Shown: in pieces, positions 1 to 64,000 of the stretch
Layout: each line of letters begins with the position of its first letter
How positions within the stretch are numbered: the stretch's first letter is position 1
Source of the DNA: an uncultured Chloroflexia bacterium
GTDB taxonomy: Bacteria; Chloroflexota; Anaerolineae; JAAYZQ01
DNA: 64,000 nt
NCBI GenBank assembly: GCA_963700285.1
Contig: CAVOXA010000007.1
Location: forward strand, 1-64,000
Direction of reading: 5' to 3'
Translations under genes and position numbers: made by a program
Notes under the pieces: model-generated
Told to the model about the DNA's origin: nothing
The model's input: only the letters and a program-made list of their open reading frames with translations
Databases searched by the model: none

Positions 1-286
1 CCTGGGCTTCAACCTGTACAGGGCCGAAGCGGAGGATGGCGTCCGGATCCAGCTGAACGGTGCGCTGATCCCCACCCGGATGCCGCCGGGCAGCCCGGTG
101 GGGGCGGTCTACGAGTTTGTGGACGGAGGCATCGAACCGGGTGTGGTCTATGATTACTGGCTGGAGGCCGTGGACATCCATGGCCAGGCGGAAACCTATG
201 GGCCGGTAAGTGGGGGGGTGCTCACCTTTGTGATTGACCCAGGTTTGTGGAGTCTCTCCAGTGAGGTGTCTGAGGCCGGCGAATAG
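1..286 (+). CDS. 3' end of a secreted/surface protein carrying the shared C-terminal beta-domain (partial, runs off window start)
   Basis: Frame from nt 2 reads LGFNLYRAEAEDGVRIQLNGALIP..PGSPVGAVYEFVD..YWLEAVD..YGP, homologous by eye to the C-termini of 17319-22595 and 28159-31431. Confidence 0.75.
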   Translation, partial: LGFNLYRAEAEDGVRIQLNGALIPTRMPPGSPVGAVYEFVDGGIEPGVVYDYWLEAVDIHGQAETYGPVSGGVLTFVIDPGLWSLSSEVSEAGE

Positions 287-307
287 ACTCAAAGACATCA
301 ATCTCGC

Positions 308-354
308 AACCGCTCCAGTATTGTCCGTAGTTGATACTGGAGCGGTTTTCTTTT
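308..354 (+). terminator. Rho-independent terminator
   Basis: AACCGCTCCAGTAT / ATACTGGAGCGGTT 14-bp stem followed by TTCTTTT just after the stop at 286. Confidence 0.75.
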
Positions 355-685
355 CCCCAATTGTAATCTAGTCCGTAATCTGGCTGTGGTATCCTTGGAG
401 ACAGGGTCGAGGTTTCACGAGTAGGCGATCACTGGAGGGTCGGATGTGGCTGTTCCTGTGAAGAAAGGGCAGCCGTCCATGGTGCCAGAAGGCTAGGTCA
501 CACGGTCCATGGACCTACACCCCGATATCCGCCCTCAAGAGGATGGCAAATAAGCTGGCGGTATGTTATAATGGATTTCGTACAGAAGCGGATAAATCGC
601 GTTGAATTGTTTCCTGTCAGAGTTGTTTTTGACATAATGATGAGAGTGCCCGCCCGCCAGTGAGAGGCGCGGGAATAGAGGTACC

Positions 686-3412
686 ATGGCCAAAGGGGAA
701 AGCTCACCCAAACGGGCCCTTCGCCGGGCAAACCGTGCGCTCAAGACCCTGAGCGACTGCAACCTGGCGCTGTCACAGGCCAGGGACGAAACCGAGCTGC
801 TGCACGCCATCTGCCGCATCGCGGTCGATGCCGGTGGCTATCGCCTGGCCTGGGTTGGCTACGCCGAGCAGGACGAGAAGAGGCACGTGCGGCCGGTGGC
901 TCAGGCCGGTTTTGAGGAGGGCTACCTCGAGGCGGTGGACATCACCTGGGATGACATCGAGCAGGGCCGCGGACCTACCGGAACGGCCATTCGTACTTGC
1001 AGACCGGCCATCGTTACGGATATGCACTCGGAGACTACTTATGTGCTGTGGCGGGCCGAGGCGATCCGGCGAGGTTATTCCTCTTCCATCGCGCTGCCCC
1101 TGCTGATGGATGGTGCGCCCTTTGGCGCGCTGACCATCTATGCGGGCGAACCGGATGCCTTTGATGAGGAAGAGGTAGCGCTGCTGACCGAGTTGGCGGT
1201 CAATCTGGCCTACGGCATCGCCGCCCTGCGCGCCCGGGCCCAGCGGCGACAGGTGGAAGAGGCCCTGCAGCGGCGGAGCAGCCAGTTGCAGATGCTGAAT
1301 CTTGCGGGCCAGGCGCTGAGTTCCACCCTGGACTTGGACGAGGTGCTGCGTTCTCTGCTACAAGAGACCGGCCATCTGTTCGGGGTGCATTCCGCCTCGG
1401 TATGGTTGGTCGATAGGAAAGCGGGAGACCTCGTATGCCGGCAGGCCATGGACTCGGAGCGTGACACCCTCTGTGGCTGGCGGCTGCCCCGCGGTGAGGG
1501 GCTGGCGAGCTGGGTGCTGCGCCACGGCGAGAGCCTGGTCGTGAGCGATACGAGGTTGGATGACCGCCATTTCAAGGGGGTCGACCGGCAGATTGGGGCG
1601 GAGAGGCGTTCAGTGCTCACGGTGCCTCTCAAGGTCAAGGGTTCTGTCATCGGCGTGCTGCAACTGGCAGACCGGGAGGCTCATCGCTTCGACGAAGGGG
1701 ACCTGGTGCTGCTGGAACCGCTCGCCGCTTCGGCCGCAGCGGCCATCGAGAATTCCAGGGCCTACCGTGAGGTGGATAGGCTCCGGCGCTTCAACGAGAA
1801 CATCGTCTGCGGCATGGATGAGGGCGTTCTCCTGGAGGATGAGAAGGGACGGATCACTTTTACCAATCCCAAGACCTCGGAACTGCTGGGCTATGCCGCC
1901 GAGGATCTGCTGGGCCGGCCAGCATTGGACGTCGTGGCCCCGGAATCGCGGCAGCGGGCCGAGGTGGAAACAGCCAGCCGGCCGGATGGCGTTGCCAGCA
2001 GGTATGAGATCAAGTTGCAGACGAGGGAAGGCGCATGCCTGCCTGTCATTGTCAGCGCCAGGCCCCTGTTTGACGAGGGTCGTTTCACGGGCGTGCTCGC
2101 GGTTTTTGCCGACATCACGGAACAGAAGCGTACCGAAGCTGCGTTGCGGGACCGCAACCGGGAGCTGACGGCGCTGAACACCCTGGCCTCCGTCGTCAAT
2201 GAGGCGCTGGATCAGCAGGAGATGCTGGGGAACCTGCTGGATACAGTTCTGGATCTCATGGGTCTACATGTTGGCTGGATCTACCTGCTTGAACCCGGCA
2301 GGGAACCGGTGACATTGCTGCTGGCGGCCCAGCGAGGCATACCCCAGGAACACCAGCAATCCCTCCAATCCGTAGACATCGGCGATTGCGTGATCATGCG
2401 GGTGGCGGAGACAGGCTGCCCGGCGGTCGTGACTCAGGCCCACGAGGACCCCCACCTGGGCGGCCTGTTCGAAGGTCAGCATACCGAGCACGCCTGTGTC
2501 TGCGTCCCGATCAAATCCAGGGACAGTGTCCTGGGGGTGTTGGGAGTTACTGTCCCGGGCCAGCAGGAGCCAACCGCCGGGGCGGTGGAGCTTCTGACGT
2601 CTATCGGCCACCAGGCTGGTGTGGCGGTCGAGAACTACCGGCTCACCCGCGAGCGGTCCGAGATCGAGCTGCTCCGGGAGCTGAACCGGCTGCGCACGGA
2701 GCTGGTTTCCAACGTCTCCCACGAGCTGCGGACGCCGCTGGGACTGATCAAGATCCTGGCCAGCACGCTCTTGCGAGAGGACGTCGACTTTGATCGGGCA
2801 ACGCAGCGGGAACTGCTGGCCAATATCGAGGATGAGGCCGACAAGCTGGAAGGAATCGTGGACAACCTGCTGGACCTGAGCCGGATGGAAGGCCAGGCGC
2901 TGCGCCTGGAATACCGGGAGGTGGATCTGGGCCAGCTCATGAGGCAGGTGGTCGAGGCGACGGCAGTGCAGTATCCGGAGAACGCCTTCGTGCTGGATAT
3001 TCCCGACGAGCCACTTCTGATCACTGCCGATGCCAGGCGGGTGGAACAGGTACTGCGCAATCTCCTCGACAACGCCCAGAAATACTCGCCAGAGGGCGGC
3101 CCCATCAAGATCCAGGGCCGGTGTCACGGTGGGGAGAGCTTTGTCCAAGTCATGGACAAGGGAATCGGCATGCCAGTTGAGGAGCTGGATCGGGTTTTCG
3201 AGCGTTTCTACCGGGTAGAAAACAAGGTTACCCAACGGGCAAGGGGAGCAGGGTTGGGGCTGGCTGTATGTCGAGGGATTGTGGAGATGCACGGTGGGCA
3301 GATATGGGCCGAGAGCACTCTGGACGAGGGCAGCACCATAACCTTTACCTTGCCCCTCGTCCCGATGGCGGGAGGGGCAGAGGAAGGGCCGGACTGGAGT
3401 GAGCTGTTATGA
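686..3412 (+). CDS. Cytoplasmic sensor histidine kinase (GAF-GAF-PAS-GAF-HisKA-HATPase)
   Basis: 908 aa; H-box SHELRTPL, N-box NLLDNAQKY, D-box DKGIG, G2 GAGLGL; GAF and PAS/PAC (DITEQK) segments; no obvious TM helix. Confidence 0.92.
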   Translation: MAKGESSPKRALRRANRALKTLSDCNLALSQARDETELLHAICRIAVDAGGYRLAWVGYAEQDEKRHVRPVAQAGFEEGYLEAVDITWDDIEQGRGPTGTAIRTCRPAIVTDMHSETTYVLWRAEAIRRGYSSSIALPLLMDGAPFGALTIYAGEPDAFDEEEVALLTELAVNLAYGIAALRARAQRRQVEEALQRRSSQLQMLNLAGQALSSTLDLDEVLRSLLQETGHLFGVHSASVWLVDRKAGDLVCRQAMDSERDTLCGWRLPRGEGLASWVLRHGESLVVSDTRLDDRHFKGVDRQIGAERRSVLTVPLKVKGSVIGVLQLADREAHRFDEGDLVLLEPLAASAAAAIENSRAYREVDRLRRFNENIVCGMDEGVLLEDEKGRITFTNPKTSELLGYAAEDLLGRPALDVVAPESRQRAEVETASRPDGVASRYEIKLQTREGACLPVIVSARPLFDEGRFTGVLAVFADITEQKRTEAALRDRNRELTALNTLASVVNEALDQQEMLGNLLDTVLDLMGLHVGWIYLLEPGREPVTLLLAAQRGIPQEHQQSLQSVDIGDCVIMRVAETGCPAVVTQAHEDPHLGGLFEGQHTEHACVCVPIKSRDSVLGVLGVTVPGQQEPTAGAVELLTSIGHQAGVAVENYRLTRERSEIELLRELNRLRTELVSNVSHELRTPLGLIKILASTLLREDVDFDRATQRELLANIEDEADKLEGIVDNLLDLSRMEGQALRLEYREVDLGQLMRQVVEATAVQYPENAFVLDIPDEPLLITADARRVEQVLRNLLDNAQKYSPEGGPIKIQGRCHGGESFVQVMDKGIGMPVEELDRVFERFYRVENKVTQRARGAGLGLAVCRGIVEMHGGQIWAESTLDEGSTITFTLPLVPMAGGAEEGPDWSELL

Positions 3413-4131
3413 GCGAGCGCTGCAGTAAGAAGCAGCACAGTGGTTGCATCCTGGTCGCGGATGACGAAGTTCGCTACGTGCGGGCCATCCAGATCAATCT
3501 CGAAGCCAGTGGCTACCAGGTTCTGACGGCCCACGATGGGCAGGCCGCCATCGATCTGGTTGCCCAGCGTGAACCAGATCTGATGGTCCTGGATATCCGC
3601 ATGCCGGATATGGATGGTTACCAGGTCTGCCAGAGGGTTCGCGAGTTCTCGGCCGTGCCCATCATCATGCTTACGGCTCTGGCCGAGGACGCCGACAAAG
3701 TGAAGGGCCTGGATGTGGGCGCCGACGACTATGTCACCAAGCCCTTCAGCGCGGACGAGCTTTTGGCCCGGGTACGCTCGATCCTGCGGCGGGTTGAGCT
3801 GTCCGGGCGTCCAAGCCCAGCGCCAGGCTTTGAGGCAGGAGACCTGGTCGTGGATTTTAGCCAGCAGCGGGTCTTTGTCCGGGGCCAGGAGGTACACCTG
3901 ACTTCTACAGAGTACCGGCTCCTTCGGGAGCTGGTGAGTGGGGCGGGGCGGATCCTGACGCCCGGCTATCTGCTGCAGGAGGTGTGGGGGCCTGGCTACG
4001 AAGGGGATACCCACCTGGTGTGGCAGGCCATCCACCGACTGCGGCAGAAGCTGGAATCTGACGCCAAGAACCCCCAATACATCCAGACCCGGCCCGGGAT
4101 CGGGTATGTCTTTGCCTCTGGAGCAAAGTAA
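3409..4131 (+). CDS. OmpR/KdpE-family response regulator
   Basis: ILVADDE, LDIRMP (phospho-Asp), KPF, C-terminal wHTH ending IQTRPGIGY; overlaps the kinase 3' end. Confidence 0.93.
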   Translation: MSERCSKKQHSGCILVADDEVRYVRAIQINLEASGYQVLTAHDGQAAIDLVAQREPDLMVLDIRMPDMDGYQVCQRVREFSAVPIIMLTALAEDADKVKGLDVGADDYVTKPFSADELLARVRSILRRVELSGRPSPAPGFEAGDLVVDFSQQRVFVRGQEVHLTSTEYRLLRELVSGAGRILTPGYLLQEVWGPGYEGDTHLVWQAIHRLRQKLESDAKNPQYIQTRPGIGYVFASGAK

Positions 4132-4290
4132 ACGGCTGCTGCCTGCTTTGACAAGAGCCGAGCACGCTCGTGCTCGGCTCTTGTTGCGATTGGAAGGTCT
4201 TTGGAAACTCGGGGCGAGCTGCAGAAAGGAGGATGGAAGGCGAGCAGCCTATAATCCCAAGAGGAACACTGTGGGGGACGGAGAAGGAGA

Positions 4291-4680
4291 ATGAGAGATC
4301 TAGGCGACGATCTTGCCGGCAAAAAGATCTTGGTGGTCAGCGATGATGCGAAATTGTCCAGGGCCATTGAACTGAACCTGACCAATCCAAGCAAGATCGA
4401 GGTCGTAGGCCTGGGGAGCGAGTCACCCGTATGGGTACCCTCATCGGGGCTGGAAGCCAGCATCGACCTTCTGGTAGTGGCGACCAGTTCACCGGCCAGC
4501 GAGCCGGTGGTCATGCTTGCTCGAGCCGCATTGTCGGCTATCGTGGGGCTGGTACCGCTGCTTATCATCTCGGACCGGCCGTTCGAAGCTGACCGCGAGA
4601 CCAGGATCGATCATCTAACATTTCCTTTCTGTCCAATTGAGTTGTACAACAGGGTTCGTGGTATCCTAAAGTCTACATAA
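4291..4680 (+). CDS. Degenerate receiver-like (CheY-fold) protein
   Basis: KILVVSDD start and FPF replacing KPF; the phosphoacceptor is not evident; AAGGAG RBS. Confidence 0.55.
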   Translation: MRDLGDDLAGKKILVVSDDAKLSRAIELNLTNPSKIEVVGLGSESPVWVPSSGLEASIDLLVVATSSPASEPVVMLARAALSAIVGLVPLLIISDRPFEADRETRIDHLTFPFCPIELYNRVRGILKST

Positions 4681-4806
4681 TCTTATGACTCGTGAGTGCG
4701 GGGAAGCGGGGCACGCGCCCATTTCACCATGTTCCCGAGGCTGGGAATCCGGGTTCAAGCAAGCGCGCACAGATATTCTAGATATTCTAATGGGGGGAGA
4801 TGAATC

Positions 4807-7800
4807 ATGCAAAGAAGCAGAGCAGAAAAGACAAAGGCTGGGTTGGTTCTCAATCTGATACTGAGTGTGGTGCTAGTACTGAGTTCACTGCTTGTAGTAC
4901 CAGGCGTTGCGGCTGCCCAGACGGGTACGCTGATTTCGGCCGGATTTGACACGGGTGCGGATGGATTCAGCTACCAGGACGATGCGTTCCGGGGCACGGG
5001 GCAACCGGGCTATGCCAGCGGGTCGTATGAAGGCTCCGGGGGCTACAGCGGCGGAGGGCTGCGGGTGTATCTGGGGGCCATCGACAGCAATGTCATTAGG
5101 AACATGTCGGGTGGCTGGGTGCAGGGTTTCAGCCTGGGCTCGGCGGCGACGGTGACGGTGTCGTTCCGGTACAATCTGAGGATGTCGTCGGAGTATGAGA
5201 GCGACGAGTACGGGCAGGTGCTGGTGAGCCTGGACGGTGTGCTGTACGGCCAGGGCGGCGACAGCGTGGCGCAGATGTCGGGCAATGGTAACGGTGGCAG
5301 CACAGAGACGACGGGCTGGCAGCAGTTCCAGTTCAGCGCGCCGCTGGCAGCCGGGAGCCACACGCTGGTGCTGGGCGGCTATAACAACAAGAAGACGTAC
5401 AACAACGAGTGGACGGAAGTGCTGGTGGACGACGTGGTGGTGACGACGGGCAGCATGCCGCCGGTGGCGGACGCGGGCCCGGACCAGTCGGTGACGGATG
5501 GCGACGGAAACGGGTCGGAGAGCGTGACGCTGGATGGGACGGACAGCTATGATGGGGATGGGACGATAGTAAGTTACGAGTGGAGCGAGGGCGGCGGACC
5601 CATTGCCAGCGGGGAAAACCCGACCGTAGTTCTAGCGGTAGGCACGCACAACATCACGTTGACGGTGAGGGACAATGATGGCGAAACAGACGCGGATGTG
5701 GTGGTAATCAACGTCAGCGCGCCAGGAGCGGCGCAGGCGATCGTAGACCGATTAAGCCTGAGCCTGTTCAAGTCGAACATCGCGGATCTGGCGAGTTTTG
5801 GGGACCGGTGTCAGATGACGGGGTGCTCGCTGACGAGCTACAACAATGCGCAGAACTGGCTGGAAGGGCAGTTGGCCGGGCTGGGCTACAACGTAGAACG
5901 ACACTACTACAGCTACAATGGCTCGACGCGAGCGAGCACGTACGTGACAAAGGTAGGGACGGTGCGGCCGGACCAGATGTACATGGTAGCCTGCCACCTG
6001 GATGGGCGAGGAGGAGGCGGGGCAGCGGACGACAACGGATCGGGCTGCTCGCTGTTGATGGAAGCGGCGCGGGTGTTTGCGATGGGTGACGTGGAGACGG
6101 ATGTGTCGATCCGGTTCTTGTTTTGGGGGAACGAGGAGACGGGGCTGCATGGGAGTACGCAGTATCGAGACGACCGGGTAGGGCTGCAGGGGATAGAGAA
6201 TCCGGCGGGGTCGGGGCAGTACCCGGAGCCGGAGTGGCTGGGGAACATCACGCACGACATGGTGCTGTACGACCACGGAGTACCGGCGCAGTCGGAGCAG
6301 AATCCGAACGCGGACCTGGATGTGGAGTATCGAGCGGGGACAAGCTACGAGGCCGCGTCCCACCAGTTGGCGGATTACGTGGCAGGAGCGGCGGGCAAGT
6401 ATTCGGCGGACTATCCGGCGGAAGTGAACAACTATAGTACGAACACGGATGATACGCCGTACCACAACTACTGTCCGTCGATCAGCGTGAGAGAGAACCG
6501 GCGGTTGAACGAGATATCGGGCGTGCACCCGTACTATCACACATCAGGGGACGTGTACAGTAACTACTCGGAGCTGGATTTCAAGCTGGGGTTCAACGCG
6601 GTGCAGATGACGGTGGGCGCGGTAGCAGAGTTGTCCGGGGCACGGATTGTGTCAGCGAACGAAGCGCCGGTAGCGGATGCACAGTCAGTGACCACAGCCG
6701 AGGAGACAGCCGTTGGCATTATGCTGACGGGGTCGGATCCAGAAGGTCAGCCGCTGTCCTTTGTAGTGACGGGCGGGCCGAGCCATGGGATGATGAGCGG
6801 TAGTGCACCGAACCTGACCTATACACCGGAGCAGGACTATGTTGGAGGGGACAGCTTTACCTTTGTAGCCAACGACGGTCAGGCCAATTCGGCGCCGGCA
6901 ACCGTGAGTATCACCGTAACGGGGGTAAACGACGCGCCGGTGGCGTTTGGGCAGTCAGTAGCCGTCAATGAGGATGCTGCTGTACTGATCACCCTGACCG
7001 GTACGGATGTGGACGGGGATGCGCTGACCTATGGCGTGGCGAGTGATCCGAGCCAGGGGACGCTGGCAGGCAGTGGTGCGGAGTGGACCTACACGCCGGC
7101 GGCTGACTACAATGGAGCAGACAGTTTCACGTTCCAGGTGAGCGATGGCGAGCTTGTCTCGGCGGCGGCCGTGGTGCAGATCACGGTAGACGCGGTGAAC
7201 GATGCGCCGGTGGCGAATCCCCAGTCGGTGGTGACCGATGAAGATGTGCCGCTGGCCTTCACGCTGGGCGGTTGGGACCTTGAGGGGGATGCGCTGACCT
7301 TCGAGGTGGTGACGGTGACGGGCCAAGGCACCCTGGAGACAGGCGGCCTGCCAGCTCTGATCTATAGGCCTGACGGGAACTACTATGGGCCAGATAGCTT
7401 TACCTTCAGGGTTTGGGATGGATCCGACTATTCGGCGGAGGCGACGATCGACATCGCGGTCAATTCGGTGAACGATATACCCGAGGCGGACTCGCAGTCG
7501 ATAAGCACGGTAGAGGATATTCCTGTGGGTATTGTCCTCACCGGGCGGGACGCGGATGCTGACCCCTTGTACTTCTATATTGTGAGCCCACCGGCGGAAG
7601 GTACGCTGAACGGCGATGCGCCGAATGTGACCTACACACCGGATGGCGGGTATGTGGGGTTGGACAGCTTCACGTTCAAGGTGAACGATGGGATGGTGGA
7701 CTCTGCGGTGGTGGTGGTAGACATCACGGTGACCGAGTACAACGAGGCGCCGGTGGCGGAAGCGCAGTTGGTGACGACGGCTGAGGACACGGCGGTGGGG

Positions 7801-9897
7801 ATCACTCTGACCGGCTCTGATCCCGATGATGATTCGCTAACATACTCTGTAGACAGCGGTCCGGCCCATGGTACTTTGAGCGGGACAGCGCCGGGCCTAA
7901 GCTACACGCCGGACGCAGACTGGAACGGAGCGGATAGCTTTACGTTCAAGGTCAATGACGGGCAGCTTGACTCGGCGCCGGCCGTTGTAAGTATCACGGT
8001 GACAGCCGTGAATGACGCGCCGGTGGCGAGCGGGCAGGCAGTGGCGACCGACGAGGATGTAGCGATGCAGATCACGCTGGGTGGGGCAGATGTAGATGGG
8101 GATCCGCTATCCTACGCGGTGACTCTGGATCCCAGCCAGGGAACACTGAGTGGCACTGGAGCCGTGCGGACCTACACTCCGGCAGCAGACTATCACGGGC
8201 CCGACAGCTTCACTTTCAAGGTAAACGACGGCAACGTCGACTCGACAGAGGCCACGGTGAGCATCACCGTCAATGCGGTGAACGATGCGCCAGTGGTTGC
8301 CGATGACGGCGTCGATGTGATGGAGGACGGGGCCGTCAGCGGCATCGCGGTGCTGGCCAACGACACCGACGCCGATGGAGATCTGCTCTCGGTAGACTCG
8401 GTGACGCAGCCGGCCCATGGTACGGCTGTGCTCAATGCGAACGACACGGTGAGCTACACACCGGGCACCAACTACTGCGGCCCGGACAGCTTTGGCTACA
8501 CGGCATCGGACGGCAATGGTGGCAGCGGCAGCGCGACCGTCGGCGTCGATGTGACTTGCGTGAATGATGCTCCGGCGGCCGATGGGCAGGCGCTAGCCAC
8601 CGCTGAGGGTACTCCAGTGGCCGTCACGCTGACCGCGTCCGATGTGGAGGGGGACGACCTCACCTTCCGTGTCGTCGCTGGGCCTTCCCAGGGGAGTCTG
8701 AGTGGTTCGGCGCCTGATGTGACCTACACCCCGGATGCTGGCTTCACAGGGGCTGACAGCTTTACCTTTGTGGCCCACGATGGCACGGTAGACTCGTCAC
8801 CGGCCACTGTTGACATCACCGTCACATCTGCCGGGCCCTCCACGGTCTTTGAGGACGACTTTGAGACCGACAAGGGCTGGGTCGAAGATGCTGCCGGCTC
8901 CGACACGGCCACGACCGGCATGTGGCAGCGGGCCAATCCCGAGGGCACCGACTATAATGGCGCCAAGCAGCTGGGCAACACCGTCAGCGGCTCCTACGAC
9001 CTGGTGACAGGCGCGCTGGCGGGCAGCGGCGTGGGAACATACGACGTGGATGGTGGTGTGACCTCGATGCGTTCTCCGGCCATCATGCTACCCGCGGGGC
9101 AGGATCTGACGCTGTCTTTCTTCTACTACATGGCCCATACCAGCAACTCGTCGGCCGATGACTTCCTGCGGGTCAAGGTCGTCGGAGCGAGTACCGCTAC
9201 GGTCTTTGAGGAACTGGGCGCGGCCATCGACGATGACGCTGCCTGGGCCAGCACCAGCGTCAGCCTGAACAGCTTTGCCGGCCAGACGGTATACCTCCTG
9301 GTCGAGGCGGCCGATGCATCCAACGGCAGCATCGTGGAGGCGGGTATCGACGACGTGTCGATCATGGCCGGTCCGCCGCCTACGAACATCCTGGAGGCGA
9401 CCTTTGACGGCGACGCGGAGGGCTTTGCCTACGCGGACGACGCCTTCCGCGGGACAAACGCGCCGGCCTATGCCAGCGGTTCCTGGGACAGCGGCAGCCT
9501 GCGCGTCTACCTGGGCGCCATCAATGGCGACGACATCGTGGGCATGTCCGGCGCCTGGCAGGAGTCCTTCAACCTGGCCTCGCCCGCGACGGTGACCATC
9601 TCATTCCGCTACAACCTGACGATATCCGGTGAGTATGAGAGCGACGAGTTTGGTGAAGCGCTGGTGAGCGTCGATGGTACGCTGCACGGTACAGGTGCAA
9701 ACGACTATGTGGCCCACCTGGCCGGCAACGGCAACGGTGGCGCCGCAGGGTCAACGGGCTGGCAGCAGTTCTCCTTCTCGGCGGACCTGGGCGCAGGCGA
9801 CCACAGCCTGGTCATTGGTGGTTACAACAACAAAAAGACCTACGCCGACGAATGGACCGAAGTGCTGGTGGACGACGTGGTGGTTGCCGTTCGCTGA
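4807..9897 (+). CDS. Secreted multidomain M28 metallopeptidase with PKD-like and tandem Ig/cadherin-like repeats (paralogue 1)
   Basis: Signal peptide; M28 motifs CHLDG, AADDNGSG, NEETG, HDM, YYHT; about 8 NDAPVA..YTP..G.DSFTF repeats; MAM-like domain; the N-terminal beta-domain is repeated at the C-terminus. Confidence 0.88.
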   Translation: MQRSRAEKTKAGLVLNLILSVVLVLSSLLVVPGVAAAQTGTLISAGFDTGADGFSYQDDAFRGTGQPGYASGSYEGSGGYSGGGLRVYLGAIDSNVIRNMSGGWVQGFSLGSAATVTVSFRYNLRMSSEYESDEYGQVLVSLDGVLYGQGGDSVAQMSGNGNGGSTETTGWQQFQFSAPLAAGSHTLVLGGYNNKKTYNNEWTEVLVDDVVVTTGSMPPVADAGPDQSVTDGDGNGSESVTLDGTDSYDGDGTIVSYEWSEGGGPIASGENPTVVLAVGTHNITLTVRDNDGETDADVVVINVSAPGAAQAIVDRLSLSLFKSNIADLASFGDRCQMTGCSLTSYNNAQNWLEGQLAGLGYNVERHYYSYNGSTRASTYVTKVGTVRPDQMYMVACHLDGRGGGGAADDNGSGCSLLMEAARVFAMGDVETDVSIRFLFWGNEETGLHGSTQYRDDRVGLQGIENPAGSGQYPEPEWLGNITHDMVLYDHGVPAQSEQNPNADLDVEYRAGTSYEAASHQLADYVAGAAGKYSADYPAEVNNYSTNTDDTPYHNYCPSISVRENRRLNEISGVHPYYHTSGDVYSNYSELDFKLGFNAVQMTVGAVAELSGARIVSANEAPVADAQSVTTAEETAVGIMLTGSDPEGQPLSFVVTGGPSHGMMSGSAPNLTYTPEQDYVGGDSFTFVANDGQANSAPATVSITVTGVNDAPVAFGQSVAVNEDAAVLITLTGTDVDGDALTYGVASDPSQGTLAGSGAEWTYTPAADYNGADSFTFQVSDGELVSAAAVVQITVDAVNDAPVANPQSVVTDEDVPLAFTLGGWDLEGDALTFEVVTVTGQGTLETGGLPALIYRPDGNYYGPDSFTFRVWDGSDYSAEATIDIAVNSVNDIPEADSQSISTVEDIPVGIVLTGRDADADPLYFYIVSPPAEGTLNGDAPNVTYTPDGGYVGLDSFTFKVNDGMVDSAVVVVDITVTEYNEAPVAEAQLVTTAEDTAVGITLTGSDPDDDSLTYSVDSGPAHGTLSGTAPGLSYTPDADWNGADSFTFKVNDGQLDSAPAVVSITVTAVNDAPVASGQAVATDEDVAMQITLGGADVDGDPLSYAVTLDPSQGTLSGTGAVRTYTPAADYHGPDSFTFKVNDGNVDSTEATVSITVNAVNDAPVVADDGVDVMEDGAVSGIAVLANDTDADGDLLSVDSVTQPAHGTAVLNANDTVSYTPGTNYCGPDSFGYTASDGNGGSGSATVGVDVTCVNDAPAADGQALATAEGTPVAVTLTASDVEGDDLTFRVVAGPSQGSLSGSAPDVTYTPDAGFTGADSFTFVAHDGTVDSSPATVDITVTSAGPSTVFEDDFETDKGWVEDAAGSDTATTGMWQRANPEGTDYNGAKQLGNTVSGSYDLVTGALAGSGVGTYDVDGGVTSMRSPAIMLPAGQDLTLSFFYYMAHTSNSSADDFLRVKVVGASTATVFEELGAAIDDDAAWASTSVSLNSFAGQTVYLLVEAADASNGSIVEAGIDDVSIMAGPPPTNILEATFDGDAEGFAYADDAFRGTNAPAYASGSWDSGSLRVYLGAINGDDIVGMSGAWQESFNLASPATVTISFRYNLTISGEYESDEFGEALVSVDGTLHGTGANDYVAHLAGNGNGGAAGSTGWQQFSFSADLGAGDHSLVIGGYNNKKTYADEWTEVLVDDVVVAVR
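4915..6656 (+). repeat. Copy 1 of a 1742-bp near-identical duplication
   Basis: Matches 10191-11932 at a constant offset of 5276 with only scattered substitutions. Confidence 0.95.
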
Positions 9898-9914
9898 GCA
9901 CGTGTGACAGGACC

Positions 9915-10076
9915 GCCTCCGGCCGCGATACCTTGCCAAGGTATCGCGGCCGGAGGCTCAGACCAGGCCAGGCAGGTGGATGTGGCCATGGCTCGTGACT
10001 TGACCGTATGGGTCTGAAGGTATGCTCATCTGCTTCCGGCGTCACCCTCTCTTGGTGACGCCGGAAGCAGATGAGC
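9915..10076. other. Two long perfect intergenic hairpins
   Basis: 20-bp stem 9915-9934/9938-9957 and 23-bp stem 10024-10046/10054-10076; no U-tract. Confidence 0.85.
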
Positions 10077-10097
10077 GCAGTCTGGAGAGGAGATACG

Positions 10098-13000
10098 ATG
10101 GACTACGGTGTTCGTTCCAGGGGTCGCAGGGCTCTCTATGTCCTGGTGATCGTGTCATTGTTGACGAGTTCCCTTCTTGTTAGTGTCTCGGCCCAGACGG
10201 GTACGCTGATTTCGGCCGGATTTGACACGGGTGCGGATGGATTCAGCTACCAGGACGATGCGTTCCGGGGCACGGGGCAACCGGGCTATGCCAGCGGGTC
10301 GTATGAAGGCTCCGGGGGCTACAGCGGCGGAGGGCTGCGGGTGTATCTGGGGGCCATCGACAGCAATGTCATTAGCAACATGTCGGGTGGCTGGGTGCAG
10401 GGTTTCAGCCTGGGCTCGGCGGCGACGGTGACGGTGTCGTTCCGGTACAATCTGAGGATGTCGTCGGAGTATGAGAGCGACGAGTACGGGCAAGTGCTGG
10501 TGAGCCTGGACGGCACGCTGTACGGCCAGGGTGGCGACAGTGTGGCGCAGATGTCGGGCAATGGTAACGGTGGCAGCACAGAGACGACGGGCTGGCAGCA
10601 GTTCCAGTTCAGCGCGCCGCTGGGGTCCGGCAACCACACGTTGATCTTGGGTGGATACAACAACAAGAAGACGTACAACAACGAGTGGACGGAGGTACTG
10701 GTCGACGACGTGGTGGTGACGACGGGCAGCATGCCTCCAGTGGCGGACGCGGGACCGGACCAGTCGGTGACGGACGGCGACGGAAACGGGTCGGAGAGCG
10801 TGACGCTGGATGGGACGGACAGCTATGATGGGGATGGGACGATAGTAAGTTACGAGTGGAGCGAGGGCGGCGGACCCATTGCCAGCGGGGAAAACCCGAC
10901 CGTAGTTCTAGCGGTAGGCACGCACAACATCACGTTGACGGTGAGGGACAATGATGGCGAAACAGACGCGGATGTGGTGGTAATCAACGTCAGCGCGCCA
11001 GGAGCGGCGCAGGCGATCGTAGACCGATTGAGCCTGAGCCTGTTCAAGTCGAACATCGCGGATCTGGCGAGTTTTGGGGACCGGTGTCAGATGACGGGGT
11101 GCTCGCTGACGAGCTACAACAATGCGCAGAACTGGCTGGAAGGGCAGTTGGCCGGGCTGGGCTACAACGTAGAACGACACTACTACAGCTACAATGGCTC
11201 GACGCGAGCGAGCACGTACGTGACAAAGGTAGGGACGGTGCGGCCGGACCAGATGTACATGGTAGCCTGCCACCTGGATGGGCGAGGAGGAGGCGGGGCA
11301 GCGGACGACAACGGATCGGGCTGCTCGCTGTTGATGGAAGCGGCGCGGGTGTTTGCGATGGGTGACGTGGAGACGGATGTGTCGATCCGGTTCTTGTTTT
11401 GGGGGAACGAGGAGACGGGGCTGCATGGGAGTACGCAGTATCGAGACGACCGGGTAGGGCTGCAGGGGATAGAGAATCCGGCGGGGTCGGGGCAGTACCC
11501 GGAGCCGGAGTGGCTGGGGAACATCACGCACGACATGGTGCTGTACGACCACGGAGTACCGGCGCAGTCGGAGCAGAATCCGAACGCGGACCTGGATGTG
11601 GAGTATCGAGCGGGGACAAGCTACGAGGCCGCGTCCCACCAGTTGGCGGATTACGTGGCAGGAGCGGCGGGCAAGTATTCGGCGGACTATCCGGCGGAAG
11701 TGAACAACTATAGTACGAACACGGATGATACGCCGTACCACAACTACTGTCCGTCGATCAGCGTGAGAGAGAACCGGCGGTTGAACGAGATATCGGGCGT
11801 GCACCCGTACTATCACACATCAGGGGACGTGTACAGTAACTACTCGGAGCTGGATTTCAAGCTGGGGTTCAACGCGGTGCAGATGACGGTGGGCGCGGTA
11901 GCAGAGTTGTCCGGGGCACGGATTGTGTCAGCCAACAGCCCGCCGGAGGCGGCCGACGATAGCGCTGTGACCGACGAGGACACGGCGGTGGTGATCGACG
12001 TGCTGGCCAACGACACGGATAGTGATGGCACTCTGTTGCCGGGCAGTACGACTGTGACCAGCGGGCCCGGGAACGGCTCGACCAGCGTGAACGGTGGCAC
12101 CGGAGCGATCACCTACACGCCGAATGCCGATTACAACGGGGGCGACAGCTTTGTCTACCAGGTGTGCGACGACGGAGGCGCCTGCGACACAGCGACGGTG
12201 ACGGTGATGGTCAATGATGTGAACGATCCACCTCTGGCAATGGACGATGGGGCGGCGACGGACGAAGATACGGCGGTGGTTGTGGATGTGCTGGCCAACG
12301 ACTGGGATGTGGATGGCGCGCTGGTGCCGGGTAGCGTGCAGGTTGCCGCGCCGCCCACGCAGGGCGGGACCAGTGTAGACGGCACCACTGGGCAGATCAC
12401 CTACACGCCGAACACGGGCACCTCCGGCGGCGACTCGTTCGTCTATGAAGCCTGCGACGACGACGGTGCCTGTGCTTCAGCCACGGTCAGCGTCACGGTC
12501 AGCAAGCACAACGACCCGCCGGTAGCCAATGATGACAGTGGGATCACACCTGAGGACACGGCGGTGGTGGTCGACGTACTGCTCAACGACACGGATCTCG
12601 ACGGCACACTACAACCGGGGAGCGTCATGGTTACAAGCTGGCCGGCGAACGGGTACACGGGGGTGAACCCCACGACGGGGGAAGTGACCTACACCCCTGT
12701 CGGTGGCTTCTCAGGTGGCGATTCGTTCGTGTACCAGGTCTGCGATGATGATGGCGCCTGCGACACGGCTACCGTGAGCGTGACCATCAACCCTGCGCTG
12801 ACGGGAGGGCCCAATCTGGAGGCAGGAACGGTGAGCGGCGTGGGCAGCGGAGGCTGGACGACGGTGACCTTGGCCCAGAGCTACAACTCGATGGTCGTCG
12901 TGGCCAGCGCAAACTATGATAAGGGCAGCCCTGCCGGTGTTGTGCGCGTTCAGAACGCCTCTGGCAGCAGCTTCCAAGTCCGCGTGGACCCGGCTGCGGC

Positions 13001-13643
13001 GTCAGGCTCCATCAGCGGCGTGACGGTACACTATGCCGTCGTCGAGGAAGGGGTCTACAATGAGGTCGATCACGGCGTCAAGATGGAGGCCGTCAAGTTC
13101 ACCTCGACCCGGACCGATCAGAACAACAGCTGGGTGGGGGAGAGCCGGAGCTACGCCAATGCCTACTCCCAACCGGTCGTCCTTGGCCAGGTCATGACCT
13201 ACAACGACCCCGACTGGTCGGTCTTCTGGGCGCGCGGCTCCAGTCGCGGTGCTCCGCCCTCGAGCAGTGCTCTGTTCGTCGGCAAGCACGTGGGCGAGGA
13301 TGCCGATGCGACCCGGGCCGACGAGGTCATTGGCTACGTTGTCATCGAGGCTGGGAGTGGTACGACAGGTACCAGGAGCTATGTAGCCGGGTTGGGTGCT
13401 GATACTGTGATGGGCATGGACAACTCCCCGCCCTACAACTATGGGATCAGCGGGCTGTCGTCGGCCGGCAGCGCTATTGTCAGCGCCGCGGCCATGGACG
13501 GCGGCAACGGCGGCTGGCCTGTGCTGTACGGAGCCAGCTCCGTCTCGACTGCCAGCCTGAGCCTGGTTTTCGATGAGGATCAGATGAACGATTCGGAGCG
13601 CAAGCACTCCACGGAGCAGGTGGCCTACATCGTCTTTGAGTAG
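10098..13643 (+). CDS. Secreted M28 metallopeptidase with Ig-like repeats and a distinct C-terminal beta-domain (paralogue 2)
   Basis: ATG 10098 after GAGAGGAG (ORF track starts 10071); M28 module essentially identical to paralogue 1; three Cys-containing Ig repeats (Y(Q/E)(V/A)CDD.GAC). Confidence 0.88.
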   Translation: MDYGVRSRGRRALYVLVIVSLLTSSLLVSVSAQTGTLISAGFDTGADGFSYQDDAFRGTGQPGYASGSYEGSGGYSGGGLRVYLGAIDSNVISNMSGGWVQGFSLGSAATVTVSFRYNLRMSSEYESDEYGQVLVSLDGTLYGQGGDSVAQMSGNGNGGSTETTGWQQFQFSAPLGSGNHTLILGGYNNKKTYNNEWTEVLVDDVVVTTGSMPPVADAGPDQSVTDGDGNGSESVTLDGTDSYDGDGTIVSYEWSEGGGPIASGENPTVVLAVGTHNITLTVRDNDGETDADVVVINVSAPGAAQAIVDRLSLSLFKSNIADLASFGDRCQMTGCSLTSYNNAQNWLEGQLAGLGYNVERHYYSYNGSTRASTYVTKVGTVRPDQMYMVACHLDGRGGGGAADDNGSGCSLLMEAARVFAMGDVETDVSIRFLFWGNEETGLHGSTQYRDDRVGLQGIENPAGSGQYPEPEWLGNITHDMVLYDHGVPAQSEQNPNADLDVEYRAGTSYEAASHQLADYVAGAAGKYSADYPAEVNNYSTNTDDTPYHNYCPSISVRENRRLNEISGVHPYYHTSGDVYSNYSELDFKLGFNAVQMTVGAVAELSGARIVSANSPPEAADDSAVTDEDTAVVIDVLANDTDSDGTLLPGSTTVTSGPGNGSTSVNGGTGAITYTPNADYNGGDSFVYQVCDDGGACDTATVTVMVNDVNDPPLAMDDGAATDEDTAVVVDVLANDWDVDGALVPGSVQVAAPPTQGGTSVDGTTGQITYTPNTGTSGGDSFVYEACDDDGACASATVSVTVSKHNDPPVANDDSGITPEDTAVVVDVLLNDTDLDGTLQPGSVMVTSWPANGYTGVNPTTGEVTYTPVGGFSGGDSFVYQVCDDDGACDTATVSVTINPALTGGPNLEAGTVSGVGSGGWTTVTLAQSYNSMVVVASANYDKGSPAGVVRVQNASGSSFQVRVDPAAASGSISGVTVHYAVVEEGVYNEVDHGVKMEAVKFTSTRTDQNNSWVGESRSYANAYSQPVVLGQVMTYNDPDWSVFWARGSSRGAPPSSSALFVGKHVGEDADATRADEVIGYVVIEAGSGTTGTRSYVAGLGADTVMGMDNSPPYNYGISGLSSAGSAIVSAAAMDGGNGGWPVLYGASSVSTASLSLVFDEDQMNDSERKHSTEQVAYIVFE
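10191..11932 (+). repeat. Copy 2 of the 1742-bp near-identical duplication
   Basis: Matches 4915-6656. Confidence 0.95.
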
Positions 13644-13757
13644 CCGGTGTGCAGACTGGCAGCCGCACGCAGACTGGGTGCGAGTCTACTATGGCTATGG
13701 CGAGTTGAGGTGGGTCATGGTTGGACAGGTGACAGCGGAGCAGAGGGAGAAGGCGAA

Positions 13758-16700
13758 ATGAATGATGGAGGAAAGGCAACAATCCGGTTGGTGCTGTTAT
13801 CCATGCTGCTGGTAGCTATGGTGTTGCCGGTGGACACCCTGACCAGCGCCGCCCTGGCCGCGCCCGGCGCAGTGATCCTGGACGCCAAGTTCGACGCCGG
13901 TACCGATGACTTTGCCTACCAGGATGACGCCTTTGGCACCAGCCAGCCCGGCTACGCCGCGGGTTCGCACGTTCCCTCGGGCGGCTACGGTGGCAGCGGT
14001 GGGCTGCAGGTGATCCTGGGTGGTATCAACAGCAATACGGTCAATGACATGTCCGGTGGCTGGGTGCGAACCTTTAACCTCGGGGGACAGGCTGAGGGCG
14101 CCGTCCTGTCGTTCCGCTACCAACTGTCCCAGTCGTCCTCCTACGAATGGGACGAGTACAGCCGCACGCTGGCCTCACTGGATGGCGCTCTGCTTGGTCA
14201 AGGCGCCAAGACCTACGTGGACCACGTCGGCGGGACCAATACCAGCTTGTCCATGACCACTCGCTGGCAACAATACGAGATCTACCTGGGCAGCCTGTCA
14301 CCCGGCGACCATACGCTGATCCTCGGTGGCTTTAACAACAGGAAGAACCAGTCTGACGAGCAAACCGAGGTCCTCATTGATGAGGTATTGATCACCAGCG
14401 ACAACCCTGCGCCGGCAACCAGTGGCCCGCAGAGCATCGTGGGACGCCTGGACATCAACCAGTTCAAGTCCTACATCCAGACGCTGTCCGGCTATGGCGA
14501 TCGCTGCCAGATGACCGGCTGCACCCTGACCAGCTTTGACAACGCCCAGGCCTGGCTGGAGGGGGAGTTGCAGGCCATGGGCTACACCGTCGAGCGCCAC
14601 TACTACACCTACGATGGCACGCAGCGCTCCAACTTGTATGTCACCAAGACCGGTGCGGTCCATGCGGACCAGATGTACATGGTCTCCGCTCACCTGGACG
14701 GCCGGGGAGGGGGCGGGGCTGCCGACGACGACGGATCGGGCAGCGCCCTGGTGCTGGAGGCCGCCCGCGTCTTTGCCGCTTCCGATGTCGAGTCTGACAT
14801 CTCAATACGCTTCCTGTGGTGGGGCAACGAGGAGAGCGGACTGAACGGCAGTACCGCCTACCGCGCTGATCGCTTTGGCGCCGCCGGCGAGCCTACCTGG
14901 CTGGGCCACATTGCCCACGACATGGTACTCTATGACCATGGCGTAGGCTCGCCCTCTCCCGCCCAGAGCCCCTACGCCGACCTGGATGTCGAGTATCGAG
15001 GCGGAACCACATACCAAGCTCAGTCGCAGGACCTGGCCTACGCCTGGCGTCTGTCCAACCGCGACTACTCGCCCGACTATCCGGCCAACGTCGGCAACTA
15101 TAGTACCAACACCGACGACACCCCGTTTCACAACTACTGTCCTTCGGTCAGCGTGCGCGAGAACCGCAGAAGGTCGACCTACGGTGAGTGGATCAACCCT
15201 TACTATCACACGGCCAACGATCTCTATGCCAACTACTCGGAGGACGATTTTCGTCTAGGCTTCAACGCGGTACAAGCCACGGTGGGCGTCGTGGCCGAGC
15301 TGGCCGGTGCGCGCTTGGTCGGGCCCAACCTTCCACCGATGGCCTACCCGCAGTCGGTTACCACGCCCGAGGACACGCCGGTGGGCATCACCCTTACCGG
15401 TTCCGACCCGGACAACAACCCGTTGACCTTCCACATCGACACCAACCCCAGCCACGGCGCGCTGAGCGGCACGGCGCCCAATCTCACCTATTCGCCCGAT
15501 GCCAACTATCATGGAGCAGACGCTTTTACCTTTCACGTCGGCGATGGCAGCGTTCCTTCAGCCCCCGCGACTGTGGACATCACCGTCACTCCCGTCGACG
15601 ACCCGCCGGTTGCTTTCTCGAGGTCGGCCAGCACACCGGCGGGTTCGCCGGTCAGCATCAGGCTGAGTGGCTCTGATCCGGACGGTGGGCCCGTCAGCTA
15701 CGAGCTGCTTTCCGACCCTGGCCAAGGGTCGCTTTCGGGCGATGTGCCCAGCCTGACCTACGTGCCTGGCGCGAGCTATTCCGGCCCGGACAGCTTTGAC
15801 TTTAGGGTGACCGGGGGTGGCGCCGATTCTACTCCGGCCACGGTGTCAATCACTGTCTACCCCGCGACAGAGCTTTACTTTGACGACTTTGAGACCGACC
15901 AGGGCTGGGTGGTGGATCCCGATGGGACCGACTCGGCGGGCCCCGGTGCCTGGGAACGCGCTGTCCCGCAGGCGACGGAACTGGATGGACCCAAGCAACT
16001 CGCGATTCCGGTCAGCGGCCGCTACGATCTGGTCACGGCTGCGCTGGCGGGCACAGACGCCGGCAAGTACGACCTGGATCGTGGGGTGACCTCGATCCGT
16101 TCGCCCGACATCACACTGCCCACGGGCCAGGATCTTGGCCTCTCGCTCTACTACTATCTGGCCCATTCACAGAACGCATCGCCCGCCGACTATATGCGGG
16201 TGCGGGTGGTCGGCTCCACTACGACCGTATTCGATCTGCCGGGCGCCAGCCGCAACGTCGATGCTGCCTGGGCTGGGTTCAATGCTCCATTGAACGACTT
16301 TGCCGGTGAAACGATCTACCTGCTCGTAGAAGCCGCCGATGAGCAGAGAGCCAGTCTGGTCGAGGCGGCCGTAGATGATGTGCGCATCGCGGTCAGCGAC
16401 CCGTCAACGCCGCTCCTTGCCGAAGACTTTGACGCCGGTTCAGGAGGCTTTGCCTACGAGGACGATGTCTTCCGCTTCACGAACCGGCCTGGGTATGCTG
16501 ATGGCGAACAGGTCGCCTCGGGAGGCCGCACGGGCGGTGCGCTGCAAGTGACGCTGGGAGGCAAGGACCAGGCCATCATCGACGGGATGTCGGGCGGCTG
16601 GCAGCGAAGCTTTAATTTGGCTGCGCCCTCAGAGCTGACGCTGTCCCTGTGGTACAAATTGACCCAGTCAGCCTATTACGAGGCCGACGAGTTGAGCGAG

Positions 16701-16943
16701 GTACTGGTGTCCCTGGACGGCGCGCTGTACGGCCTCACGCCCACAGAGTACGTGGCCCAGATGGCCGGCAACGGCAATGGCGGAGGACCCGAGAGCACCG
16801 GCTGGCAGCACTTTGCTGCCAGCCTTGGGACCTGGCCGGCGGGCGAGCATAGGCTCGTCCTGGGCGGCTATAACGGCAGAAAGAGCTATCACGACGAGAC
16901 GACCGAGGTGCTGATCGACGACCTGCTGCTGGTCGGGAAATAG
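13758..16943 (+). CDS. Secreted M28 metallopeptidase with Ig repeats and MAM-like domain (paralogue 3)
   Basis: Likely ATG 13758 before a signal peptide; SAHLDG, AADDDGSG, NEESG, HDM, YYHT motifs; same terminal beta-domains as paralogue 1. Confidence 0.86.
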   Translation: MNDGGKATIRLVLLSMLLVAMVLPVDTLTSAALAAPGAVILDAKFDAGTDDFAYQDDAFGTSQPGYAAGSHVPSGGYGGSGGLQVILGGINSNTVNDMSGGWVRTFNLGGQAEGAVLSFRYQLSQSSSYEWDEYSRTLASLDGALLGQGAKTYVDHVGGTNTSLSMTTRWQQYEIYLGSLSPGDHTLILGGFNNRKNQSDEQTEVLIDEVLITSDNPAPATSGPQSIVGRLDINQFKSYIQTLSGYGDRCQMTGCTLTSFDNAQAWLEGELQAMGYTVERHYYTYDGTQRSNLYVTKTGAVHADQMYMVSAHLDGRGGGGAADDDGSGSALVLEAARVFAASDVESDISIRFLWWGNEESGLNGSTAYRADRFGAAGEPTWLGHIAHDMVLYDHGVGSPSPAQSPYADLDVEYRGGTTYQAQSQDLAYAWRLSNRDYSPDYPANVGNYSTNTDDTPFHNYCPSVSVRENRRRSTYGEWINPYYHTANDLYANYSEDDFRLGFNAVQATVGVVAELAGARLVGPNLPPMAYPQSVTTPEDTPVGITLTGSDPDNNPLTFHIDTNPSHGALSGTAPNLTYSPDANYHGADAFTFHVGDGSVPSAPATVDITVTPVDDPPVAFSRSASTPAGSPVSIRLSGSDPDGGPVSYELLSDPGQGSLSGDVPSLTYVPGASYSGPDSFDFRVTGGGADSTPATVSITVYPATELYFDDFETDQGWVVDPDGTDSAGPGAWERAVPQATELDGPKQLAIPVSGRYDLVTAALAGTDAGKYDLDRGVTSIRSPDITLPTGQDLGLSLYYYLAHSQNASPADYMRVRVVGSTTTVFDLPGASRNVDAAWAGFNAPLNDFAGETIYLLVEAADEQRASLVEAAVDDVRIAVSDPSTPLLAEDFDAGSGGFAYEDDVFRFTNRPGYADGEQVASGGRTGGALQVTLGGKDQAIIDGMSGGWQRSFNLAAPSELTLSLWYKLTQSAYYEADELSEVLVSLDGALYGLTPTEYVAQMAGNGNGGGPESTGWQHFAASLGTWPAGEHRLVLGGYNGRKSYHDETTEVLIDDLLLVGK

Positions 16944-17065
16944 AGGGGGCCGAACCTTGCCGCGAGCTCTGCCCCACGCAATGGGTGTTGAGTCTGGCGG
17001 ATTCACCAGGGTTCTGGGTGCCCTGAGGTCGACTGAGGCAAACAGGGAGGATGGAGAAGCCGTAA

Positions 17066-17094
17066 TTGCTCTTGTAACAAACTTGTGGTATAAT
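17066..17094 (+). promoter_or_regulatory. Putative sigma70 promoter
   Basis: TTGCTC-17 nt-TATAAT with extended -10 TG. Confidence 0.55.
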
Positions 17095-17318
17095 TCGAGA
17101 AGGAAATAGTCCCTGCGTCACCTGTCCGACCAGACGGGCGGGTTGGAAGTCAGCGCAGTATGCGTTGATCAGTTGCGGAAAACAAGGTTGCCACTGATTG
17201 TGGGGGGATGGCATAGACCATGGCCCCAAGGGTGCTTGCTGCTATCTCATCGAGACATCACTGTAGCCCACAGGTCTTTCTTAGGTCGCGAATAAGGCAA
17301 GTCAGGAGGAGGAATCAA

Positions 17319-20300
17319 ATGCAAACGGTGAATAGGACGCTCAAAAGGTACGCCCCACCGCGGAGCCTGTCCAGCTGGGTATTCAAGGCAGCCATGGCCC
17401 TGGTCCTGCTGCTTTCCCTGGTCCTGCTGCTGCCCGGGGTGGGCTACAGCGCCAACCCGGCGCCCAACCAGATCTACTATGTGCCCATGCGGGACAATGA
17501 TCTGCTGACGATGCTGGAGGATATCGACCAGCCGGCGGAGGACGGTGCCTGGCCTGATCCGGCAAGCCCGGTGCGGACCATTGCCTCCATCACCATCGGT
17601 TCCACGGGCACGCTGGTCTACTATGACCAGTGGGAGGACGGCTACGAGGCCAACGCCTCCATGGGCAATCCCACCAGCCTCTACAACAGCACCACCAACC
17701 CCGACGGTACCCAGATCTGGGGCGACGGCATCCTGTCCAACGGCTGTCCCCCGGCCATCGACAATGTGGCCAATCCCTGTGCTACTGCCGCCGATGACCA
17801 GTTCAATGCTGGGGACGTGATCACCCTCGACAACAAAGTACACATGCCCCTCACCGACGGCGCGACCCCCAATGGCCAGTACCTGGACCAATTCTCCACG
17901 AGCGCCTACAACAACAGCGACGGCTCCACATCGTGGACGACCAGCTGGGTGGAAAGCGGCGATACTGGCGGCGCGACCAGTGGCGACATCCAGGTCACCG
18001 GCGGCAAGCTGCGGTTTATGAACGCGGAGGGTGGGGATTACATCAGCCGCGTCGCGTCTGTTCCTGCTACCGCGGATAGGGCAATCCTTCATTTCACGAT
18101 AAATCCACTCTTCTCTTCGCAGAGCGACGTTATGGAAGTATGGGCCACCAGCGGCGCTGGATATACAAGGGTGAAAACCATCGATGCCGATAACCATCCC
18201 CTTGAGGAGCCCTACGCCGTCAACCTCACCGGCTTCAAGGGTACCTCTATGGGGATTAGGTTCCGGCAGGCCAGCAGCCTTGGTTCCAATCAGGGGTGGG
18301 AGATCGACGATGTGGAGATCACGTGGGGTGAGGCCCATACCCGAAGCGCGAGCCGAGTGTACTATGACGGCGGCGACAAGATCGGCGCTACCTTCCCGGT
18401 GGCTCTGACCCGCGTGGGCACTCCCCACGTGCCCGGCTCGGTGATGGCCGGCGCCACCGAGATGGAAGAGATCGACCTGTGGGGCACCTCCTTCGTGGCT
18501 CCGGTGGGCGAGGACACGCCCGACGCCAATACCAGCGCCTTCGAGTACGTGTACCTCTGGATCATGGCCAAGGAGGCCGGCACAACGGTCCAGATCGATA
18601 GCGATGCCAACGGCTCCGTCGACGATACCCAGACCTTGGCCGAGGGCGCTAACTACTACCGGCGCGGCATCCAGGAGGGGGCCACGGTTACGACCAACCA
18701 TCCGGTGCAGGTGCACCTCGTGGCCGCCGACCAGGGTGATACCTTTGAGCAGCGTTGGTACCACCTGGCGCCTCGTGACCAGTGGGACTCGAGCTATTAT
18801 GCCAGCGTGGGCACTGCTCCTGCGAGCTCTGGCTCGGGCTGTACTGAGGTTTGGGCCTACAACCCCAATGGCAGCCAGATCACGATCAGCGTCGACCGAC
18901 CAGGCGCTGCCACTACCACTTTCAACGTGGCCGCTAACGACGCCGATGAATGGCCAGGATCTGCGACCAACTTGGCTGGACGTGGTCTCCATCTATACAC
19001 TACCGGTGGTCAAGATTTCCTGCCCTTTCAGATCATCGACTGCACCAAGGACACGAGTGGTACCGAAGGGCGCCTCTTCGACTGGGGCTATCCCTTGATC
19101 CCGGCGGACCAGCTCACCTCTCAGTATCTGGTCGGCTGGGCGCCTGGCTGCACGGGTGACCCCATCTCGCCGGGGCTCTGCCAGGACCCTGACATCAACG
19201 GCGGCGCCGCCGCAAGCCGCAGCGTGATCTGGGTTACGCCCGTGCAGAACACGACGGTGTATGTCGCCTTTGACGGTGGCGACATCAACTGCCCTGGCGG
19301 TGCAGGTGCGGACTATTCCTTCAGCGCCACGGCGCTGACTTCCTACGGCCTCGTCGACGACCCGGGCGACGTCATCTCGGGCGAGGACGACTATGACATG
19401 ACCGGCGCCCGCATCGTCACCTGCAACGGCGTTGACCTGGCCGTGGCCTATGGCCAGGATCCGCCCCGCTCAGGCGGCAACGACGCTGAGGCCCTGGACC
19501 TGGGTACCGTTGTCCTACCCCTGGCGGGGGACATTACCCTCGAAAAGTCGGTGGACAAGACCCTGGTACCCCGGGGCGGCTCGGTCACCTATACCTACCT
19601 TGTGCGAAGCACCGGCCAGCCGCTGAGCGACGTCTCGGTGACCGACAACAAGTGCTCGCCGGCGGTGCCGACACTGAGCGGTGGCTATAACGTCGGCGAC
19701 ACGGCCAACCTCGGCTTCTTGGACCCCGGCGAGAGCTGGCAGTACACCTGCAGCACCAACATCTACCACCAGACCACCAACGTGGCCTTTGCCAGCGGCA
19801 CACCCGATGGCGGCACAACCTACATCGACAGCCCGCCTGACGAGGAGACGGTCAACGTTACCGACCCGGCCGCCATCGGCGACTATGTCTGGTTCGACGA
19901 GGATGGCGACGGCGACCAGGATGCTGGCGAGGCCGGCATTCCCAACGTCAAGGTGGAGCTGCTGGACAACCAGAACGCCGTAGTGGCCACAACCTGGACC
20001 GACGCCGACGGCGGCTACGTCTTTACCGGACTTGCGCCCGGAACCTATACCGTCCGCATCGACACGACCACGCTGCCCGATCCAGATGGCGCGGGTCCTG
20101 CTGGCCTGCACCCGACCTACGACGAGGATAGCGGAACGACCAACCCCGATCACCAGACCAGCGTGACCGTAGCCGCCGGCGACGAGCACATGACGGCCGA
20201 CTTTGGCTACAACTGGGCGACGCCTGGCGAGACCAACGACCCTGGGAATCAGAATGAACCCAAGGGCGCCATCGGCGACCGGGTCTGGATCGACGCCGAC

Positions 20301-22595
20301 GGCCAGGGCGACCAGGATCCGGGCGAGCCCGGACTGGGCGGCGTTGGCGTGGTGCTGAACTATGACTCGGACGGCGACGGCGTGATCGACAAGGTCTATG
20401 GTACCACGACCACGGATGACGCTGGCATGTATATCTTTGACGAACTGCCGCCAGGTATCTATACAGTCGTCATCGTCGGCGGCGCGACGCTGCCAAGCCC
20501 TGGCGATGCGGCGGTCACTTCCGGCCAGGCGCCATCCGGCTATGGCCAGACCGGCGACCCCGACGACACGGTCGACAACAAGACGACCGATCCGGTCGTA
20601 TTGGGGCCGGGTGATGTTTACCTCAATGCAGACTTTGGCTACCAGCCCTCGGGCAACAGCGGCACCATCGGCGACATCGTCTGGCTGGATGCCGATGCCG
20701 ACGGTGTTGGCCCCAATGGCAATGGTGCCAGCCCAGGGGACGACGATTCCGAGTATGGCATTCCCAATGTGACTGTGGCCCTCATCAAGGACTCCAACGG
20801 CAATGGTCAGTGGGATGCTGGTGAGCCGATTATCGCTACCGACGTCACCGACGAGAACGGCGCCTATTCCTTTACCGGCCTGCCCCTGGACGATGGAGAC
20901 GGCGATGCCGACTACCTGGTCTGGGTCAATGACACCGACAACGTACTTGGCGAGCAGGCCCCGACCTATGACAAAGACGGTACGTCACCGGCTGCCGGGC
21001 AGGAGACCGGGCTGGGGATCAGCGCCACGGCGCTGGCCGACAGCGCCGGAAACCGGCAGCGGTTGGACCAGGACTTTGGCTACGCCCCGCCCGGACACGA
21101 TACGGGCGAGGGTCTCATCGGCGACACGATATTCCTGGACCGGAACGGGGACAACACGCCCAATGCCGGCGAGGGATTGGAGGGTGTGCGGGTCTGGCTC
21201 TACGACTCGACCGGTACCACCCTCCTGCGCACGACTCATACCGACGAGAATGGCAACTACTACTTTGGCGACCTGGAGCCTTCGGGCACCTACCAGGTCT
21301 GGGTCGATACCACGACCCTGCCCAATGGCGGCGCCGGGCTGACCAACACCGTCGATCCCGATACGGCCAGTCCTGGCGATAGCAAATCGACGGTCAACCT
21401 GGGCGCTGATCCCGATGGTATCGACCTGGACCAGGACTTTGGCTACCGTGACACTAGCGACCCGAACACCATCGAGGGTACCCTATGGAATGATCGGGAT
21501 GCCGATGGCCTTCTGGAGGGCGCGGAACCGGGCCGCTTTGCCAACGTCAAGGTGGCGCTCTACGACAGCGGTGGTGACATCGTCGGCTACACCTACACCG
21601 ACAACAATGGCTTCTTCCAGTTCACGGGTCTCCCGGATGGCACCTACACCGTGGACGTGGTCGATGACGGCAACGTGCTGAACGGCTTCTGGCACTCGTT
21701 GGGCACGGCCAATACCGACAACAACAGCCAGGTGGATCCCTACACCACCAGTGTGGGGCCTGGCCAGAGGCTGGTCAACTGGGCCGACTTTGGCTACTAT
21801 GTGGACCCGGGCGCCCTGGGCAACTGGGTCTGGAATGACGTCAACGGCGATGGCATCCAGAATGACGGCGCAAAAGGCATCCCCAACGTCGAGGTCAAGC
21901 TGCAAATCACCTACCCCGGTGGCGCCACCGTCACTGTGACCACCAAAACCGATGCCAGCGGTTACTATAGCTTCCCCAACCTGCTGCTGGATGAGGACTA
22001 TAACGGCGACACCAGCACCGCCCCGGAGCCAAGCTACCAGATAAGTATCAACATTGCTCAGCCAGCTCTGGCGGCCTTCACCTTTCCATCCCCACTATCC
22101 CCACCAGCTTTAGGCAACCAGTTCAACGACTCGAACAACCCTGCTGGTACCAGCGCTCAGCCGACGCAAGGTATGACGGATGTATCCTCCGCAGCGGATG
22201 GTACTGCGCCCGCCTCCTACGACTATGGGTTTGGCGGCGCGCCAACGGGGGTCGAAGGCGTCATCGTCGGGACCTTTACGGCGGCGTGGGAAGGCGATGA
22301 GATCGTGGTCCGGTGGGCCACGGTCAGCGAACTGGATGTCAAGGGCTTTTACGTCTATCGCGCTACGTCTGAAGAGGGCACGCGGACCAAACTCAATGAC
22401 GACTTGGTGCCCAGCGCCATGCCGGGCAGCCCGACGGGTGCGGACTACAAGTATGACGACGAAACGGCGCAGCCTGGGGTCAAGTACTACTACTGGCTGG
22501 AGGGCATAGATCTGCGCGATGGGGCAACGCCCTACGGCCCGGCCGTGGTGGTGCCCTACCGTGGCTATCTGCCGCTGCTCTTCAAGAACCACTAG
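17319..22595 (+). CDS. Large secreted surface protein with DUF11-like and multiple SdrD-B-like repeats
   Basis: ATG 17319 after AGGAGGAGG; signal peptide; repeats IGD.VW.D.DGDG.QD.GE.G; LEKS..VTYTY module; C-terminal shared domain and YLPLLFKNH tail. Confidence 0.85.
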   Translation: MQTVNRTLKRYAPPRSLSSWVFKAAMALVLLLSLVLLLPGVGYSANPAPNQIYYVPMRDNDLLTMLEDIDQPAEDGAWPDPASPVRTIASITIGSTGTLVYYDQWEDGYEANASMGNPTSLYNSTTNPDGTQIWGDGILSNGCPPAIDNVANPCATAADDQFNAGDVITLDNKVHMPLTDGATPNGQYLDQFSTSAYNNSDGSTSWTTSWVESGDTGGATSGDIQVTGGKLRFMNAEGGDYISRVASVPATADRAILHFTINPLFSSQSDVMEVWATSGAGYTRVKTIDADNHPLEEPYAVNLTGFKGTSMGIRFRQASSLGSNQGWEIDDVEITWGEAHTRSASRVYYDGGDKIGATFPVALTRVGTPHVPGSVMAGATEMEEIDLWGTSFVAPVGEDTPDANTSAFEYVYLWIMAKEAGTTVQIDSDANGSVDDTQTLAEGANYYRRGIQEGATVTTNHPVQVHLVAADQGDTFEQRWYHLAPRDQWDSSYYASVGTAPASSGSGCTEVWAYNPNGSQITISVDRPGAATTTFNVAANDADEWPGSATNLAGRGLHLYTTGGQDFLPFQIIDCTKDTSGTEGRLFDWGYPLIPADQLTSQYLVGWAPGCTGDPISPGLCQDPDINGGAAASRSVIWVTPVQNTTVYVAFDGGDINCPGGAGADYSFSATALTSYGLVDDPGDVISGEDDYDMTGARIVTCNGVDLAVAYGQDPPRSGGNDAEALDLGTVVLPLAGDITLEKSVDKTLVPRGGSVTYTYLVRSTGQPLSDVSVTDNKCSPAVPTLSGGYNVGDTANLGFLDPGESWQYTCSTNIYHQTTNVAFASGTPDGGTTYIDSPPDEETVNVTDPAAIGDYVWFDEDGDGDQDAGEAGIPNVKVELLDNQNAVVATTWTDADGGYVFTGLAPGTYTVRIDTTTLPDPDGAGPAGLHPTYDEDSGTTNPDHQTSVTVAAGDEHMTADFGYNWATPGETNDPGNQNEPKGAIGDRVWIDADGQGDQDPGEPGLGGVGVVLNYDSDGDGVIDKVYGTTTTDDAGMYIFDELPPGIYTVVIVGGATLPSPGDAAVTSGQAPSGYGQTGDPDDTVDNKTTDPVVLGPGDVYLNADFGYQPSGNSGTIGDIVWLDADADGVGPNGNGASPGDDDSEYGIPNVTVALIKDSNGNGQWDAGEPIIATDVTDENGAYSFTGLPLDDGDGDADYLVWVNDTDNVLGEQAPTYDKDGTSPAAGQETGLGISATALADSAGNRQRLDQDFGYAPPGHDTGEGLIGDTIFLDRNGDNTPNAGEGLEGVRVWLYDSTGTTLLRTTHTDENGNYYFGDLEPSGTYQVWVDTTTLPNGGAGLTNTVDPDTASPGDSKSTVNLGADPDGIDLDQDFGYRDTSDPNTIEGTLWNDRDADGLLEGAEPGRFANVKVALYDSGGDIVGYTYTDNNGFFQFTGLPDGTYTVDVVDDGNVLNGFWHSLGTANTDNNSQVDPYTTSVGPGQRLVNWADFGYYVDPGALGNWVWNDVNGDGIQNDGAKGIPNVEVKLQITYPGGATVTVTTKTDASGYYSFPNLLLDEDYNGDTSTAPEPSYQISINIAQPALAAFTFPSPLSPPALGNQFNDSNNPAGTSAQPTQGMTDVSSAADGTAPASYDYGFGGAPTGVEGVIVGTFTAAWEGDEIVVRWATVSELDVKGFYVYRATSEEGTRTKLNDDLVPSAMPGSPTGADYKYDDETAQPGVKYYYWLEGIDLRDGATPYGPAVVVPYRGYLPLLFKNH

Positions 22596-22873
22596 CCTTA
22601 GCGGCCAGCGTGCGACCAAGACAGATGCCCACGCCGGAATGTTCTCCCGGCGTGGGCTTTCCCACGCAGCCCATATGGCCTGCAGGAGGCGTCCCAGGTC
22701 TAGGGCGCAGGGCTGATGATGTTCAGGCCCAATTTCCACCTCGGGGGGGATGGACAGGGCGCCAGCTCATGATACACTGGGCTGTGGGTGTCTATTTGTT
22801 TCTACCAAACCTGTCTCGTTCCTACCACCTTCTACCTCAACTTGTCAAGGAAATTGCACCTTGTTGGAGGAGT

Positions 22874-24106
22874 CTAGCGGCGTCGGAAACGCGCACCCAG
22901 TTCGGTGGTCAGTACGCGGAAGGGGTGCCAGAACCGCGCCAGCCGGACAGCGCCGGGGGCAGCCAGGGCATAGCGGTAGCTGAGCCACTCGTCGCCGGGC
23001 AGCAGGATAAAGCGCCCAAAGCGCAGCCATCCGGCCGGCCCGTCGATGAGCGCCAGATGGAGCTGGTAGGGACTGTCCGTACTGTTGGGCACGGGAGGGC
23101 GCGCATGGAACCGCGGACTTGGCCGTACTGTTGGGCGTCGCGGACGGGGCGCGCCCACTGGGGCGCTACCAGGCGGCGGACCCAGCGCCGGCGCAGGGCG
23201 CCAGGTTGTAGATCTGCCAACACCCGGTCGGGGATGGGCGTGCCCAGCAGTTCGCGGCTGAAGGACAGGCCGAAATAGACCGGGACGCGTACCTGGAAGG
23301 CCGAGGCCCTCTCCAGGAGTCGATCCCAGTTGAGGCCGGGATAGGCGGCGACGGTGCGGTCGATGTCGGTCAGGTTTAACAAATGGGCATAGCCATGGCC
23401 AAAGCCCCAGTGCAGGCAGAGGTGCAGCAGGCCGTCCTCGGGGCACAATTGCCAGGGTGGTCCCGGCCGTCGCTCAAGCGGAGCGGCAAGGCGGCCTGCC
23501 ACAGGGCCTCCATGTCGATGCGCGTGGCGTGGTGCAGCCACTTGTGGGTCGTCAGATGCCAGTGCAGGTCCAGCATCAGGTTGCCCACCGGCGAGGTCGC
23601 GGTGGAGGTTGATCTCGCCGCTGTAGCGCGCCTCGTAGGCAAAAGAGTGGCCGGGTGGTCCAGGCTGGGCCTGGTAGCCCAAGGGGCGCCAGGGCCTCGG
23701 GAACCTGTGGAACCTGGTCGCGGGGCACCAGGATGTCGAGATCGACCATGGGCCGGGGGGCGATGCCTTCATAGACTGTGCTGGCCAGGGCTGCGCCTTT
23801 GAGCGCCAGTGTGGGAATACCAGCCTCGGCCAGGCGGCCCAGGACGCGATCCAGCTCCTGGAACTGGAGGGTATTGAGCCTGGCGGCGCCATAGTAGGCC
23901 TGCCGGAGTTGCTCCTGGATCTCGGGTGGAGCGGCCAGGTTCTTCTGTTGGAGGGCGGCGTACAACTGGGGTGCGACGCCATCCCGTTGTGCCAGCTCGA
24001 CGATGCTGGTCCAGGATCCGGGTCCGGGTAGGGCAGGGGCCTCGGGCCGCTGGCCAGCGGCCAGCAGATGGCATAGGGAAGCCCAGGTGGTGCTTTGCTC
24101 AACCAT
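22874..24106 (-). pseudogene. Uncharacterised nucleotidyltransferase family protein (PF14907-like), about 4 frameshifts as given
   Basis: LALKGAALA..VY...PRPMVDLDILV, LDLHW and PEDGLLHLCLH motifs spread over three reading frames (shifts near 23685, 23585, 23460, 23090). Confidence 0.8.
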
Positions 24107-24153
24107 GGGGGGATTATAACCGGCTTGGACGAAAGGAGCAAGTCCAACCGCGT

Positions 24154-24251
24154 AGATCTGACAGGTTTGTCCTCCATGCGCAGGACTGGGAAGATCCACA
24201 GTCTGGCCCAGGACCCGTACCTGCTGGACACGAGGAAAACCTGTCAGGTCT
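24154..24251. repeat. REP/MITE-like element: 15-bp inverted arms around a 68-nt spacer
   Basis: AGATCTGACAGGTTT ... AAACCTGTCAGGTCT; nearly the same arms at 39052-39150. Confidence 0.75.
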
Positions 24252-24294
24252 GGATCCAAAAGGGATGGACTGGGGATGGTGGCCGTACTGCGAT

Positions 24295-24322
24295 TTGCGC
24301 AGATGTGGGTTTGTGGTATAAT
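24295..24322 (+). promoter_or_regulatory. Putative sigma70 promoter of the PqqD-rSAM operon
   Basis: TTGCGC-16 nt-TATAAT with extended -10 TG, 48 nt upstream of the PqqD ATG. Confidence 0.55.
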
Positions 24323-24370
24323 AACCAAGCGTGGGGGAGAACACATCCCACTATTGGAGTTCAATCGAGA

Positions 24371-24667
24371 ATGGTCGATTCTTTAGCAGTTCAACTCGAA
24401 AAAGACCCGTCGGTCGTCCACCGGGAGATAGCCGGTGAGTCGATCCTGGTCCCTATTCGCAGCCGGTCGGCCGACCTGGAGAGCATCTTTACCCTGAACG
24501 CATTGGGATCGCGTATCTGGGAGCTGATGGATGGCGACCGCTCGCTGGCCGAGATCAAGGAGCTACTGGCCGCAGAGTATGACGTGTCGCCGCAAGAGTT
24601 GGAATTGGACCTGCTCGAGTTCGTCGACCAACTGGTCGAGGCTGGCGTAGTCAGAGAGGTTGTCTAG
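24371..24667 (+). CDS. PqqD family protein (stand-alone RiPP recognition element)
   Basis: 98 aa from ATG 24371; REIAGESILVP..IFTLN..G..IWELMDG.RSL.EI...L..EYDV is a typical PqqD/RRE pattern. Confidence 0.88.
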   Translation: MVDSLAVQLEKDPSVVHREIAGESILVPIRSRSADLESIFTLNALGSRIWELMDGDRSLAEIKELLAAEYDVSPQELELDLLEFVDQLVEAGVVREVV

Positions 24668-25782
24668 GTGGACTGTCCGCACGTGCCTGATCTCCCGTTT
24701 GGCGAACTTGCCGGTAGGATCCGCAAGCAAGCCTACGAGAATAGGATCCCGCTCAGCGGCACGCTGGAGCTTACCTACCGCTGCAACAACAACTGTGTGC
24801 ACTGCTACTGCAACCTCCCGGCGGGCGACCGCAGCGCGAGGTCCAGGGAGCTGAGCGGCTCGCAGGTGAAGGCCATCCTGGACGAAATTTCCGAAGCCGG
24901 GTGCCTGTACCTGAGCATTACGGGCGGTGAGCCGCTCCTCCATCGCGACTTTGCAGAGATCTGGGTCCATGCCAAGGAAAAGGGTCTTCTTGTCTCTCTG
25001 ATGACCAATGGCACCGCGATCACGGAGGACGTGGCTGGCCTTCTGGCTGACTATTACCCGCTCGCCGTGGCCATAACGGTGTATGGCATAACGCGGGAGA
25101 CCTACGAACGCGTGAGCCGGGCGCCGGGTTCCTACGACAAGTGTATGGACGGCATCGACAGGCTCATGGCGCGGGGGATCAAGCCCAACTTGAGGACGAT
25201 TCCCATGGCCGCTAGCAGCGGCGACGTGGGGGGCGTGAGGGCCTTTGCCAAGGAGCGCGGGCTCAAGTTTCAGTTCGACCCACTGCTCACGCCGCGCAAG
25301 GACGGCGGAGCGTACGACTTTACGCAGAGGCTGTCGCCTCGAGAGATCGTCGAGCTCGACCTGCTGGATGAGGAGCGAGTCGAAAGTTTTCGAGATCTGG
25401 CGTATGACCGGCCTGCTGCGCCGGTCAATGGGGATCTGTTTCATTGTGGCGCGGGCGCCATCTCATTCAGTATCAACCCCTACGGGGAATTGGGCATGTG
25501 TCTCATGTCATCCCCTGCCTTCCCAGGATACGATCTGCTGTCGGGCTCGTTTGCGGAAGGTTGGTTCGATCATATCCCCGTCTGAGAGATCGAAAGATTA
25601 CTCGCAGCTTCGCGTGTGTGACCTGTGACAAGCGAGTCATCTGCGGCTGGTGTCCGGTGTGGTCGGATTTGGAGAACGGCAATCCGGAGAGCCCGGTAGA
25701 GTACCTGTGCCAGGTGGCGGACCACCGGGCGGTCGTTCTCGGCTTGGGCCAGCAGGGGCAGCATTCTGGCGAGCTGTCGTGA
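24668..25782 (+). CDS. Radical SAM/SPASM peptide maturase (one frameshift near 25580)
   Basis: ELTYRCNNNCVHC (CxxxCxxC), ITGGEP, CGAG..SINPYG...C; the SPASM end CVTC...ICGWCP...LC continues in another frame after a C4 run. Confidence 0.88.
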
Positions 25783-25808
25783 CCAAGTTCTGACATAGGA
25801 GGACATGT

Positions 25809-25970
25809 ATGGAGAAGGCCGAACGCAAAGCGTACGAGAAGCCAAGGATCGAACGTGTGGAGCTGAGGGTCGAAGAGGCCGTACTCGGTGTTTGCAAGAC
25901 CGCTACCGGGGGCGCCGCGAACCCTCCCGACTGCGTTATCGGAGTCTGCCTCGAAGAGATCGGTAGCTAG
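25809..25970 (+). CDS. Putative RiPP precursor peptide, 53 aa (not in ORF track)
   Basis: AGGAGG at 25797-25802, ATG 25809, TAG 25968-25970; MEKAERKAYEKPRIERVELRVEEAVLGVCKTATGGAANPPDCVIGVCLEEIGS; YxxP leader motif and a 3-Cys C-terminal region. Confidence 0.85.
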   Translation: MEKAERKAYEKPRIERVELRVEEAVLGVCKTATGGAANPPDCVIGVCLEEIGS

Positions 25971-25985
25971 TGCTGCCTGGTCGAA

Positions 25986-26871
25986 TTGGACAGCATTAGC
26001 GTCTTCTCGGTTGGCGGCTTTGCTTTTGCTCTGCAAGGGCAAGTTTCCGTCGAAATTCAGGATCTGTACCTGCCCTTCATGGAATCAGGTTTGGCACCTG
26101 ATGTTGCCGTCAGGTTGCGCCTCCGTGATGCGGTGGTTCGTGGTGCCCGTAGTGAGTTATCGCCTATCTTCGATACCGGGGATGCCTGGTCTCTACACCG
26201 TGAGGGCGATCACTACCTACTCAGTGTGCCATCGGCTGGCAACGGGAGGGCGACCTACTGCGAGGCTCTGATTTCTGATGATCTGAAAGATGTTGATCTA
26301 TATCTGGCGCGGGAGCTGCTGACCGGCAGCGTGGCCGGTCGTCCCGCCTTGCGCCTGGAAGTCCCTGATGTACCCGCTGGCCGAGTTGCTGCTCATCTGG
26401 ATCCTGGCGCGGCGGGATGGCATCCTGGCCCACGCGGCCGGCGTCGTCGATGGCGCGAAGGGCTATCTGTTCGTTGGGAACAGCGGCCACGGCAAGACGA
26501 CGATGGCCCGCCTGTGGGCCGAGGGTGCAACGATTCTCAACGACGATCGCATTGTCGTCAGGCCTCGCGACGGGCGCTTCTGGATGTATGGCACTCCCTG
26601 GCACGGCGACTACCAGCGGGTATCACCCGGCGCATTCCCCATCAGCAAGGTCTTTTTCCTCTCCCAATCGACCTCCAACCAGGCCCAGCCCAGATCCACC
26701 TCGGAAGCGGCCACACTGCTCCTGACGCGCTCCTTTCTTCCGCTCTGGGATCGGACGGCCATGGCCAGCCTCCTGTCCTCCTGCGCTGAGATTGCCTCGG
26801 CGGTGCCCTGCTACGACCTGGGTTTCCTGCCCGAACCCGGCATTGTCGACTATGTGAGGGGCCTGGCCTAG
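25986..26871 (+). CDS. HPr-kinase-related P-loop protein (ScmC-like), one frameshift near 26360
   Basis: HAAGV....G.LF.GNSGHGKTT (Walker A), LNDDR and YGTPWHG motifs in 26368-26871; the N-terminal half is in the frame of 25986. Confidence 0.75.
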
Positions 26872-26884
26872 TGTTCAGAGTCCG

Positions 26885-27376
26885 ATGATACACTGTTCCG
26901 CACAGGACCTGGCGCAGCTTGGCGACCTGGTCCTGAAGCAGGGCGCCGAGTTGCGGTTCCGCGCCGCAGGCACGAGCATGCAACCCGTGATCCAGGATGG
27001 CCAAACCATCAGGGTCGCGCCCGCGCCGGCGGGCGGAACCCGGTTGGGCGACATCCTCTTTTACCGCAGTGGCGCGGACCGGGCCGTGGTCCATCGTTTG
27101 CTCAAGCGCGTCCAGACGGCGGGAGGGGTGCTGTTGTTGACCAAGGGCGATGCCTGCGCCAGCGCCGATCCGTTGGTGCCGCCGGAGCGGGTGTTGGGCC
27201 GGGTTGTCGCTATCGAGGCCATGGATGGGCGGCTGCTTCGATTGGATCGGGGGCTGAACCTCTTGCGGGCCAGGCTTTACGCCTGGCTGTGGCTGGCCTC
27301 CCCCTATCTGCGCCGGGCGCTGGGCAAACGGCCCACCTTTGGCGCTCTTTTGCGCCAACTGCTGCTGCCCAGGTAA
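26885..27376 (+). CDS. S24/S26 family serine peptidase
   Basis: GTSMQP (catalytic Ser), VVHRL, TKGD and VLGRV motifs. Confidence 0.85.
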   Translation: MIHCSAQDLAQLGDLVLKQGAELRFRAAGTSMQPVIQDGQTIRVAPAPAGGTRLGDILFYRSGADRAVVHRLLKRVQTAGGVLLLTKGDACASADPLVPPERVLGRVVAIEAMDGRLLRLDRGLNLLRARLYAWLWLASPYLRRALGKRPTFGALLRQLLLPR

Positions 27377-27390
27377 TCGCGACGCTGCGG

Positions 27391-27419
27391 GCGAGGCTCG
27401 GAAGCCTCGCTCTTTTGTT
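27391..27419 (+). terminator. Rho-independent terminator closing the RiPP-like operon
   Basis: GCGAGGCT-CGGA-AGCCTCGC followed by TCTTTTGTT. Confidence 0.7.
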
Positions 27420-27499
27420 GCGGATTCCGCAGGCTGCTCGCGCCAGGTCACAGTGGGGCGTACCTAGCCGCAGAGCAGATGGGCCGAAACAGGCTCGAG

Positions 27500-28092
27500 A
27501 CTGTGCGAAAGCGCTTGTGCTGGGCCCGATCCCCGCACTTCGGGGACACAGTCCAGCCCAAGCGCGCAGATTGGCGGACTGTGGTCCGCCTAGAGCAAGT
27601 GAGTGAGTTTTCGCACAGTCTGGCTTGTGCTGGACCCGATCCTCGCACTTTGGGGACACAGTCCAGCCCAAGCGCGCACGGATCGGCGGACTGTGGTCCG
27701 CCTAGAGCTAGTGAGTGAGTTTTCGCACAGTCTGGCTTGTGCTGGACCCGATCCCCGCACTTCGGGGACACAGTCCAGCCCAAGCGCGCACGGATCGGCG
27801 GACTGTGGTCCGCCTAGAGCTAGTGAGTGAGTTTTCGCACAGTCTGGCTTGTGCTGGACCCGATCCCCGCACTTCGGGGACACAGTCCAGCCCAAGCGCG
27901 CACGGATCGGCGGACTGTGGTCCGCCTAGAGCTAGTGAGTGAGTTTTCGCACAGTCTGGCTTGTGCTGGACCCGATCCCCGCACTTCGGGGACACAGTCC
28001 AGCCCAAGCGCGCACGGATCGGCGGACAGTGGTCCGCCTAGAGCTAGTGAGTGAGTTTTCGCACAGTCTGGCTTGTGCTGGACTGTGGTCCA
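27500..28092. repeat. Tandem array of about 5 copies of a 112-bp palindrome-rich unit
   Basis: GTGAGTTTTCGCACAGTCTGG recurs at 27603, 27715, 27827, 27939 and 28051; each unit has CCCCG/CGGGG, GCTGGAC/GTCCAGC and GGCGGAC/GTCCGCC stems. Confidence 0.92.
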
Positions 28093-28158
28093 CGCAGAGC
28101 AGATGCTGATCCTTGTTGCAGGACATTCTGTTGGAAAGAGGTAGGTAGACCATTGGGT

Positions 28159-31100
28159 ATGGCACTCAAGATCCGTTGGCTTGGTAGAGTCTTCTTTGTG
28201 TTGGTAGCTGTTGCGATGATCTGGCCCGCGTCGCCGGGCCATGCTGTTGCTTCTGAGAGAGCAATTGTAGACAATGCGGTCAGGCTGCTGTCCGCGACGG
28301 AGGTTGGAGCCACGTTCGAGGTCAGGGTACCCCGAGACCGGCTGCAGGTTGAGGCCGTATCGTCAGGTGGCCAGGAGATGTCCAAGGTGTCGATCCCTGG
28401 CTGGAGCACGACCGGGCGGGCTGGAGCGCCTGCTCTGCCCATGGTGGTGGCCACGCTGGGCGTACCGCACGGCGCTGAGGTTACGCTGAGCGTTGGCCCG
28501 GGCGCGCCCGCCTTGTTGGCCCTGCCCGCTCCCGTGGCGGCGGTGCCGGCGCTCAGTCCTGAGTGGAGTGAACCTGCGCCTGGGGTCCTGTCTCAAGGGC
28601 TGCCAACACTTGGGTTCGAAAACCAGCCCGATCCCGAGATATATGGTTCGGACCAGGCTTATCCCGGTCCCCTGGCCGCGATCGTGAGCGACCGCACAGT
28701 GAATGGCCAGCGCGTGATTGGCGTAGCGGCTTATCCGGTCCAGTACCAGCCAGACTCGGTGTTGCTCGTGGTTTATGAGGATCTGGAGATCCAGATCGCC
28801 TTCGAGGGCGGGACTGGCGGAGACGCAGAGGGATTTGCTGCCCAGCCAGGGTCCGCGGACGATGCGGGCCGCCTGGGGCGTGGAGTGTTGAACGAACTGG
28901 CAGCGGAGGCCTGGGTCCAGGGGACCGCAGCGCCCGCCGGGACGCTTGCCGCCCCATGGCTGCCGCCTGACCCGGGCTACCGGGTGTCGGTCGAGCATGC
29001 CGGCATCTACAAGCTGACCTATGGCGACCTGTCCGGTGCCGGCGTACTCGACACCAACCCCGATCCGCGGACCTTCCGGCTCTACAACAAGGGCCAGGAG
29101 GTAGCCATCCATGTGGAAGGTGAAGGCGACGGGCAGTTTGGCGTGGACGACTATGTGCTTTTTTATGGGGAAGCTGCTGACTCGAAATATACGCCCTACA
29201 ACGTCTACTGGCTGACCTATGCGCCAACCGTGGCCGGTGACGAGCGGCGGATGCCGGACCGCGATGGAACGCCGGATCCCGCTGGAGGAACCTCGCCTGT
29301 TGGCCACAATGATGTCCTTCACCGCGAAGAGAACCACTACTATGTCACCATTCTGGATGGCGACCAGGACCTGGAACGCTTTGTGTGGAGCTATGTCTAT
29401 GCACCCTCCATACCCCAATGGTCGCACTCCTTTTCGCTGGCCGGTCCCGCGACCGGGACGGCCATGCTCACGGTGGCTATGTTTGGTGGGAATATCCGTG
29501 ACAGTTATGCCGACCCGCATCACACCGTCGTGACCCTGAACGGGGTTGAACTCGAGAACGTGGTGTGGGATGGGATCGAGTGGTACGTGATGAGCGAGCC
29601 GCTTGATCAATCTATCCTGAAAACCAGCCCGGAGGTCAATACTCTCGTGGTCTCCAGTCCCAATGACCAGGGCGAAAGCTATGATCTGGTCTACATCGAC
29701 TGGGCGACGCTCGAGTTTGTGAACAGCTTTACCGCGGTGGACGATCAGCTTCGTTTCCACTATGACACCCCGGGCATTTGGACCTATGCCATCGAAGGTT
29801 TCACGACGGACGATGCGATTGTTTTTGACATAACGGATCCAAGTTCGGTGGCGCGCATTACGGGTGGTGGCCAGATCGCCGCCAATCCGGCCGCATATTC
29901 CTTCGTCGACGAGGTGGCGGCGGGCGCGGCGACCGACTATATCGTTCTGACGCCGGCCGCCTTCAGGTCGCCGGCGGGTATCGAGCTGGATACACCGTCT
30001 GACTTGGGCGCGGTGACGGGTGCGGACTGGGTCGTCGTGACGCACTCGCTATTTTCGGGGGCGGCGGCCCGGCTGACAGCCCACCGGGCAGCCCAGGGTT
30101 TGGTGGCTTTCCAGGTGGACGTCCAGGACGTCTACGATCAGTTTGGTTACGGCATAGAGGGCGCCTACCCCATCCACGATTTTCTGGAATACACCTTTTA
30201 CAACTGGCAGCCGAGGCCAGTCTACGTGGTCCTCTTTGGCGATGGATCGGCCGATCCCAAGGACCATGAGAAGCGCGGTAGCGTCAGCTTCATCCCGCCC
30301 TACCTCGCGCCGGTGGATCCCTGGATCGTGGAGACGGCGGCCGACAACCGTTACGTGGCCTTTACAGATACGGGAACCTACCCGCTCCCGGACATGATGC
30401 TGGGGCGCCTGGCGGTGGACACGGAGCACCAGGCCAACGTCGTCGTGAACAAGATCATCGACTATGAGCTGGCGCCAGAACCTGGGGACTGGAAAGAGAG
30501 CGTGCTCTTTGTTGCAGACAACGACGATCCGGGGATCGCGTTCACAGATTACTCGGACGACATTATCAACTGCTGCCTTCCGGCCTCCTACCAGTACGAG
30601 AGGGTCTACTACCTGGATACGCACCCGACTTCAGGTGGAGCCAAGGCGGACATCCTAGCCAACATCACCAGCGGACAGTTCATCGTCAATTATGTCGGCC
30701 ATTCCTCGGTGACGACCTGGGCTGGCGAGTCGCTTTTCGGCGTCGGAGACCTCGGGTCCCTGGGCAACGGGGGAAAACTGCCCGTCATGCTGCCCATGAC
30801 CTGCTATGACGGGTACTACCACGGCCTGTATTCGTCCTCCCTGGCAGAGTCCATCGTCCGTATCGAGGGAAAAGGCGCCGTGGCAAGCTGGTCGGGAACA
30901 GGCCTGGGCGTGGCGCAGGGACACGACGAGCTGAACCGGGGCTTTTTTGACGCGCTGTTCAAAGACGGCAAGCGCACCATCGGCGAGGCAACGATGGCGG
31001 GCCTACAGCGGCTGGCGGACGGCGGCACCCACCTGGACCTCCTGGATACCTACCTCCTGTTTGGGGACCCAGCGCTCCAGCTCACGCAGGCGCCCACCTC

Positions 31101-31431
31101 GGTGGAACTGGCCTCTTTTGAGGCGATCGCGAAGGGGGGCCAAGCGGTGATGCTGCGCTGGCGGACGGCCAGCGAAGCTGGCGTACTGGGCTTCGATCTG
31201 TTCCGGCAGGACGCGCGGGGTACCGTCCAGCTTAATGATGGCCTCATTCCCAGCAGGGCGCCTGGCACGGCGATGGGAGCAGCCTATGAATGGCTGGATG
31301 GCCCCCTGCCCGCTGGTGAGCATCTGTACTGGCTGGAGATCATCGATCAGACCGGAGGCCGGACGCGGCATGGGCCGGCTGAGGCAGTTTTGGCTGAGTA
31401 TCGCCTCCTTCTGCCTTTCGTGAGTCGATAG
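28159..31431 (+). CDS. Secreted C25 (gingipain/PorU-like) cysteine peptidase 1
   Basis: Likely ATG 28159 plus signal peptide; propeptide-like N-terminus; DVQDVYDQFG, MLGRL, NYVGH (His), MTC (Cys), YLLFGDP; C-terminal shared domain and LLLPFVSR tail. Confidence 0.88.
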   Translation: MALKIRWLGRVFFVLVAVAMIWPASPGHAVASERAIVDNAVRLLSATEVGATFEVRVPRDRLQVEAVSSGGQEMSKVSIPGWSTTGRAGAPALPMVVATLGVPHGAEVTLSVGPGAPALLALPAPVAAVPALSPEWSEPAPGVLSQGLPTLGFENQPDPEIYGSDQAYPGPLAAIVSDRTVNGQRVIGVAAYPVQYQPDSVLLVVYEDLEIQIAFEGGTGGDAEGFAAQPGSADDAGRLGRGVLNELAAEAWVQGTAAPAGTLAAPWLPPDPGYRVSVEHAGIYKLTYGDLSGAGVLDTNPDPRTFRLYNKGQEVAIHVEGEGDGQFGVDDYVLFYGEAADSKYTPYNVYWLTYAPTVAGDERRMPDRDGTPDPAGGTSPVGHNDVLHREENHYYVTILDGDQDLERFVWSYVYAPSIPQWSHSFSLAGPATGTAMLTVAMFGGNIRDSYADPHHTVVTLNGVELENVVWDGIEWYVMSEPLDQSILKTSPEVNTLVVSSPNDQGESYDLVYIDWATLEFVNSFTAVDDQLRFHYDTPGIWTYAIEGFTTDDAIVFDITDPSSVARITGGGQIAANPAAYSFVDEVAAGAATDYIVLTPAAFRSPAGIELDTPSDLGAVTGADWVVVTHSLFSGAAARLTAHRAAQGLVAFQVDVQDVYDQFGYGIEGAYPIHDFLEYTFYNWQPRPVYVVLFGDGSADPKDHEKRGSVSFIPPYLAPVDPWIVETAADNRYVAFTDTGTYPLPDMMLGRLAVDTEHQANVVVNKIIDYELAPEPGDWKESVLFVADNDDPGIAFTDYSDDIINCCLPASYQYERVYYLDTHPTSGGAKADILANITSGQFIVNYVGHSSVTTWAGESLFGVGDLGSLGNGGKLPVMLPMTCYDGYYHGLYSSSLAESIVRIEGKGAVASWSGTGLGVAQGHDELNRGFFDALFKDGKRTIGEATMAGLQRLADGGTHLDLLDTYLLFGDPALQLTQAPTSVELASFEAIAKGGQAVMLRWRTASEAGVLGFDLFRQDARGTVQLNDGLIPSRAPGTAMGAAYEWLDGPLPAGEHLYWLEIIDQTGGRTRHGPAEAVLAEYRLLLPFVSR

Positions 31432-31529
31432 GAGCTCGCAGTAGGTTGCTGTTCGGCCGTACTTGCCAGGCGCTGCGGATGATGTGCAGGTCAAGGTGTG
31501 TTCAAGACATCAGGAGATAGGGGGTAGCT

Positions 31530-34484
31530 ATGGAAAAGCGTGGAAGGTTCAGAATGGCGGGCTGGTGCCTGATCATCGTCCTGATCGTGGTGTCCCTCCC
31601 TTCAGCGGCGGGGGCGGGCAGCTTGGCCCAGCCGGGCCGGGCAGGCGCCGTCGATCTGCTTTCTTCCAGTGAGTCTGGGCTGAGTTGGTTGCTGCAGGTT
31701 CCCACGGATCGCCTGGCAGTGGAGCCGGTCGCCGTGGATGGGGAGACGTTCGCGGCCATCTCGCTGGCAGGCTGGGGCGCGACCCAGCAGGCCGGAGCGC
31801 CGGAGCTGCCGAGGCTGGTGACGGCCATCGGCGCGCCGCCCGGTGCGGAGGTGCGCGTCCAAGCCTTACCAGGCGCGGCAACTTCAAGGACGCTGCCTGG
31901 CCGGGTGCTGCCCGTGCCCACGCTGGAAGCGCGCTGGGACGGCGAGGCACTGGTCGCAGGAAGCCCGTTCCTCCCCTCACTGAAGAGCGAGCGGGTGGCC
32001 GATCCGGCGGTCTATGGGGCTGGCGGATCCTACCCCGGAACCCTGGCCGAGGTGGTGAGCGACGGCTGGGTGCGCGGACAACGGGTCGTTGGCATCGCGC
32101 TCTATCCGGTTCAGTACGAGCCTGCCACGGGTGGGCTGACGGTCTATGAGAACCTGGAGGTGCAGGTGCGCTTCGAGGGGGCTGCTGCGGCAGGACGCCC
32201 CGGCGGGGCCCAGGGCCCCGCGCACGAGGCGCTGTTCGAGAGCGAGTTGCTGAACTATGAGGCAGCGCGGAACTGGGCCAGCGCCACAGAGGCGGCGGGT
32301 CCCGAAGCCGTGCCCTGGATGCCGCCGGACCCAGGCTTCCGGGTGTACGTGGAAGAAGAAGGGATTTACAGGCTGTCCTATGGCGAGCTGCAGGCGGCCG
32401 GTGTGCTGGCCGGCAACCCCGATCCGGGGACATTCCGCATGTACAACATGGGCCAGGAGGTGGCCATCCACGTCGAGCTGGGCGGTGACGGGAACTTTGG
32501 CGCGGGGGACTATATACTCTTTTACGGGCAAGCTATCGCGTCCAAGTACAGCCGCTACAACGTGTACTGGCTGACCCACGGTCAGGGTACAACCAAGCCG
32601 ATGGGCAGCCGCGATGGGTCGCCATCGGGAGGGACGGCGCCCGCGACTTTTGATGACCTGCTCCATCTGGAGCAAAACCAGTACTATGTCACGAGTCTGG
32701 TGGGTGATGAAAACCTGGAACGGTTCGTGTGGGACTATTTGTATCCGCCGGAGCGGAACAGTTGGGCGACCAGCCTTTCGCTGACGGCCCCGGCCCATGG
32801 GTCAGAGAAGGCAACGCTCAAGATCCTGGTTCATGGCGGCGATCTGCCGGACAACGCCTCCGATCCTCACCGCGTGCAGGTCTATCTCAACGGTGGTGAG
32901 GTGAAGGACGAATCGTGGAACGGCATCGGCCAGCACGAGATCATCATTGGCAATCTGAGCCAGACCCTGCTCAACGCGGGCAGCAACAACGTGGAGCTAC
33001 GAGCTCCCAGGGCCGAGGACCTGGTGTACGTGGACTGGCTGGACCTAGCCTTTGCCAACACTTTTGTGGCTGGTGCCGACTCGCTGGCCTTCAACCAGGC
33101 CAATCCTGGCAAGTGGCAGTTCGGCATCGACGCCTTTAGCCAGTCCGGCGTGGCGGTCTTTGACGTAACCGACCCGGCCTCGGTGGCACGCATCCTTAAC
33201 GGCAGCGTGACTCCCTCGGGCCCGAGTTTCTCCCTTGCCTTCACGGATCAGATCGCCGCTCCCACCCGCTATCTGGCTCTGGCCAGCACCGCGTTCCTGC
33301 CGGCGGCCAAGATCGAGCGCGACACAGCCTCCAATCTGCAGTCGGCAGCCAATGGCGCGGACTATGTCCTGGTAACGCACCGGGATTTCGCCGCCGCGGT
33401 GGCGCCTCTGGCGGCCTACCGGGCCGGGCAGGGGCTGCGGGTCGTGCAGGTGGATGTGCAGGACGCCTACGACGAGTTCGGCTATGGCCTGCCTAGCGCG
33501 CAGGCCCTGCGCGCGTTCCTGACCTATGCCTACGACAGATGGGTCGATCCTGCCCCCGAGTACGTGCTGCTGGTGGGCGACGGGCATTACGATCCAAAGG
33601 ACTATGGGGGCCATGGGCTGGCGAGCTATATCCCGCCCTACCTGGCGCCTGTGGATCCCTATATCAACGAGACGGCGGCGGACAACCGCTATGTGTCCTT
33701 CACCGCCGGGGACGAAATCCCGGATATGATGCTGGGTCGGATGGCGGTGAATTCGGCCGCGGAGGCCACCGTCGTCGTTAACAAGACCCTGGACTATGAG
33801 AAGGCGCCCGCGCCCGGAAGCTGGAACAACCGCGTGCTCTTTGTGGCTGACGATCCTGAGGCGGGCGCCAACTACCCCAAGATGTCGGACGATCTGATCG
33901 CTTGCTGCCTGCCGGGCAGTTATGGGTCGCCGAAAGTCTACTATACGGTGACCCATCCCACACCCGCTGGGGCCAGGGCCGCCATCCTTTCGGCCATCAG
34001 CGCCGGACAGTTGATCGTACACTATAACGGCCACGCGCTGACGTTCCGGTGGGCGGACGAGTCGCTGTTCAGGTCGAGTGACATCCCGTCCCTGGCCAAC
34101 GGAAACCGCCTGCCCATCATGCTGCCGATGACGCGCTACGATGGCTACTTCCACCAGCCGGTCCCCTCCTCCCAGGGCTCCATGGGCGAAGGCATCGTTC
34201 GCGCTGACGGGAAGGGGGCCGTGGCCAGTTGGTCGCCGGCGGGCGTCAACCTGTCGACAGGGCAGGCGGAGCTCGACAGCGGCTTCTTTGATACGGTCTT
34301 CAAGGCCGGCAGTAGAGTCGCAGGTCAGGCCGCTACGGCCGGCAAGGTGCGTCTGTGGGCGACCGGCAAGAACCAGGACCTGGTGGACACCTTCATATTC
34401 TTGGGCGATCCAGCGCTGGCGATCCATCCGCTCTGGGATGGGGCGTCTATCTTTCTTCCGGTGATCCAGAGGACTGCTCACTAG
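31530..34484 (+). CDS. Secreted C25 peptidase homologue 2 (catalytic Cys replaced by Arg)
   Basis: Signal peptide; HYNGH retained but MTRYDG where the paralogues have MTCY(D/E)G; FLGDP; IFLPVIQR tail. Confidence 0.86.
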   Translation: MEKRGRFRMAGWCLIIVLIVVSLPSAAGAGSLAQPGRAGAVDLLSSSESGLSWLLQVPTDRLAVEPVAVDGETFAAISLAGWGATQQAGAPELPRLVTAIGAPPGAEVRVQALPGAATSRTLPGRVLPVPTLEARWDGEALVAGSPFLPSLKSERVADPAVYGAGGSYPGTLAEVVSDGWVRGQRVVGIALYPVQYEPATGGLTVYENLEVQVRFEGAAAAGRPGGAQGPAHEALFESELLNYEAARNWASATEAAGPEAVPWMPPDPGFRVYVEEEGIYRLSYGELQAAGVLAGNPDPGTFRMYNMGQEVAIHVELGGDGNFGAGDYILFYGQAIASKYSRYNVYWLTHGQGTTKPMGSRDGSPSGGTAPATFDDLLHLEQNQYYVTSLVGDENLERFVWDYLYPPERNSWATSLSLTAPAHGSEKATLKILVHGGDLPDNASDPHRVQVYLNGGEVKDESWNGIGQHEIIIGNLSQTLLNAGSNNVELRAPRAEDLVYVDWLDLAFANTFVAGADSLAFNQANPGKWQFGIDAFSQSGVAVFDVTDPASVARILNGSVTPSGPSFSLAFTDQIAAPTRYLALASTAFLPAAKIERDTASNLQSAANGADYVLVTHRDFAAAVAPLAAYRAGQGLRVVQVDVQDAYDEFGYGLPSAQALRAFLTYAYDRWVDPAPEYVLLVGDGHYDPKDYGGHGLASYIPPYLAPVDPYINETAADNRYVSFTAGDEIPDMMLGRMAVNSAAEATVVVNKTLDYEKAPAPGSWNNRVLFVADDPEAGANYPKMSDDLIACCLPGSYGSPKVYYTVTHPTPAGARAAILSAISAGQLIVHYNGHALTFRWADESLFRSSDIPSLANGNRLPIMLPMTRYDGYFHQPVPSSQGSMGEGIVRADGKGAVASWSPAGVNLSTGQAELDSGFFDTVFKAGSRVAGQAATAGKVRLWATGKNQDLVDTFIFLGDPALAIHPLWDGASIFLPVIQRTAH

Positions 34485-34696
34485 ATCTGCCAGTGCCATG
34501 TCGCGGCTGTGCTGAGACCAGTCCCCCAGTTCGCAATGGGTGGGCTGGTCTCTGTTCATCGGTCGCAAGATCCCGAGGTTGCCGTTCCAGGCACATCAAG
34601 CACGCCCTGCCGGTCCGCTACGGCGACGTGCCTCCGGATCATCTGCTGTAATGCAGCTAACGGAGAAAAACCGAAATTCAGGTTGTAATGGGATGG

Positions 34697-34705
34697 TGGT
34701 ATAAT
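34697..34705 (+). promoter_or_regulatory. Extended -10 promoter element
   Basis: TGGTATAAT about 60 nt upstream of C25 gene 3. Confidence 0.45.
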
Positions 34706-34763
34706 CATTGAGGAACTCCGTATTCGGGCAAGCTCGGGGCAAGTCGTGATGGGAGATAGGCAC

Positions 34764-37700
34764 ATGGGACGAAATGCGCGGTGGTTTGGAAGAACTGGAT
34801 TGCTGGTGACCGCACTGGTGCTGGGCGCCATGCTGCTGATGCTCACTGTCGCCCTGGCCGCCGAGGCGCCGAGCGCTGTCCAGACGCAAGAGGGGGATGG
34901 ACTGCGTCTGGTTTCTGCATCTGAGGCGGAGGTGGTATTCCGCGTCTCTCTGCCCCCAGATCTGTTGGATCTTGAGCCACTCTCCATCGATGGCCAAGCG
35001 TACGTGCAGCCGCGGATCACGGGCTGGGCGACCAGTGGGAGCCCGGGTGCGCCGGAGCTGCCCTATGTGCTGGGCGCCATCGGGGCGCCCCCTGGCACCC
35101 AGGTGCGGGTAGAGATAGAGCCGGGCACGGCGTACAGGTTCGAGCTCTCGGCGCCCGTGGCGCCGGTGGCAACCATCACGGCCGGGATGGACTGGGAAGC
35201 CCTCGGAAATGGAGAGCTGGCCCTCCCACGGCCGGCCCGGGATCTTGAAATGGATGCGGCGGTTTATGGCGCGGGTGGCTCCTACCCGGGAGCGCTGGCC
35301 GAGGTCGTGAGTGATGCCCAGGTACGGGGCCAGCGCGTGGTGGGCATCGCCGCCTATCCAGTGCAGTACGAACCCACGACTGGCGTGCTGACGGTCTATG
35401 AGAATCTTGAGGTACGGGTGCGCTTCGAGGGGGCTGGCGCCGTTGGGCGCCCTGGGGCTGTAGTTGCGGCCGAGTCCCCGGTTTTTGAATCGCTGTTCGA
35501 AGGCGGGTTGTTGAACTACGATCAAGCCCGGGCGTGGCGCCGAGGGCAAGAGCCAGCGGTTCCTGACGTCGCGCCGTGGACGCCTCCGGAGCCTGGATAC
35601 CGCGTCTATGTGGAGAAGGAGGGGTTCTACAGGCTAACGCATGGAGAGCTACAGGCGGCCGGTGTATTGGCTGGAGACCCCGATCCGGGGACCTTCCGCA
35701 TGTACCACCAGGGCCAGGAGGTGGCGATTCACGTCGAGTTGGGTGGCGACGGCAGCTTTGATTCAGGCGATTATCTGCTCTTTTACGGGGAGGCGGTAGC
35801 ATCCAAGTACACGCGGTACAATGTGTACTGGCTGACCCACGGCCAGGGCTCGACCAAAGCGATGGGCGATCGGGATGGGACTCCGGCAGGAGGAACGACA
35901 CCGGCCACCTTTGTCGACCACGTCCATCTGGAGACAGACAAGTACTATATCACCAGCCTCATCGGCGATGAGAACCTGGACCGGTTCGTCTGGGACTACC
36001 TTTACCCCCCTTCCAAGCCGCAGTGGTCGCACACGTTTCCGCTGGCGGAACCTGTGACCGCCGGGCCGTACACGGCAACGCTGACCCTGGCGATGTTTGG
36101 CTCCCTGAAAAGCCCCATCACGCCAGATCACCACACAAAGATCTTTGTAAATGGTACACCTGTGGAGGATGCCACCTGGGACGGCACGGCCTGGCGCATC
36201 TCGACGCCCAAAGTCAAGCAGTCGTTGTTGGTATCCGGGCCAAATACGATAGCCGTTCAGGCCCCCAACGACTTGGGTGTGGGATACGATCTGGTGTACA
36301 TTGATGAGGCGGACCTAGTGTACACCAGCACATTTACAGTCGCCGGCGATGCCCTGTCCTTTGCCTACGACGTGACGGGTACCCTGGACTATGTGCTGGA
36401 GGGCTTTACGACTTCTGACATTGTCGCCTTTGACGTGACGGACCCCACCTCGGTCAAGACCATCTCCGGCGGGAGCACCGCCGCCTCCGGGCCGGGCTAT
36501 GCCTTCACCTTTTCCGATGCGGTGTTGGGTCTGAAGGACTACAGGGTGCTGGCGCCGGCCAACTACCGGTCTGTGGTACGGATCGAGCAGGATACGCCAT
36601 CCCACCTGCAATCCGCGGCCAACGGGGCGGACTATATTGTGGTCACCCATCCGGACTTTGCTGCGGCGGTCGCGCCGCTGGCTGCCCACCGGGCAGCGCA
36701 GGGGCTGCGCGTGGTCCAGGTGGAGGTACAGGACGTCTACGACGAATTTGGCTATGGCATGGCCGGGGCGCAGGCCATCCAAGCCTTTCTCAAGTATGCC
36801 TACAGCACCTGGAAAACTCCCGCTCCATCCTACGCGCTACTGGTGGGTGATGGGCACTATGACCCCAAGAATAACGGCGGGCACGGGCTGCCCAGCTATA
36901 TGCCTCCCTACCTGGCGCCGGTGGATCCGTGGATAACTGAGACGACGGCGGACAACCGTTATGTGTCTTTCACGGGAGGGGATCAGGTTCCAGACATGAT
37001 GTTGGGCCGCCTGGCGGTGAACTCGGCCGCCGAGACGACCGTGGTCGTAAACAAGATCCTGAACTATGAGCAGAATTCGCCCCCTGGGGATTGGCGCCAG
37101 GAGGTACTCTTGGTGGCGGACAATGAGGACCTTGGCGGGAAATTCGACAAACTCTCGGACGATCTGATCGCCTGCTGCCTGCCGAGCCCCTACTTGCCCC
37201 AAAAGGTCTATTACAAGGTAACGCATGCCACGGTCGGCGAGACCAACACGGCCATCCGCTCCCGCATCAGCGACGGCAAGCTGCTGGTGAACTATATTGG
37301 GCACGCTTCCATCACCAATTGGGCCGGCGAACCCCTGTTCAGGTCCACGGAAGTCCCCTCGCTGACCAATGGCGAGAAACTGCCGATCATGCTCGGCATG
37401 ACCTGCTACGAGGGTTACCACCACCGCCCTCTGCCGCCCAAGGACGACGCGCTGGCCGAGGTCATTGTGCGCGCGGCAGGCAAGGGCGCGGTCGCCAGTT
37501 GGTCCCCGACCGGCCTCGGCGTGGCGACGGGGCACGACCAATTGAACCGCGGCTTTTACAAAGCAGTCTTCCAGGGGGGGAGCCGCATCCTGGGCGAGGC
37601 GGTGATGGCCGGCAAGCTCCAGCTTGCCGCCTCTGGCCAGAGCCCCGATCTGTTGGACACCTTTACCCTCTTTGGCGACCCGGCCCTCCAGATCAATGCC

Positions 37701-38774
37701 CTGGACGCGGATCTTCAGCTTGACAAGGCCGTCGAGCCGGCGGGCCTGGTCGAGCAGGGCCAGGTATTGACCTATACCCTGACCTTCAGCAATGCCGGTC
37801 CGTCCATGGCTCACGGCGTCGTGCTGACCGACGTGGTTCCCGCCGAGCTGGTGGGCGCCACGGTGGTGTATTCCAGTCCCAACGTCCTTGGCCAGAGACC
37901 TGGCACTCCCTTTGCCTGGGAGATCGCTGACCTGAGTTCCGGGGAGGGTGGCGAGATCCAATTCGCCGGTACAGTGCCGATCGCTTCGCTGCCCGGTCCG
38001 TACACAATCAAGAACGAGGCCGAGATCACCATGGCCGAGCCGGATAGCGATCCGTCGAGCAATACGGCCTTCACCAACACGCCGGTAGCCGGCCAGATCT
38101 ATGGTCTCTACCTGCCCTTGGTAGCGAAGCGCTTCGATCCGCAGTTGTACGACGATTTTGAGAACCCCAGGTACGACATTTCCTTCAACCCCAATCTGTG
38201 GGACCGGGCCGGGCATCCAGCCTATGGGATCCGGCAGTGGGCGGGTACCCTGGCCTTTGAGGGCGATACAGCGCCTGCCAATACGGGCGCTGAAATGTAC
38301 TTGAAACAACCCCAGCAGCGCAGCCTGAGCGAGGTTCAGGAGTTCGAAGCGGAACTCAAGTTCGACTCAGGACAGGTCGGGGGCTATGCCTCGGTCAAGA
38401 TCCAGACCGTAGCCGGCCTGGGCAGCGGCCAGGGTTGGTGGACGCAGTGCACGCTGGCCGCTGCGGACAGCGTGGCGCCCTCGATCGTCTGCGACGTGTC
38501 CACCTACGATGGCACGGGTGACGCCAGAGAATACCGGTCTCCCGTGGTACCCACCCAATTCGATACCTGGTATACCGTCCGGATCGAGACAGATCCTGAT
38601 ACCGCCCGACTGAGTTTCTATGTGGACGGTGTCCTCATCGGCACGCATCTTCCCCAGGACGCTGCCGCGCTCAAGACCGCCAAACTGAGCCCCAAAGTCG
38701 GGGTCTGGAACGGGGCGGCAGGGACAACCGCTACCCGCCACGTAGACGAGGTACGCATCACGCCAGCAAGGTGA
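34764..38774 (+). CDS. Secreted C25 cysteine peptidase 3 with DUF11-like and C-terminal beta-sandwich domains
   Basis: Signal peptide (start could be 34746-34764); NYIGH, MTCYEG, LFGDP; ADLQLDK..LTYTLTFSNAGPS; internal LYLPLVAKR. Confidence 0.87.
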   Translation: MGRNARWFGRTGLLVTALVLGAMLLMLTVALAAEAPSAVQTQEGDGLRLVSASEAEVVFRVSLPPDLLDLEPLSIDGQAYVQPRITGWATSGSPGAPELPYVLGAIGAPPGTQVRVEIEPGTAYRFELSAPVAPVATITAGMDWEALGNGELALPRPARDLEMDAAVYGAGGSYPGALAEVVSDAQVRGQRVVGIAAYPVQYEPTTGVLTVYENLEVRVRFEGAGAVGRPGAVVAAESPVFESLFEGGLLNYDQARAWRRGQEPAVPDVAPWTPPEPGYRVYVEKEGFYRLTHGELQAAGVLAGDPDPGTFRMYHQGQEVAIHVELGGDGSFDSGDYLLFYGEAVASKYTRYNVYWLTHGQGSTKAMGDRDGTPAGGTTPATFVDHVHLETDKYYITSLIGDENLDRFVWDYLYPPSKPQWSHTFPLAEPVTAGPYTATLTLAMFGSLKSPITPDHHTKIFVNGTPVEDATWDGTAWRISTPKVKQSLLVSGPNTIAVQAPNDLGVGYDLVYIDEADLVYTSTFTVAGDALSFAYDVTGTLDYVLEGFTTSDIVAFDVTDPTSVKTISGGSTAASGPGYAFTFSDAVLGLKDYRVLAPANYRSVVRIEQDTPSHLQSAANGADYIVVTHPDFAAAVAPLAAHRAAQGLRVVQVEVQDVYDEFGYGMAGAQAIQAFLKYAYSTWKTPAPSYALLVGDGHYDPKNNGGHGLPSYMPPYLAPVDPWITETTADNRYVSFTGGDQVPDMMLGRLAVNSAAETTVVVNKILNYEQNSPPGDWRQEVLLVADNEDLGGKFDKLSDDLIACCLPSPYLPQKVYYKVTHATVGETNTAIRSRISDGKLLVNYIGHASITNWAGEPLFRSTEVPSLTNGEKLPIMLGMTCYEGYHHRPLPPKDDALAEVIVRAAGKGAVASWSPTGLGVATGHDQLNRGFYKAVFQGGSRILGEAVMAGKLQLAASGQSPDLLDTFTLFGDPALQINALDADLQLDKAVEPAGLVEQGQVLTYTLTFSNAGPSMAHGVVLTDVVPAELVGATVVYSSPNVLGQRPGTPFAWEIADLSSGEGGEIQFAGTVPIASLPGPYTIKNEAEITMAEPDSDPSSNTAFTNTPVAGQIYGLYLPLVAKRFDPQLYDDFENPRYDISFNPNLWDRAGHPAYGIRQWAGTLAFEGDTAPANTGAEMYLKQPQQRSLSEVQEFEAELKFDSGQVGGYASVKIQTVAGLGSGQGWWTQCTLAAADSVAPSIVCDVSTYDGTGDAREYRSPVVPTQFDTWYTVRIETDPDTARLSFYVDGVLIGTHLPQDAAALKTAKLSPKVGVWNGAAGTTATRHVDEVRITPAR

Positions 38775-38814
38775 CAGGGGCGGCTGCAAACCTGACGGAT
38801 ACTGATTCGTAGCT

Positions 38815-38850
38815 AGACCTCGGAGGTTTTCTTCAACCTCCGAGGTCTTT
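38815..38850 (+). terminator. REP-like hairpin, possible terminator
   Basis: AGACCTCGGAGGTT-6 nt-AACCTCCGAGGTCT then a T run; arms resemble the 24154/39052 elements. Confidence 0.6.
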
Positions 38851-39051
38851 TGGATCGGCAGCAACGGGATCGATCTCTGTACTTGGGTGTGCCTGTCGAG
38901 ATGGATCCATGCCGAAAGCCGTCATAAGATTCGGACCCATCCGTCGTCGCAAGCTCCCTTTCCCTTTTTTGGGGGAAACGCTACCCCGAGGGCACACGCC
39001 GGGACAGTGGCACAGTGGCACAGTAGAACCCTCACCCATGGAAGCGAGACC

Positions 39052-39150
39052 AGACCTGACAGGTTTCTTGGCAATAGTTGCAGGATTTGCGCCGCCCAAG
39101 GACGACGCATACGCATGATGCTGCCGATCTGACGCAAACCTGTCAGGTCT
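39052..39150. repeat. REP/MITE-like element: perfect 15-bp inverted arms around a 69-nt spacer
   Basis: AGACCTGACAGGTTT ... AAACCTGTCAGGTCT. Confidence 0.78.
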
Positions 39151-39175
39151 TTGTTGATACCCAGATCTGCCAGCG

Positions 39176-39204
39176 TTGACAAATGAGCAGGGGCGTGATA
39201 TGAT
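39176..39204 (+). promoter_or_regulatory. Sigma70 promoter of the methyltransferase operon
   Basis: TTGACA-17 nt-TATGAT with extended -10 TG. Confidence 0.65.
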
Positions 39205-39429
39205 GTCGGGGCCCTTTGGGCCTCAGACTGATTGTGGGAGGTTGAGCGATGTGGACCCTATGCCCGCGTCCGCTCCTTGAAGCTGGTCTCTGACTCCATA
39301 CACCTCGCTAATGGTGGCAGTCTGCCGCTGCCCTTGACGTTCCTTGCTTGTACCAAACCCACTTTGAGACTGACGTTCCAACGTTGAAACGTTCCAACGT
39401 GAAACTGTAACCTTTGAGGAGGATGACCC

Positions 39430-40908
39430 ATGATCAGACCGAAACTGGAATTCCTGTCGCCGGAAGGCGTGGGGCGTGCCATTGACGAGGCCTACGAATT
39501 GCTGTGGGATCCTGGGGTACGCGTCCACTATGACGAAGCGCTGAAATTGCTGGCCGAGGCCGGCGCTACCGTGGATATGGAGTCGCGTGTGGCCCAGATC
39601 CCCCGTGACCTGGCCGAGCGATGCGTCGCGACGGCACCCAGTTCTTTCCATCTCTACGACTTTTACGGGGAGCCGCTCGTCCACTATGGCGGCGACGATA
39701 TTCACTACGATCCCGGATCGGCGGCCATCGAGATCGCCGACTATGACGCCAAAGAGTCGCGTGTGCCCGTGACGGCCGACCTCGAGAATTTCGTGCGCCT
39801 GGCCGACACGCTGCCCCAGATCGACGCCCTGGCCACCAGCATCGTCTGCGGCGACGTGCCCCAGAACATGGCCGATTGGTACCGCCTGTACCTGGTCCTG
39901 CTCTACGGCAGCAAGCCGATCGTGACCGGTACCTTTGCCATCGAGAGCTTTGCCATCATGCACGAGCTGCTCATCGCCGTATCAGGCAGCGCGGAGGCCT
40001 TGGCCGAAAAGCCGCGGGCGGTCTTTGACGTCTGCCCCTCGCCACCACTGCTGTGGAGTGACATCACCTGCGCCAACCTCATCGACTGCGCCCGCGCGGG
40101 CGTGCCTGCCGAGCTGGTCTCCATGCCTCTGACCGGCGCCACCGGCCCGCAAACCGTCATTGGCTCGGCCGTACAGCACGCCGCCGAGTGCCTGAGCGGT
40201 ATCACCATCCACCAGTTGGCCAAGGCTGGCAGCCCCATCGTCTGGGGCGGCTCACCGGCTTCCTTTGACATGCGCACCGGCACCACGCCCATGGGCGCCA
40301 TGGCCACCATGATGCTGGACTGCACCTATACCCAGATTGGCAAGAACATCAAGCCCGGCGGCGGCCTGCCAACGCACGCCTACCTGGGCATGGCCGACAC
40401 CAAGATCGTGGACGCCCAGACCGGGCTGGAGACGGCCTCGGGCGCCATTCTGGGCGCGCTGGCCGGTGTCAATATGATGTCCGGGCCGGGCATGATGGAC
40501 TTTGAGAGCTGCTTCAGCCTGGAGAAGCTGGTCATCGACGCCGAGATTGTAGGCATGGCCAAGCGGCTGGTGCGCGGTGTGGACGACACGGCCGATCCGC
40601 TGGCGCTGGACGTGATGCGCGAGATCGGCCACGCCGGCAATTTTCTCAAGAGCAAGCACACCCGCCGGTACTTTCGCAAAGAGGACTATATCCCCACCGA
40701 GGTCATCGACCGCGACTTCCGGCAGACCTGGTTCGACAAGGGAGCGCTGGACATCAACGCCCGCGCCCACCGTCGCGTTCAGGACCTGATCGCGGCCTAC
40801 GAGCTGCTGCCGCTGCCCGATGACATCGTTCGCGATCTGGAGTCGATTGCCAGCCGCCACGCCAGAGAAGCGGGGCTGGACAAGCTGCCAGCGCGCACGG
40901 TGCGCTAA
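39430..40908 (+). CDS. Trimethylamine:corrinoid methyltransferase family (MttB superfamily), non-pyrrolysine
   Basis: 492 aa without an in-frame amber codon; SPPL, GATGP, FDMRTG, K..DAQ.G.E and SLEKLVID.E motifs; GAGGAGG RBS. Confidence 0.88.
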   Translation: MIRPKLEFLSPEGVGRAIDEAYELLWDPGVRVHYDEALKLLAEAGATVDMESRVAQIPRDLAERCVATAPSSFHLYDFYGEPLVHYGGDDIHYDPGSAAIEIADYDAKESRVPVTADLENFVRLADTLPQIDALATSIVCGDVPQNMADWYRLYLVLLYGSKPIVTGTFAIESFAIMHELLIAVSGSAEALAEKPRAVFDVCPSPPLLWSDITCANLIDCARAGVPAELVSMPLTGATGPQTVIGSAVQHAAECLSGITIHQLAKAGSPIVWGGSPASFDMRTGTTPMGAMATMMLDCTYTQIGKNIKPGGGLPTHAYLGMADTKIVDAQTGLETASGAILGALAGVNMMSGPGMMDFESCFSLEKLVIDAEIVGMAKRLVRGVDDTADPLALDVMREIGHAGNFLKSKHTRRYFRKEDYIPTEVIDRDFRQTWFDKGALDINARAHRRVQDLIAAYELLPLPDDIVRDLESIASRHAREAGLDKLPARTVR

Positions 40909-40999
40909 CCTAGCCCAAGCTCCAGCAATACGCAACACGCAACACGTGTTACGTGCTACGTCTTGCTGCTACATGTCACGTGCATCAAAGGAGACAACC

Positions 41000-41647
41000 A
41001 TGTCTGAAGAACTGTACAAGGCAATGGCCCAGGCGGTCATTGAGGGAGACGACGAAGAGGCGGAGGCCCTGGCCCGGCAGGCGTTGGACCAGGGCGTCGA
41101 CGCGCTGGCCTGTATCAACCTGGGCTACACGGTTGGCATGGATGAGGTCGGTGAGCTGTTCTCGACCGGCGAGTACTTTTTGCCTGATCTGATTCTGGGC
41201 GGCGAGGCCATGAAGGCCGCCCTGGCTGTCCTGGAGCCGGCGCTGAAGGCGGCGGGCCAGGAGCGGGCGGTGCTGGGCCGCGTGGTCCTGGGCACGGTCA
41301 AGAGCGACATCCACGAGATCGGCAAATCGCTGGTGGGTACGATGCTTTCGGCCAACGGCTTTGAGGTCTATGACCTGGGGATCGACATCGAGTCCTCCGA
41401 GTTCGTGGCCAAGGCCCGCGAATACAATGCCGACATCGTGGCCCTGTCGGCCCTGCTGACGACGACCATGCTGCACCAGCGAGAGGTGATCGAGCACCTG
41501 GCCGAGGCGGGACTGCGCGACCAGGTGAAGGTGATGGTCGGCGGCTCACCCGTAACGCGGGGTTGGGCGGACCAGATCGGGGCCGACGGCTTTGCCGAGG
41601 ACGCGGCGTCCTCTGTGCCCGAAGCCAAACGTTTGATGGGTATCTAG
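41000..41647 (+). CDS. Corrinoid (B12-binding) methyl-acceptor protein, MttC/MtbC-like
   Basis: ATG 41000 after AAGGAG; GEYFLPDL, DIHEIGK (DxHxxG), LSALLTTT, VMVGG. Confidence 0.92.
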   Translation: MSEELYKAMAQAVIEGDDEEAEALARQALDQGVDALACINLGYTVGMDEVGELFSTGEYFLPDLILGGEAMKAALAVLEPALKAAGQERAVLGRVVLGTVKSDIHEIGKSLVGTMLSANGFEVYDLGIDIESSEFVAKAREYNADIVALSALLTTTMLHQREVIEHLAEAGLRDQVKVMVGGSPVTRGWADQIGADGFAEDAASSVPEAKRLMGI

Positions 41648-41656
41648 GAAAAATCA

Positions 41657-41729
41657 CCGCGGAGAGGCAGAGTTCGCAGAGAAAACATAGACATAATGTT
41701 TCACTCTGTGTTCTCCGCGTCTCCGCGGT
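41657..41729. repeat. Imperfect palindromic intergenic element
   Basis: ACCGCGGAGA.GCAGAG ... CTCTGTG..CTCCGCGTCTCCGCGGT inverted arms. Confidence 0.6.
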
Positions 41730-41749
41730 AAACGCTCACTGGAGGATTC

Positions 41750-42667
41750 GTGGAACTGACCGGTACCATCGTCCCGTTGGTGACGCCCTTTGAGGCTGAA
41801 GAGTTTGATGCGCAGGCCATGGGCCAGCTCATCGCCTGGGTGCTGGAGCAGGGGGCTGACGCCCTGATGCCCACGGCGCTGACGGGTGAGGGCCCCTTGC
41901 TGTCGGCAGAAGAGACCGTGGCGGTGTGGGCCGCGGTCTTTGAGCTGGTCGATGGCCGCGCGCCAGTTCTTCCAGCCATTATCTCGGCGACGACGCGCGA
42001 GTCCAGCTACCTGGTTCGTATCGCCGAGGGGATGGGCGCGGCGGCGGTCATGGTCGCGCCTGTTCTGCCCGAGCTTTACGCCGGGCGCTCGCATGACGAC
42101 GTCTGGGCCTTCTATGCCGACGTCGCAGCCGTCACGGCGCTGCCCATCATCCTGTTCAACTACCCGTCGCTGACCGGCGTAGATTTCACGCCGCCGCTGG
42201 TCGCCCGCCTCGTCGAGATCGACAACATCCGCTACATCAAGGAGAGTTCGGGCGACACCAGGCGGGTGCACGGCCTGCAACGCGCCCTCGGCGACCGGCT
42301 TTCGGTGATCTGCGGGACGCCCAATACGGCGCTGGAATCGCTGGCCCTGGGCTGCAGGATCTGGATCACGGGTGTCATGAACGCGGTGCCCAGGTCGGCG
42401 CAACAGTTGATGGCGGCTGTGGACCGGGGGGATCTGCCCCTGGCTCGCCGCATCTACCACGGGCAGATCTTGCCGGTGGTAGACGTACTGGCCGGAAACT
42501 ATAATCCCACGGGCACCATCAAGGCTGCCGTCCGCGCTCGTGGCGTCGATGTGGGCGTGCCCCGGCGGCCGGGCGGTGATGTGTCGCCGGAAGATTGGCT
42601 GCACTTGAAGGCGCTGATGGCCGGGATAGCGCGGGCCGAGGCGCGGACGGCCCAGATTCTTGAGTAG
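41750..42667 (+). CDS. DapA/NAL-family class I aldolase-like protein
   Basis: PLVTPF, LTGE, IKESSGD (Schiff-base Lys); FNYP at the usual YNxP position. Confidence 0.85.
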   Translation: MELTGTIVPLVTPFEAEEFDAQAMGQLIAWVLEQGADALMPTALTGEGPLLSAEETVAVWAAVFELVDGRAPVLPAIISATTRESSYLVRIAEGMGAAAVMVAPVLPELYAGRSHDDVWAFYADVAAVTALPIILFNYPSLTGVDFTPPLVARLVEIDNIRYIKESSGDTRRVHGLQRALGDRLSVICGTPNTALESLALGCRIWITGVMNAVPRSAQQLMAAVDRGDLPLARRIYHGQILPVVDVLAGNYNPTGTIKAAVRARGVDVGVPRRPGGDVSPEDWLHLKALMAGIARAEARTAQILE

Positions 42668-42873
42668 CCGCGACGCAGCCAAGGCGAATGCCTATCCCGA
42701 GGGACAAAGGAGATCTGCGTCGGCTCAACCGAGATCCTTCGCTGGTGCTACTAATGACACCGGTCCTGTCACTGCGAGGCCCGTCGTTTGGGCCGAAGCA
42801 CCGCCACGAGGCCTCGCGGTGGCAGTCCCCGACTCTGTCGCAAGTGGGGATTGCTTCGTCGGCCTACGGCCTC

Positions 42874-42963
42874 CTCGCAATGACCTGGTCAAGGGGGTGT
42901 CACTCGCAATGACCTGGTCAAGGGGGTGTCACTCGCAATGACCTGGTCAAGGGGGTGTCACTC
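42874..42963 (+). repeat. 3 x 29-bp tandem repeat inside a cluster of REP-like palindromes (about 42690-43010)
   Basis: CTCGCAATGACCTGGTCAAGGGGGTGTCA x3, preceded by GTCACTGCGAG...GATTGCTTCG. Confidence 0.88.
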
Positions 42964-43077
42964 CATTTGGAGTGGCGCCCTGCGCCATGGAACACTCAGG
43001 ATGACGGCCTCTGAGCCGCAGCACCAGGAGCCTATTCTGGCGTAGCATGCGCCTGGTGGTTCGAAATGGAGGGTAAA

Positions 43078-44250
43078 ATGGGCTTCAAGTATGCAGTATT
43101 GGGTGCGGGCCGGCAGGGGACCGCCTGCGCCTACGACATGATCCGGTTTGGCGAGGCTGACAGTGTCGTGCTGGCCGACCAATCGCTGGCACTGGCCCGG
43201 GATGCAGCGGCCCGAGTCAACCGGCTCCTGGAGACAGACAAGGCCGTCGGGATTCAACTGGACGTAACAAATTCTCCTGCCCTGGTGGCGGCCCTGACCG
43301 GCATCGACGCCTTTCTCAGCGCGGTGCCCTACTACTTGAATCTGGAGATCACCCGGGCCGCCATAGAGGCTGGGGCGAGTATGTGCGACCTGGGCGGCAA
43401 CACCGATCTGGTCCGCGAGCAACTCAAGCTGTCTCCCCAGGCCGGGGCTGCCGGCATCAGCATTGTGCCCGACTGCGGCCAGGTGCCGGGCATGGGCACG
43501 ACGCTGATGGTCTATGCCATGGGCCTGCTGGACGAGGCGGAGGAGGTGTTCATGTGGGATGGTGGCCTGCCGCAGGACCCACGGCCGCCTTTTGACTACC
43601 TGCTCACCTTCAACGTCGCCGGGTTGACCAACGAGTATGCTGAGCCGCCCATTTTTTTGCGGGACGGCAAGCCAACCCTGGTACCGACGATGGACGAGCT
43701 GGAAGAGATCGAGTTTCCAGCACCGGTGGGGCGCCTGGAGGCTTTTACCACAGGCGGCGGCGTGTCGACCATGCCCTGGACCTTTGAGGGTAAGCTCAAG
43801 ACGATCCAGAACAAGACGGTTCGTTACCCGGGGCACTTTGCCCAACTGCGGGCCTTCTACGATCTGGGCCTGTGGGATACCGAGCCGGTGCAGGTGGGGA
43901 ACCAGAGGGTGGCGCCCAGGGACCTGTTCCACAAACTCTTTGAGCCGATGGTTACTTTCCCGGAGGACAAGGACGTGGTGGTCATCCGCATCCAGGCCAC
44001 GGGAACCAAGGATGGGCGGCCCGCGGAGGCGATCCTGGACTTGACGGACTCTTACGATGACGAGACCGGCTTTACGGCCATGGAGCGGACGACGGGCTGG
44101 GATGGAGCCATCGTGGCCGGCATGATGGCCCGGGGGCAGACCCCCCGAGGCGCGGCGCCGGTGGAGGTTGCCGTGCCGCCTGTGCTGTTCGTGGAGGAAT
44201 TGGCCAAGCGCGGAATCAGGGTAGAGGCCAGGGTACGACGCGCGAGCTAG
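43078..44250 (+). CDS. Saccharopine dehydrogenase / lysine 6-dehydrogenase family oxidoreductase
   Basis: VLGAGRQG Rossmann motif, DLGG, PDCG..PG, GLTNEY, KTVRYPGH, TAMERTTG (start 43066 or 43078). Confidence 0.87.
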   Translation: MGFKYAVLGAGRQGTACAYDMIRFGEADSVVLADQSLALARDAAARVNRLLETDKAVGIQLDVTNSPALVAALTGIDAFLSAVPYYLNLEITRAAIEAGASMCDLGGNTDLVREQLKLSPQAGAAGISIVPDCGQVPGMGTTLMVYAMGLLDEAEEVFMWDGGLPQDPRPPFDYLLTFNVAGLTNEYAEPPIFLRDGKPTLVPTMDELEEIEFPAPVGRLEAFTTGGGVSTMPWTFEGKLKTIQNKTVRYPGHFAQLRAFYDLGLWDTEPVQVGNQRVAPRDLFHKLFEPMVTFPEDKDVVVIRIQATGTKDGRPAEAILDLTDSYDDETGFTAMERTTGWDGAIVAGMMARGQTPRGAAPVEVAVPPVLFVEELAKRGIRVEARVRRAS

Positions 44251-44494
44251 CCAGGGCTAGGGAGCCAGAAGGCTCGTTGCGGGCCGCGGCCAACCGGCAG
44301 CGTTCTTTGCCGACGTCAGAACTGAGGCGAGATGGGCTCCCACCATCAGGTGGGAGCCTGTTTGGTTCAGACGGCGCGAGGCGCCAGAGACGGATCTGTA
44401 GCTGGGCCCGGTTGCGCAAGAGCCAGGCACACCCTGAAATCGAGCCTTGCAGCGTATCGTACCCAGGGCTGAGGCAAAGCCTCTTGGCCAGGTC

Positions 44495-44592
44495 AACCTC
44501 CCGCAGGTTTTCGCCTCTTCAGGCGCCTGCGCACGGGTGAACCCAGGCCACTTCCGCTGGTATCTGCTCAGCGGACAAACCTGCGGGAGGTT
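44495..44592. repeat. Element with perfect 16-bp inverted arms around a 66-nt spacer
   Basis: AACCTCCCGCAGGTTT ... AAACCTGCGGGAGGTT. Confidence 0.72.
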
Positions 44593-44959
44593 TGTCTCCG
44601 ACAATGCAACAGCCGTAGTATCGTACCTGAACATGTTGCATTTAGAGCCGAATTGAGTTATGCTTGTCGCATGAGCGATAGGTACAGATGACAGCCTGTG
44701 CCGGGCTGCGTCAGGCTCAGGAGCGCTGGTTACGGAAGCCAGTCCGGCCGCCGATCCCTCCTCAATGAGCGCGCTGGCGGTCACGGGTGGAGGCACTGCC
44801 AGTCCAAAGACGGCGCCATCGCTTTGCGGTGCGGGTTGGTGATGACGCCGGGTGGCGCAGGTTATGGCAGGCTCATCGCCAACAGAGGACGCCTTGGTCC
44901 AACCACCGCGCTAGAACAGTGCCAATAGGGTCGCCATGCCAGAAGAGGAGGTGGCCAGT

Positions 44960-47900
44960 ATGTTCTGCCCAAACTGCAGTGCCGACAATCGAGACGACGC
45001 TACCTATTGTCTGCAGTGTGGCTCACCCCTCGCGCCAGTCTGTCCCCTCTGCGGCCGGGAGCTGCAGCCAGAGGCGCAGTTCTGTGACGGATGCGGTGCG
45101 CGCCGGGGCGCTTTGAAATCTGACACCTTGGTGGGGCCTGAGGCCGCTGCTGCGGAGGCGCTCCGGCGATTGGCTCCCAAGGCCTACGCCGACCGGTTGC
45201 TGGCCGCGGGCGGCGAGATGGTGGGTGAGCGCAGGATGGTGACCATCCTCATGTCCGACGTCAAGGGCTCCAGTGCCCTGTCCCGAGACCTGGACCCAGA
45301 GGAGTGGTTGGAGATCATGGGTGGGGCCTTTGATGTGCTCATCGAACCCATCGCCCGCTACGAGGGCACGGTGGCGCGGCTGGAAGGCGACGCCATCATG
45401 GCCTTTTTCGGCGCGCCCATCGCCCACGAGGATGATCCCGAGCGGGCCTGCCGGGCAGGATTGGAGATCGTCGCAGGGGGCCAGGGCATACGGAGCGCGC
45501 CTGGAAAAAGAGCGCGGTATCAGGGGCTTTGACGTGCGGGTGGGCATCCACACCGGATTGGTGGTCGTCGGCGAGGTGGGCACCGACCTGCGGATGGAGT
45601 ACACGGCAATGGGGGAGGCGCCAAACCTGACAGCACGGCTGGAGGCTGCGGCGGAGCCAGGCACGGTGCTCATCAGCGAGGCGACGCTAAAGTTCGTCGC
45701 GCCGCTGTTTGAGACGGTGCCGCTTGGGCCCATCCAGGCCAAGGGTTGGCAGGAGCCGGTTCCCGTGTTCCGTGTACTTGCCGCCCGACAAGTCCCCTCC
45801 AAGATACGGGGCATCGAGGGGCTGGAGTCGCCACTGGTAGGGCGAGAGGCAGAACTCGCCGCATTGCGGGGGGCCCTGGAGCGGCTGAGTGCCGGGGAGG
45901 GCGGCATTGTAACCGTCGTGGGGGAGGCCGGCATCGGCAAGTCGCGGTTGTTGGCCGAGTTGCGCAAGCAAGGGCCGGCCAAGCTGTCAGAGCCTTGGTC
46001 AGGCCGGGTGGACCTGCGATGGGTCGAGGGTCGTTGTCTTTCCTACGGCACGTCCATCGCCTACCTTCCGTGGCTGGGTGCATTGCGCAGTATCATGGGT
46101 ACAACGGCGGACGAAGCGCCGGCGTCTGTTGTCAGCGCGCTGAAGGAATTCGTTCGCTCCGTCTGCGCCGGGCGGTTCCACGAGGTCTATCCCTATCTGG
46201 CACAGATGATGTCATTGCCGCTTGAGGACGAACACCAGCAAGTCCTTGCCAGGTTGCAGGGCCAGGAGCTGAGGGCGCAGACCTTCATGGCGGTGCAGAT
46301 GGCCATCGCTTGCGCGGCTGAGCAGCGGCCGTTGGTCCTGGTGCTCGAGGACCTGCACTGGTCCGACACCACATCGCTGGCGCTGCTCGAGCACCTGTTT
46401 GCCGTGATGGAGGGCGCACCGCTCCTGATCATTGCCGTCTTCCGGCCGCACAGGGAGCACCGCTCATGGCGGCTCAGGCAGGTAGCTGTGGAGCAGTATG
46501 CTGAGCGCTACACCGATCTGTTGCTTGATCCGCTCACTTCCACCGATGGCCAAACGCTGGTCGACAACCTGCTGGGCGTTGGCGGTCTGCCCGAGGAGCT
46601 GACCCAGCGCATCCTCGCTCGTGCCGAAGGCAATCCCTTCTACGTGGAGGAGATCGTCCGCACGTTGCTGGATGAGGCCAGCATCGTGCAGGATAAGGCG
46701 ATGGGGGGCTGGCGGGTAGCTGGTGAGGTGGAGGAGATCGCCATCCCCGATACCTTGCAGGGTGTGCTCTTGGCTCGCATCGACCGCTTGCAGGAGGGTG
46801 CAAAGCGGGTGCTGCAGATGGCCTCAGTCATTGGACGCATCTTTGCGTTTAGGCTGTTGCAGGCGATTCTGACGGAGGAACGTGGGCTAGACGCACAGCT
46901 GCTGAGCCTGCAGCGGGAGGAGATGATCCGGGAGCGGGCGCGGCTGCCGGAGCTGGAGTACATCTTTAAGCATGAGTTGACGCGGGAGGCGGCCTACAAC
47001 GGGCTGTTGCGGAAGCAGCGGCGCGTCTTCCACCGGCAGGTGGCTCAGGGGCTGGAGCGGCTCTATCCTGACCGCGTGGAGGAGCAGCTTGGTCTGCTGG
47101 CCTACCACTGGGAGCTGGCAAGTGATGCGGAGAAGGCGGTGGGCTATCTGCTGCGAGCGGCCCAGAGGGACGTGCGGCAGTTCGCTAACGAGGAGGCCAT
47201 TGCCCATTTCAGCCGCGGGTTGGCGCTGCTCGAGTCCCTGCCGCATACCCCGGAGCGCACCCAGTTGGAGTTTGCCCTGCAGAGCGGGCTGGGCGCGCCA
47301 TTGATTGCCACCAGGGGTTATGGCGTGCCGGAGGTGGGCCGTGCCTGGGGCCGTGCCTTGGAACTGTCGCAGCAGATGGGCGATCCACCGGAGTTGTGGG
47401 GGGCACGGAGGCCAATCTATCAGTACTACCTCGCCCGCGCTGAGCACCAGAAGGCACTCCACATTGCCCAGCAGATGGCTGACGCGGGCGAACGTGCAGG
47501 GGGACTGCCACACTTCCCATTTCCCAGGGGCGCACTGGGGATCTCGCGCTTCTATCTCGGCGACCTTGAACCGGCAAGCGCCCACCTGGAGGCGACGGTT
47601 GCCTGCTACGACCCTGAGGTGCACCTCTCATTGGGCTTCATCTACGGCCAGGACCTGGGAGTGCTGTACCTTTCCTACCTGGCCTGGGCACTCTGGTTGT
47701 TGGGCCATGCTGACCGGTCCCTGGAGCGAAGCCACGAGGCCGTGGGCTTGGCTCAGGCCCTGGACCACCCCCTTACTCTGGCCCTCGCCCTATCGATGGC
47801 TGGCTGGCTCCGTTCGTCGTGCCGGGATGCCCGGGGGACAAAGGAGTGGGCCGAGGCCGCGAGTGAGGTCGCACGACCACGGCAACTTGTGTTCTACCAG

Positions 47901-48416
47901 GCTGGCGCCATGGGTCTGCGCGGCTGGGCCCTGGTAGCTCAGGGAGCAGCGGAGGAAGGAGAGGCAGAGATCCGCGGGGGTGTGGCTGCCTGGCAGGCCA
48001 CCGGTTCCGAGTTTCACAGGCCGCATTTCCTGACCTGGCTGGCCGAGGCCGCTGCGAAGAGGGGGCGGCTTGACGAGGGTCTTGACCTGCTCGCTGAGGC
48101 GCTGGCTTGGGTGGAAGAGACCGGCGAGCGTTACTACGAGGCGGAGATACGCCGGCTCAAGGGGGAGTTCCTGCTGGAGTTGGGCCATCCGGCCAGGGCT
48201 GAAGCCGCCTTTCAGCAGGCCATCGAGGTGGCCCGGCAGCAAAGCGCCAGGTCTCTGGAACTGCGGGCTGCAGTGAGCCTCAGCCGTCTGTGGCAGAGCC
48301 AGGGCAGGCGTGAAGACGCCCGGCAGCTGCTGGCGGAAATCTATGATTGGTTCACCGAGGGGTTTGATACGCTTGACCTGAAGGAAGCCAAGGGGCTGCT
48401 GGGGGAGTTGGCCTGA
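44960..48416 (+). CDS. Double zinc ribbon-class III adenylate/guanylate cyclase-AAA ATPase-TPR protein (frameshift near 45478)
   Basis: Four CxxC pairs; TILMSDVKGS, GDAIMAFFGAP, RVGIHTG; Walker A GEAGIGKS, Walker B LEDLHW; C-terminal ELRAA..L.RLW; shift in a G5 run. Confidence 0.87.
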
Positions 48417-48488
48417 GGCGGTGCTCAGCAATAGCAGGATGCGGAAGCTGCAGCCCCACCATGGGATCACCGTAGGGGGAGGCACGAG

Positions 48489-50021
48489 ATGAAGGTTGTT
48501 GTCATAGGTTCTGGTCTATCGGGGCTGACGGCCGGCGCAGCCCTGGCCCAGGCCGGGCAGGAGGTGACGGTATTCGAGCAGTATCACCGCCCGGGAGGCG
48601 TCACGGCGCCCTACGAACGCGGGGGCTACCGTTGGGATCTGGGGCAACTGGTCATCGAGGGCCTGGGCCCGGACGAGCCCCTGGGCGCCATCCTGGCGGA
48701 GCTGGGCCTGACCGGCCGCGTGCCGGTGCGCGTCGAGGACCGCGGCTATGTCTTTCCCGATTTTGAGCTGGAAAAGCCGGAGGAGTACGAGGGCCCGGCC
48801 TGGCGCATGGAGCGGCTCAAGGAGGTCTTTCCCCAGGAAGCCGGGGGACTGGACCGCTACTGGGCCGACTATCTGCGTTTCACCAGCGTGATGACCCTGG
48901 CCCGGCGCATGGAAGCGACCAGTGGCCTGAGCGCCCAGTACTGGAAACTGAGGCTCTACCTGAAGGCGCTGCCGCTGCTCAAAAAGCAGGGCTGGAACGC
49001 CCAGCAGTTGATGGATTCCTACTTTCAATCGGAGAAGCTCAAGCTGGTCTTTACCTCGATCTTGGCCGACTTTTTCACGCCGACCACCGAGTTCCCAGGC
49101 CTGGGCGTCTTTGCCGTGAACCCCGAGGCGTCCTTTGACAAGCGCATGCCCGCCGAGCTGGCCAAGGACACGGTGCAACTTTACCACTATAGCATTCTGG
49201 GCGGCATGGGGACGCTGGTCGATGCGCTGGTGGGCAAGATCGAGTCCCACGGCGGCGCGATCTTGACAGGACACGAGATCACCCGGATCCTGGTGGAGGG
49301 CGGGCGCGTGACCGGGGTCGAGGATGCGGCGGGAACGCGTGTCCCGGCGGATGCCGTCGTCGCCTCTGGCGGGGCCAGGGAGACCTTTTTTGGCCTGGTC
49401 GGCGAGGAGCACCTACCGCACGACTTCGCCGATCAAGTGCGGGCCGTGCCGCTGATGGACTCGGTCTTTATGGTGCACCTGGGCGTCGATTTTGACCCCT
49501 CGCCCTATGTCCACGGCGTCTGCACCTACTACTATGGTACTTATGAGCTGGACCGGGCGCTGGCTGAAAACAAGTCTGGCCTCTACCACGAGGGCAGGGA
49601 TGGATTTGTGGTCCATATTCCTTCCCTGCATTCGCCCGACATGGCGCCGCCGGGGCATCAGGCCATGACCATCTACACCATCTGCCCCGATACGCTCCAG
49701 GAAGGTGGTTGGGAAGAGCGCAAGGAAGAGTACGCCGACAAGCTGATCGACTATGCCGCCGAACAGATCCCGGGCCTGAGGGAGCATATCCAGACCTGCG
49801 AGATCCTGACCCCCGAGGATTGGCGGAGGCGGACACACCTGGACCACCACGCCTTTGGCGGCATCAAGCCGGTGCTGGACGCGTGGCGGGTGCCGCACGA
49901 GACGCCGGTCGAGGGCCTGTGGTTCGTGGGCGCTCAGTCAGAGAGCGGGGGTGGTGTGAACAATGTCATGCCGGGCGCTTTCAAGACAGCCAAGCGCATG
50001 GCGGGTGGGGCGACTGGCTAG
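48489..50021 (+). CDS. FAD-dependent oxidoreductase, phytoene desaturase-like
   Basis: VIGSGLSGL.AG..LA..G.EV.VFE; GGMG; TPEDW; TPVEGLWFVG....GGGV. Confidence 0.85.
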   Translation: MKVVVIGSGLSGLTAGAALAQAGQEVTVFEQYHRPGGVTAPYERGGYRWDLGQLVIEGLGPDEPLGAILAELGLTGRVPVRVEDRGYVFPDFELEKPEEYEGPAWRMERLKEVFPQEAGGLDRYWADYLRFTSVMTLARRMEATSGLSAQYWKLRLYLKALPLLKKQGWNAQQLMDSYFQSEKLKLVFTSILADFFTPTTEFPGLGVFAVNPEASFDKRMPAELAKDTVQLYHYSILGGMGTLVDALVGKIESHGGAILTGHEITRILVEGGRVTGVEDAAGTRVPADAVVASGGARETFFGLVGEEHLPHDFADQVRAVPLMDSVFMVHLGVDFDPSPYVHGVCTYYYGTYELDRALAENKSGLYHEGRDGFVVHIPSLHSPDMAPPGHQAMTIYTICPDTLQEGGWEERKEEYADKLIDYAAEQIPGLREHIQTCEILTPEDWRRRTHLDHHAFGGIKPVLDAWRVPHETPVEGLWFVGAQSESGGGVNNVMPGAFKTAKRMAGGATG

Positions 50022-50079
50022 AGGAGTGGCTGGCGCAGGACCCCAGTCCGCGCGGAGCCAGAAGGAGTCAAGCCGCATT

Positions 50080-50505
50080 GCCTCTTGGCCCCGTGACTGG
50101 TGTGGAGGCCCCGTCCGCAAGTGGACCTGTACCAACAGCATGATCAGCCGTTACCAGAGACGCATCCCTTCGACTCCGCTCAGGGCAAGCTCTGACCCCC
50201 TACTGGACCGCATCGACATCCATATCGAGGTTCCCCGCGTGGAAGCCGGCTCGGAAGCCGGACAAAAAGCTGTCCGACGACCGGCTGGGTGAACCCTCGG
50301 CCGCCATCCAGACGCGGGTAGAGGCTGCCCGGTGTCGCCAGCGCCAGCGCTTTGGCGACGGCAGCGGTATGCTGGCCAATGCCGGCGCGCTTGGCTTGCA
50401 AGCGTTGGCCCTGCCCAGGTACGCGAGTACTGCCCGGTGGATGGGGCAGGCCGGAACCTGCTGCGGGCGGCCATGCAGCAGGTTGGGGCGCCCGGGCGTA
50501 CCACG
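50080..50505 (+). pseudogene. comM: Relic of a ComM/YifB Mg-chelatase-like ATPase (C-terminal part)
   Basis: CT.SMISRYQRRI...PLLDRIDIHIEVPRVE, RVEAAR.RQ, VREYC.V..AGRNLLRAAMQQ across shifting frames; no N-terminus. Confidence 0.75.
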
Positions 50506-50629
50506 GGAAAAGGCTCTGCCTTTTCCTCAGGGATTCCAGGGGAATCCCCCGCATCCTCAACACGGGAACATTTACTAGTGAGTCAACGAATGCCGTTCGG
50601 TAACAACCTTAATCAGTCAATCTGAGGAC

Positions 50630-50658
50630 TTGACAGAACACAAAAGAGGCTGTACAAT
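50630..50658 (+). promoter_or_regulatory. Sigma70 promoter upstream of pentapeptide gene 1
   Basis: TTGACA-17 nt-TACAAT. Confidence 0.6.
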
Positions 50659-50843
50659 ATGCAGGATAGTCGTAGATGCGCTGCCTTTGACAACGCTGCC
50701 CCGCCGTGCAAGGAAGGCAACGGCCTCCTTGCGTCTGTGGACGAGAAAGGAGGTGGTGTGTTTGCTAGAAATCCCCTGATGGTATGGTCGTTTCTGATCT
50801 AGCTCGCGTATGTGCCACATCTCACTGATGAGAGGAACGAGTC

Positions 50844-51899
50844 ATGAAGAGATCATCCCTGATCGTGGTGGTAGTTCTGTTTATGGTCCTGGCAGCGGCG
50901 CCCGTCACTGCCCGGGACGCCACTCCGCCGTGTGAGAAGGTGCGGTCGGCGCAGGAAAAGATGGAATGGAACAGCCGGCCCTGGGTGAGTCTGCTCGAAG
51001 TGCAAGGTCGCATGTGGTGCTGGCTGGGCGATTTTGACCTAAAAGGTGCCAACCTGGAAGGCGCCCGCCTGAAGGGGGCCAACCTGCGCGAAGCCGACCT
51101 GACCGGCGCCGACCTGACCGGCGCCGACCTGAGCTTTGCCAGCCTGCACAAAGTCACCCTGACCGGTGCCGACCTGACCGGCGCCAACTTGAGCGGCGCC
51201 AGCCTGACCCGCGCCAACCTGTCCGGGGCCAAACTTGGCGGGGCTGACCTGTCCTACGCCACCCTACTCGCCGCCAACCTGGGAGGCGCCAACCTGGAAG
51301 GCGCGAACCTGTCCCACGCCAGCCTGTTGCAAGCCAACCTGGAAGGCGCCGACCTGACCGGCGCCGACCTGACCGACGCCAACCTAAAGTTCGCCGGCCT
51401 TCAGTCGGCCATCCTGACCAACGCCACCCTGACCAACGCGGTCCTGGGAGGCGCCTGGCTGTACAAGGCCACCCTGACCAACGCCGACCTGACCAACGCC
51501 TACCTGGTCGGCGCCTGGCTCAGGCTCGCCGACCTGACCGGCGCCAACCTGACCGGCGCCGACCTGAGGTCTGCCAACCTGACCAACGCCAACCTGGAGT
51601 ACGCCGACCTGCTCGGCGCCGACCTGCATTACGCCATCCTGACCGACGCCGACCTGACCGGCGCCGACCTGACCGGCGCCAACCTGACCAGCGCCAACCT
51701 GATCTGCGCCAACCTGACCAGCGCCAACCTGACCGGCGCCAACCTGACCGGCGCCAACCTGGACAGCGCCAACCTGACCGGCGCCACCCTGACCAACGCC
51801 ACCCTGACCGGCGTAATCTGGCGGTACACGATTTGCCCTGACGGGACGAACAGCGGTCCCTACCCCACAGGCACCTGCATAGGGCACCTGCAGCCCTGA
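50844..51899 (+). CDS. Secreted pentapeptide-repeat protein
   Basis: Signal peptide, roughly 50 A(D/N)LxX pentapeptides, C-terminal W..TICPDG cap. Confidence 0.9.
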   Translation: MKRSSLIVVVVLFMVLAAAPVTARDATPPCEKVRSAQEKMEWNSRPWVSLLEVQGRMWCWLGDFDLKGANLEGARLKGANLREADLTGADLTGADLSFASLHKVTLTGADLTGANLSGASLTRANLSGAKLGGADLSYATLLAANLGGANLEGANLSHASLLQANLEGADLTGADLTDANLKFAGLQSAILTNATLTNAVLGGAWLYKATLTNADLTNAYLVGAWLRLADLTGANLTGADLRSANLTNANLEYADLLGADLHYAILTDADLTGADLTGANLTSANLICANLTSANLTGANLTGANLDSANLTGATLTNATLTGVIWRYTICPDGTNSGPYPTGTCIGHLQP

Positions 51900-51918
51900 C
51901 GATCAGACTACCGAGACA

Positions 51919-51950
51919 CCCGGCCTTCAGCGATGAAGGCCGGGCTTTTG
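51919..51950 (+). terminator. Rho-independent terminator
   Basis: CCCGGCCTTCA-GCGA-TGAAGGCCGGG then CTTTTG. Confidence 0.75.
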
Positions 51951-52023
51951 GCGTTTCTGGCGGTAGCACAAGACTTGCCCCAGGCGGCTGCGACCGAAAG
52001 AGACCCGGGTGCATGCGTAGGGG

Positions 52024-52052
52024 TTGACGCGGCGCACTTTGTCTGATATAAT
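52024..52052 (+). promoter_or_regulatory. Near-consensus sigma70 promoter
   Basis: TTGACG-17 nt-TATAAT with TG extension. Confidence 0.6.
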
Positions 52053-52393
52053 GGACGCGTAAACATCCACGCCACAACACTGCTGCTTCCCTGTAGCGGC
52101 GGAAATCACTGGAATCGCTAGTAAGCTGCCGAAGGCAACCTGGCATGGGCCAGGGGTTGGCTTTCGGCTTTCTGTTTGCTGAAAGGGCAAGGAGGTGATG
52201 CAGATAGGCTTTGGCTGCGTTGTTGGCTGAGGGCCTTTGTAGGGGTTGCAGGTTGCGCTACACGCCGGAGCGGCTGCAGGTGACATAACTAGACCATGGG
52301 GCCATGGCTCCTCTGAGGCTGGTGCTGGGGCCCATTCTGCTCGTGTCGCAAACTTCTCTGGCCCTCAAGCTACATGACACTGGGAGGTCAGTC

Positions 52394-53242
52394 ATGAAGA
52401 TTGAGAGTTGCTATCGTTTCCAAGTCGGGGAGTTCGAATGCGTATCCATCAGTGACGGCGGTCATCGCTATCCACTGAAAGACTTTTTTGCCAACGTTCC
52501 CATGGCGGAAATTGAGGAGCTTCTGCGCCAACGCAACCTGCCGACCGATCATATCTGGACGCCGTACACTTATTCGTTTGTCAACACTGGGGAACACCAG
52601 GTGCTCGTCGACGTGGGTGCGGGGTCTCTATTTGAAACCACGGGCAAACTGCTTCAAAACATGGAAGCCGCAGAGATTGAGCCTGCTTCCATTGATTCGG
52701 TCTTTATCACGCACGCGCATCCAGATCATATCGATGGGATGCTCGACGAGTCAGGAAATCCTGTGTATGCCAACGCTCAGTATTTCATCTGGAGAGAGGA
52801 ATGGCAGTTCTGGTTTTCAGAAACGGCGTCAGAGAAAGCCAATGAGGCATTTGTGACATTTGCGCGGAAGCACCTCGAACCGGTGCAAGACCGGGTGAGT
52901 TTCGTTACCGATGAATCTGACACCCTGCCTGGCATACATGTGCTTGCTGTGCCTGGGCATACACCGGGACATATGGTCGTGTCGTTTTCCTCCGGTGACG
53001 AAGAGCTTCTGTATATCGGCGATTCTGTGCTGCATCCCCTTCACCTGGAACATCCAAACTGGCTGCCGATCTATGACGTTCTGCCTGAGAAAGCGGCTGC
53101 CAGCAAACGTCGCATCTTTGACTACGCTGCGGATGAACAGGCATGGGTAATGGGACAGCATTTTCCACCTTTTCCGAGCCTAGGGCATATCATCAGGCAG
53201 GGCGAGGGGTGGCAATGGCAGCCGGTTGAGATAGACGAGTGA
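52394..53242 (+). CDS. MBL-fold metallo-hydrolase (AHL lactonase/organophosphate hydrolase-like)
   Basis: ATG 52394 after GGGAGG; THAHPDH, PGHTPGH, GD and HFP motifs; visibly lower GC than the flanks. Confidence 0.88.
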   Translation: MKIESCYRFQVGEFECVSISDGGHRYPLKDFFANVPMAEIEELLRQRNLPTDHIWTPYTYSFVNTGEHQVLVDVGAGSLFETTGKLLQNMEAAEIEPASIDSVFITHAHPDHIDGMLDESGNPVYANAQYFIWREEWQFWFSETASEKANEAFVTFARKHLEPVQDRVSFVTDESDTLPGIHVLAVPGHTPGHMVVSFSSGDEELLYIGDSVLHPLHLEHPNWLPIYDVLPEKAAASKRRIFDYAADEQAWVMGQHFPPFPSLGHIIRQGEGWQWQPVEIDE

Positions 53243-53339
53243 CTTGAGGCTTCCGGGGGTTGTGCTGGCTATTTAACTCGCCCACTCGGGTTTCATGTAC
53301 TGAGATTGCCGAAATCAGGTATCAAGTGGAGGGAATCGC

Positions 53340-53813
53340 ATGCACTATATTGCTGGAGTACTGCTCCTCGTCCAATTCGCACTGATGTGGATCCTGGACA
53401 AGACCTTTGCCCTCAAAGGTCTCGACTATGTTGCCATGGCTACCTGGCTCGTCGCCATGGCCTTGATCTTTTTACCCATTCTCACGTTGCGTAGAAAGGG
53501 CCGGGTGCCGCCAGACCAAAGCTTTGTCAACACGGAAGCACTTGTGGAAACCGGCATCTATGCTGTCGTCCGGCATCCCCTGTACCTGGGCTGGATACTG
53601 ATGTACCTCGTCGTCTTTCTGTTCAATCCAAATTGGATACTCGCGGGCATAGGCCTCCTGGGCGCAGCCCTCGTCTATGGGTTCACAGTGCAGGAAGAGC
53701 AGCTCCTCATCGCCAAGTACGGTGAATCGTACGAGCGCTACATGCAGAGGGTGCCCAGGGTCAATCTCCTGGCAGGAATCATCCGGCTGCTTGCAGGTCG
53801 AAGAAGAAGCTGA
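53340..53813 (+). CDS. Isoprenylcysteine carboxylmethyltransferase (ICMT/PEMT)-family membrane protein
   Basis: LVETGIYAVVRHPLYLG, EE..L..KYG..Y..Y..RVPR. Confidence 0.82.
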   Translation: MHYIAGVLLLVQFALMWILDKTFALKGLDYVAMATWLVAMALIFLPILTLRRKGRVPPDQSFVNTEALVETGIYAVVRHPLYLGWILMYLVVFLFNPNWILAGIGLLGAALVYGFTVQEEQLLIAKYGESYERYMQRVPRVNLLAGIIRLLAGRRRS

Positions 53814-53822
53814 GAAGGTGAG

Positions 53823-54398
53823 GTGGGGCCACTCATGTGGGCGCCCATCATCTGTGCAGGGATCTGGTTTGGCTTCATCCTGTATTGGGTGACTGGCTCA
53901 ATTCCAAAGGACAGGATCTACGAAATCTACGCCGGCTCTGGCATAGGCATCTGTCTGACATTGCTGCTCTTCGGCCTCTTCGGGTGGTACCCGCCTCGCG
54001 ACGATAGACCGCTGCTGCAAGCTCTGCAGGTAGCTGGAACCGTGCTCTACTGGGCCAGTTCTGTCTTGGTTCTGCTCTCAATCCTTGCGCTTGCGCGCAG
54101 TGGCAAGCCTGAGGGCTTTTTCGAGCGCACCACCGTTCTCATCGACGGTGGTCTCTTTGGCGTGATCCGGCATCCCCTCTATCTGGGAGTGGCCCTTTGG
54201 AGTGTTGGACTGGTACTGCAGATACAACTGCTTCTGCCTGCGGCGCTGGGCATAGCCGCCTTCGGTTGTTCCTGGGTGGCCTCCAAGAAGGAGGATGAGT
54301 TCAACTTCGAGAAATTCGGAGAAGGCTACAAAGAGTACATGAACACGGTTCCTGCGTGGAACGTGCTGAAAGGGCTAGGTAGAAGACTCCTGGGCTAG
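53823..54398 (+). CDS. ICMT/PEMT-family membrane protein
   Basis: TTVLIDGGLFGVIRHPLYLG, KFGEGYKEYM..VP. Confidence 0.8.
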   Translation: MGPLMWAPIICAGIWFGFILYWVTGSIPKDRIYEIYAGSGIGICLTLLLFGLFGWYPPRDDRPLLQALQVAGTVLYWASSVLVLLSILALARSGKPEGFFERTTVLIDGGLFGVIRHPLYLGVALWSVGLVLQIQLLLPAALGIAAFGCSWVASKKEDEFNFEKFGEGYKEYMNTVPAWNVLKGLGRRLLG

Positions 54399-54817
54399 CG
54401 GTACACGTACACGATCGTGTATTCGGCGTTCTCCGCCTCGACGGCTGTGACGCGATAGCTGGCTTCGCCAGAGCTGTCGACGGCCATGGACCCGCTGCCG
54501 CTGACCGCCTCGCCGTCGCGCGCCTCCAGCGTGAGCGTTACCTCGCCGTCCTCGCCCAGCAGCTCGATCTTGAAGCCGCCCTTCTCCACCGACAAGGTCA
54601 CGTCGGCGTCCAGCCAGCCGCCTGGATTGGGCAGGTCCTCGAGCTGCCGGGTCGCCGTCCCGTTCGCCTTCCTGGCGCCGGCCTGCTCCTGACCGCCGTT
54701 CATATCCCGGTGGCTGGACGTGCTGCTGCCGGTTTGGTTGTAGCTCTGGCAGGCGACCAGTGCCAGGAGCAGCAAGAGCAGGATACTCAGAGGGGCCAGT
54801 CTCTGGATCTTGTGCAT
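54395..54817 (-). CDS. Putative lipoprotein
   Basis: Hydrophobic signal ending LVAC (lipobox); AAGGAGG RBS. Confidence 0.72.
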   Translation of the reverse strand: MHKIQRLAPLSILLLLLLALVACQSYNQTGSSTSSHRDMNGGQEQAGARKANGTATRQLEDLPNPGGWLDADVTLSVEKGGFKIELLGEDGEVTLTLEARDGEAVSGSGSMAVDSSGEASYRVTAVEAENAEYTIVYVYR

Positions 54818-54864
54818 CGTTACCTCCTTGTGCGTGGAACCGGATGGAGCTTGTGGGTTCGTGG

Positions 54865-57030
54865 TTATGGGGAGCTACGTGACAGGAGCGGCAGGTAGGC
54901 CCGGTGTTGGGGCACTTGCTGGCTCACCGGCACGGCCTGCGCTGCGGTGGCGGTCAGCCCGCCGCTGTCGCGCACCTCTAAGCGCACCGTGTAGGTACCG
55001 GCGGTGGCGAAAGTGTTGCTGGCGGTTGTGGCCGTCGACCAGCTGACTTCAAAGATGCCGTCGTCGTCCCAGTCCCAGCGCACCTCGGCGGGTGTCCCGT
55101 CCTCGGCGTCGGTGGAGCCAGAGGCATCAAAGGCAAAGATGGTGCTGGTGTCGCCGCTGGGCGGCATCACGGTGAAGGAGGCGACGGGTGGCGTGTTGGC
55201 GCTGGCCGGCTCCACCGTGACCTGCCGGGTCGCCTCCGCCATTTGCTCAAAGCTGTCCTGGACCTGCAACCGGACCGTGTAGGTACCAGGCGCGGCAAAG
55301 GCGTGGGTGGCCGCGGCCTCAGCACTCCAGGCCGTGTCGTATGTGCCGTCATCCTGCCAGTCCCAGCGGACCTCCAGGGCGCCGCCTTCCGGATCGCTGC
55401 TGCTTGCGGCATTAAAGTGGAAAGGGGTGTTGGTGTCCCCGCCGGAAGGGTCGACGGAGAAGGCTGCGCTGGGTGGGGCGTTGCGGACCGTCACCTGCCC
55501 GGTTGTCTCGTCCGAGGCCCCATGCCCATCCGTCACCTGCAAGCGGACCAGAAAGATGCTCAGGCCCTGCCACGAGGCCAGGGCAAAGCGATGGCCGGCG
55601 GTGCGGTCGTGGCTCCACGTCGTGTCCCACGTGCCGTCGTTCTGCCAGTCCCAGCGGACCTGTAGCTGCGCAGGCGCGTCGGTCGCATCGCTGCTGGCTG
55701 AGGCGTCGAATTGGAACAGCGTGGTGCTGGGCCCGTCTGAAGGCGTGACGCCGAAAAGGGCCCGGGGCCGGGTGTTGCCCACGATGCGGGCGTGGACTTG
55801 TGCAGGACCGGACTCAAAGGCCACCAGGTGGTTGATGGCCCCGCCGGCCACTGCGACCGCTTGGGACGAGGTTGCGATCTCGACCGCGTCGCTCGTGGCG
55901 CCATTGGGCATGACCTCGCGAGCGTGAGCCGCGCTGTGGAAGAGTGGCTCCTTGGACCAAGAGACCAAGTAGTGGGGGTCCTCCAAGGGCAAGTTGGTCA
56001 CACCACAGGCCACATCGAGAGGGCGGTAGCCGGCCCACCAATCATAGTGCACGAGCTCCTTCACCTGGCCCGGGTTCCCGTCGCCATCGACGAACCGCGC
56101 ATAGAGGCCGTCCTTCAAGCCCTGGATCGAGTGCCAGGCCACCAGGTACTGGTCTGACGTATGGCAGGCCGCCACGGAGGCTTCCGCTTCCTCGTCAGGC
56201 CAGTTGGCGATGGGGAACTCGCCCCCGCCTAGCTTGGCGCCGCTGCCGGCCAGGCGCACGCCGTAGACGTTGTCGTTCACCTTGGGCTTGTCATCGCAGG
56301 TGACCAGGTACTCGTTGCGGTGCAGGTTATAGGCGACGTCGGGGTTCTGCCGGAAGTCGGTGTTGTGGGCGGTGACCACAAAGGCGCCGGCGGCAAAGCC
56401 GCTGCCGTCGGCTTCCACCCTGCGCCCGGCGATCACGGTGCGCGGGGGCTGGGCGCTTTCTGTGGCCCAGACGACCAGGTACTCATCGGCGGTGTAGCCG
56501 TAGGCCAGGGCATGGACCGAGGTGGCAGCCGGCTTGGTGGCGTCGATGGCAAAGGCGGCCAGCGCTGGGTTCGGGCCATCCCACTGGATGAAGCGTCCGT
56601 ATAGGTCAAAGACGGTGCCGCTGAGCCTGCCCCACAGGACCAGATAGCGGTTGCGCCGGGAGTCATAGGCGATCTTGGGCGGGCTGACGCCGTAGGTGGC
56701 GCTGGGCGCGATCTGGAATATGCCGCCCACCGGCTCACCGCGGCCTGTCACCCGCCTGCCCCAGATGCTCTTGGCGCCGCTCCAGACGACCAGGTACTCG
56801 TCGTACTGGGTGTTGTAGGCCGCGTCGGGCCGCTCGGCCTCGGCACTCTCGGCTGAAACCCGGACGTCGGGGCTAATCGGGGGGACCCAGCCAGGTGCGG
56901 CGGCTGCGGGGGGGTAGGTGGTGGTGCCAGCGACGGGAGCGGGGGCCAGGGCCTGGCCAGCGCCGCCGTTCAGGATCAGCACCAGAACGGTGGCCAAGAT
57001 AACGACGACCCACCTGTCTTTGGCGACCAT
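54865..57030 (-). CDS. Secreted protein with propeller-like N-terminal repeats and three PKD domains
   Basis: ATG 57030 after GAGGAGGGG; AYN...EYLV.W repeats; F.FDAS.S.D...VRWDW..DG x3; C-terminal AYLPLLSR tail. Confidence 0.83.
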   Translation of the reverse strand: MVAKDRWVVVILATVLVLILNGGAGQALAPAPVAGTTTYPPAAAAPGWVPPISPDVRVSAESAEAERPDAAYNTQYDEYLVVWSGAKSIWGRRVTGRGEPVGGIFQIAPSATYGVSPPKIAYDSRRNRYLVLWGRLSGTVFDLYGRFIQWDGPNPALAAFAIDATKPAATSVHALAYGYTADEYLVVWATESAQPPRTVIAGRRVEADGSGFAAGAFVVTAHNTDFRQNPDVAYNLHRNEYLVTCDDKPKVNDNVYGVRLAGSGAKLGGGEFPIANWPDEEAEASVAACHTSDQYLVAWHSIQGLKDGLYARFVDGDGNPGQVKELVHYDWWAGYRPLDVACGVTNLPLEDPHYLVSWSKEPLFHSAAHAREVMPNGATSDAVEIATSSQAVAVAGGAINHLVAFESGPAQVHARIVGNTRPRALFGVTPSDGPSTTLFQFDASASSDATDAPAQLQVRWDWQNDGTWDTTWSHDRTAGHRFALASWQGLSIFLVRLQVTDGHGASDETTGQVTVRNAPPSAAFSVDPSGGDTNTPFHFNAASSSDPEGGALEVRWDWQDDGTYDTAWSAEAAATHAFAAPGTYTVRLQVQDSFEQMAEATRQVTVEPASANTPPVASFTVMPPSGDTSTIFAFDASGSTDAEDGTPAEVRWDWDDDGIFEVSWSTATTASNTFATAGTYTVRLEVRDSGGLTATAAQAVPVSQQVPQHRAYLPLLSRSSP

Positions 57031-57202
57031 GCTCCCCCTCCTCAGGTCAGACAACTGTGCCTGGGGCTATTATAGCAGAGTTTGTGGGAAGGTACAAGAC
57101 GCTGGCGTGGGAGGCAATCGGTGCAGAACCGAGGCCACGAACGGGGAAAAGTGACTCTGGCAGGCTCGCTTGCGCTTGAGCCACCCTGACAGTATGTAGG
57201 GC

Positions 57203-57985
57203 CTAGTCAAAGTCTGTCCCAGTGCTGCGGGACCCCGCTAGCTGCCTCAGCGTGAGTCCCAGCAGCTCGTTGTTCTTTCTCAACTCCTGCAGGACCTGCT
57301 CCTGCACGCCCAAAACCATATCCAGGCGCAGATCGGCGTCCCTTTCGTCATCGACAGCCAACCTTACAGTGGCAGCGTCCCCAGTCAAGAGGGCAAACGG
57401 TACCTGGGGTGATTGCTCGTCGAGTCGCGCCTGAACCGCTGCCTTTTCAGTGATTGTCAGGCCTGGGAGTTGGCTGATTGGCTTGCCTGCGTATGCGCCC
57501 TGCCGGTCAGCCGCCAGATCCGACAGACGAAGCCCGGCCTTGGCCATCAAACCCCAGCGTTTGGTCAGTCCCAAGTCAATGGCTGCGTAGTAGAAGGCGT
57601 TGATGATCTGCTGATTGGTGTATTGTGGCGGTTCCTCTCCGTCCAGGCGCTCGCAGAATGCTTTGAAGGCGTCGAAGGCTGGTTTCCGAGCCGTGAGGGT
57701 CGGGTCCCCAGGCCGGTACAGGCCATAGAACCAATCCCCTCCGGTGACCGAGAAATCTTGGGTGCAGAACCAGAACACCAAGCCAACCAACGGATCCTTG
57801 TAGATCGTCTCCAATCCGACCTGCAGGCTGCTGGCCTGGAACTCCTCACGGCGCTGCACCTCGCCGGGATCGATCCGGCTATTCCATCCCACTTCCGACA
57901 CGTAAAGGGGCTTGTCCTTTCCCTCCTCCTGGCGGATGACCTGGTGCATGGCGCTCAGATATTCGCCGCAGACCGTGCGGACCGC
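57203..57985 (-). pseudogene. 5'-truncated glycoside hydrolase-like (clan GH-A) gene
   Basis: KPLYVSEVGW nucleophile-like motif, FWFC.QDF..YGLY; the upstream part is replaced by the IS. Confidence 0.55.
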
Positions 57986-59378
57986 CCCGTATGTGCTAAT
58001 GTGAGTGAGACAACTCCTCTCAAGAGTTTAGGGTATAATGGAACGAGCAGAGGAGAGTGAGTGATGTCTCGAAACGGAGATGAGCGAACAGAGATGCCGG
58101 ATCCGGAAGTGGTGCCGATGGCCGAGCGACGGCGGTTCACGGCCGAGGAGAAGCTGCGCATCGTGGAGGAAGCCGACGCCTGCACTGAGCCGGGCGAGAT
58201 CGGTGCCTTGCTGCGGCGTGAGGGGATATACTCGCTCGTACCTGAGCCGGTGGCGCCAGGCCCGAGACCGGGGCCAGTTGACGGCGCTGGGTCCGCAGCA
58301 GCGAGGGCCGAAGCCGGCGACAGATGCGGCACTGGCCAGGGAAGTGGCCAGGCTGCAGCGGGAGAACGAGCGGCTGCAGACGCGCCTGGACCAGGCGGAA
58401 ACAATCATCGAGGTCCAAAAAAAACTCTCGCAGCTACTTGGGCTGAGTCCCGAGGAGAACGAGAGCAACGGGAAGTGATGATCGGCATGGCGGAAGAGCT
58501 GGGGGAAACGGTGGGCGTGTCGGAGGCTTGTCGCGCTTGGGAGTTCCGACGGAGCAGCCTGTACCGAGCTCGGAAGCCCAAGCCAGCCTCCTCGCCGCGA
58601 CCGACGCCGCCGCGGGCCTTGGGCGCGGCGGAGAAGGCGGAGGTGCGTGCCGTGCTCAACAGCGAGCGGTTCTGGGACTGCGCACCGCGAGAGGTGTATG
58701 CCACCTTGTTGGACGAAGGCGAGTATCTGTGCCATTGGCGAACGATGTATCGCATCCTGGAAGAGCACGACGAGGTGCACGAGCGACGGAATCAGCGTCG
58801 CCATCCAGTCTCTGTCAAGCCGGAACTGCGTGCAACAGGGCCAAATCAGCTTTGGAGCTGGGATATCACCCAATTGAGAGGGCCCAAAGGCGTCCACTAC
58901 TATCTCTACGTGATTCTGGATGTGTTCAGCCGCTTCGTTCCGGGCTGGATGATCGCCGAGCGGGAATTGGCCAGGCTGGCTGAGCAGCTGATCGCTGAGA
59001 CGTGCGCCAAGCAGGGGATCCCGAGGGATCAACTGGTGCTGCACTCCGACCGAGGGAGCGCGATGCGGTCGAAGACGGTGGCCCAGTTGCTGATCGACCT
59101 GGGGGTGGCCAAGAGCCACTCTCGGCCCTACACGCCGACAGATAACCCCTACTCGGAATCGCAGTTCAAGACGATGAAGTACCGACCCGAGTATCCCGAG
59201 CGATTCGACGGGCAGGAAGAAGCACGAGGTTGGGCACGGAGGTTCTTCCACTGGTACAATCACGAACACCATCACAGTGGCTTGGGGCTGATGACCCCGG
59301 CGGCGGTGCACTACGGCCTGGCAGAAATGGTCTACGAGCAACGTCGCCAAGTCCTGGCGGCAGCCTACGCGGCTCATC
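57986..59378 (+). mobile_element. IS3-family element, 3'-truncated
   Basis: OrfA PDPEV..RRRFTAEEKLRI (extra frameshift near 58232), A8 slippery run 58417-58424, OrfB DDE motifs WSWDIT, LHSDRG, DNPYSESQF; homology stops at AAYAAH; left end approximate. Confidence 0.85.
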
Positions 59379-59791
59379 TTCTGCTATTGCTTCGCTGTGA
59401 ACCCGACTCGTGCTGCCATTGCTGCGGACGGGATTGTAGGGTGCCTCTGGGATTGCGGCCTGGACCTGACTGCAGCTGTCCTTGCGTTCATAGCCTGTGC
59501 TCATCGTATGCCTCCATCCTTCAGGCTAGGAATGGAACTGGCCATCGCGGATCGAGAAAGCCAAAAGCCGCCGGCTCACCCGCCCAGGCAGGTTGGCGCG
59601 AACGGCTTGTTTCTAAGAGGGTATCCTGAAAGCAGACCGGTCGCGTCGGTCTGATCACTGGCTGGGTTGACCCTGCATCACTGGGCCCTTCTCATCTTTA
59701 ACCATTATAACCGCAAACTGGTTGGAAATCAAGGTTCCCTGTCTGCCGTCAGTGCCCGTGCCGAGTTCGAGGCCAGCCTGCAAGTCACCAC

Positions 59792-60583
59792 ATCGTGGCC
59801 AAGCGACTGCCAACACCCTTGCCAAGCAACTGCAACCATCGCCCAGAACGGTACTGCGAGGGGTCGTTCGTGGACACTGTGCACATGAACCATCCAGCAA
59901 TAACCTCGTTCCTACGGTCAGCCGCCGCGCCGATTCTGGCCAATGGGCGAACTGAATCGGCTTGCGCCCTTGACAGGCCGTCCATCCTCGTGAGTACTGC
60001 AGGTGGACGTACAGCGACAGGGAGTGCATGGGGCACTTTGTAATGGCCCAATGGGTGAGGCGGTGTCAAGGTGAGAGGTCATCGCCGAGGGACAATCCCC
60101 CAAGGAGATGGAAATCGTTCTTCTTGCGTTTGACGGAGCGTTCGGCACAGGAGCGGGCGTCTTTGTGGAGGTTCCAGAGGACGCTATTAGGATCGTGGCC
60201 AAGCGACTGCCAACACCCTTGCCAAGCAACTGCAGCATCGCCCAGAACGGCACTGCGAGGGGTCGTTCGTGGACACTGTGCACATGAACCATCCAGCAAT
60301 AACCTCGTTCCTACGGTCGGCCGCCGCGCCGATTCTGGCCAATGGGCGAACTGAATCGGCTTGCGCCCTTGACAGGCCGTCCATCCTCGTGATACTGCAG
60401 GTGGACGTACAGCGACAGGGAGTGCATGGGGCACTTTGTAATGGCCCAATGGGTGAGGCGGTGTCAAGGTGAGAGGTCATCGCCGAGGGACAATCCCCCA
60501 AGGAGATGGAAATCGTTCTTCTTGCGTTTGACGGAGCGTTCGGCACAGGAGCGGGCGTCTTTGTGGAGGTTCCAGAGGACGCT
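59792..60583. repeat. About 393-bp direct tandem duplication
   Basis: 59792-60185 is nearly identical to 60192-60583. Confidence 0.92.
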
Positions 60584-60925
60584 TCTCGGGGATGAGAGTA
60601 TGGAGGCGATAGTTCTCCTTGGGATAGGTGTAGAGGACGCGGCCGTAGGCAGAGTCAGAACAGTCCTTGGCGAAGTGAGGACAAGAGGTGATGTCCGGGG
60701 CTTTCTTGGCGGCGGCCAAGGGGCAGCGCCATTTGAGACGCAAGCGGTCGGGGCAGAAGCTCCAGCGCTTCATGGACAAGCCGGCCGGGCAGATGGGGAT
60801 ACCTTTTTCGAGCCGCAAGGGACCGGCATAGGGCAGGTTGGGCTTGTTGCGTTCGTTGAGGGGTACAACAAAGGCCATATGCCAGCGCTGAGTAGCCAGG
60901 CGAAAGAGCCCCAGGGCATCGAGGT
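59990..60925 (-). mobile_element. Fragmented DDE transposase (IS4/IS1182-like C-terminus)
   Basis: GIPICPAG..M..RLKWRCP..CS.S.YGR..RL...PR..W..HK.ARS.AERS.KR.K.DF in broken frames. Confidence 0.6.
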
Positions 60926-61009
60926 AGTGCGTTTGCCAGAAATCCCCTGATGGTCATTTCTGATCTAGGGCACGTATGTGCCACATCCCAATGGTGAGAG
61001 GTGGAAGTC

Positions 61010-62075
61010 ATGAAGAGAGCATCCCTGATTCTGGTACTAAGTCTGCTCATGGTCCTGGCAGCGGTGCCTGTCGCTGCCCAAGACGCCAGTCCGGTGTGTG
61101 AGAAGGTCCGGTCAGCGCAGGACAGGATGGAATGGAACAGCCAGCCCTGGGTGAGCCTGCTCGAAGTGCAAGGTCGTGAAGGGTGTTGGCTGGGCGATAT
61201 TGATCTACAAGGTGCCAACCTGGAAGGCGTCAAGCTGCGCGGGGCCCACCTGATCGACGCCGACCTGACCGACGCCGACCTGACCGGCGCCAACCTTAGC
61301 GGTGCCAACCTGACCCGCGCCGACCTGACCGGCGCCGACCTGACCGGCGCCGACCTGTCCTTCGCCAGGCTGTACGGGGCCATACTTGGCGGCGCCGACC
61401 TGACCAACGCCAATCTGACCTGGGCCAACCTGAGGCAGGCCGAGCTGATGTGGGCCAACCTAGAAGGCGCCAACCTGTCCCACGCCTATCTGCGCAACGC
61501 CGACCTGAGGTTTGCCAACCTGACCTACGCCGACCTGACCAGCGCTGACCTTGTTCTCACCCAACTGATGGTGGCCAACCTGAGCAACGCCGTCCTGACC
61601 GGCGCCAACCTGACCGGCGCCGACCTGAGGTCTGCCAACCTGACCAACGCCAACCTGGAGTACGCCGACCTGCTCGGCGCCGACCTGCATTACGCCATCC
61701 TGACCGGCGCCGACCTGTCCTTCGCCAGGCTGTACGGGGCCATACTGGCGGCGCCGACCTGACCAACGCCATCCTGACCGGCGCCAACCTGACCGGCGCC
61801 AACCTGGGGTACGCCGACCTGACCGGCGCCAACCTGACCGGCGCCAACCTGAGGTACGCCGACCTGACCGGCGCCAACCTGACCGGCGCCGACCTGCTCG
61901 GCGCCGACCTGCGCGGCGCCCACCTGACCAACGCCAACCTGACCAACGCCAACCTGGAGTGGGCCGACCTGCGCGGCGCCGACCTTGACAACGCTAACCT
62001 GACCGGCGCCCGACCCTGGACACGCCAACCTGAAGCCAGCGTTATCTGGAACAACACGATTGCCCTGACGCTGGG
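61010..62075 (+). pseudogene. Second secreted pentapeptide-repeat gene, frameshifted near 61746 and degraded at its 3' end
   Basis: Paralogue of 50844-51899 (CEKVRSAQ..MEWNS.PWVSLLEVQGR); CATACTGGC where the earlier repeat has CATACTTGGC. Confidence 0.82.
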
Positions 62076-62269
62076 CACGAGAGCGACGGCACGAGGGCAG
62101 GCAGCTGACAGGGTAGCCTGAGCCACAACCGCCAAACAGCCAGACGCAACTCGGGGCGGAACTGCGCAGCTGGGCGAGCTGGCCGCGGCATCAACCAGCC
62201 GACCTGGAGCGAAGAACCGAGACAGCCACGGCCCTGGGAGAGAGAGGGGGAGAAGGAGCACAAAGCAGG

Positions 62270-62740
62270 CGCCAACGTGGGCAGCACCTCGAGGCGCCTG
62301 CAACTAGCGCCACTCAAAGAACCAGACGCGGCCCTTGGGCACGAAGTGACGGCATTCTGGGCAGTACCACTGCCCGGGGGACGTCACGGACCAGCGACCG
62401 CTACGTGGGCAACGCGGGGGCTGACGAGGGACGCTCGAGCTTGCGGATCTGGCAGGAACCAAGCTGGCCGTCGAGGGCCTGACGGGCCCGGCACGAGCAG
62501 CTCTCGGGGGCCGATCCTGGCGGAGCTGGGCCTGACGGTGGGCGAGGCCGCGTGCCGGCTGGGCCGGAGTCGAGGACATCCGCGTGCTCTGTCGGTTTGG
62601 CCCGTCCAGGCTATCTTTCTCCGAGTTGGGCTAAGGAAAGCCGGAGGAATACGAGGGCCCGGCCTGGCGCATGGAGCGGCTCAAGGAGGTCTTTCCCCAG
62701 GAAGCCGGGGGCCTACAAGACGGCCAGAGCGATAGCGGAC
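62270..62740 (+). pseudogene. Degraded, internally deleted copy of the 48489-50021 oxidoreductase
   Basis: TACGAGGGCCCGGCCTGGCGCATGGAGCGGCTCAAGGAGGTCTTTCCCCAGGAAGCCGGGGG is identical to about 48786-48847, then the sequence jumps to CAAGAC.GCCA resembling the gene's 3' end. Confidence 0.75.
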
Positions 62741-62822
62741 GCCAAGCAGGCCGAGTGGAGAGCAGACGAAGGGCAATCATCACTCGCTCGCGCTGGACCA
62801 GTCTTGTTTCCAGGTCTGGTGC

Positions 62823-63473
62823 TCAGTCCGTGAGACGGCTGTAGTAGGAGTGGCTGGTGTACAAGGCGGCGACGGGATTGTGGCCCAGGACCCGGTCCTT
62901 GGCGACCAGGACTGTCACCGGCGCCTTGGAGTGCATGAAGAACAGGCTGTCGTGGCCCACGCAGAGGCCGATGACGACGTTGAGCTGGCAGCCGGCCTTG
63001 TCCAGCAGCGCCGCCTGGCCCACGGGGCTGCACAGGCCCTCAAACTGCCCCGGGCGGATCTTGTCCTCATCCTTTAGGCCGATGGCTTCTTTGGGGATCG
63101 TGCCGACCTTACAGCAGGCGGTGTAAACCTCAAAACCCCCAGCCATAAAAATCTCGCGTGCCGCGCGGGCTTCACGCATGAGTCCCACGCAATGGGCGAT
63201 GCCCAGCCTGGTGGCACCGATGCGCCGGGCAAAATCCATGATCTCCTCGACGCGGGTACTCTCGCAGTAGCCGGCGGCTTCGGTACGGGCAGACTCGACT
63301 GCCAATTTCCTGACCTTCTCATCCTGGAGATAGACCTGCTCAACCCCGGCCAGCAACTCTTCCTCGTGCGGCACGGGGCAGAAGTCTGGGTGCTGCTTCT
63401 CGCCTGGCTCTGCGCTGCAGGCGCGCACGCCGCAGATGGCGCAGACAGGTCCGGTGTACTTGTCTTTGCTCAT
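62823..63473 (-). CDS. DUF1847 family Cys-rich metal-binding protein
   Basis: ATG 63473 after AAGGAGG; TRVEEI..FA, GIAHC.GL, CCKVG, LCSPVGQA, GLCVGHDSLF, DRVLGHNP. Confidence 0.85.
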   Translation of the reverse strand: MSKDKYTGPVCAICGVRACSAEPGEKQHPDFCPVPHEEELLAGVEQVYLQDEKVRKLAVESARTEAAGYCESTRVEEIMDFARRIGATRLGIAHCVGLMREARAAREIFMAGGFEVYTACCKVGTIPKEAIGLKDEDKIRPGQFEGLCSPVGQAALLDKAGCQLNVVIGLCVGHDSLFFMHSKAPVTVLVAKDRVLGHNPVAALYTSHSYYSRLTD

Positions 63474-63625
63474 GCTGTCCTCCTTGACGGTCCTTGTTTG
63501 GTGCTTCAGGGCATAGGCAAACCCACTATAGCACCACCAGGCGCCTCTTGTCAATTGCTGGGCTCGATGTCTCAGCGCAGTCGCATGTCGCGTGATCATC
63601 CTCAGCCGGTCTTTTTGTGCTTTTT

Positions 63626-63654
63626 GTCACAGCTTTGTAACAGCCCGGTCACAG
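63626..63654 (+). promoter_or_regulatory. Three 11-bp-phased direct repeats, OmpR/PhoB-type binding site candidate
   Basis: GTCACAG 63626, GTAACAG 63637, GTCACAG 63648. Confidence 0.55.
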
Positions 63655-63931
63655 TGCCTGTTATCTTTTGCCAGTAAGCTGTGGGTAAAGCGCGATAGTC
63701 AGCAGGGCTGACACGGATTCGCAATGCCTGTCGCAGCTAATGCGGGTGTGTGATCGGCTGCTGGGCTCTTGTCGAATCCCGTCGGGCAAGCATGACCGCA
63801 TGTTGCGCCTAGGACATAGAAGTCATCGCCGTCAAGATCGGAGAGCTGAGGGGATTGACGGCGGCTTATCCCGAGGCTGGGCTCATCGTGATAGAGGGTA
63901 GCCCGACTACGGCGTCGGAACGAGGGAAGAC

Positions 63932-64000
63932 ATGACAGCTCGAATTCTGGTTCCGCTGGATGGTTCGGCTCTAGCCGAGCAGGCGCTCTCCTGCGCTGTG
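63932..64000 (+). CDS. Universal stress protein, N-terminus (partial)
   Basis: MTARILVPLDGSALAEQAL is the typical USP start. Confidence 0.8.
   Translation, partial: MTARILVPLDGSALAEQALSCAV

Follow-up and report, generated by a model that had tools for sequence, protein, structure and literature searches.

Organisation of the locus

The window, that is the whole 64,000-nucleotide stretch of DNA analysed here, carries an SdrD-B surface protein gene, a five-enzyme RiPP cassette and three C25 genes between positions 17,319 and 38,774, the layout given in the preliminary description. They belong to a run of genes for secreted proteins, which was described as about 39 kb long and was found to span about 34 kb (4807–38,774). 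The SdrD-B gene (17,319–22,595, + strand) starts with the ATG at 17,319, which is preceded by AGGAGG, and encodes a secreted protein, the predicted cargo, with six stretches matching Pfam SdrD_B (E 4e-85). Its C-terminus is formed by an FnIII domain beginning with PT-GV, followed by the tail YLPLLFKNH.

The cassette includes a PsmN/LppN-like NTP_transf_5 nucleotidyltransferase gene (22,874–24,106, − strand), which lies in three frames in the assembly, one of them matching PF14907 (E 3e-11). The following genes are all on the + strand and encode a stand-alone PqqD/RRE leader-binding protein (24,371–24,667; PF05402, E 2.8e-12), a radical SAM/SPASM maturase (24,668–25,782; PF04055, E 2e-23), a 53-residue precursor (25,809–25,970), an HprK-related kinase (25,986–26,871; TIGR04249/TIGR04355, E 1e-9, below cut-off) and an S24/S26 peptidase of the SipW/archaeal type (26,885–27,376; TIGR02228, E 1.3e-11), which has intact GxSMxP, HR and GD motifs and is the predicted leader peptidase. 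The precursor has a YxxP leader, an EEAVL junction, three Cys and a C-terminal Gly-Ser, with no Ser in the core ahead of the terminal one. A profile search of the ORFs found no exporter gene in the cassette and no MsbA-like transporter at 17–39 kb.

Three of the cassette genes, those for the NTP_transf_5 protein, the radical SAM enzyme and the kinase, are frameshifted in the assembly. The radical SAM frameshift, near 25,574–25,580, splits the CxxxCxxC and SPASM cysteines over two frames, and that of the kinase is at about 26,362. Long-read assembly errors are the likely cause, since short-read contigs of close strains (depth 3–4) show one-base indels at 23,453, 23,459, 23,599, 25,574 and 26,362, the last of these in two runs, and the kinase of a same-genus genome (G001) is in one unbroken 294-residue frame. 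Pseudogenisation was rejected on the strain-contig indels. RNA-library contigs also span pieces of the cassette, which is not a measure of expression.

Between the cassette and the C25 genes, TRF detected five copies of a 112-bp repeat (27,513–28,083). It was rejected as a component of the system as it is a dispersed genomic repeat, with copies on contigs C4, C6, C7 and C10; one strain contig skips 446 bp of the region.

The three C25 genes, all on the + strand, encode proteins with a hydrophobic N-terminus (judged by eye) and matches to both Peptidase_C25 (E 1e-73 to 4e-86) and Propeptide_C25. C25-1 (28,159–31,431) has PorU-type N-terminal domains, its own PT/SV FnIII domain (31,093–31,400, + strand; the slash marks the putative cleavage site) and the tail LLPFVSR. 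C25-2 (31,530–34,484) ends in a YLP-box tail, and C25-3 (34,749–38,774) contains DUF11, an internal YLP-box and a laminin-G-like end. The catalytic His-Cys dyad is intact in two of the three paralogues, C25-1 (His at 30,700, Cys at 30,802) and C25-3 (His at 37,302, Cys at 37,404). C25-2 has Arg (CGC) in place of the catalytic Cys at 34,134 and is likely to be inactive as an enzyme. A sequencing error at this codon was rejected as the orthologue in G001 shares the Arg; among the read-mapping matches listed, none stood at 34,134.

PorU-like C25 proteins and a C-terminal FnIII domain

The likeness of the C25 proteins to PorU, proposed in the preliminary description, was borne out by profile, sequence, fold and whole-model alignment. 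PorU was the top PDB match by sequence (6za2, E 1.5e-17) and the top fold match (Foldseek E 6.5e-30). A 718-residue C25 model (1–718) aligned with residues 24–787 of 6za2 over 568 residues (Z 23.1, rmsd 6.0); among the C25 structures in the matches listed, PorU alone aligned across the whole model, and gingipains covered the catalytic domain only. By shape, the catalytic domain itself comes nearest to RgpB (Z 43.7, rmsd 1.9 over 320), and the propeptide is of the gingipain type (PF08126). About 350 residues of PorU-type domains lie between the two, which are thus not directly adjacent as in gingipains. Scores on the PorU model NF033707 were 261.7, 245.7 and 270.6 bits and did not reach the cut-off of 420, which five comparators from other phyla pass. 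On a C25 tree the curated PorUs formed a separate group (SH-aLRT 97), in a tree built by a quick method, in which long branches meet, the outgroup is not on one side of a branch, and curated-model PorUs from other phyla stand in for P. gingivalis PorU and gingipains. PorV, SprA and LpxC were not found in four Chloroflexota genomes, G000 (89% complete), G001, G015 and G029 (100%), so these would have no A-LPS acceptor; the search for a PorV/SprA/LPS context was positive in a comparator (G064).

The putative sorting domain of the SdrD-B protein (22,242–22,560, + strand), recognised by alignment, AlphaFold and fold search, consists of PT/GV and an FnIII fold of about 105 residues. It was modelled with a pLDDT of 93.5 and six long strands, and its best structural matches were FnIII (Z 11.5, rmsd 2.1 over 99). 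No Pfam or NCBIfam model matched it, a TIGR04183 match falling in the SdrD repeats. T9SS CTD structures were absent from the top 50 fold matches, all of FnIII type, which remains compatible with kinship. FnIII is a common fold. Within the locus the domain occurs only on the SdrD-B protein and C25-1, and only four proteins of the genome carry it, a small number beside its three or four C25 paralogues.

The domain starts with PT-[AGS]-V, placed in a coil just ahead of strand 1. The motif is well conserved among 38 aligned domains, with Thr in 31, then Ala/Ser/Gly in 33 and then Val/Ile/Leu in 37. It fits the rule by which PorU cuts X/(GSA)(VLI), as in DKAEPT/ATEQIV (PMC4560394). The conserved Val may be structural rather than cleavage-related, since it borders the first strand. 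As the SdrD-B copy has three residues more than the alignment, two sites are possible in it, PT/GV and VE/GV.

Genomic comparison found that C25 and the FnIII domain occur largely together. Among 61 relatives, 33 genomes carry both, 3 only C25, 3 only the domain and 22 neither, so that 33 of 36 C25 genomes have the domain. With one genome per family the counts in the same order were 16, 3, 1 and 19 (p 4e-7, kin not being independent), and in 50 genomes of other phyla they were 7, 4, 1 and 38. Single ORFs combining cargo, domain and C25 occur in Acidobacteriota and others, and cargo adjoins C25 without any cassette in loci L064, L066, L068, L175, L176 and L183. Compared with the cassette, the FnIII domain is the tighter partner of C25. 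The earlier idea that C25 acts on a shared C-terminal domain is thus supported, by this co-occurrence and by the PorU-type motif, and cleavage by C25 at PT/xV is probable.

The same idea had been phrased as "domain or tail". Both are present, but they proved to be two separate elements with different distributions. The YLP tail is terminal on the SdrD-B protein, C25-1 and C25-2. In C25-3 it has an internal position, residue 1122, and it is internal in the sister genome too. Model NF053834 gave 15.4 bits on the C25-2 tail (cut-off 10), the internal box of C25-3 scored 12.9 against a cut-off of 15, and the SdrD-B and C25-1 tails matched neither NF053834 nor NF050076. Three M28 peptidases upstream in the secreted run carry neither domain nor tail. 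A C25 sortase reading the short tail would account for its presence at the ends of C25 proteins and of many cargo proteins, and for its abundance in this genome (51 of 15,058 ORFs against about 2 expected). However, a closed genome (G035, 98% complete) has eight YLP-box matches over cut-off and no match to C25 or the FnIII domain, the C25 systems of Deltaproteobacteria have Gly-rich "CFI" tails instead, and the Acidobacteriota fusions have no YLP tail. The tail is therefore very improbable as the C25 substrate, and since the YLP-box occurs without C25, we regard it as a signal separate from the FnIII domain.

Association of the cassette with C25 across genomes

The link between cassette and C25 was found by profiling to extend across phyla. 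The two were linked in 15 of 18 testable loci of relatives, from eight families, and in 12 of 16 loci among 250 genomes of the phylum; by chance, a C25 gene would be expected 10 kb or less from the kinase in about 1.3% of cases. C25 usually comes immediately after the gene for the kinase or the S26 peptidase, and in two loci (L154 and L162) it is placed inside the cassette. Fusions of S26 peptidase, cargo, domain and C25 occur in 15 loci, and peptidase–cargo–C25 fusions are present in Acidobacteriota; those of the 15 that are on the tree form one clade, so the fusions are probably a single event. On the radical-SAM tree, linkage recurs, with at least 7 changes. On the C25 tree, where sampling was biased to cassette loci and the label "cassette" was in some cases based on one or two genes, it is spread over 11 changes, deep branches included.

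Modules unlinked in other genomes had been named beforehand as evidence against such a system, and they are found apart, in both directions, in many genomes, with linkage kept in the loci just given. Of 50 selected cassette genomes (completeness not given), 39 yielded no C25; in these the cassette lies beside Wza/Wzc polysaccharide genes. Conversely, five genomes 94–100% complete have C25 and the domain without PqqD, an NTase over cut-off or a cassette-type kinase, and in one family all 18 of 18 genomes have C25 and no kinase match. Exosortase, which 13 of 50 genomes of other phyla and 6 of 20 from Chloroflexota carry, was rejected as a substitute sortase where C25 is missing, as none was on a contig matchable to a cassette. 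Neither module pairing was found in the literature searched, subscription journals and bioRxiv supplements being outside its coverage.

These data suggest that the C25 proteins are T9SS-independent PorU-like sortases and that the cassette peptide is an optional envelope partner, not a universal anchor, a reading to which we give a probability of roughly one half. Since each module is found without the other, the peptide can be at most an optional anchor. The anchor or acceptor role first proposed for it is weakened as an obligatory one and may survive as a lineage-specific option. The recurrent linkage and the S26–C25 fusion are stronger than "optional partner" strictly requires.

A stronger role is possible, though we hold it to be doubtful: the modified peptide would be a dedicated acceptor, its phospho-Ser end on envelope glycan and its free amine taking the cargo, and lineages without the cassette would have switched acceptor. 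It would explain linkage far above chance that recurs on both trees, as well as the fusions, but the latter probably count once, and the genomes with only one module weigh against it, as do candidate stalk acceptors occurring in loci that still keep the cassette. The precursors give mixed evidence. PorU takes medium peptides, preferring (GS)(VLI), if A-LPS is missing (PMC4560394), and Cys-free precursors beside C25 start Gly-Ser/Thr-Pro at the register of linear polyphosphorylated peptides (LPP); however, in 71 of 83 homologous precursors, including the present one, the core starts Val-Leu at that register, which is not a preferred acceptor. Gly follows AVL in 27 of 33 C25-linked and 6 of 52 unlinked precursors, but this enrichment fails an independent-pairs test (72 rows, 12 precursor loci being excluded as near-duplicates, short or without radical SAM; 3 starred pairs, p 1). 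Co-evolution of the core Gly with C25 was therefore rejected despite its strong raw counts.

It is less probable still that the modules are independent envelope genes sharing islands, the C25 proteins being self-processing secreted proteases of the ordinary gingipain kind and the FnIII domain no more than structural. Each module does occur alone, the propeptide and the RgpB-like catalytic domain are as expected of such proteases, and some lineages have cargo and protease in a single polypeptide. This reading would leave unexplained the N-terminal domains of the PorU type, a conserved Thr that lies outside the fold, the nearly one-to-one distribution of domain and C25, and C25 genes inside the cassette or fused to its peptidase.

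Maturation of the exported peptide by C25 had also been suggested, and could take the form of leader removal, trimming or cyclisation. The usual position of C25, immediately after the gene for the kinase or the S26 peptidase, would suit it, but the cassette has its own SipW-like peptidase, of a type whose Bacillota homologue removes the leader (PMC13381572), and almost identical precursors are present in genomes that yielded no C25. A maturase role is therefore not supported and appears highly unlikely.

Proposed mechanism and comparison with known systems

In the preferred reading, of a PorU-like sortase with an optional peptide partner, C25 would cleave surface proteins at PT/[AGS]V ahead of the C-terminal FnIII-fold domain and would then join the cargo to an amine in the cell envelope; transpeptidation and plain hydrolysis seem to us about equally plausible. 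The acceptor might be an amine of an envelope glycan, a stalk copy of the FnIII domain anchored in the membrane (present in 7 loci, none of them in this genome) or the peptide. The cassette would make a cross-linked, phospho-sugar-capped peptide. By analogy with LPP and pseudomycoidin, leader removal by the S26 peptidase would be RRE-guided and likely to occur after the Ala at the LPP register (EEA/VLG...), the kinase would phosphorylate the terminal Ser, and an NTase-dependent sugar would be placed on the phosphate; from family knowledge only, the radical SAM enzyme would form cross-links at the three Cys. Among the 83 precursors, Ala lies 16 residues from the leader Tyr in 69, 78 end in Ser/Thr and 78 have three core Cys.

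A wider proposal, which we put forward tentatively, is that the ribosomal peptide is a display linker, its phospho-Ser end joined to glycan by kinase and NTase and its amine to cargo by a sortase reading PT/xV-FnIII, and that, where C25 is absent, peptides of this class decorate Wza/Wzc polysaccharide or prime it. If true, several phyla would have a new sorting pathway, and LPP/paeninodin-type RiPPs would gain their first structural role. To our knowledge, the attachment of large surface proteins in Chloroflexota is largely unexplained; the locus supplies a candidate enzyme, a predicted cleavage site and a cargo domain. Of 79 cassette loci, 15 had Wzc as a neighbour, 9 had Wza and 21 had an ABC exporter. 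The radical-SAM version of LPP/paeninodin-type peptides accompanies polysaccharide export in certain phyla and a sortase-like protease in other ones. For these peptides, whose role is stated as unknown (PMC13381572), this directs attention to the cell envelope and supplies a specific adduct to seek.

In the literature covered, accounts of PorU-type sorting all involve T9SS and LPS. The present C25 proteins share with PorU (NF033707; 6ZA2; PMC4560394) the His-Cys catalytic domain, the N-terminal domains and a beta-sandwich at the cargo C-terminus after an X/(GSA)(VLI)-type site. They differ in lacking PorU's C-terminal third (profile positions 8–749 of 1095 matched), in carrying a propeptide, in scoring below the family cut-off and in a cargo domain that is FnIII-like with no T9SS-CTD match. 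Propeptide and catalytic fold are common to gingipains (Rgp/Kgp), whereas the intervening PorU-type domains are not. The short C-terminal tail resembles the already catalogued YLP-box putative sorting motif (NF053834, NF050076).

The cassette resembles SynChlorMet (TIGR04248-04251) in its PqqD, ScmC-related kinase and radical SAM/SPASM enzyme, but has one radical SAM instead of two, and all scores are far below cut-off: 38/125, 18.6/100, 55/400 and 74/400 bits for ScmC, ScmD, ScmE and ScmF on frameshifted or partial ORFs, and 31.5/125 for ScmC with the intact G001 kinase. The C-terminal Ser, HprK-like kinase and NTP_transf_5 protein are shared with the tailoring of the lasso peptides paeninodin and pseudomycoidin (PsmK, PsmN; PMC6993621), but neither a macrolactam cyclase nor a B2 peptidase was among the scanned ORFs of the locus. 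Likeness to LPP is broader: its core genes, for an RRE, a SipW-like leader peptidase, an HprK-like kinase and an NTP transferase (Popov et al. 2026, PMC13381572), are all present here, the RRE standing alone, and the YxxP leader and the association with polysaccharide loci are common to both (PMC13381572). Of the LPP leader YxxPxVLxHQxIxFETxxS, however, only YxxP is shared, the present leader ending in EEAVL instead of FET. The locus has no MsbA-like exporter, present in other cassette loci; unlinked homologues of about 35% are elsewhere in this genome. The conserved Ser is C-terminal, not the phospho-Ser3 of LPP, and the present cassette adds a radical SAM/SPASM enzyme, a three-Cys core and linkage to C25.

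Gene content of the locus

The genome assembly (G000) is 7.05 Mb and 89% complete, and the window lies on its contig C7. Gene calls and domain searches of the window recovered all the genes named in the preliminary description: the SdrD-B protein (17319-22595), the NTP_transf_5 gene on the minus strand, and then genes for PqqD, a radical SAM/SPASM protein, a 53-aa precursor (whose gene has a ribosome-binding site of its own), an HprK-like kinase and an S26 peptidase, followed by three C25 genes (28159-31431, 31530-34484 and 34749-38774). Spacing from PqqD to S26 is only 0-26 bp. The NTase, radical SAM and kinase genes are frameshifted in the assembly; these frameshifts are likely assembly errors, because short-read contigs of close strains show 1-base indels at 23453, 23459, 23599, 25574 and 26362.

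Elsewhere in the window, a tandem array of three secreted M28 peptidases (4807-16943) contains Big_9 repeats; a near-identical block is common to the first two, and none has a YLP tail or FnIII sorting domain. MttB methyltransferase, corrinoid protein, DHDPS-like and saccharopine-dehydrogenase-like genes directly follow the C25 run (39430-44250). Pentapeptide-repeat genes, a 398-bp duplication and a 29-bp triple repeat were also observed (51060-51813, 61214-62010, 59792-60583 and 42874-42963).

C25 proteases and their putative sorting signal

The His-Cys dyad is kept in the first and third C25 proteins; in the second, Cys is replaced by Arg, as in the sister genome. The closest solved relative by sequence was PorU (E 1.5e-17), then RgpB (8e-12). 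PorU was also the first structural match to the predicted 718-aa model of C25-1 (pLDDT 94) and, among the matches listed, the only one aligning with both its N-terminal and catalytic parts, whereas for the catalytic domain gingipains gave the better fit (Z 43.7), one that did not extend beyond it. However, the C25 proteins did not reach the PorU family cut-off, the curated PorUs formed a separate group in the tree, and searches of four Chloroflexota genomes found none of PorV, SprA and LpxC, all three of which were detected in a comparator genome. On these grounds, the C25 proteins resemble PorU in predicted anatomy and are not members of its family. A fourth C25 gene in G000 (C10:2089597-2090967) has an intact dyad and a YLP tail, is apparently frameshifted and has no cassette nearby.

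A ~105-aa FnIII-fold domain, matched by no Pfam or NCBIfam model, forms the C-terminal part of both the SdrD protein and C25-1. Two further copies in G000, at the contig start (window 2-286) and near the end of C5 (C5:281009-281320), end in 'IDPGLW..', not YLP. Ahead of the domain, 38 copies carry the motif P-T-[AGS]-[VIL] (Pro in 26, Thr in 31, small in 33, aliphatic in 37), predicted to sit in coil before strand 1. The cleavage rule given for PorU is X/(GSA)(VLI) (PMC4560394), and its cut position is described as the linker ahead of the folded signal domain (PMC11969387).

The domain was searched for with a profile built from copies adjoining C25. Of 61 relatives, 33 had both the domain and a strong C25 match (E below 1e-40), 3 had C25 alone, 3 the domain alone and 22 neither; the corresponding numbers in 50 other-phylum genomes were 7, 4, 1 and 38, and related genomes in such counts are not independent. 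No other association found was as tight as this pairing. The YLP tail, for which NCBIfam models already exist, ends 51 of 15,058 G000 ORFs (about 2 expected) and differs from the domain in distribution: a closed genome carries it with neither C25 nor domain detected. Thus, of the earlier suggestion that C25 acts on a shared C-terminal domain or tail, the domain is favoured and the tail is not. A PKD-domain protein with a YLP tail lies outside the SdrD-cassette-C25 region (54865-57054, minus strand).

In seven loci the domain occurs as a membrane-anchored stalk: a signal peptide is followed by the FnIII domain, which begins A/S/N-V, then by a linker rich in Pro/Thr and finally by a membrane helix at the C-terminus (L038:4412-5608, L046:7209-8276, L051:5624-6688, L052:16065-17207, L059:10355-11251, L179:9755-10921 and L184:9608-10651). 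In every case a C25 that lacks the propeptide follows closely downstream (one starred clade), and most of the stalk proteins have a lipobox-like Cys. Because its predicted mature N-terminus mimics P1'-P2' of the cargo site, the stalk protein could be a protein acceptor; it was not found in G000. Small membrane proteins encoded beside the kinase (L043:4203-4682, L053, L059:14348, L184:5780, L038:14050 and L049:6427) have a shortened version of the domain following a membrane helix, and often a further helix after it.

Predicted peptide modification

The cassette shares four core genes with linear polyphosphorylated peptides (LPP): RRE, SipW-like peptidase, HprK kinase and NTP transferase. LPP genes lie in capsule loci and their role is stated as unknown (PMC13381572); 'radical SAM' and 'C25' are absent from that paper's main text, and one supplement names them only among the column headings for 834 neighbouring domains. 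For pseudomycoidin, a kinase phosphorylates the C-terminal Ser, and adding hexose to that phosphate requires the NTP transferase (PMC6993621). In the set of 83 homologous precursors, Ser/Thr is the last residue of 78; three core Cys are likewise present in 78, and Ala occupies the LPP cut register in 69. From these genes, chemistry and conserved features, we infer that the leader would be removed after EEA, the terminal Ser phosphorylated, a sugar cap added and radical-SAM cross-links formed. Another class of precursors, Cys-free and of the form Y..P...LE.RA|G[ST]P, is nearer to LPP; it occurs at L043, L046, L049, L051, L053 and L179, loci that lack radical SAM, and mostly adjoins C25.

Coupling of the two modules

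Profiling of the cassette against C25 gave a divided answer. The 61 relatives contain 26 kinase loci (E below 1e-10), and linkage was evident among these: 15, from 8 families, have a same-strand C25 no more than 6 kb away, 3 are unlinked and 8 are unjudgeable on too-short contigs, against a chance expectation of about 1.3%. A sample of 250 phylum genomes, in which scoring was limited to 9 and 4 candidates per genome, contained 16 with the kinase, and in 12 of these it was linked to C25. From 180 GTDB kinase loci the best 80 were taken; C25 lies in the flank of 26 of them, including 15 S26-cargo-domain-C25 fusions that probably represent one event. Two loci have C25 within the cassette, and linkage changes at least seven times on the radical-SAM tree.

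S26 fusions (L049:1-782; L117 and 14 others from 10500 onward) place the peptidase ahead of a signal helix, behind which comes either the FnIII domain by itself or a cargo-domain-C25 protein of 2300-2900 aa. G102 has two close cassette copies (L154 and L134), one in a Wzc/Wza locus and the other surrounding a domain-C25 gene, with ABC exporter and Wzc nearby. A classical sortase gene lies directly 3' of cassette-linked C25 in two genomes (L169:6479-7387 and L171:12937-13848).

Each module was also found without the other. Outside the C25 setting, for example among Desulfobacterota, Nitrospirota and Omnitrophota, the cassette adjoins Wzc, Wza and ABC exporters at 15, 9 and 21 of 79 loci, respectively, and C25 was not found in 39 of 50 cassette genomes, a set chosen mostly for no local C25 and with completeness not reported. 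Conversely, C25 and the domain are present in five genomes of 94-100% completeness that showed no PqqD, no NTase over the cut-off and only weak kinase matches in long ORFs. Within the phylum sample 22 of 35 C25 genomes had no kinase match at E 1e-25, although at least two of them (L180, L184) have weaker cassette genes beside C25; in a family whose 18 genomes all have C25 and no kinase match, three loci showed no cassette genes. Gly after AVL in the precursor (27 of 33 C25-linked versus 6 of 52 unlinked, raw counts) was not upheld as a correlate of C25 in independent pairs.

The modules are coupled often and repeatedly, not always. The papers searched contain no description of the cassette with C25. 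A dedicated-anchor role for the modified peptide is the less likely reading. We give about even odds (roughly 0.5) to a combination in which a PorU-like sortase, likely independent of T9SS, reads a putative PT|xV-FnIII signal, while the second module is an envelope-associated pathway to an LPP-like, radical-SAM-modified phosphopeptide.

Follow-up and report, generated by a model that had tools for sequence, protein, structure and literature searches.

A widespread six-gene cassette with a radical SAM enzyme, resembling the linear polyphosphorylated peptide pathway

Gene content, order and spread of the cassette

Six closely spaced genes form a cassette in the window (the whole 64,000-nucleotide stretch of DNA that was analysed). 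A first-pass annotation had named six parts of a RiPP-type cassette here; all six were located where it had placed them, and the assignment to this type is supported by the results below. The genes and neighbouring features are:

22874..24106, minus strand: PF14907 (NTP_transf_5) nucleotidyltransferase-like gene, divergent from the operon, with four indels in the window
24371..24667, plus strand: discrete PqqD-family RiPP recognition element (RRE), 98 aa, intact; PF05402 64.3 bits (Pfam cut-off 23.4)
24668..25782, plus strand: radical SAM (rSAM)/SPASM maturase; PF04055 83.8 bits
25809..25970, plus strand: precursor peptide, 53 aa, with AGGAGG 8 nt upstream
25986..26871, plus strand: HprK/PEPCK-fold P-loop protein, predicted peptide kinase, split into 25986-26360 (N-terminal) and 26368-26871 (C-terminal) by an extra T at 26362
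26885..27376, plus strand: SipW/Sec11-type (archaeal-type) signal-peptidase-I-like (S26) protein, 163 aa, intact, predicted leader peptidase; S31, H70, D89 (and D95)
27389..27412, plus strand: terminator-like hairpin, then TTTTGTTG, directly after the last gene; consensus match only
28051..31431, plus strand: giant Peptidase_C25 (gingipain/PorU-type) protein, the first of three; PF01364 249.1 bits

A promoter-to-terminator operon had been proposed for 24371-27376. A terminator-like hairpin lies at the proposed end, one of four such consensus matches in the region (3.2 expected). PqqD lacks an upstream match to a sigma-70-like promoter: the sole match in 22500-28300 lies at 22751-22778, with 0.9 expected by chance. 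The reported absence of a lasso cyclase, B2 protease and ABC exporter holds within the 22 large window ORFs scanned with Pfam.

Using the HprK-like gene as query, we collected 85 related loci. The HprK-like gene was recorded in 84 of them, the rSAM gene in 82, PqqD and the S26-like domain in 72 each, and PF14907 in 31. PqqD, rSAM/SPASM, precursor, HprK-like protein and S26-like domain occur together in 54 of the 85 loci, 19 of which additionally carry PF14907, so the co-occurrence in other genomes that had been proposed as a check is wide. The same gene order was seen in all nine relatives' loci examined and in most of 78 further loci, a recurrence that goes beyond chance clustering. The loci carry about a dozen phylum-level labels (Desulfobacterota, Acidobacteriota, Nitrospirota, Nitrospinota, Chloroflexota, Verrucomicrobiota, KSB1, WOR-3, Omnitrophota, Aerophobetes and Eremiobacterota, together with a Methanosarcina). 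The cassette is thus real and common to many bacterial phyla, and its predicted substrate is a small three-Cys peptide ending in Ser, which it would cross-link, phosphorylate and trim.

Frame breaks in the window copy

Three of the six genes (nucleotidyltransferase, rSAM and HprK-like) are frame-broken in the window, a feature that the first-pass reading had overlooked. PF14907 was matched in two frames, with 100.5 bits (profile positions 4-117) and 43.8 bits (174-249) in Pfam, and DNA alignment with a genome of the same genus (G001) placed four insertions in this gene: +1 at ~23687, +1 at ~23599, +5 at ~23453-23470 and +44 at ~23063-23110. The rSAM gene carries its CX3CX2C motif in a first frame (24668-25585) and its SPASM end in another because one nucleotide is lost at ~25577, within a run of C. 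The HprK-like gene is interrupted by the single extra T at 26362.

We compared these places with contigs from seven other public runs from seven studies, which bridged five of the seven breaks. At 23453, 23459, 23599, 23687 and 26362 the extra bases were absent from every bridging contig (for 26362, contigs of X1, X4 and X6), and one bridging contig otherwise matches the window over 151 nt with no other letters and one gap. Errors of assembly, or else lesions specific to the strain, are therefore the probable cause of the frame breaks. Among the seven runs, no contig bridged ~25577 or the 44-nt insert, and the window copy may thus be partly dead. A stronger version, in which the window copy is a decaying, non-functional remnant whose frameshifts are real strain mutations and which makes no product, whatever the family does elsewhere, is unlikely but carries appreciable weight. 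Seven frame-breaking indels fall within about 4.5 kb, whereas the long ORFs in the rest of the window stay open over 38,964 bases; the 44-nt insert, with a repeated 13-14-mer at its flanks, and the 5-nt insert are atypical of single-base consensus errors; and the two unbridged breaks lie on the same side of the balance. The G001 copy is itself damaged, with a broken nucleotidyltransferase N-terminus and the rSAM CX3CX2C stretch out of frame. The contigs at the five covered places argue the other way, as do the excess of indels over substitutions in near-identical DNA, which points to consensus error, and the intact PqqD, precursor and S26 genes, PqqD being 97% identical to its G001 orthologue.

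Predicted maturation of the precursor peptide

The cassette probably encodes a ribosomal-peptide maturation pathway, an rSAM-extended relative of the linear polyphosphorylated peptide (LPP) pathway. The sequences themselves show the genes with their catalytic residues, the retention of the set across phyla, the conserved traits of the precursor and the broken frames of the window copy; the maturation steps below are predictions. A peptide with the precursor motif lies between the rSAM and kinase genes in 70 of 87 loci. The precursor consists of a leader with Y9-x-x-P12, a conserved EEAVL-x-x-C29-K stretch, core Cys42 and Cys47, and a C-terminal Gly-Ser. In an alignment of 41 sequences (A4), P12 and L26 are invariant and conservation of Y9, V17, L19, C29, C42 and C47 is 90% or higher, making the three Cys nearly invariant. 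The importance that had been attached to the terminal Ser is borne out by its conservation (63 of 72 precursors end in Ser, 58 in Gly-Ser); the precursors of the Chloroflexota relatives L011-L015 and L094 have ends other than Gly-Ser. Among solved structures, the discrete PqqD protein matches the lasso RRE TbiB1 best (5v1u, E 5.5e-6); judging from its homology to RREs of the lasso and LPP types, it likely binds the precursor through the Y-x-x-P-x-I leader.

Modification of the core by the rSAM/SPASM enzyme would follow. Thioether cross-links of C29, C42 and C47 are the most probable outcome, although the chemistry of the enzyme is not assignable from sequence. C39, C43, C46 and seven C-terminal (SPASM) Cys are invariant in 34 intact relatives. 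None of the NCBIfam cut-offs was reached by the rSAM protein: the best match of the window piece was the mycofactocin maturase at 107.6 bits (MftC cut-off 265), and the 34 relatives gave 98.8 to 80.4 bits for AhbD, NirJ2, MftC and PqqE versus 72.8 for StsB and 59.8 for AlbA. Since sactipeptide and ranthipeptide maturases score no better, it is only the conserved Cys that suggest thioethers. This ranking, in which MftC, AhbD and NirJ2 outscore those maturases in all 34 relatives, and the C-terminus being the most conserved core feature are what a different course would lead one to expect: the enzyme would make no Cys thioethers and would act on the C-terminal Gly-Ser (as MftC does on the Val-Tyr of MftA) or form a C-C or C-O link, the Cys would form disulfides or bind metal, and another hydroxyl would be the target of the kinase. 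We consider this course quite unlikely. Every such score is far below its cut-off and so establishes only a shared SPASM scaffold; direct precedent exists for an HprK-like kinase paired with a conserved C-terminal Ser; and the three near-invariant Cys stand within an otherwise variable core, which is the usual mark of thioether RiPPs.

Following the predicted cross-linking, the HprK-like protein would (poly)phosphorylate a Ser, most probably the conserved C-terminal Ser53, as paeninodin-type kinases do. A model of the G001 orthologue (pLDDT 93.4) matched PEPCK (6asn, 1.4e-7) and HprK/P (1knx, 3.9e-5) in Foldseek. The peptide phosphorylation proposed earlier agrees with the retention of H149 (49 of 49 sequences), K170, D/E186 and D/E187 (48 of 49 each), the His-Lys-Asp-Asp motif described as essential in lasso-tailoring kinases (PMC9266682). 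Phosphorylation followed by elimination is also an established route to lanthionine, and the cores combine Cys with several Ser/Thr. The kinase might accordingly be thought to activate Ser/Thr for elimination, as class III/IV lanthipeptide synthetases do, with Cys adding to the dehydro-residues to give lanthionines and the rSAM enzyme doing something else. We regard this as extremely unlikely: domain searches found no lyase or cyclase domain in the cassette, and the HprK-like RiPP kinases characterised so far are reported to leave (poly)phosphate on Ser (PMC13381572, PMC9266682). The PF14907 protein might, more speculatively, decorate the phosphate left by (poly)phosphorylation, for example with a hexose. 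The nucleotidylation suggested in the first-pass annotation appears less likely than such phosphoserine glycosylation, as the homologous PsmN is described as adding hexoses (PMC9266682); in the LPP study, lppN deletion is reported to be without effect (PMC13381572).

Leader removal would come last: the S26 protein, which is SipW-like, would dock on the PqqD-leader complex and cut somewhere in residues 22-30, the LPP leader register predicting cleavage after Ala24. Scores against TIGR02228 (44.6 bits, cut-off 51.85) and SEC11A (7p2p, E 0.019) place the protein near archaeal-type signal peptidases. All of 23 sequences share residues G29, S31, M32, P34, G55, H70, R71, D89 and G105, and the S31-H70 spacing of 39 residues equals that of LppS S29-H68, taken from published LppS positions only (PMC13381572). 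In a complex model of S26, PqqD and precursor, the score was 0.77 against 0.33 for the best of three controls; of the 157 solved complexes used for calibration, 116 attain this mark, as do 2 of the 215 mismatched pairs, although here custom alignments and three chains were used, unlike in the calibration. Agreement between runs covers 77% of contacts or more, the pLDDT of the partner is 83 or higher, and precursor residues 17-30 lie on S26 residues including 31, 66-70 and 95. The model supports S26/PqqD/precursor binding and, together with the experimental precedent of LppS, the leader-protease role that had been proposed.

The downstream neighbours offer another client for this peptidase. Three giant C25 proteins directly follow the S26 gene, a C25 relative occurs in the examined flanks of 28 of 86 loci (eight of them Chloroflexota-type: L011-L016, L018 and L094), and in 24 loci a giant DUF11-repeat ORF of 1272 aa or more begins with an S26-like domain. 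On these grounds the S26 protein could serve the neighbouring giant secreted proteins as their dedicated signal peptidase, in the way that SipW serves TasA, and not be a leader peptidase. We find this very unlikely. S26 is present in 72 of 85 loci, many of which lack a giant protein; an N-terminal membrane anchor is absent from its sequence; LppS is a proven leader peptidase (PMC13381572); and the model sets the precursor on the catalytic residues. S26-like domains are, furthermore, fused to GNAT, with ten ORFs of 296-350 aa altogether, of which L025 and L050 were scanned, and to PF14907 (L043, L047). These fusions point to peptide tailoring and would suit a tailoring pathway in which a protease exposes a new N-terminus. 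The C25 protein is a possible accessory of the cassette system.

Comparison with characterised pathways

The cassette proteins were scored, as had been suggested, with the SynChlorMet and HprK-related models, and all fell below cut-off: ScmC (TIGR04249) 38.0 of 125, ScmD (TIGR04248) 26.5 of 100, ScmF (TIGR04251) 73.8 of 400, ScmE (TIGR04250) 55.2 of 400, and, for HprK-related kinases A/B (TIGR04352, TIGR04355; cut-off 200), HprK_rel_B 37.7 and HprK_rel_A 19.1. These systems share an HprK-like protein, a PqqD-like protein and rSAM/SPASM with the cassette and are the best or near-best NCBIfam matches of its kinase (best ScmC E among 49 relatives, 3.8e-11). SynChlorMet differs in having two rSAM enzymes where the cassette has one, and all scores are far below the cut-offs.

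Sactipeptide and ranthipeptide systems (AlbA, StsB, PapB) and MftC resemble the cassette in their RRE-dependent rSAM/SPASM enzyme, two auxiliary-cluster Cys motifs and short Cys-bearing core. The cassette rSAM has no equivalog-level match among them, and we know of no kinase in these pathways. None is recorded with a SipW-like leader peptidase, according to the LPP authors, who describe SpI-like peptidases as previously undescribed in RiPP pathways (PMC13381572).

The lasso-tailoring kinases PadeK, ThcoK, SyanK and PsmK are reported to act on the conserved C-terminal Ser of the precursor and can polyphosphorylate, and PsmN, a nucleotidyltransferase homologue, attaches hexose to the phosphate (PMC9266682). 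Paeninodin and pseudomycoidin tailoring thus matches the cassette in its His-Lys-Asp-Asp HprK-like kinase, C-terminal Ser and nucleotidyltransferase homologue. In contrast, the cassette has no lasso cyclase or B2 protease among the 22 large window ORFs, includes an rSAM enzyme and is predicted to remove its leader by an S26-type serine peptidase.

Of the characterised systems, the LPP family comes closest; its gene clusters in Bacillota are arranged lppA-K-B-S-D-N (Popov et al., Nat Commun 2026, PMC13381572). LPP unites an RRE, an HprK-like kinase that polyphosphorylates Ser, a leader peptidase of SipW type and an NTP-transferase, LppK being a proven Ser kinase and LppS a proven RRE-dependent leader peptidase (PMC13381572). 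The statement that no characterised pathway holds this combination has thus been overtaken where four of the six parts are concerned, and the earlier interpretation is partly supported overall. Both leaders start Y-x-x-P-x-[V/I], and the dependence of the peptidase on the RRE, demonstrated for LPP, is only modelled for the cassette. As described in the LPP report, that family differs in having an MsbA-like exporter (none among the 22 large window ORFs), a further leader motif VLxHQxIxFETxxS that is absent from the cassette precursor, phosphoserine at core residue 3 where the conserved Ser of the cassette is C-terminal, and long, variable cores where those of the cassette are short with three Cys. 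Its clusters are mostly from Bacillota, whereas the cassette family carries about a dozen other phylum labels. LPP is without radical SAM as far as its main text goes, in which 'radical', 'SPASM' and 'thioether' occur 0 times (PMC13381572), though supplementary SSN clusters could include such loci. The cassette is an uncharacterised rSAM variant of an LPP-like pathway, and what it adds to LPP is an unstudied radical SAM enzyme.

Gene layout and frame breaks in the window copy

All six parts of the cassette named in the first-pass annotation were located (listed below), but frame breaks in its nucleotidyltransferase, radical SAM (rSAM) and HprK-like genes had been missed.

Genes of the cassette (coordinates, strand, product and basis)
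22874-24106, minus, PF14907 nucleotidyltransferase-like gene (Pfam, ORF listing, three-frame translation)
24371-24667, plus, PqqD (PF05402, 64.3 bits)
from 24668, plus, radical SAM/SPASM gene (Pfam/NCBIfam and three-frame translation)
25809-25970, plus, gene for a 53-aa peptide, the putative precursor (ORF listing; AGGAGG in front)
from 25986, plus, HprK-like gene (three-frame translation)
26885-27376, plus, SipW/Sec11-type S26 peptidase (ORF listing, NCBIfam)

The five plus-strand genes, from PqqD to S26, are arranged end to end and tightly packed, with a terminator-like hairpin and T-run 3' of the S26 gene (27389-27412). The promoter proposed in front of this operon was not recovered, as no sigma-70-like site was found upstream of PqqD in a scan that says little for this phylum. 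Rfam gave zero matches on 22400-28400 at E <= 0.1, and a search for a second cassette in the same genome returned one HprK-like match only. The cassette is preceded by a histidine kinase and response regulator, then three giant M28-cadherin proteins and a 1791-aa SdrD-repeat protein, and is followed by three giant Peptidase_C25 proteins. The M28 giants (4804-16940) are tandem paralogues with PKD, Peptidase_M28 and many Big_9/cadherin-like repeats. Farther along, an MttB-family methyltransferase adjoins a B12-binding protein (39427-41644), and G+C falls to 0.546 at 52001-54000, against about 0.63 elsewhere in the window; no long high-GC3 ORF was found in that interval.

The Pfam match to PF14907 is split over two different frames. 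Three-frame translation placed the N-terminal 305 codons of the rSAM and its SPASM end in different frames, and in the HprK-like gene the N-terminal 125 codons are out of frame with the P-loop half. We positioned the lesions by aligning the window with the orthologous locus in a genome of the same genus (locus L010 of genome G001).

Lesions placed by alignment with G001 (position, strand, change)
~23687 (+1), ~23599 (+1), 23453-23470 (+5) and ~23063-23110 (+44), minus, nucleotidyltransferase
~25577, plus, rSAM, -1 in a run of C
26362, plus, kinase, +1 (T)

Because long ORFs totaling 38,964 bases are open elsewhere in the window, the breaks are local. Locus L010 has breaks of its own, namely an out-of-frame stretch at the position of the rSAM CX3CX2C motif (6124-6330), three 1-nt differences in the nucleotidyltransferase N-terminus (5223-5560) and a C25 gene in four ORFs (9079-12291), so G001 does not offer a clean reference either. 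We also compared the cassette with Logan contigs from eight public runs, whose cover lies outside ~25577 and 23063-23110. At 23453, 23459, 23599, 23687 and 26362 (26359 in one run), the extra base was absent from every bridging contig. These contigs came from seven runs in seven studies and had 95-100% identity to the window; in one contig of 151 nt, that one gap was the single difference. On these alignments we read the covered breaks as probable assembly consensus errors, with very recent lesions of this strain being less likely. Seven of the eight runs are RNA libraries, and their contigs span parts of genes on both strands; transcription is not demonstrable from Logan contigs, and DNA may be present in such libraries, so we did not count them as expression.

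Divergence between the window (22800-27450) and L010 was mosaic. DNA identity was mostly 85-95% over the nucleotidyltransferase and PqqD (76% in two 150-nt windows over the 44-nt insert), 58-79% over the rSAM, precursor and kinase N-terminal domain, and 75-84% over the kinase P-loop half and S26. We infer that the rSAM, core peptide and kinase N-terminal domain probably vary as one module, which would fit enzymes that must recognize the core. In contigs of other strains, from three runs, agreement with the window breaks off sharply at position 26295, and mosaic divergence in a mixed population may lie behind a poor consensus.

Contigs of two other runs depart from the window at 27447, just 5' of a tandem array (27513-28083) lying between the S26 and first C25 genes, where a 112-nt unit recurs 5.1 times with 97% matches. 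The G001 locus lacks this array, and Rfam gave no match to it.

Conservation of the gene set, precursor and enzymes

The expectation that these genes would occur together in other genomes was borne out. Relatives of the rSAM were found in 18 of 41 related genomes (the window's own counted), and PqqD, rSAM and kinase had the same order in all nine loci fetched. A search with the G001 kinase, one genome per species, gave 78 loci labeled Desulfobacterota, Acidobacteriota, Nitrospirota, Nitrospinae, Chloroflexota, Verrucomicrobiota, KSB1, WOR-3, Omnitrophota, Aerophobetes, Eremiobacteraceae and, once, Methanosarcina. We then ran profiles built from our own alignments over all ORFs of 85 loci, many of them clipped by contig ends. 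The rSAM was present in 82/85, PqqD and the S26-like domain in 72/85 each, and PF14907 in 31/85; PqqD, rSAM, kinase, S26 and precursor occurred together in 54/85 loci and all six parts in 19/85. Among 1.84 billion cluster representatives, the kinase-family profile matched 2,839 at E <= 1e-30 and 13,069 at E <= 1e-10, where the weaker matches will take in other HprK-like families.

By motif search, 70 of 87 loci have a peptide between their rSAM and kinase genes. The 72 peptides counted, of which one is an antisense chance match and one is truncated, end in Ser in 63 cases and in Gly-Ser in 58; some Chloroflexota relatives (L011-L015 and L094) lack the Gly-Ser end. Alignment of 41 peptides gave the consensus KKxYxKPxxxxVxLxxEEAVLxxCK...C....C....GS, in which P12 and L26 are invariant and conservation is at least 90% at Y9, V17, L19, C29, C42 and C47. 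The peptide of the window conforms to it in full.

All 34 intact rSAM relatives keep the cysteines of CX3CX2C and a further seven at the C-terminus, a pattern by which that end is assigned as a full SPASM domain. The window rSAM has CNNNCVHC in frame and its SPASM end in the shifted frame. None of the 34 relatives reached an NCBIfam cut-off, the best models being AhbD, NirJ2 and MftC (~87-99 bits vs 265-500). Searched against the PDB, PqqD matched RiPP recognition elements (RREs), including 9x8z_B, a "PqqD family protein" (E 0.003). The kinase profile gave weak, P-loop-centered sequence matches there (HprK/P 1ko7, E 0.0016), and an AlphaFold model of the G001 kinase (pLDDT 93.4) matched the folds of PEPCK (6asn, 1.4e-7) and HprK/P (1knx, 3.9e-5; 1kkl, 6.8e-5). 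H149 is present in 49/49 kinases, and the P-loop K170, D/E186 and D/E187 in 48/49 each. Across 23 S26 sequences, G29, S31, M32, P34, G55, H70, R71, D89 and G105 are invariant, and the match to TIGR02228 (44.6 bits) is slightly below the cut-off of 51.85. The window copy is a typical member of this family, but with frame breaks.

The S26 peptidase, its fusions and the giant neighbors

The S26 peptidase had been proposed as the leader protease, and we co-folded the window's S26, PqqD and precursor with an alignment for each. The complex scored 0.77 and the best of three controls 0.33. In calibration, 116 of 157 solved complexes reached that mark, as did 2 of 215 mismatched pairs; the present job departs from the calibration in its three chains and its use of our own alignments. 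Runs agreed in at least 77% of contacts, with partner pLDDT of at least 83. In the predicted complex, residues 17-30 of the precursor sit on a set of S26 residues that includes S31, 66-70 and 95, and PqqD residues 16-41 sit on the N-terminal 29 residues of S26. As a prediction, this lends support to binding among the three proteins and to that extent favors the proposal; cleavage itself would follow by analogy with LppS, the leader peptidase of linear polyphosphorylated peptide (LPP) clusters. In register with the LPP leader, which is cut twelve residues past its Pro, the predicted cut would fall after Ala24; the family consensus has no conserved Ser three residues past this point.

Clustering of all ORFs in the loci, with Pfam run on examples, revealed four forms of the S26-like domain. 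It stands alone in 24 loci (155-194 aa). A GNAT domain follows it in L025 (6764-7795) and L050 (6816-7706), which were the two examples scanned from ten ORFs of 296-350 aa, and it is joined to PF14907 in L043 (5167-6846, minus) and L047 (5177-6874). In a further 24 loci, mostly Acidobacteriota, it forms the start of a giant ORF (at least 1272 aa) extending past the locus end; in L060 (6866-12862), ten DUF11 repeats come after an S24-like domain. The form with GNAT suggests that a newly freed core N-terminus is N-acetylated.

Of 86 loci, 28 have a relative of the C25 proteins in their flanks, among them eight of Chloroflexota type (L011-L016, L018 and L094); L053, L055, L090 and L091 are further examples. 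The window has three C25 genes next to the cassette (28051-38771). The link between C25 and the cassette is one of gene association. We considered a single C-terminal sorting domain for all seven giants of the window, but only two share it: the SdrD-repeat protein (17220-22595) and the first C25 protein (28051-31431) have a C-terminal domain of ~119 aa in common (40%, E 4e-20), which closes with a short hydrophobic tail and may be a common sorting or anchoring signal. Two of the M28 giants, M28a and M28c, have another C-terminal domain in common.

The product might be a thioether-cross-linked peptide with a (poly)phosphorylated or glycosylated C-terminal Ser that is no free antibiotic and acts with the neighboring giant C25 (gingipain/PorU-type) surface proteases. 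We put this forward because C25 genes adjoin the cassette in both Chloroflexota and Acidobacteriota and because the S26 domain is fused to a giant DUF11 protein with C25-like sequence, and we regard it as improbable as a whole. The peptide could then be a dedicated regulator, or a substrate or anchor for sortase-like transpeptidation.

If the predicted chemistry is true, the product would bring together radical cross-linking and phosphorylation of the C-terminus, a pair of chemistries so far not known from any single ribosomal peptide. The predicted S26-type leader peptidase, its fusions (GNAT, PF14907, giant surface proteins) and the C25 link are concrete experimental handles, and they may also tell the purpose of such peptides in soil and sediment bacteria.

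Comparison with known peptide-maturation systems

The first-pass annotation knew of no characterized pathway with this combination of parts. That view needs narrowing: LPP clusters (Popov et al., 2026; PMC13381572), the sole characterized relative of this family, provide a counterpart, for PF14907 a candidate one, for four of the six parts in the window, whereas the rSAM and the Cys-rich, Gly-Ser-ended precursor fall outside them. In LPP clusters, LppS is the SipW-like peptidase, LppB the RRE, LppK the HprK-like kinase, LppN the NTP-transferase and LppD the exporter (PMC13381572). LppK adds up to four phosphates to core Ser3, LppS (S29, H68, D93) cleaves off the leader only with LppB present, and deletion of lppN brought no change; as of that 2026 report, the end product was not yet known (PMC13381572).

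[quoted passage not shown] PF14907 is present here but broken by four indels, and the main text on LPP gives no Pfam accession for LppN. The cassette is set apart by its rSAM, radical SAM being never mentioned in the main text of the LPP paper (PMC13381572); by its Cys-rich, Gly-Ser-ended precursor; by the exporter, an MsbA-like pump in LPP; and by its leader. Pfam scanning of the 22 large window ORFs gave no ABC transporter, as the annotation had stated. The LPP leader is reported as YxxPxVLxHQxIxFETxxS with phosphoserine at core position 3; the cassette consensus, YxKPxxxxVxLxxEEAVLxxCK, is unlike it and shares only Y-x-x-P-x-[IV].

Membership of SynChlorMet, in which the annotation had pointed to similar parts, was not upheld by the NCBIfam models, none of whose cut-offs was reached (ScmC 38.0/125, ScmD 26.5/100, ScmE 55.2/400 and ScmF 73.8/400 bits). 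The best E-values were 3.8e-11 for ScmC among 49 kinase relatives and 2.3e-28 for ScmE among 34 rSAM relatives. SynChlorMet has two rSAM/SPASM genes, whereas the cassette has one. HprK-related kinases A and B fared no better as a class assignment (19.1 and 37.7 bits vs a 200-bit cut-off), the B model being matched weakly by 46 of 49 kinase relatives (best E 9.6e-12). Our literature searches found nothing on "SynChlorMet", with matches to "ScmC" being unrelated uses, and no published pathway joining an HprK-like kinase and a radical SAM enzyme.

With paeninodin-type systems, the cassette shares the conserved C-terminal Ser and the kinase His-Lys-Asp-Asp residues, a motif essential in PadeK and ThcoK (PMC9266682). 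For lasso tailoring of this type, (poly)phosphorylation of the precursor's C-terminal Ser is reported, and PsmN, a nucleotidyltransferase homologue, adds a hexose to that phosphate (PMC9266682). Unlike these systems, the cassette and the 22 large ORFs yielded neither a lasso cyclase (C) nor a B2 cysteine protease, again in line with the annotation. The CX3CX2C motif, seven-Cys SPASM domain, RRE and core with three conserved Cys resemble sacti/ranthi maturation, and thioether (S-C alpha/beta/gamma) cross-links of that type are a predicted feature of the product. The cassette is a real, widespread type of peptide-maturation system, uncharacterized in its rSAM-bearing form, and the description that suits it best is a variant of LPP/paeninodin-type tailoring logic.

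Follow-up and report, generated by a model that had tools for sequence, protein, structure and literature searches.

A conserved three-cysteine peptide encoded between radical SAM/SPASM and HPr-kinase-like genes in an Anaerolineae genome is a likely precursor for a widespread maturation cassette

The window analyzed here, a 64,000-nt stretch of an Anaerolineae genome, contains a small gene on the forward strand (25809–25970; ATG at 25809, TAG at 25968–25970) encoding a 53-aa product, MEKAERKAYEKPRIERVELRVEEAVLGVCKTATGGAANPPDCVIGVCLEEIGS. As read from the sequence, a Shine-Dalgarno motif, AGGAGG (25797–25802), stands 6 nt ahead of the ATG, and the ORF starts 27 nt past the TGA (25780–25782) that closes the 3′ piece of a radical SAM (rSAM) gene. 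The ribosome-binding site and the 53-aa ORF behind the rSAM stop codon had been pointed out in an initial annotation, and both are found in the sequence as it described them. The same is true of the peptide features it had listed: a YxxP leader motif (YEKP, residues 9–12), three cysteines (Cys29, Cys42, and Cys47, spaced C-x12-C-x4-C), and a C-terminal Ser are all present in the translated ORF. The peptide can be divided into a leader of roughly residues 1–27, running from YEKP to EEAVLG, and a core of roughly residues 28–53, which opens with xCKT, continues through the second and third Cys, and ends in GS. Two features of [Y/W]xxP-leader RiPPs, the motif itself at Y9–P12 and an adjacent stand-alone RRE gene, are present at this locus, and the peptide gene is single-copy in the source genome.

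Four genes for candidate maturation enzymes surround the peptide gene on the same strand. The first encodes a discrete PqqD-type RRE of 98 aa (24371–24667; Pfam PqqD, 64.3 bits, E 1.3e-17) with 95% identity to its same-genus ortholog. Its profile matches the lasso RRE TbiB1 (5v1u) across the whole domain at E 5.7e-12, and also two recent structure entries named PqqD-family chaperones. This places the protein nearest to RREs of the lasso type, which recognize YxxP leaders. It is followed by a radical SAM/SPASM enzyme gene (24668–25782; Pfam Radical_SAM, 83.8 bits) with a frame break at approximately 25573–25579, which splits its motifs: ORF 24668–25585 contains CNNNCVHCY and the first SPASM cysteines, and ORF 25444–25782 contains CxxCx5CxxC and the final Cys. 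Ten Cys are conserved in the rSAM alignment (C39, C43, C46, C270, C288, C325, C328, C334, C337, and C356), the last five of which fall in the shifted frame in the window; the family carries CxxxCxxC plus the full SPASM set of seven Cys.

Downstream of the peptide gene lies a gene for a P-loop kinase-like protein of the HPr-kinase/PEPCK type (25986–26871, forward strand), which has a frame break near 26359–26362. Its best NCBIfam matches, ScmC (38 bits) and HprK_rel_B (37.7 bits), are both under cut-off. The intact same-genus ortholog is 294 aa long, and Foldseek searches with its structure model (pLDDT 89.4) returned PEP carboxykinases and HPr kinase/phosphorylase as top matches. Profile searches against PDB sequences gave mostly P-loop matches to ABC transporters, and a longer stretch was matched only in HPr kinase/phosphorylase (E 5e-5). 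On the strength of the modeled structure, the kinase-like protein has an HPrK/PEPCK fold. The next gene (26885–27376, forward strand) encodes a soluble, archaeal-type signal-peptidase-I-like (S24/S26) peptidase, a candidate leader peptidase, which scores 44.6 bits against NCBIfam sigpep_I_arch (cut-off 51.85) and 17.9 bits against Pfam Peptidase_S24 (cut-off 23.3). A terminator-like hairpin followed by a T run (27389–27412, forward strand) stands 3′ of the peptidase gene and likely marks the end of the operon, although the region holds two terminator-like sites against 2.8 expected, making such a site weak on its own. No sigma-70-like promoter was seen between 24000 and 28200 in a scan that is uninformative for this phylum. 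On the reverse strand, upstream of the RRE gene, a PF14907 (NTP_transf_5) nucleotidyltransferase gene (22877–24364) is split over two frames, with Pfam scores of 100.5 bits on ORF 23576–24364 and 43.8 bits on ORF 22909–24231.

A short ORF alone is not beyond chance in this GC-rich DNA. Short ORFs are plentiful, with 140 of at least 30 aa overlapping the 14 kb between 19000 and 33000, and two further ORFs overlap the peptide ORF itself: another 53-aa ORF on the forward strand in a different frame (25805–25966) and a 179-aa ORF on the reverse strand (25503–26042). Either of these could in principle be the true coding frame, with the frame at 25809 open by chance. However, the antisense ORF has no Pfam match, the frame at 25809 is preceded by a strong ribosome-binding site at the correct distance from its ATG, and conservation is limited to that frame. 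A six-frame search of 61 genomes (the source and 60 relatives) recovered a same-genus ortholog at the same position (E 5e-15) as well as small ORFs matching the leader in several same-family genomes, and comparison with the same-genus ortholog gave a pN/pS of 0.24 with synonymous sites saturated (pS 0.83). The peptide ORF is placed beyond chance by this conservation, namely by the ortholog, the pN/pS value, the profile matches, and the invariant residues described below. The chance-ORF reading is effectively refuted by these data, and we give it a negligible probability. Contigs from RNA libraries cover 25696–25880 and 25908–26112, which is a weak hint of expression and not proof of transcription.

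The family extends well beyond the genus, and relatives at the level of the taxonomic family also carry orthologs in the corresponding slot. Across 401 genomes sampled from the phylum, a six-frame search found a credible small ORF in 17; it had listed 22 genomes at E ≤ 0.01, five of which were dropped on inspection as unrelated long ORFs. Searching 5.8 billion proteins with the single sequence gave only two close homologs (79% and 67% identity), whereas a profile of 10 peptides matched 1145 of 1.84 billion representative proteins at E ≤ 1e-3, the best 150 of which are nearly all 45–90 aa long. The family thus became visible through six-frame genome searches and the profile, and not through the single-sequence search. 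The initial annotation had suggested looking for a conserved small ORF with its motif beside homologous PqqD–rSAM loci, and the six-frame and profile searches returned the same-genus ortholog and the 1145 representatives, respectively.

Among the top 152 profile representatives, a [YWF]xxP...L..C anchor is present in all but one (151/152), and 139 of the 151 anchor-bearing sequences contain three Cys, no more and no fewer, counting from the anchor. The cysteines are spaced C-x12-14-C-x4-6-C and followed by 5–6 residues. Lys stands directly after the first Cys in 121 of the 152 sequences, and Thr or Ser occurs two residues past that Cys in 99/151. The final residue is Ser in 111 of the 152 and Thr in 10, with a GS ending in 73, and an independent set of peptides found at rSAM-anchored loci ends in Ser in 35 of 39 cases; terminal Ser is a family hallmark. 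In an alignment of 121 sequences, Y9, P12, L26, C29, C42, and C47 are invariant and the consensus is KKxYxKPxxxxVxLxPEEAVLGxCKT. A second leader type, WxKPELxVLxR..PEEAVL..CK, accompanies multi-rSAM loci; W-type leaders go with more rSAM genes (2.1 vs 1.4) and more Cys (4.1 vs 2.8), but Cys count and rSAM gene count show no significant correlation across loci, which are non-independent (rho 0.20, p 0.22), and the comparison carries no evidential weight. Neither the peptide nor its relatives have a match in Pfam or NCBIfam, and databases list the relatives as “hypothetical protein”. Together, these data show a conserved peptide gene that evolves under purifying selection and keeps a fixed place between the genes for the rSAM enzyme and the kinase-like protein.

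The enzymes are conserved along with the peptide. In Anaerolineae and in other phyla, the gene order is fixed: PqqD-type RRE, rSAM/SPASM enzyme, peptide, HPr-kinase-like kinase, and signal-peptidase-I-like peptidase, with PF14907 nucleotidyltransferases and giant PorU-like C25 peptidases as frequent companions. At 19 loci anchored on the peptide within the phylum, rSAM and PqqD genes adjoin the peptide gene, an unannotated protein of approximately 300 aa with a weak match to HprK-related models is encoded directly 3′ of it, and Peptidase_S24 is found in at least eight loci. The Pfam counts for PqqD and rSAM at these 19 loci are lower bounds, as picking the longest ORF masks some real genes in GC-rich DNA. 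We assembled a second, cross-phylum set of 74 loci anchored on the rSAM alignment, with one genome per species and gene HMMs built for this analysis. These loci come from Anaerolineae, Anaerolineales, Omnitrophota, Deltaproteobacteria, Desulfobacterales, Nitrospirota, Nitrospinae, Acidobacteriota, Verrucomicrobiota, Aminicenantes, Actinomycetota, Clostridia, Planctomycetota, and Methanoregula. PqqD, rSAM, and kinase-like genes occur together in 49 of the 74, and these 49 cassette loci contain a peptide match (E ≤ 1e-4) in 32 cases, the peptidase in 40, the nucleotidyltransferase in 18, and more than one rSAM ORF match in 18. A relaxed search found more distant peptides in further loci that lacked an initial match. 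Because this set was anchored on the rSAM enzyme, it is also relevant that an rSAM/SPASM gene stands beside the peptide in relatives located via the peptide alone.

The initial annotation had proposed the peptide as the substrate of the adjacent enzymes. This proposal is well supported by genomic context, in which the peptide gene sits between the rSAM/SPASM and HPr-kinase-like genes with PqqD upstream, both in relatives and across other phyla. Beyond that first reading, the present analysis assigns the kinase and the peptidase to the system, links it to C25 peptidases, and identifies the toolkit of linear polyphosphorylated peptides and phosphorylated lasso peptides as its closest counterpart.

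Three of the cassette genes in the window, those for the rSAM enzyme, the kinase-like protein, and the nucleotidyltransferase, contain frame breaks. Using intact orthologs in tblastn searches, we located the rSAM frame change at 25573–25579, adjoining a CCCC run (25576–25579), the kinase-like frame change at approximately 26344–26375, and another inside the nucleotidyltransferase gene. Short-read contigs from eight public runs were then aligned to the region. One contig is identical to the window over 26232–26383 (152 nt) except for a missing base at 26359, and two others miss one base at 26362; deletion of either base in silico yields a single kinase-like frame of 294 aa, the length of the same-genus ortholog. 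We read the break in the kinase-like gene as an assembly error or strain difference. In the nucleotidyltransferase gene, one base each is missing from contigs at 23453, 23459, 23599, and 23687. Deleting these four bases in silico did not produce one uninterrupted frame of the length expected; the contig gaps put the window’s frames for this gene in doubt.

The frame breaks could also mean that the cassette is decaying in this genome, with the rSAM gene and perhaps others being true pseudogenes and the peptide ORF an unmatured remnant. Three cassette genes are broken while flanking ORFs of 1791, 1126, and 984 aa are intact, the CxxxCxxC region of the rSAM gene is likewise out of frame in the same-genus genome, and none of the contigs spans the rSAM break at 25573–25579. 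Nevertheless, we consider decay very unlikely: contigs missing the base at 26359 or 26362 restore the kinase-like frame, four single-base gaps also appear in contigs over the nucleotidyltransferase gene, a CCCC run lies at the rSAM break, and the peptide is under purifying selection. The genome, 89% complete in no more than 22 contigs, would also fit an indel-prone assembly.

A search of open-access papers and bioRxiv found no description of a peptide cassette combining an rSAM enzyme with an HprK-like kinase, or of its product. The statement in the initial annotation that the peptide belongs to no nameable RiPP class agrees with this result and with the absence of Pfam and NCBIfam matches to the peptide. 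A compilation of nearly 15,000 rSAM RiPP proteins (PMC10288494) may include this rSAM family. Several known systems share parts of the cassette.

The linear polyphosphorylated peptides (LPP) of Bacillota, made by LppA/B/K/S/N/D, were described by Popov et al. (Nat Commun 2026, PMC13381572). According to the passages of that paper drawn on here, the HprK-like kinase LppK adds one to four phosphates on core Ser3 and refuses Thr, and the SpI-like LppS, a Ser-His-Asp enzyme, cuts the leader only when it is presented by the RRE. The cassette reported here has an RRE, a kinase of HprK-like type, an SpI-like peptidase, and an NTP transferase, as LPP does, with the kinase-like protein and the peptidase scoring under curated cut-offs. 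Both of these assignments are backed by fold and by conservation across loci. LPP clusters as presented in those passages lack a radical SAM enzyme, and a term search of PMC13381572 returned no mention of “radical SAM”, “rSAM”, or “SPASM”, whereas an rSAM/SPASM gene is adjacent in 49/49 cassette loci of our set, which was itself rSAM-anchored. The LPP leader motif given there, YxxPxVLxHQxIxFETxxS, shares only YxxP with the peptide here, and LPP precursors of 35–200 aa have cores that are highly variable C-terminally, in contrast to the three invariant Cys and terminal Ser of the present family. An MsbA-like exporter belongs to LPP as described in the same passages, while no exporter or ABC transporter domain was found among ORFs of at least 150 aa across the 64-kb window, a search that smaller or broken genes could escape. 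Finally, those passages restrict LPP to Bacillota, and the cassette here occurs in Anaerolineae and other phyla.

Phosphorylated lasso peptides offer a second point of comparison. In the part of PMC8498205 that covers them, the hydroxyl of the C-terminal Ser of the paeninodin precursor is phosphorylated by an HPr-kinase homolog, and in pseudomycoidin that phosphate is extended with hexoses by a nucleotidyltransferase. On that account, both systems use a discrete RRE and a YxxP/WxxP leader, and the terminal Ser of the present family fits paeninodin-type chemistry. In contrast to lasso systems, neither a lasso cyclase (asparagine-synthetase-like) nor a B2 cysteine protease was found in the window, which has an rSAM/SPASM enzyme instead and a Cys-based peptide core. 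LPP and phosphorylated lasso peptides are the closest characterized systems, and both, as presented in the parts of these sources drawn on, lack an rSAM enzyme.

The rSAM side of the cassette resembles sactipeptide and ranthipeptide systems (SkfB, AlbA, CteB, PapB) in its rSAM enzyme, which carries CxxxCxxC and the complete SPASM set, and in its RRE-guided recognition and Cys-containing core. It differs from them in that the RRE is a separate protein and in its kinase, SpI-like peptidase, nucleotidyltransferase, and C25 neighbors, which are absent from those systems. Another partial likeness is to SynChlorMet (ScmC TIGR04249, ScmD TIGR04248, ScmE TIGR04250, ScmF TIGR04251), which likewise combines an HPrK-like protein, a PqqD homolog, and an rSAM/SPASM enzyme and whose models are among the best NCBIfam matches for the window proteins. 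However, the scores are far under cut-off (ScmC 38 vs 125, ScmD 26.5 vs 100, ScmF 73.8 vs 400), and none of the related loci tested reaches the cut-offs for ScmC, ScmD, ScmE, or ScmF. To our knowledge, the SynChlorMet cassette has been described without an identified precursor. In sum, the peptide cassette is not categorically new; it joins two known kinds of system, rSAM RiPPs and the LPP/lasso phosphorylation toolkit.

We consider it probable that 25809–25970 encodes the precursor peptide in a conserved maturation cassette of five genes and that this peptide is bound, cross-linked, phosphorylated, and trimmed by the neighboring enzymes. Judging from context and homology, the peptide would be presented by the discrete PqqD-type RRE through binding of the YEKP leader. 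The SPASM rSAM enzyme would then cross-link the core via its three Cys, with thioethers as the most likely linkage. Phosphorylation of a Ser would fall to the HPr-kinase-like enzyme; the likeliest target is the conserved Ser at the C-terminus, by analogy with paeninodin, and the Thr/Ser conserved two positions beyond the first Cys is an alternative acceptor. The acceptor is uncertain here because LppK targets core Ser3, not the C-terminus, and refuses Thr. The PF14907 nucleotidyltransferase may decorate the phosphate, and leader removal near the conserved EEAVLG block would be the task of the signal-peptidase-I-like enzyme, a role like that of LppS in LPP. The exact position of the leader cut is not derivable from the LPP motif.

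The nature of the cross-link has a rival reading, in which the peptide is a true cassette precursor but the rSAM/SPASM enzyme performs chemistry other than Cys thioether formation, the cysteines serving, for example, in disulfides or metal binding. The alternative chemistries that we considered are a C–C or C–O cross-link, epimerization, and C-terminal chemistry as in the mycofactocin maturase. The window rSAM protein reaches no curated NCBIfam cut-off, and its chemistry is therefore not fixed by family membership. Its best full-length match is the mycofactocin maturase (107.6 bits vs a cut-off of 265; 103–116 bits for orthologs), which acts on a C-terminal residue, and models of sactipeptide and ranthipeptide maturases are nowhere near cut-off (StsB 69.5 vs 625, AlbA 56 vs 850, and SkfB 51.2 vs 300 bits; 52–64 vs 340 bits for PapB). 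The lack of a significant tie between the number of Cys and the number of rSAM genes is in line with such chemistry as well, and rSAM chemistry is unpredictable unless identity to a known enzyme is very high, according to PMC10288494. Against this, the three Cys are invariant and keep a conserved spacing, three is an odd number for disulfides, and the closest solved structures to the rSAM profile are the thioether-forming SkfB (E 2e-28), followed by PqqE and CteB. On balance, we regard non-thioether chemistry as unlikely and thioether stapling as the preferred reading of the cross-linking step.

The cassette is embedded in an island of giant secreted proteins. Upstream are three M28-peptidase/cadherin-like proteins (4807–16940) and an SdrD_B protein of 1791 aa (17220–22595), and downstream are three giant, secreted C25 (gingipain/PorU-like) peptidases in a row (28051–31431 on the forward strand, 31530–34484, and 34746–38771, the third with a Pfam Peptidase_C25 match). 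C25 proteins are nearest to the T9SS sortase PorU, scoring 261.7 and 245.7 bits against its NCBIfam model, which has a cut-off of 420. The association is recurrent: 15 of the 19 phylum loci have a C25 gene no more than 5 kb from the peptide, and 16 of the 49 cross-phylum cassette loci contain one. In several phyla, the end of a C25 ORF is the start of the PqqD ORF on the same strand, which suggests that the C25 gene and the cassette form one operon there.

These neighborhoods raise the idea that the matured peptide is not an antibiotic but a dedicated partner of PorU-like C25 peptidases in phyla without type IX secretion, acting through Lys-mediated attachment or protease regulation. The thioether-stapled peptide, phosphorylated or glycosylated on its terminal Ser, might use the near-invariant Lys beside the first Cys as an acceptor or adaptor for C25-mediated attachment of the giant surface proteins encoded nearby, or it might act as a built-in regulator of the C25 proteases. 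As a specific proposal, we consider this quite unlikely. If true, it would represent a new RiPP-using system for the sorting or control of surface proteins.

In genomic context, then, the peptide would supply the substrate for a very large cassette that spans many bacterial phyla, Desulfobacterota among them, and some methanogens. Its fixed features (YxxP, three spaced Cys, terminal Ser, and enzyme neighbors) predict a stapled peptide with a phosphate on its terminal Ser, and the recurrent neighborhood with giant PorU-like C25 peptidases hints at a cell-surface role rather than an antibiotic one. Such a product would bring work on rSAM cross-linked RiPPs into contact with the hitherto distinct field of the phosphorylated lasso/LPP toolkit.

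The cassette encoding the PqqD-type RRE, the radical SAM (rSAM)/SPASM enzyme, the three-Cys precursor and the associated kinase-like and signal-peptidase-I-like proteins is embedded in an island of ~34 kb that encodes giant secreted proteins (window 4807-22595 and 28051-38771). Three of these are M28-peptidase/cadherin-like/Big_9 paralogues, one is an SdrD_B protein of 1791 aa, and a second set of three paralogues consists of C25 (PorU-like) peptidases. The 1791-aa protein and a 1126-aa protein close with similar C-terminal domains of ~90 aa, and this common domain might serve as a signal for sorting. The stretch separating the cassette from the first C25 gene holds a tandem array of a 112-bp unit (27513-28083; 5.1 copies, 97% matches), and the annotated GTG start of that gene falls within the array. 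Copies of this unit are dispersed through the genome as a repeat family: 29 matches are spread over several contigs, and some of these matches likewise form short arrays. Farther downstream, the window carries an rve-family integrase/transposase gene (58061-59626).

Sortase and regulatory genes were observed around related loci. At two loci (L047 and L054) from genomes of one family of the phylum, the genes flanking the cassette and its C25 peptidase gene encode a sortase, a GAF histidine kinase together with a LuxR-type response regulator, and an ECF sigma/anti-sigma pair. A GAF-PAS histidine kinase is present in the window too (686-3409).

At the locus of the same-genus relative (L040, 6858-7943), the orthologous rSAM gene is a single uninterrupted frame of 362 aa. 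Residues ~17-55 of this product, the expected site of the CxxxCxxC motif, are encoded in an alternative frame inside the through-reading gene, which points to two compensating indels, arising from assembly errors or from decay.

Multiple precursor matches or precursor-like ORFs also occur within single genomes or loci. One genome of the phylum (G074; loci L012, L032 and L034-L039) matches the peptide eight times, on separate short contigs; seven of the matches are near-identical precursors with a CPTIGT or CPTLGT C-terminus. These could represent a family present in multiple copies or a repeat region broken up in the assembly. In a Methanoregula record (L112, ~2900-4430), four precursor-like ORFs that are only distantly related and have WxTPEIVVL leaders lie in tandem. 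They adjoin genes for three rSAM enzymes, a PqqD protein and an S24-GNAT fusion, an arrangement that represents the system in an archaeal form with several rSAM genes.
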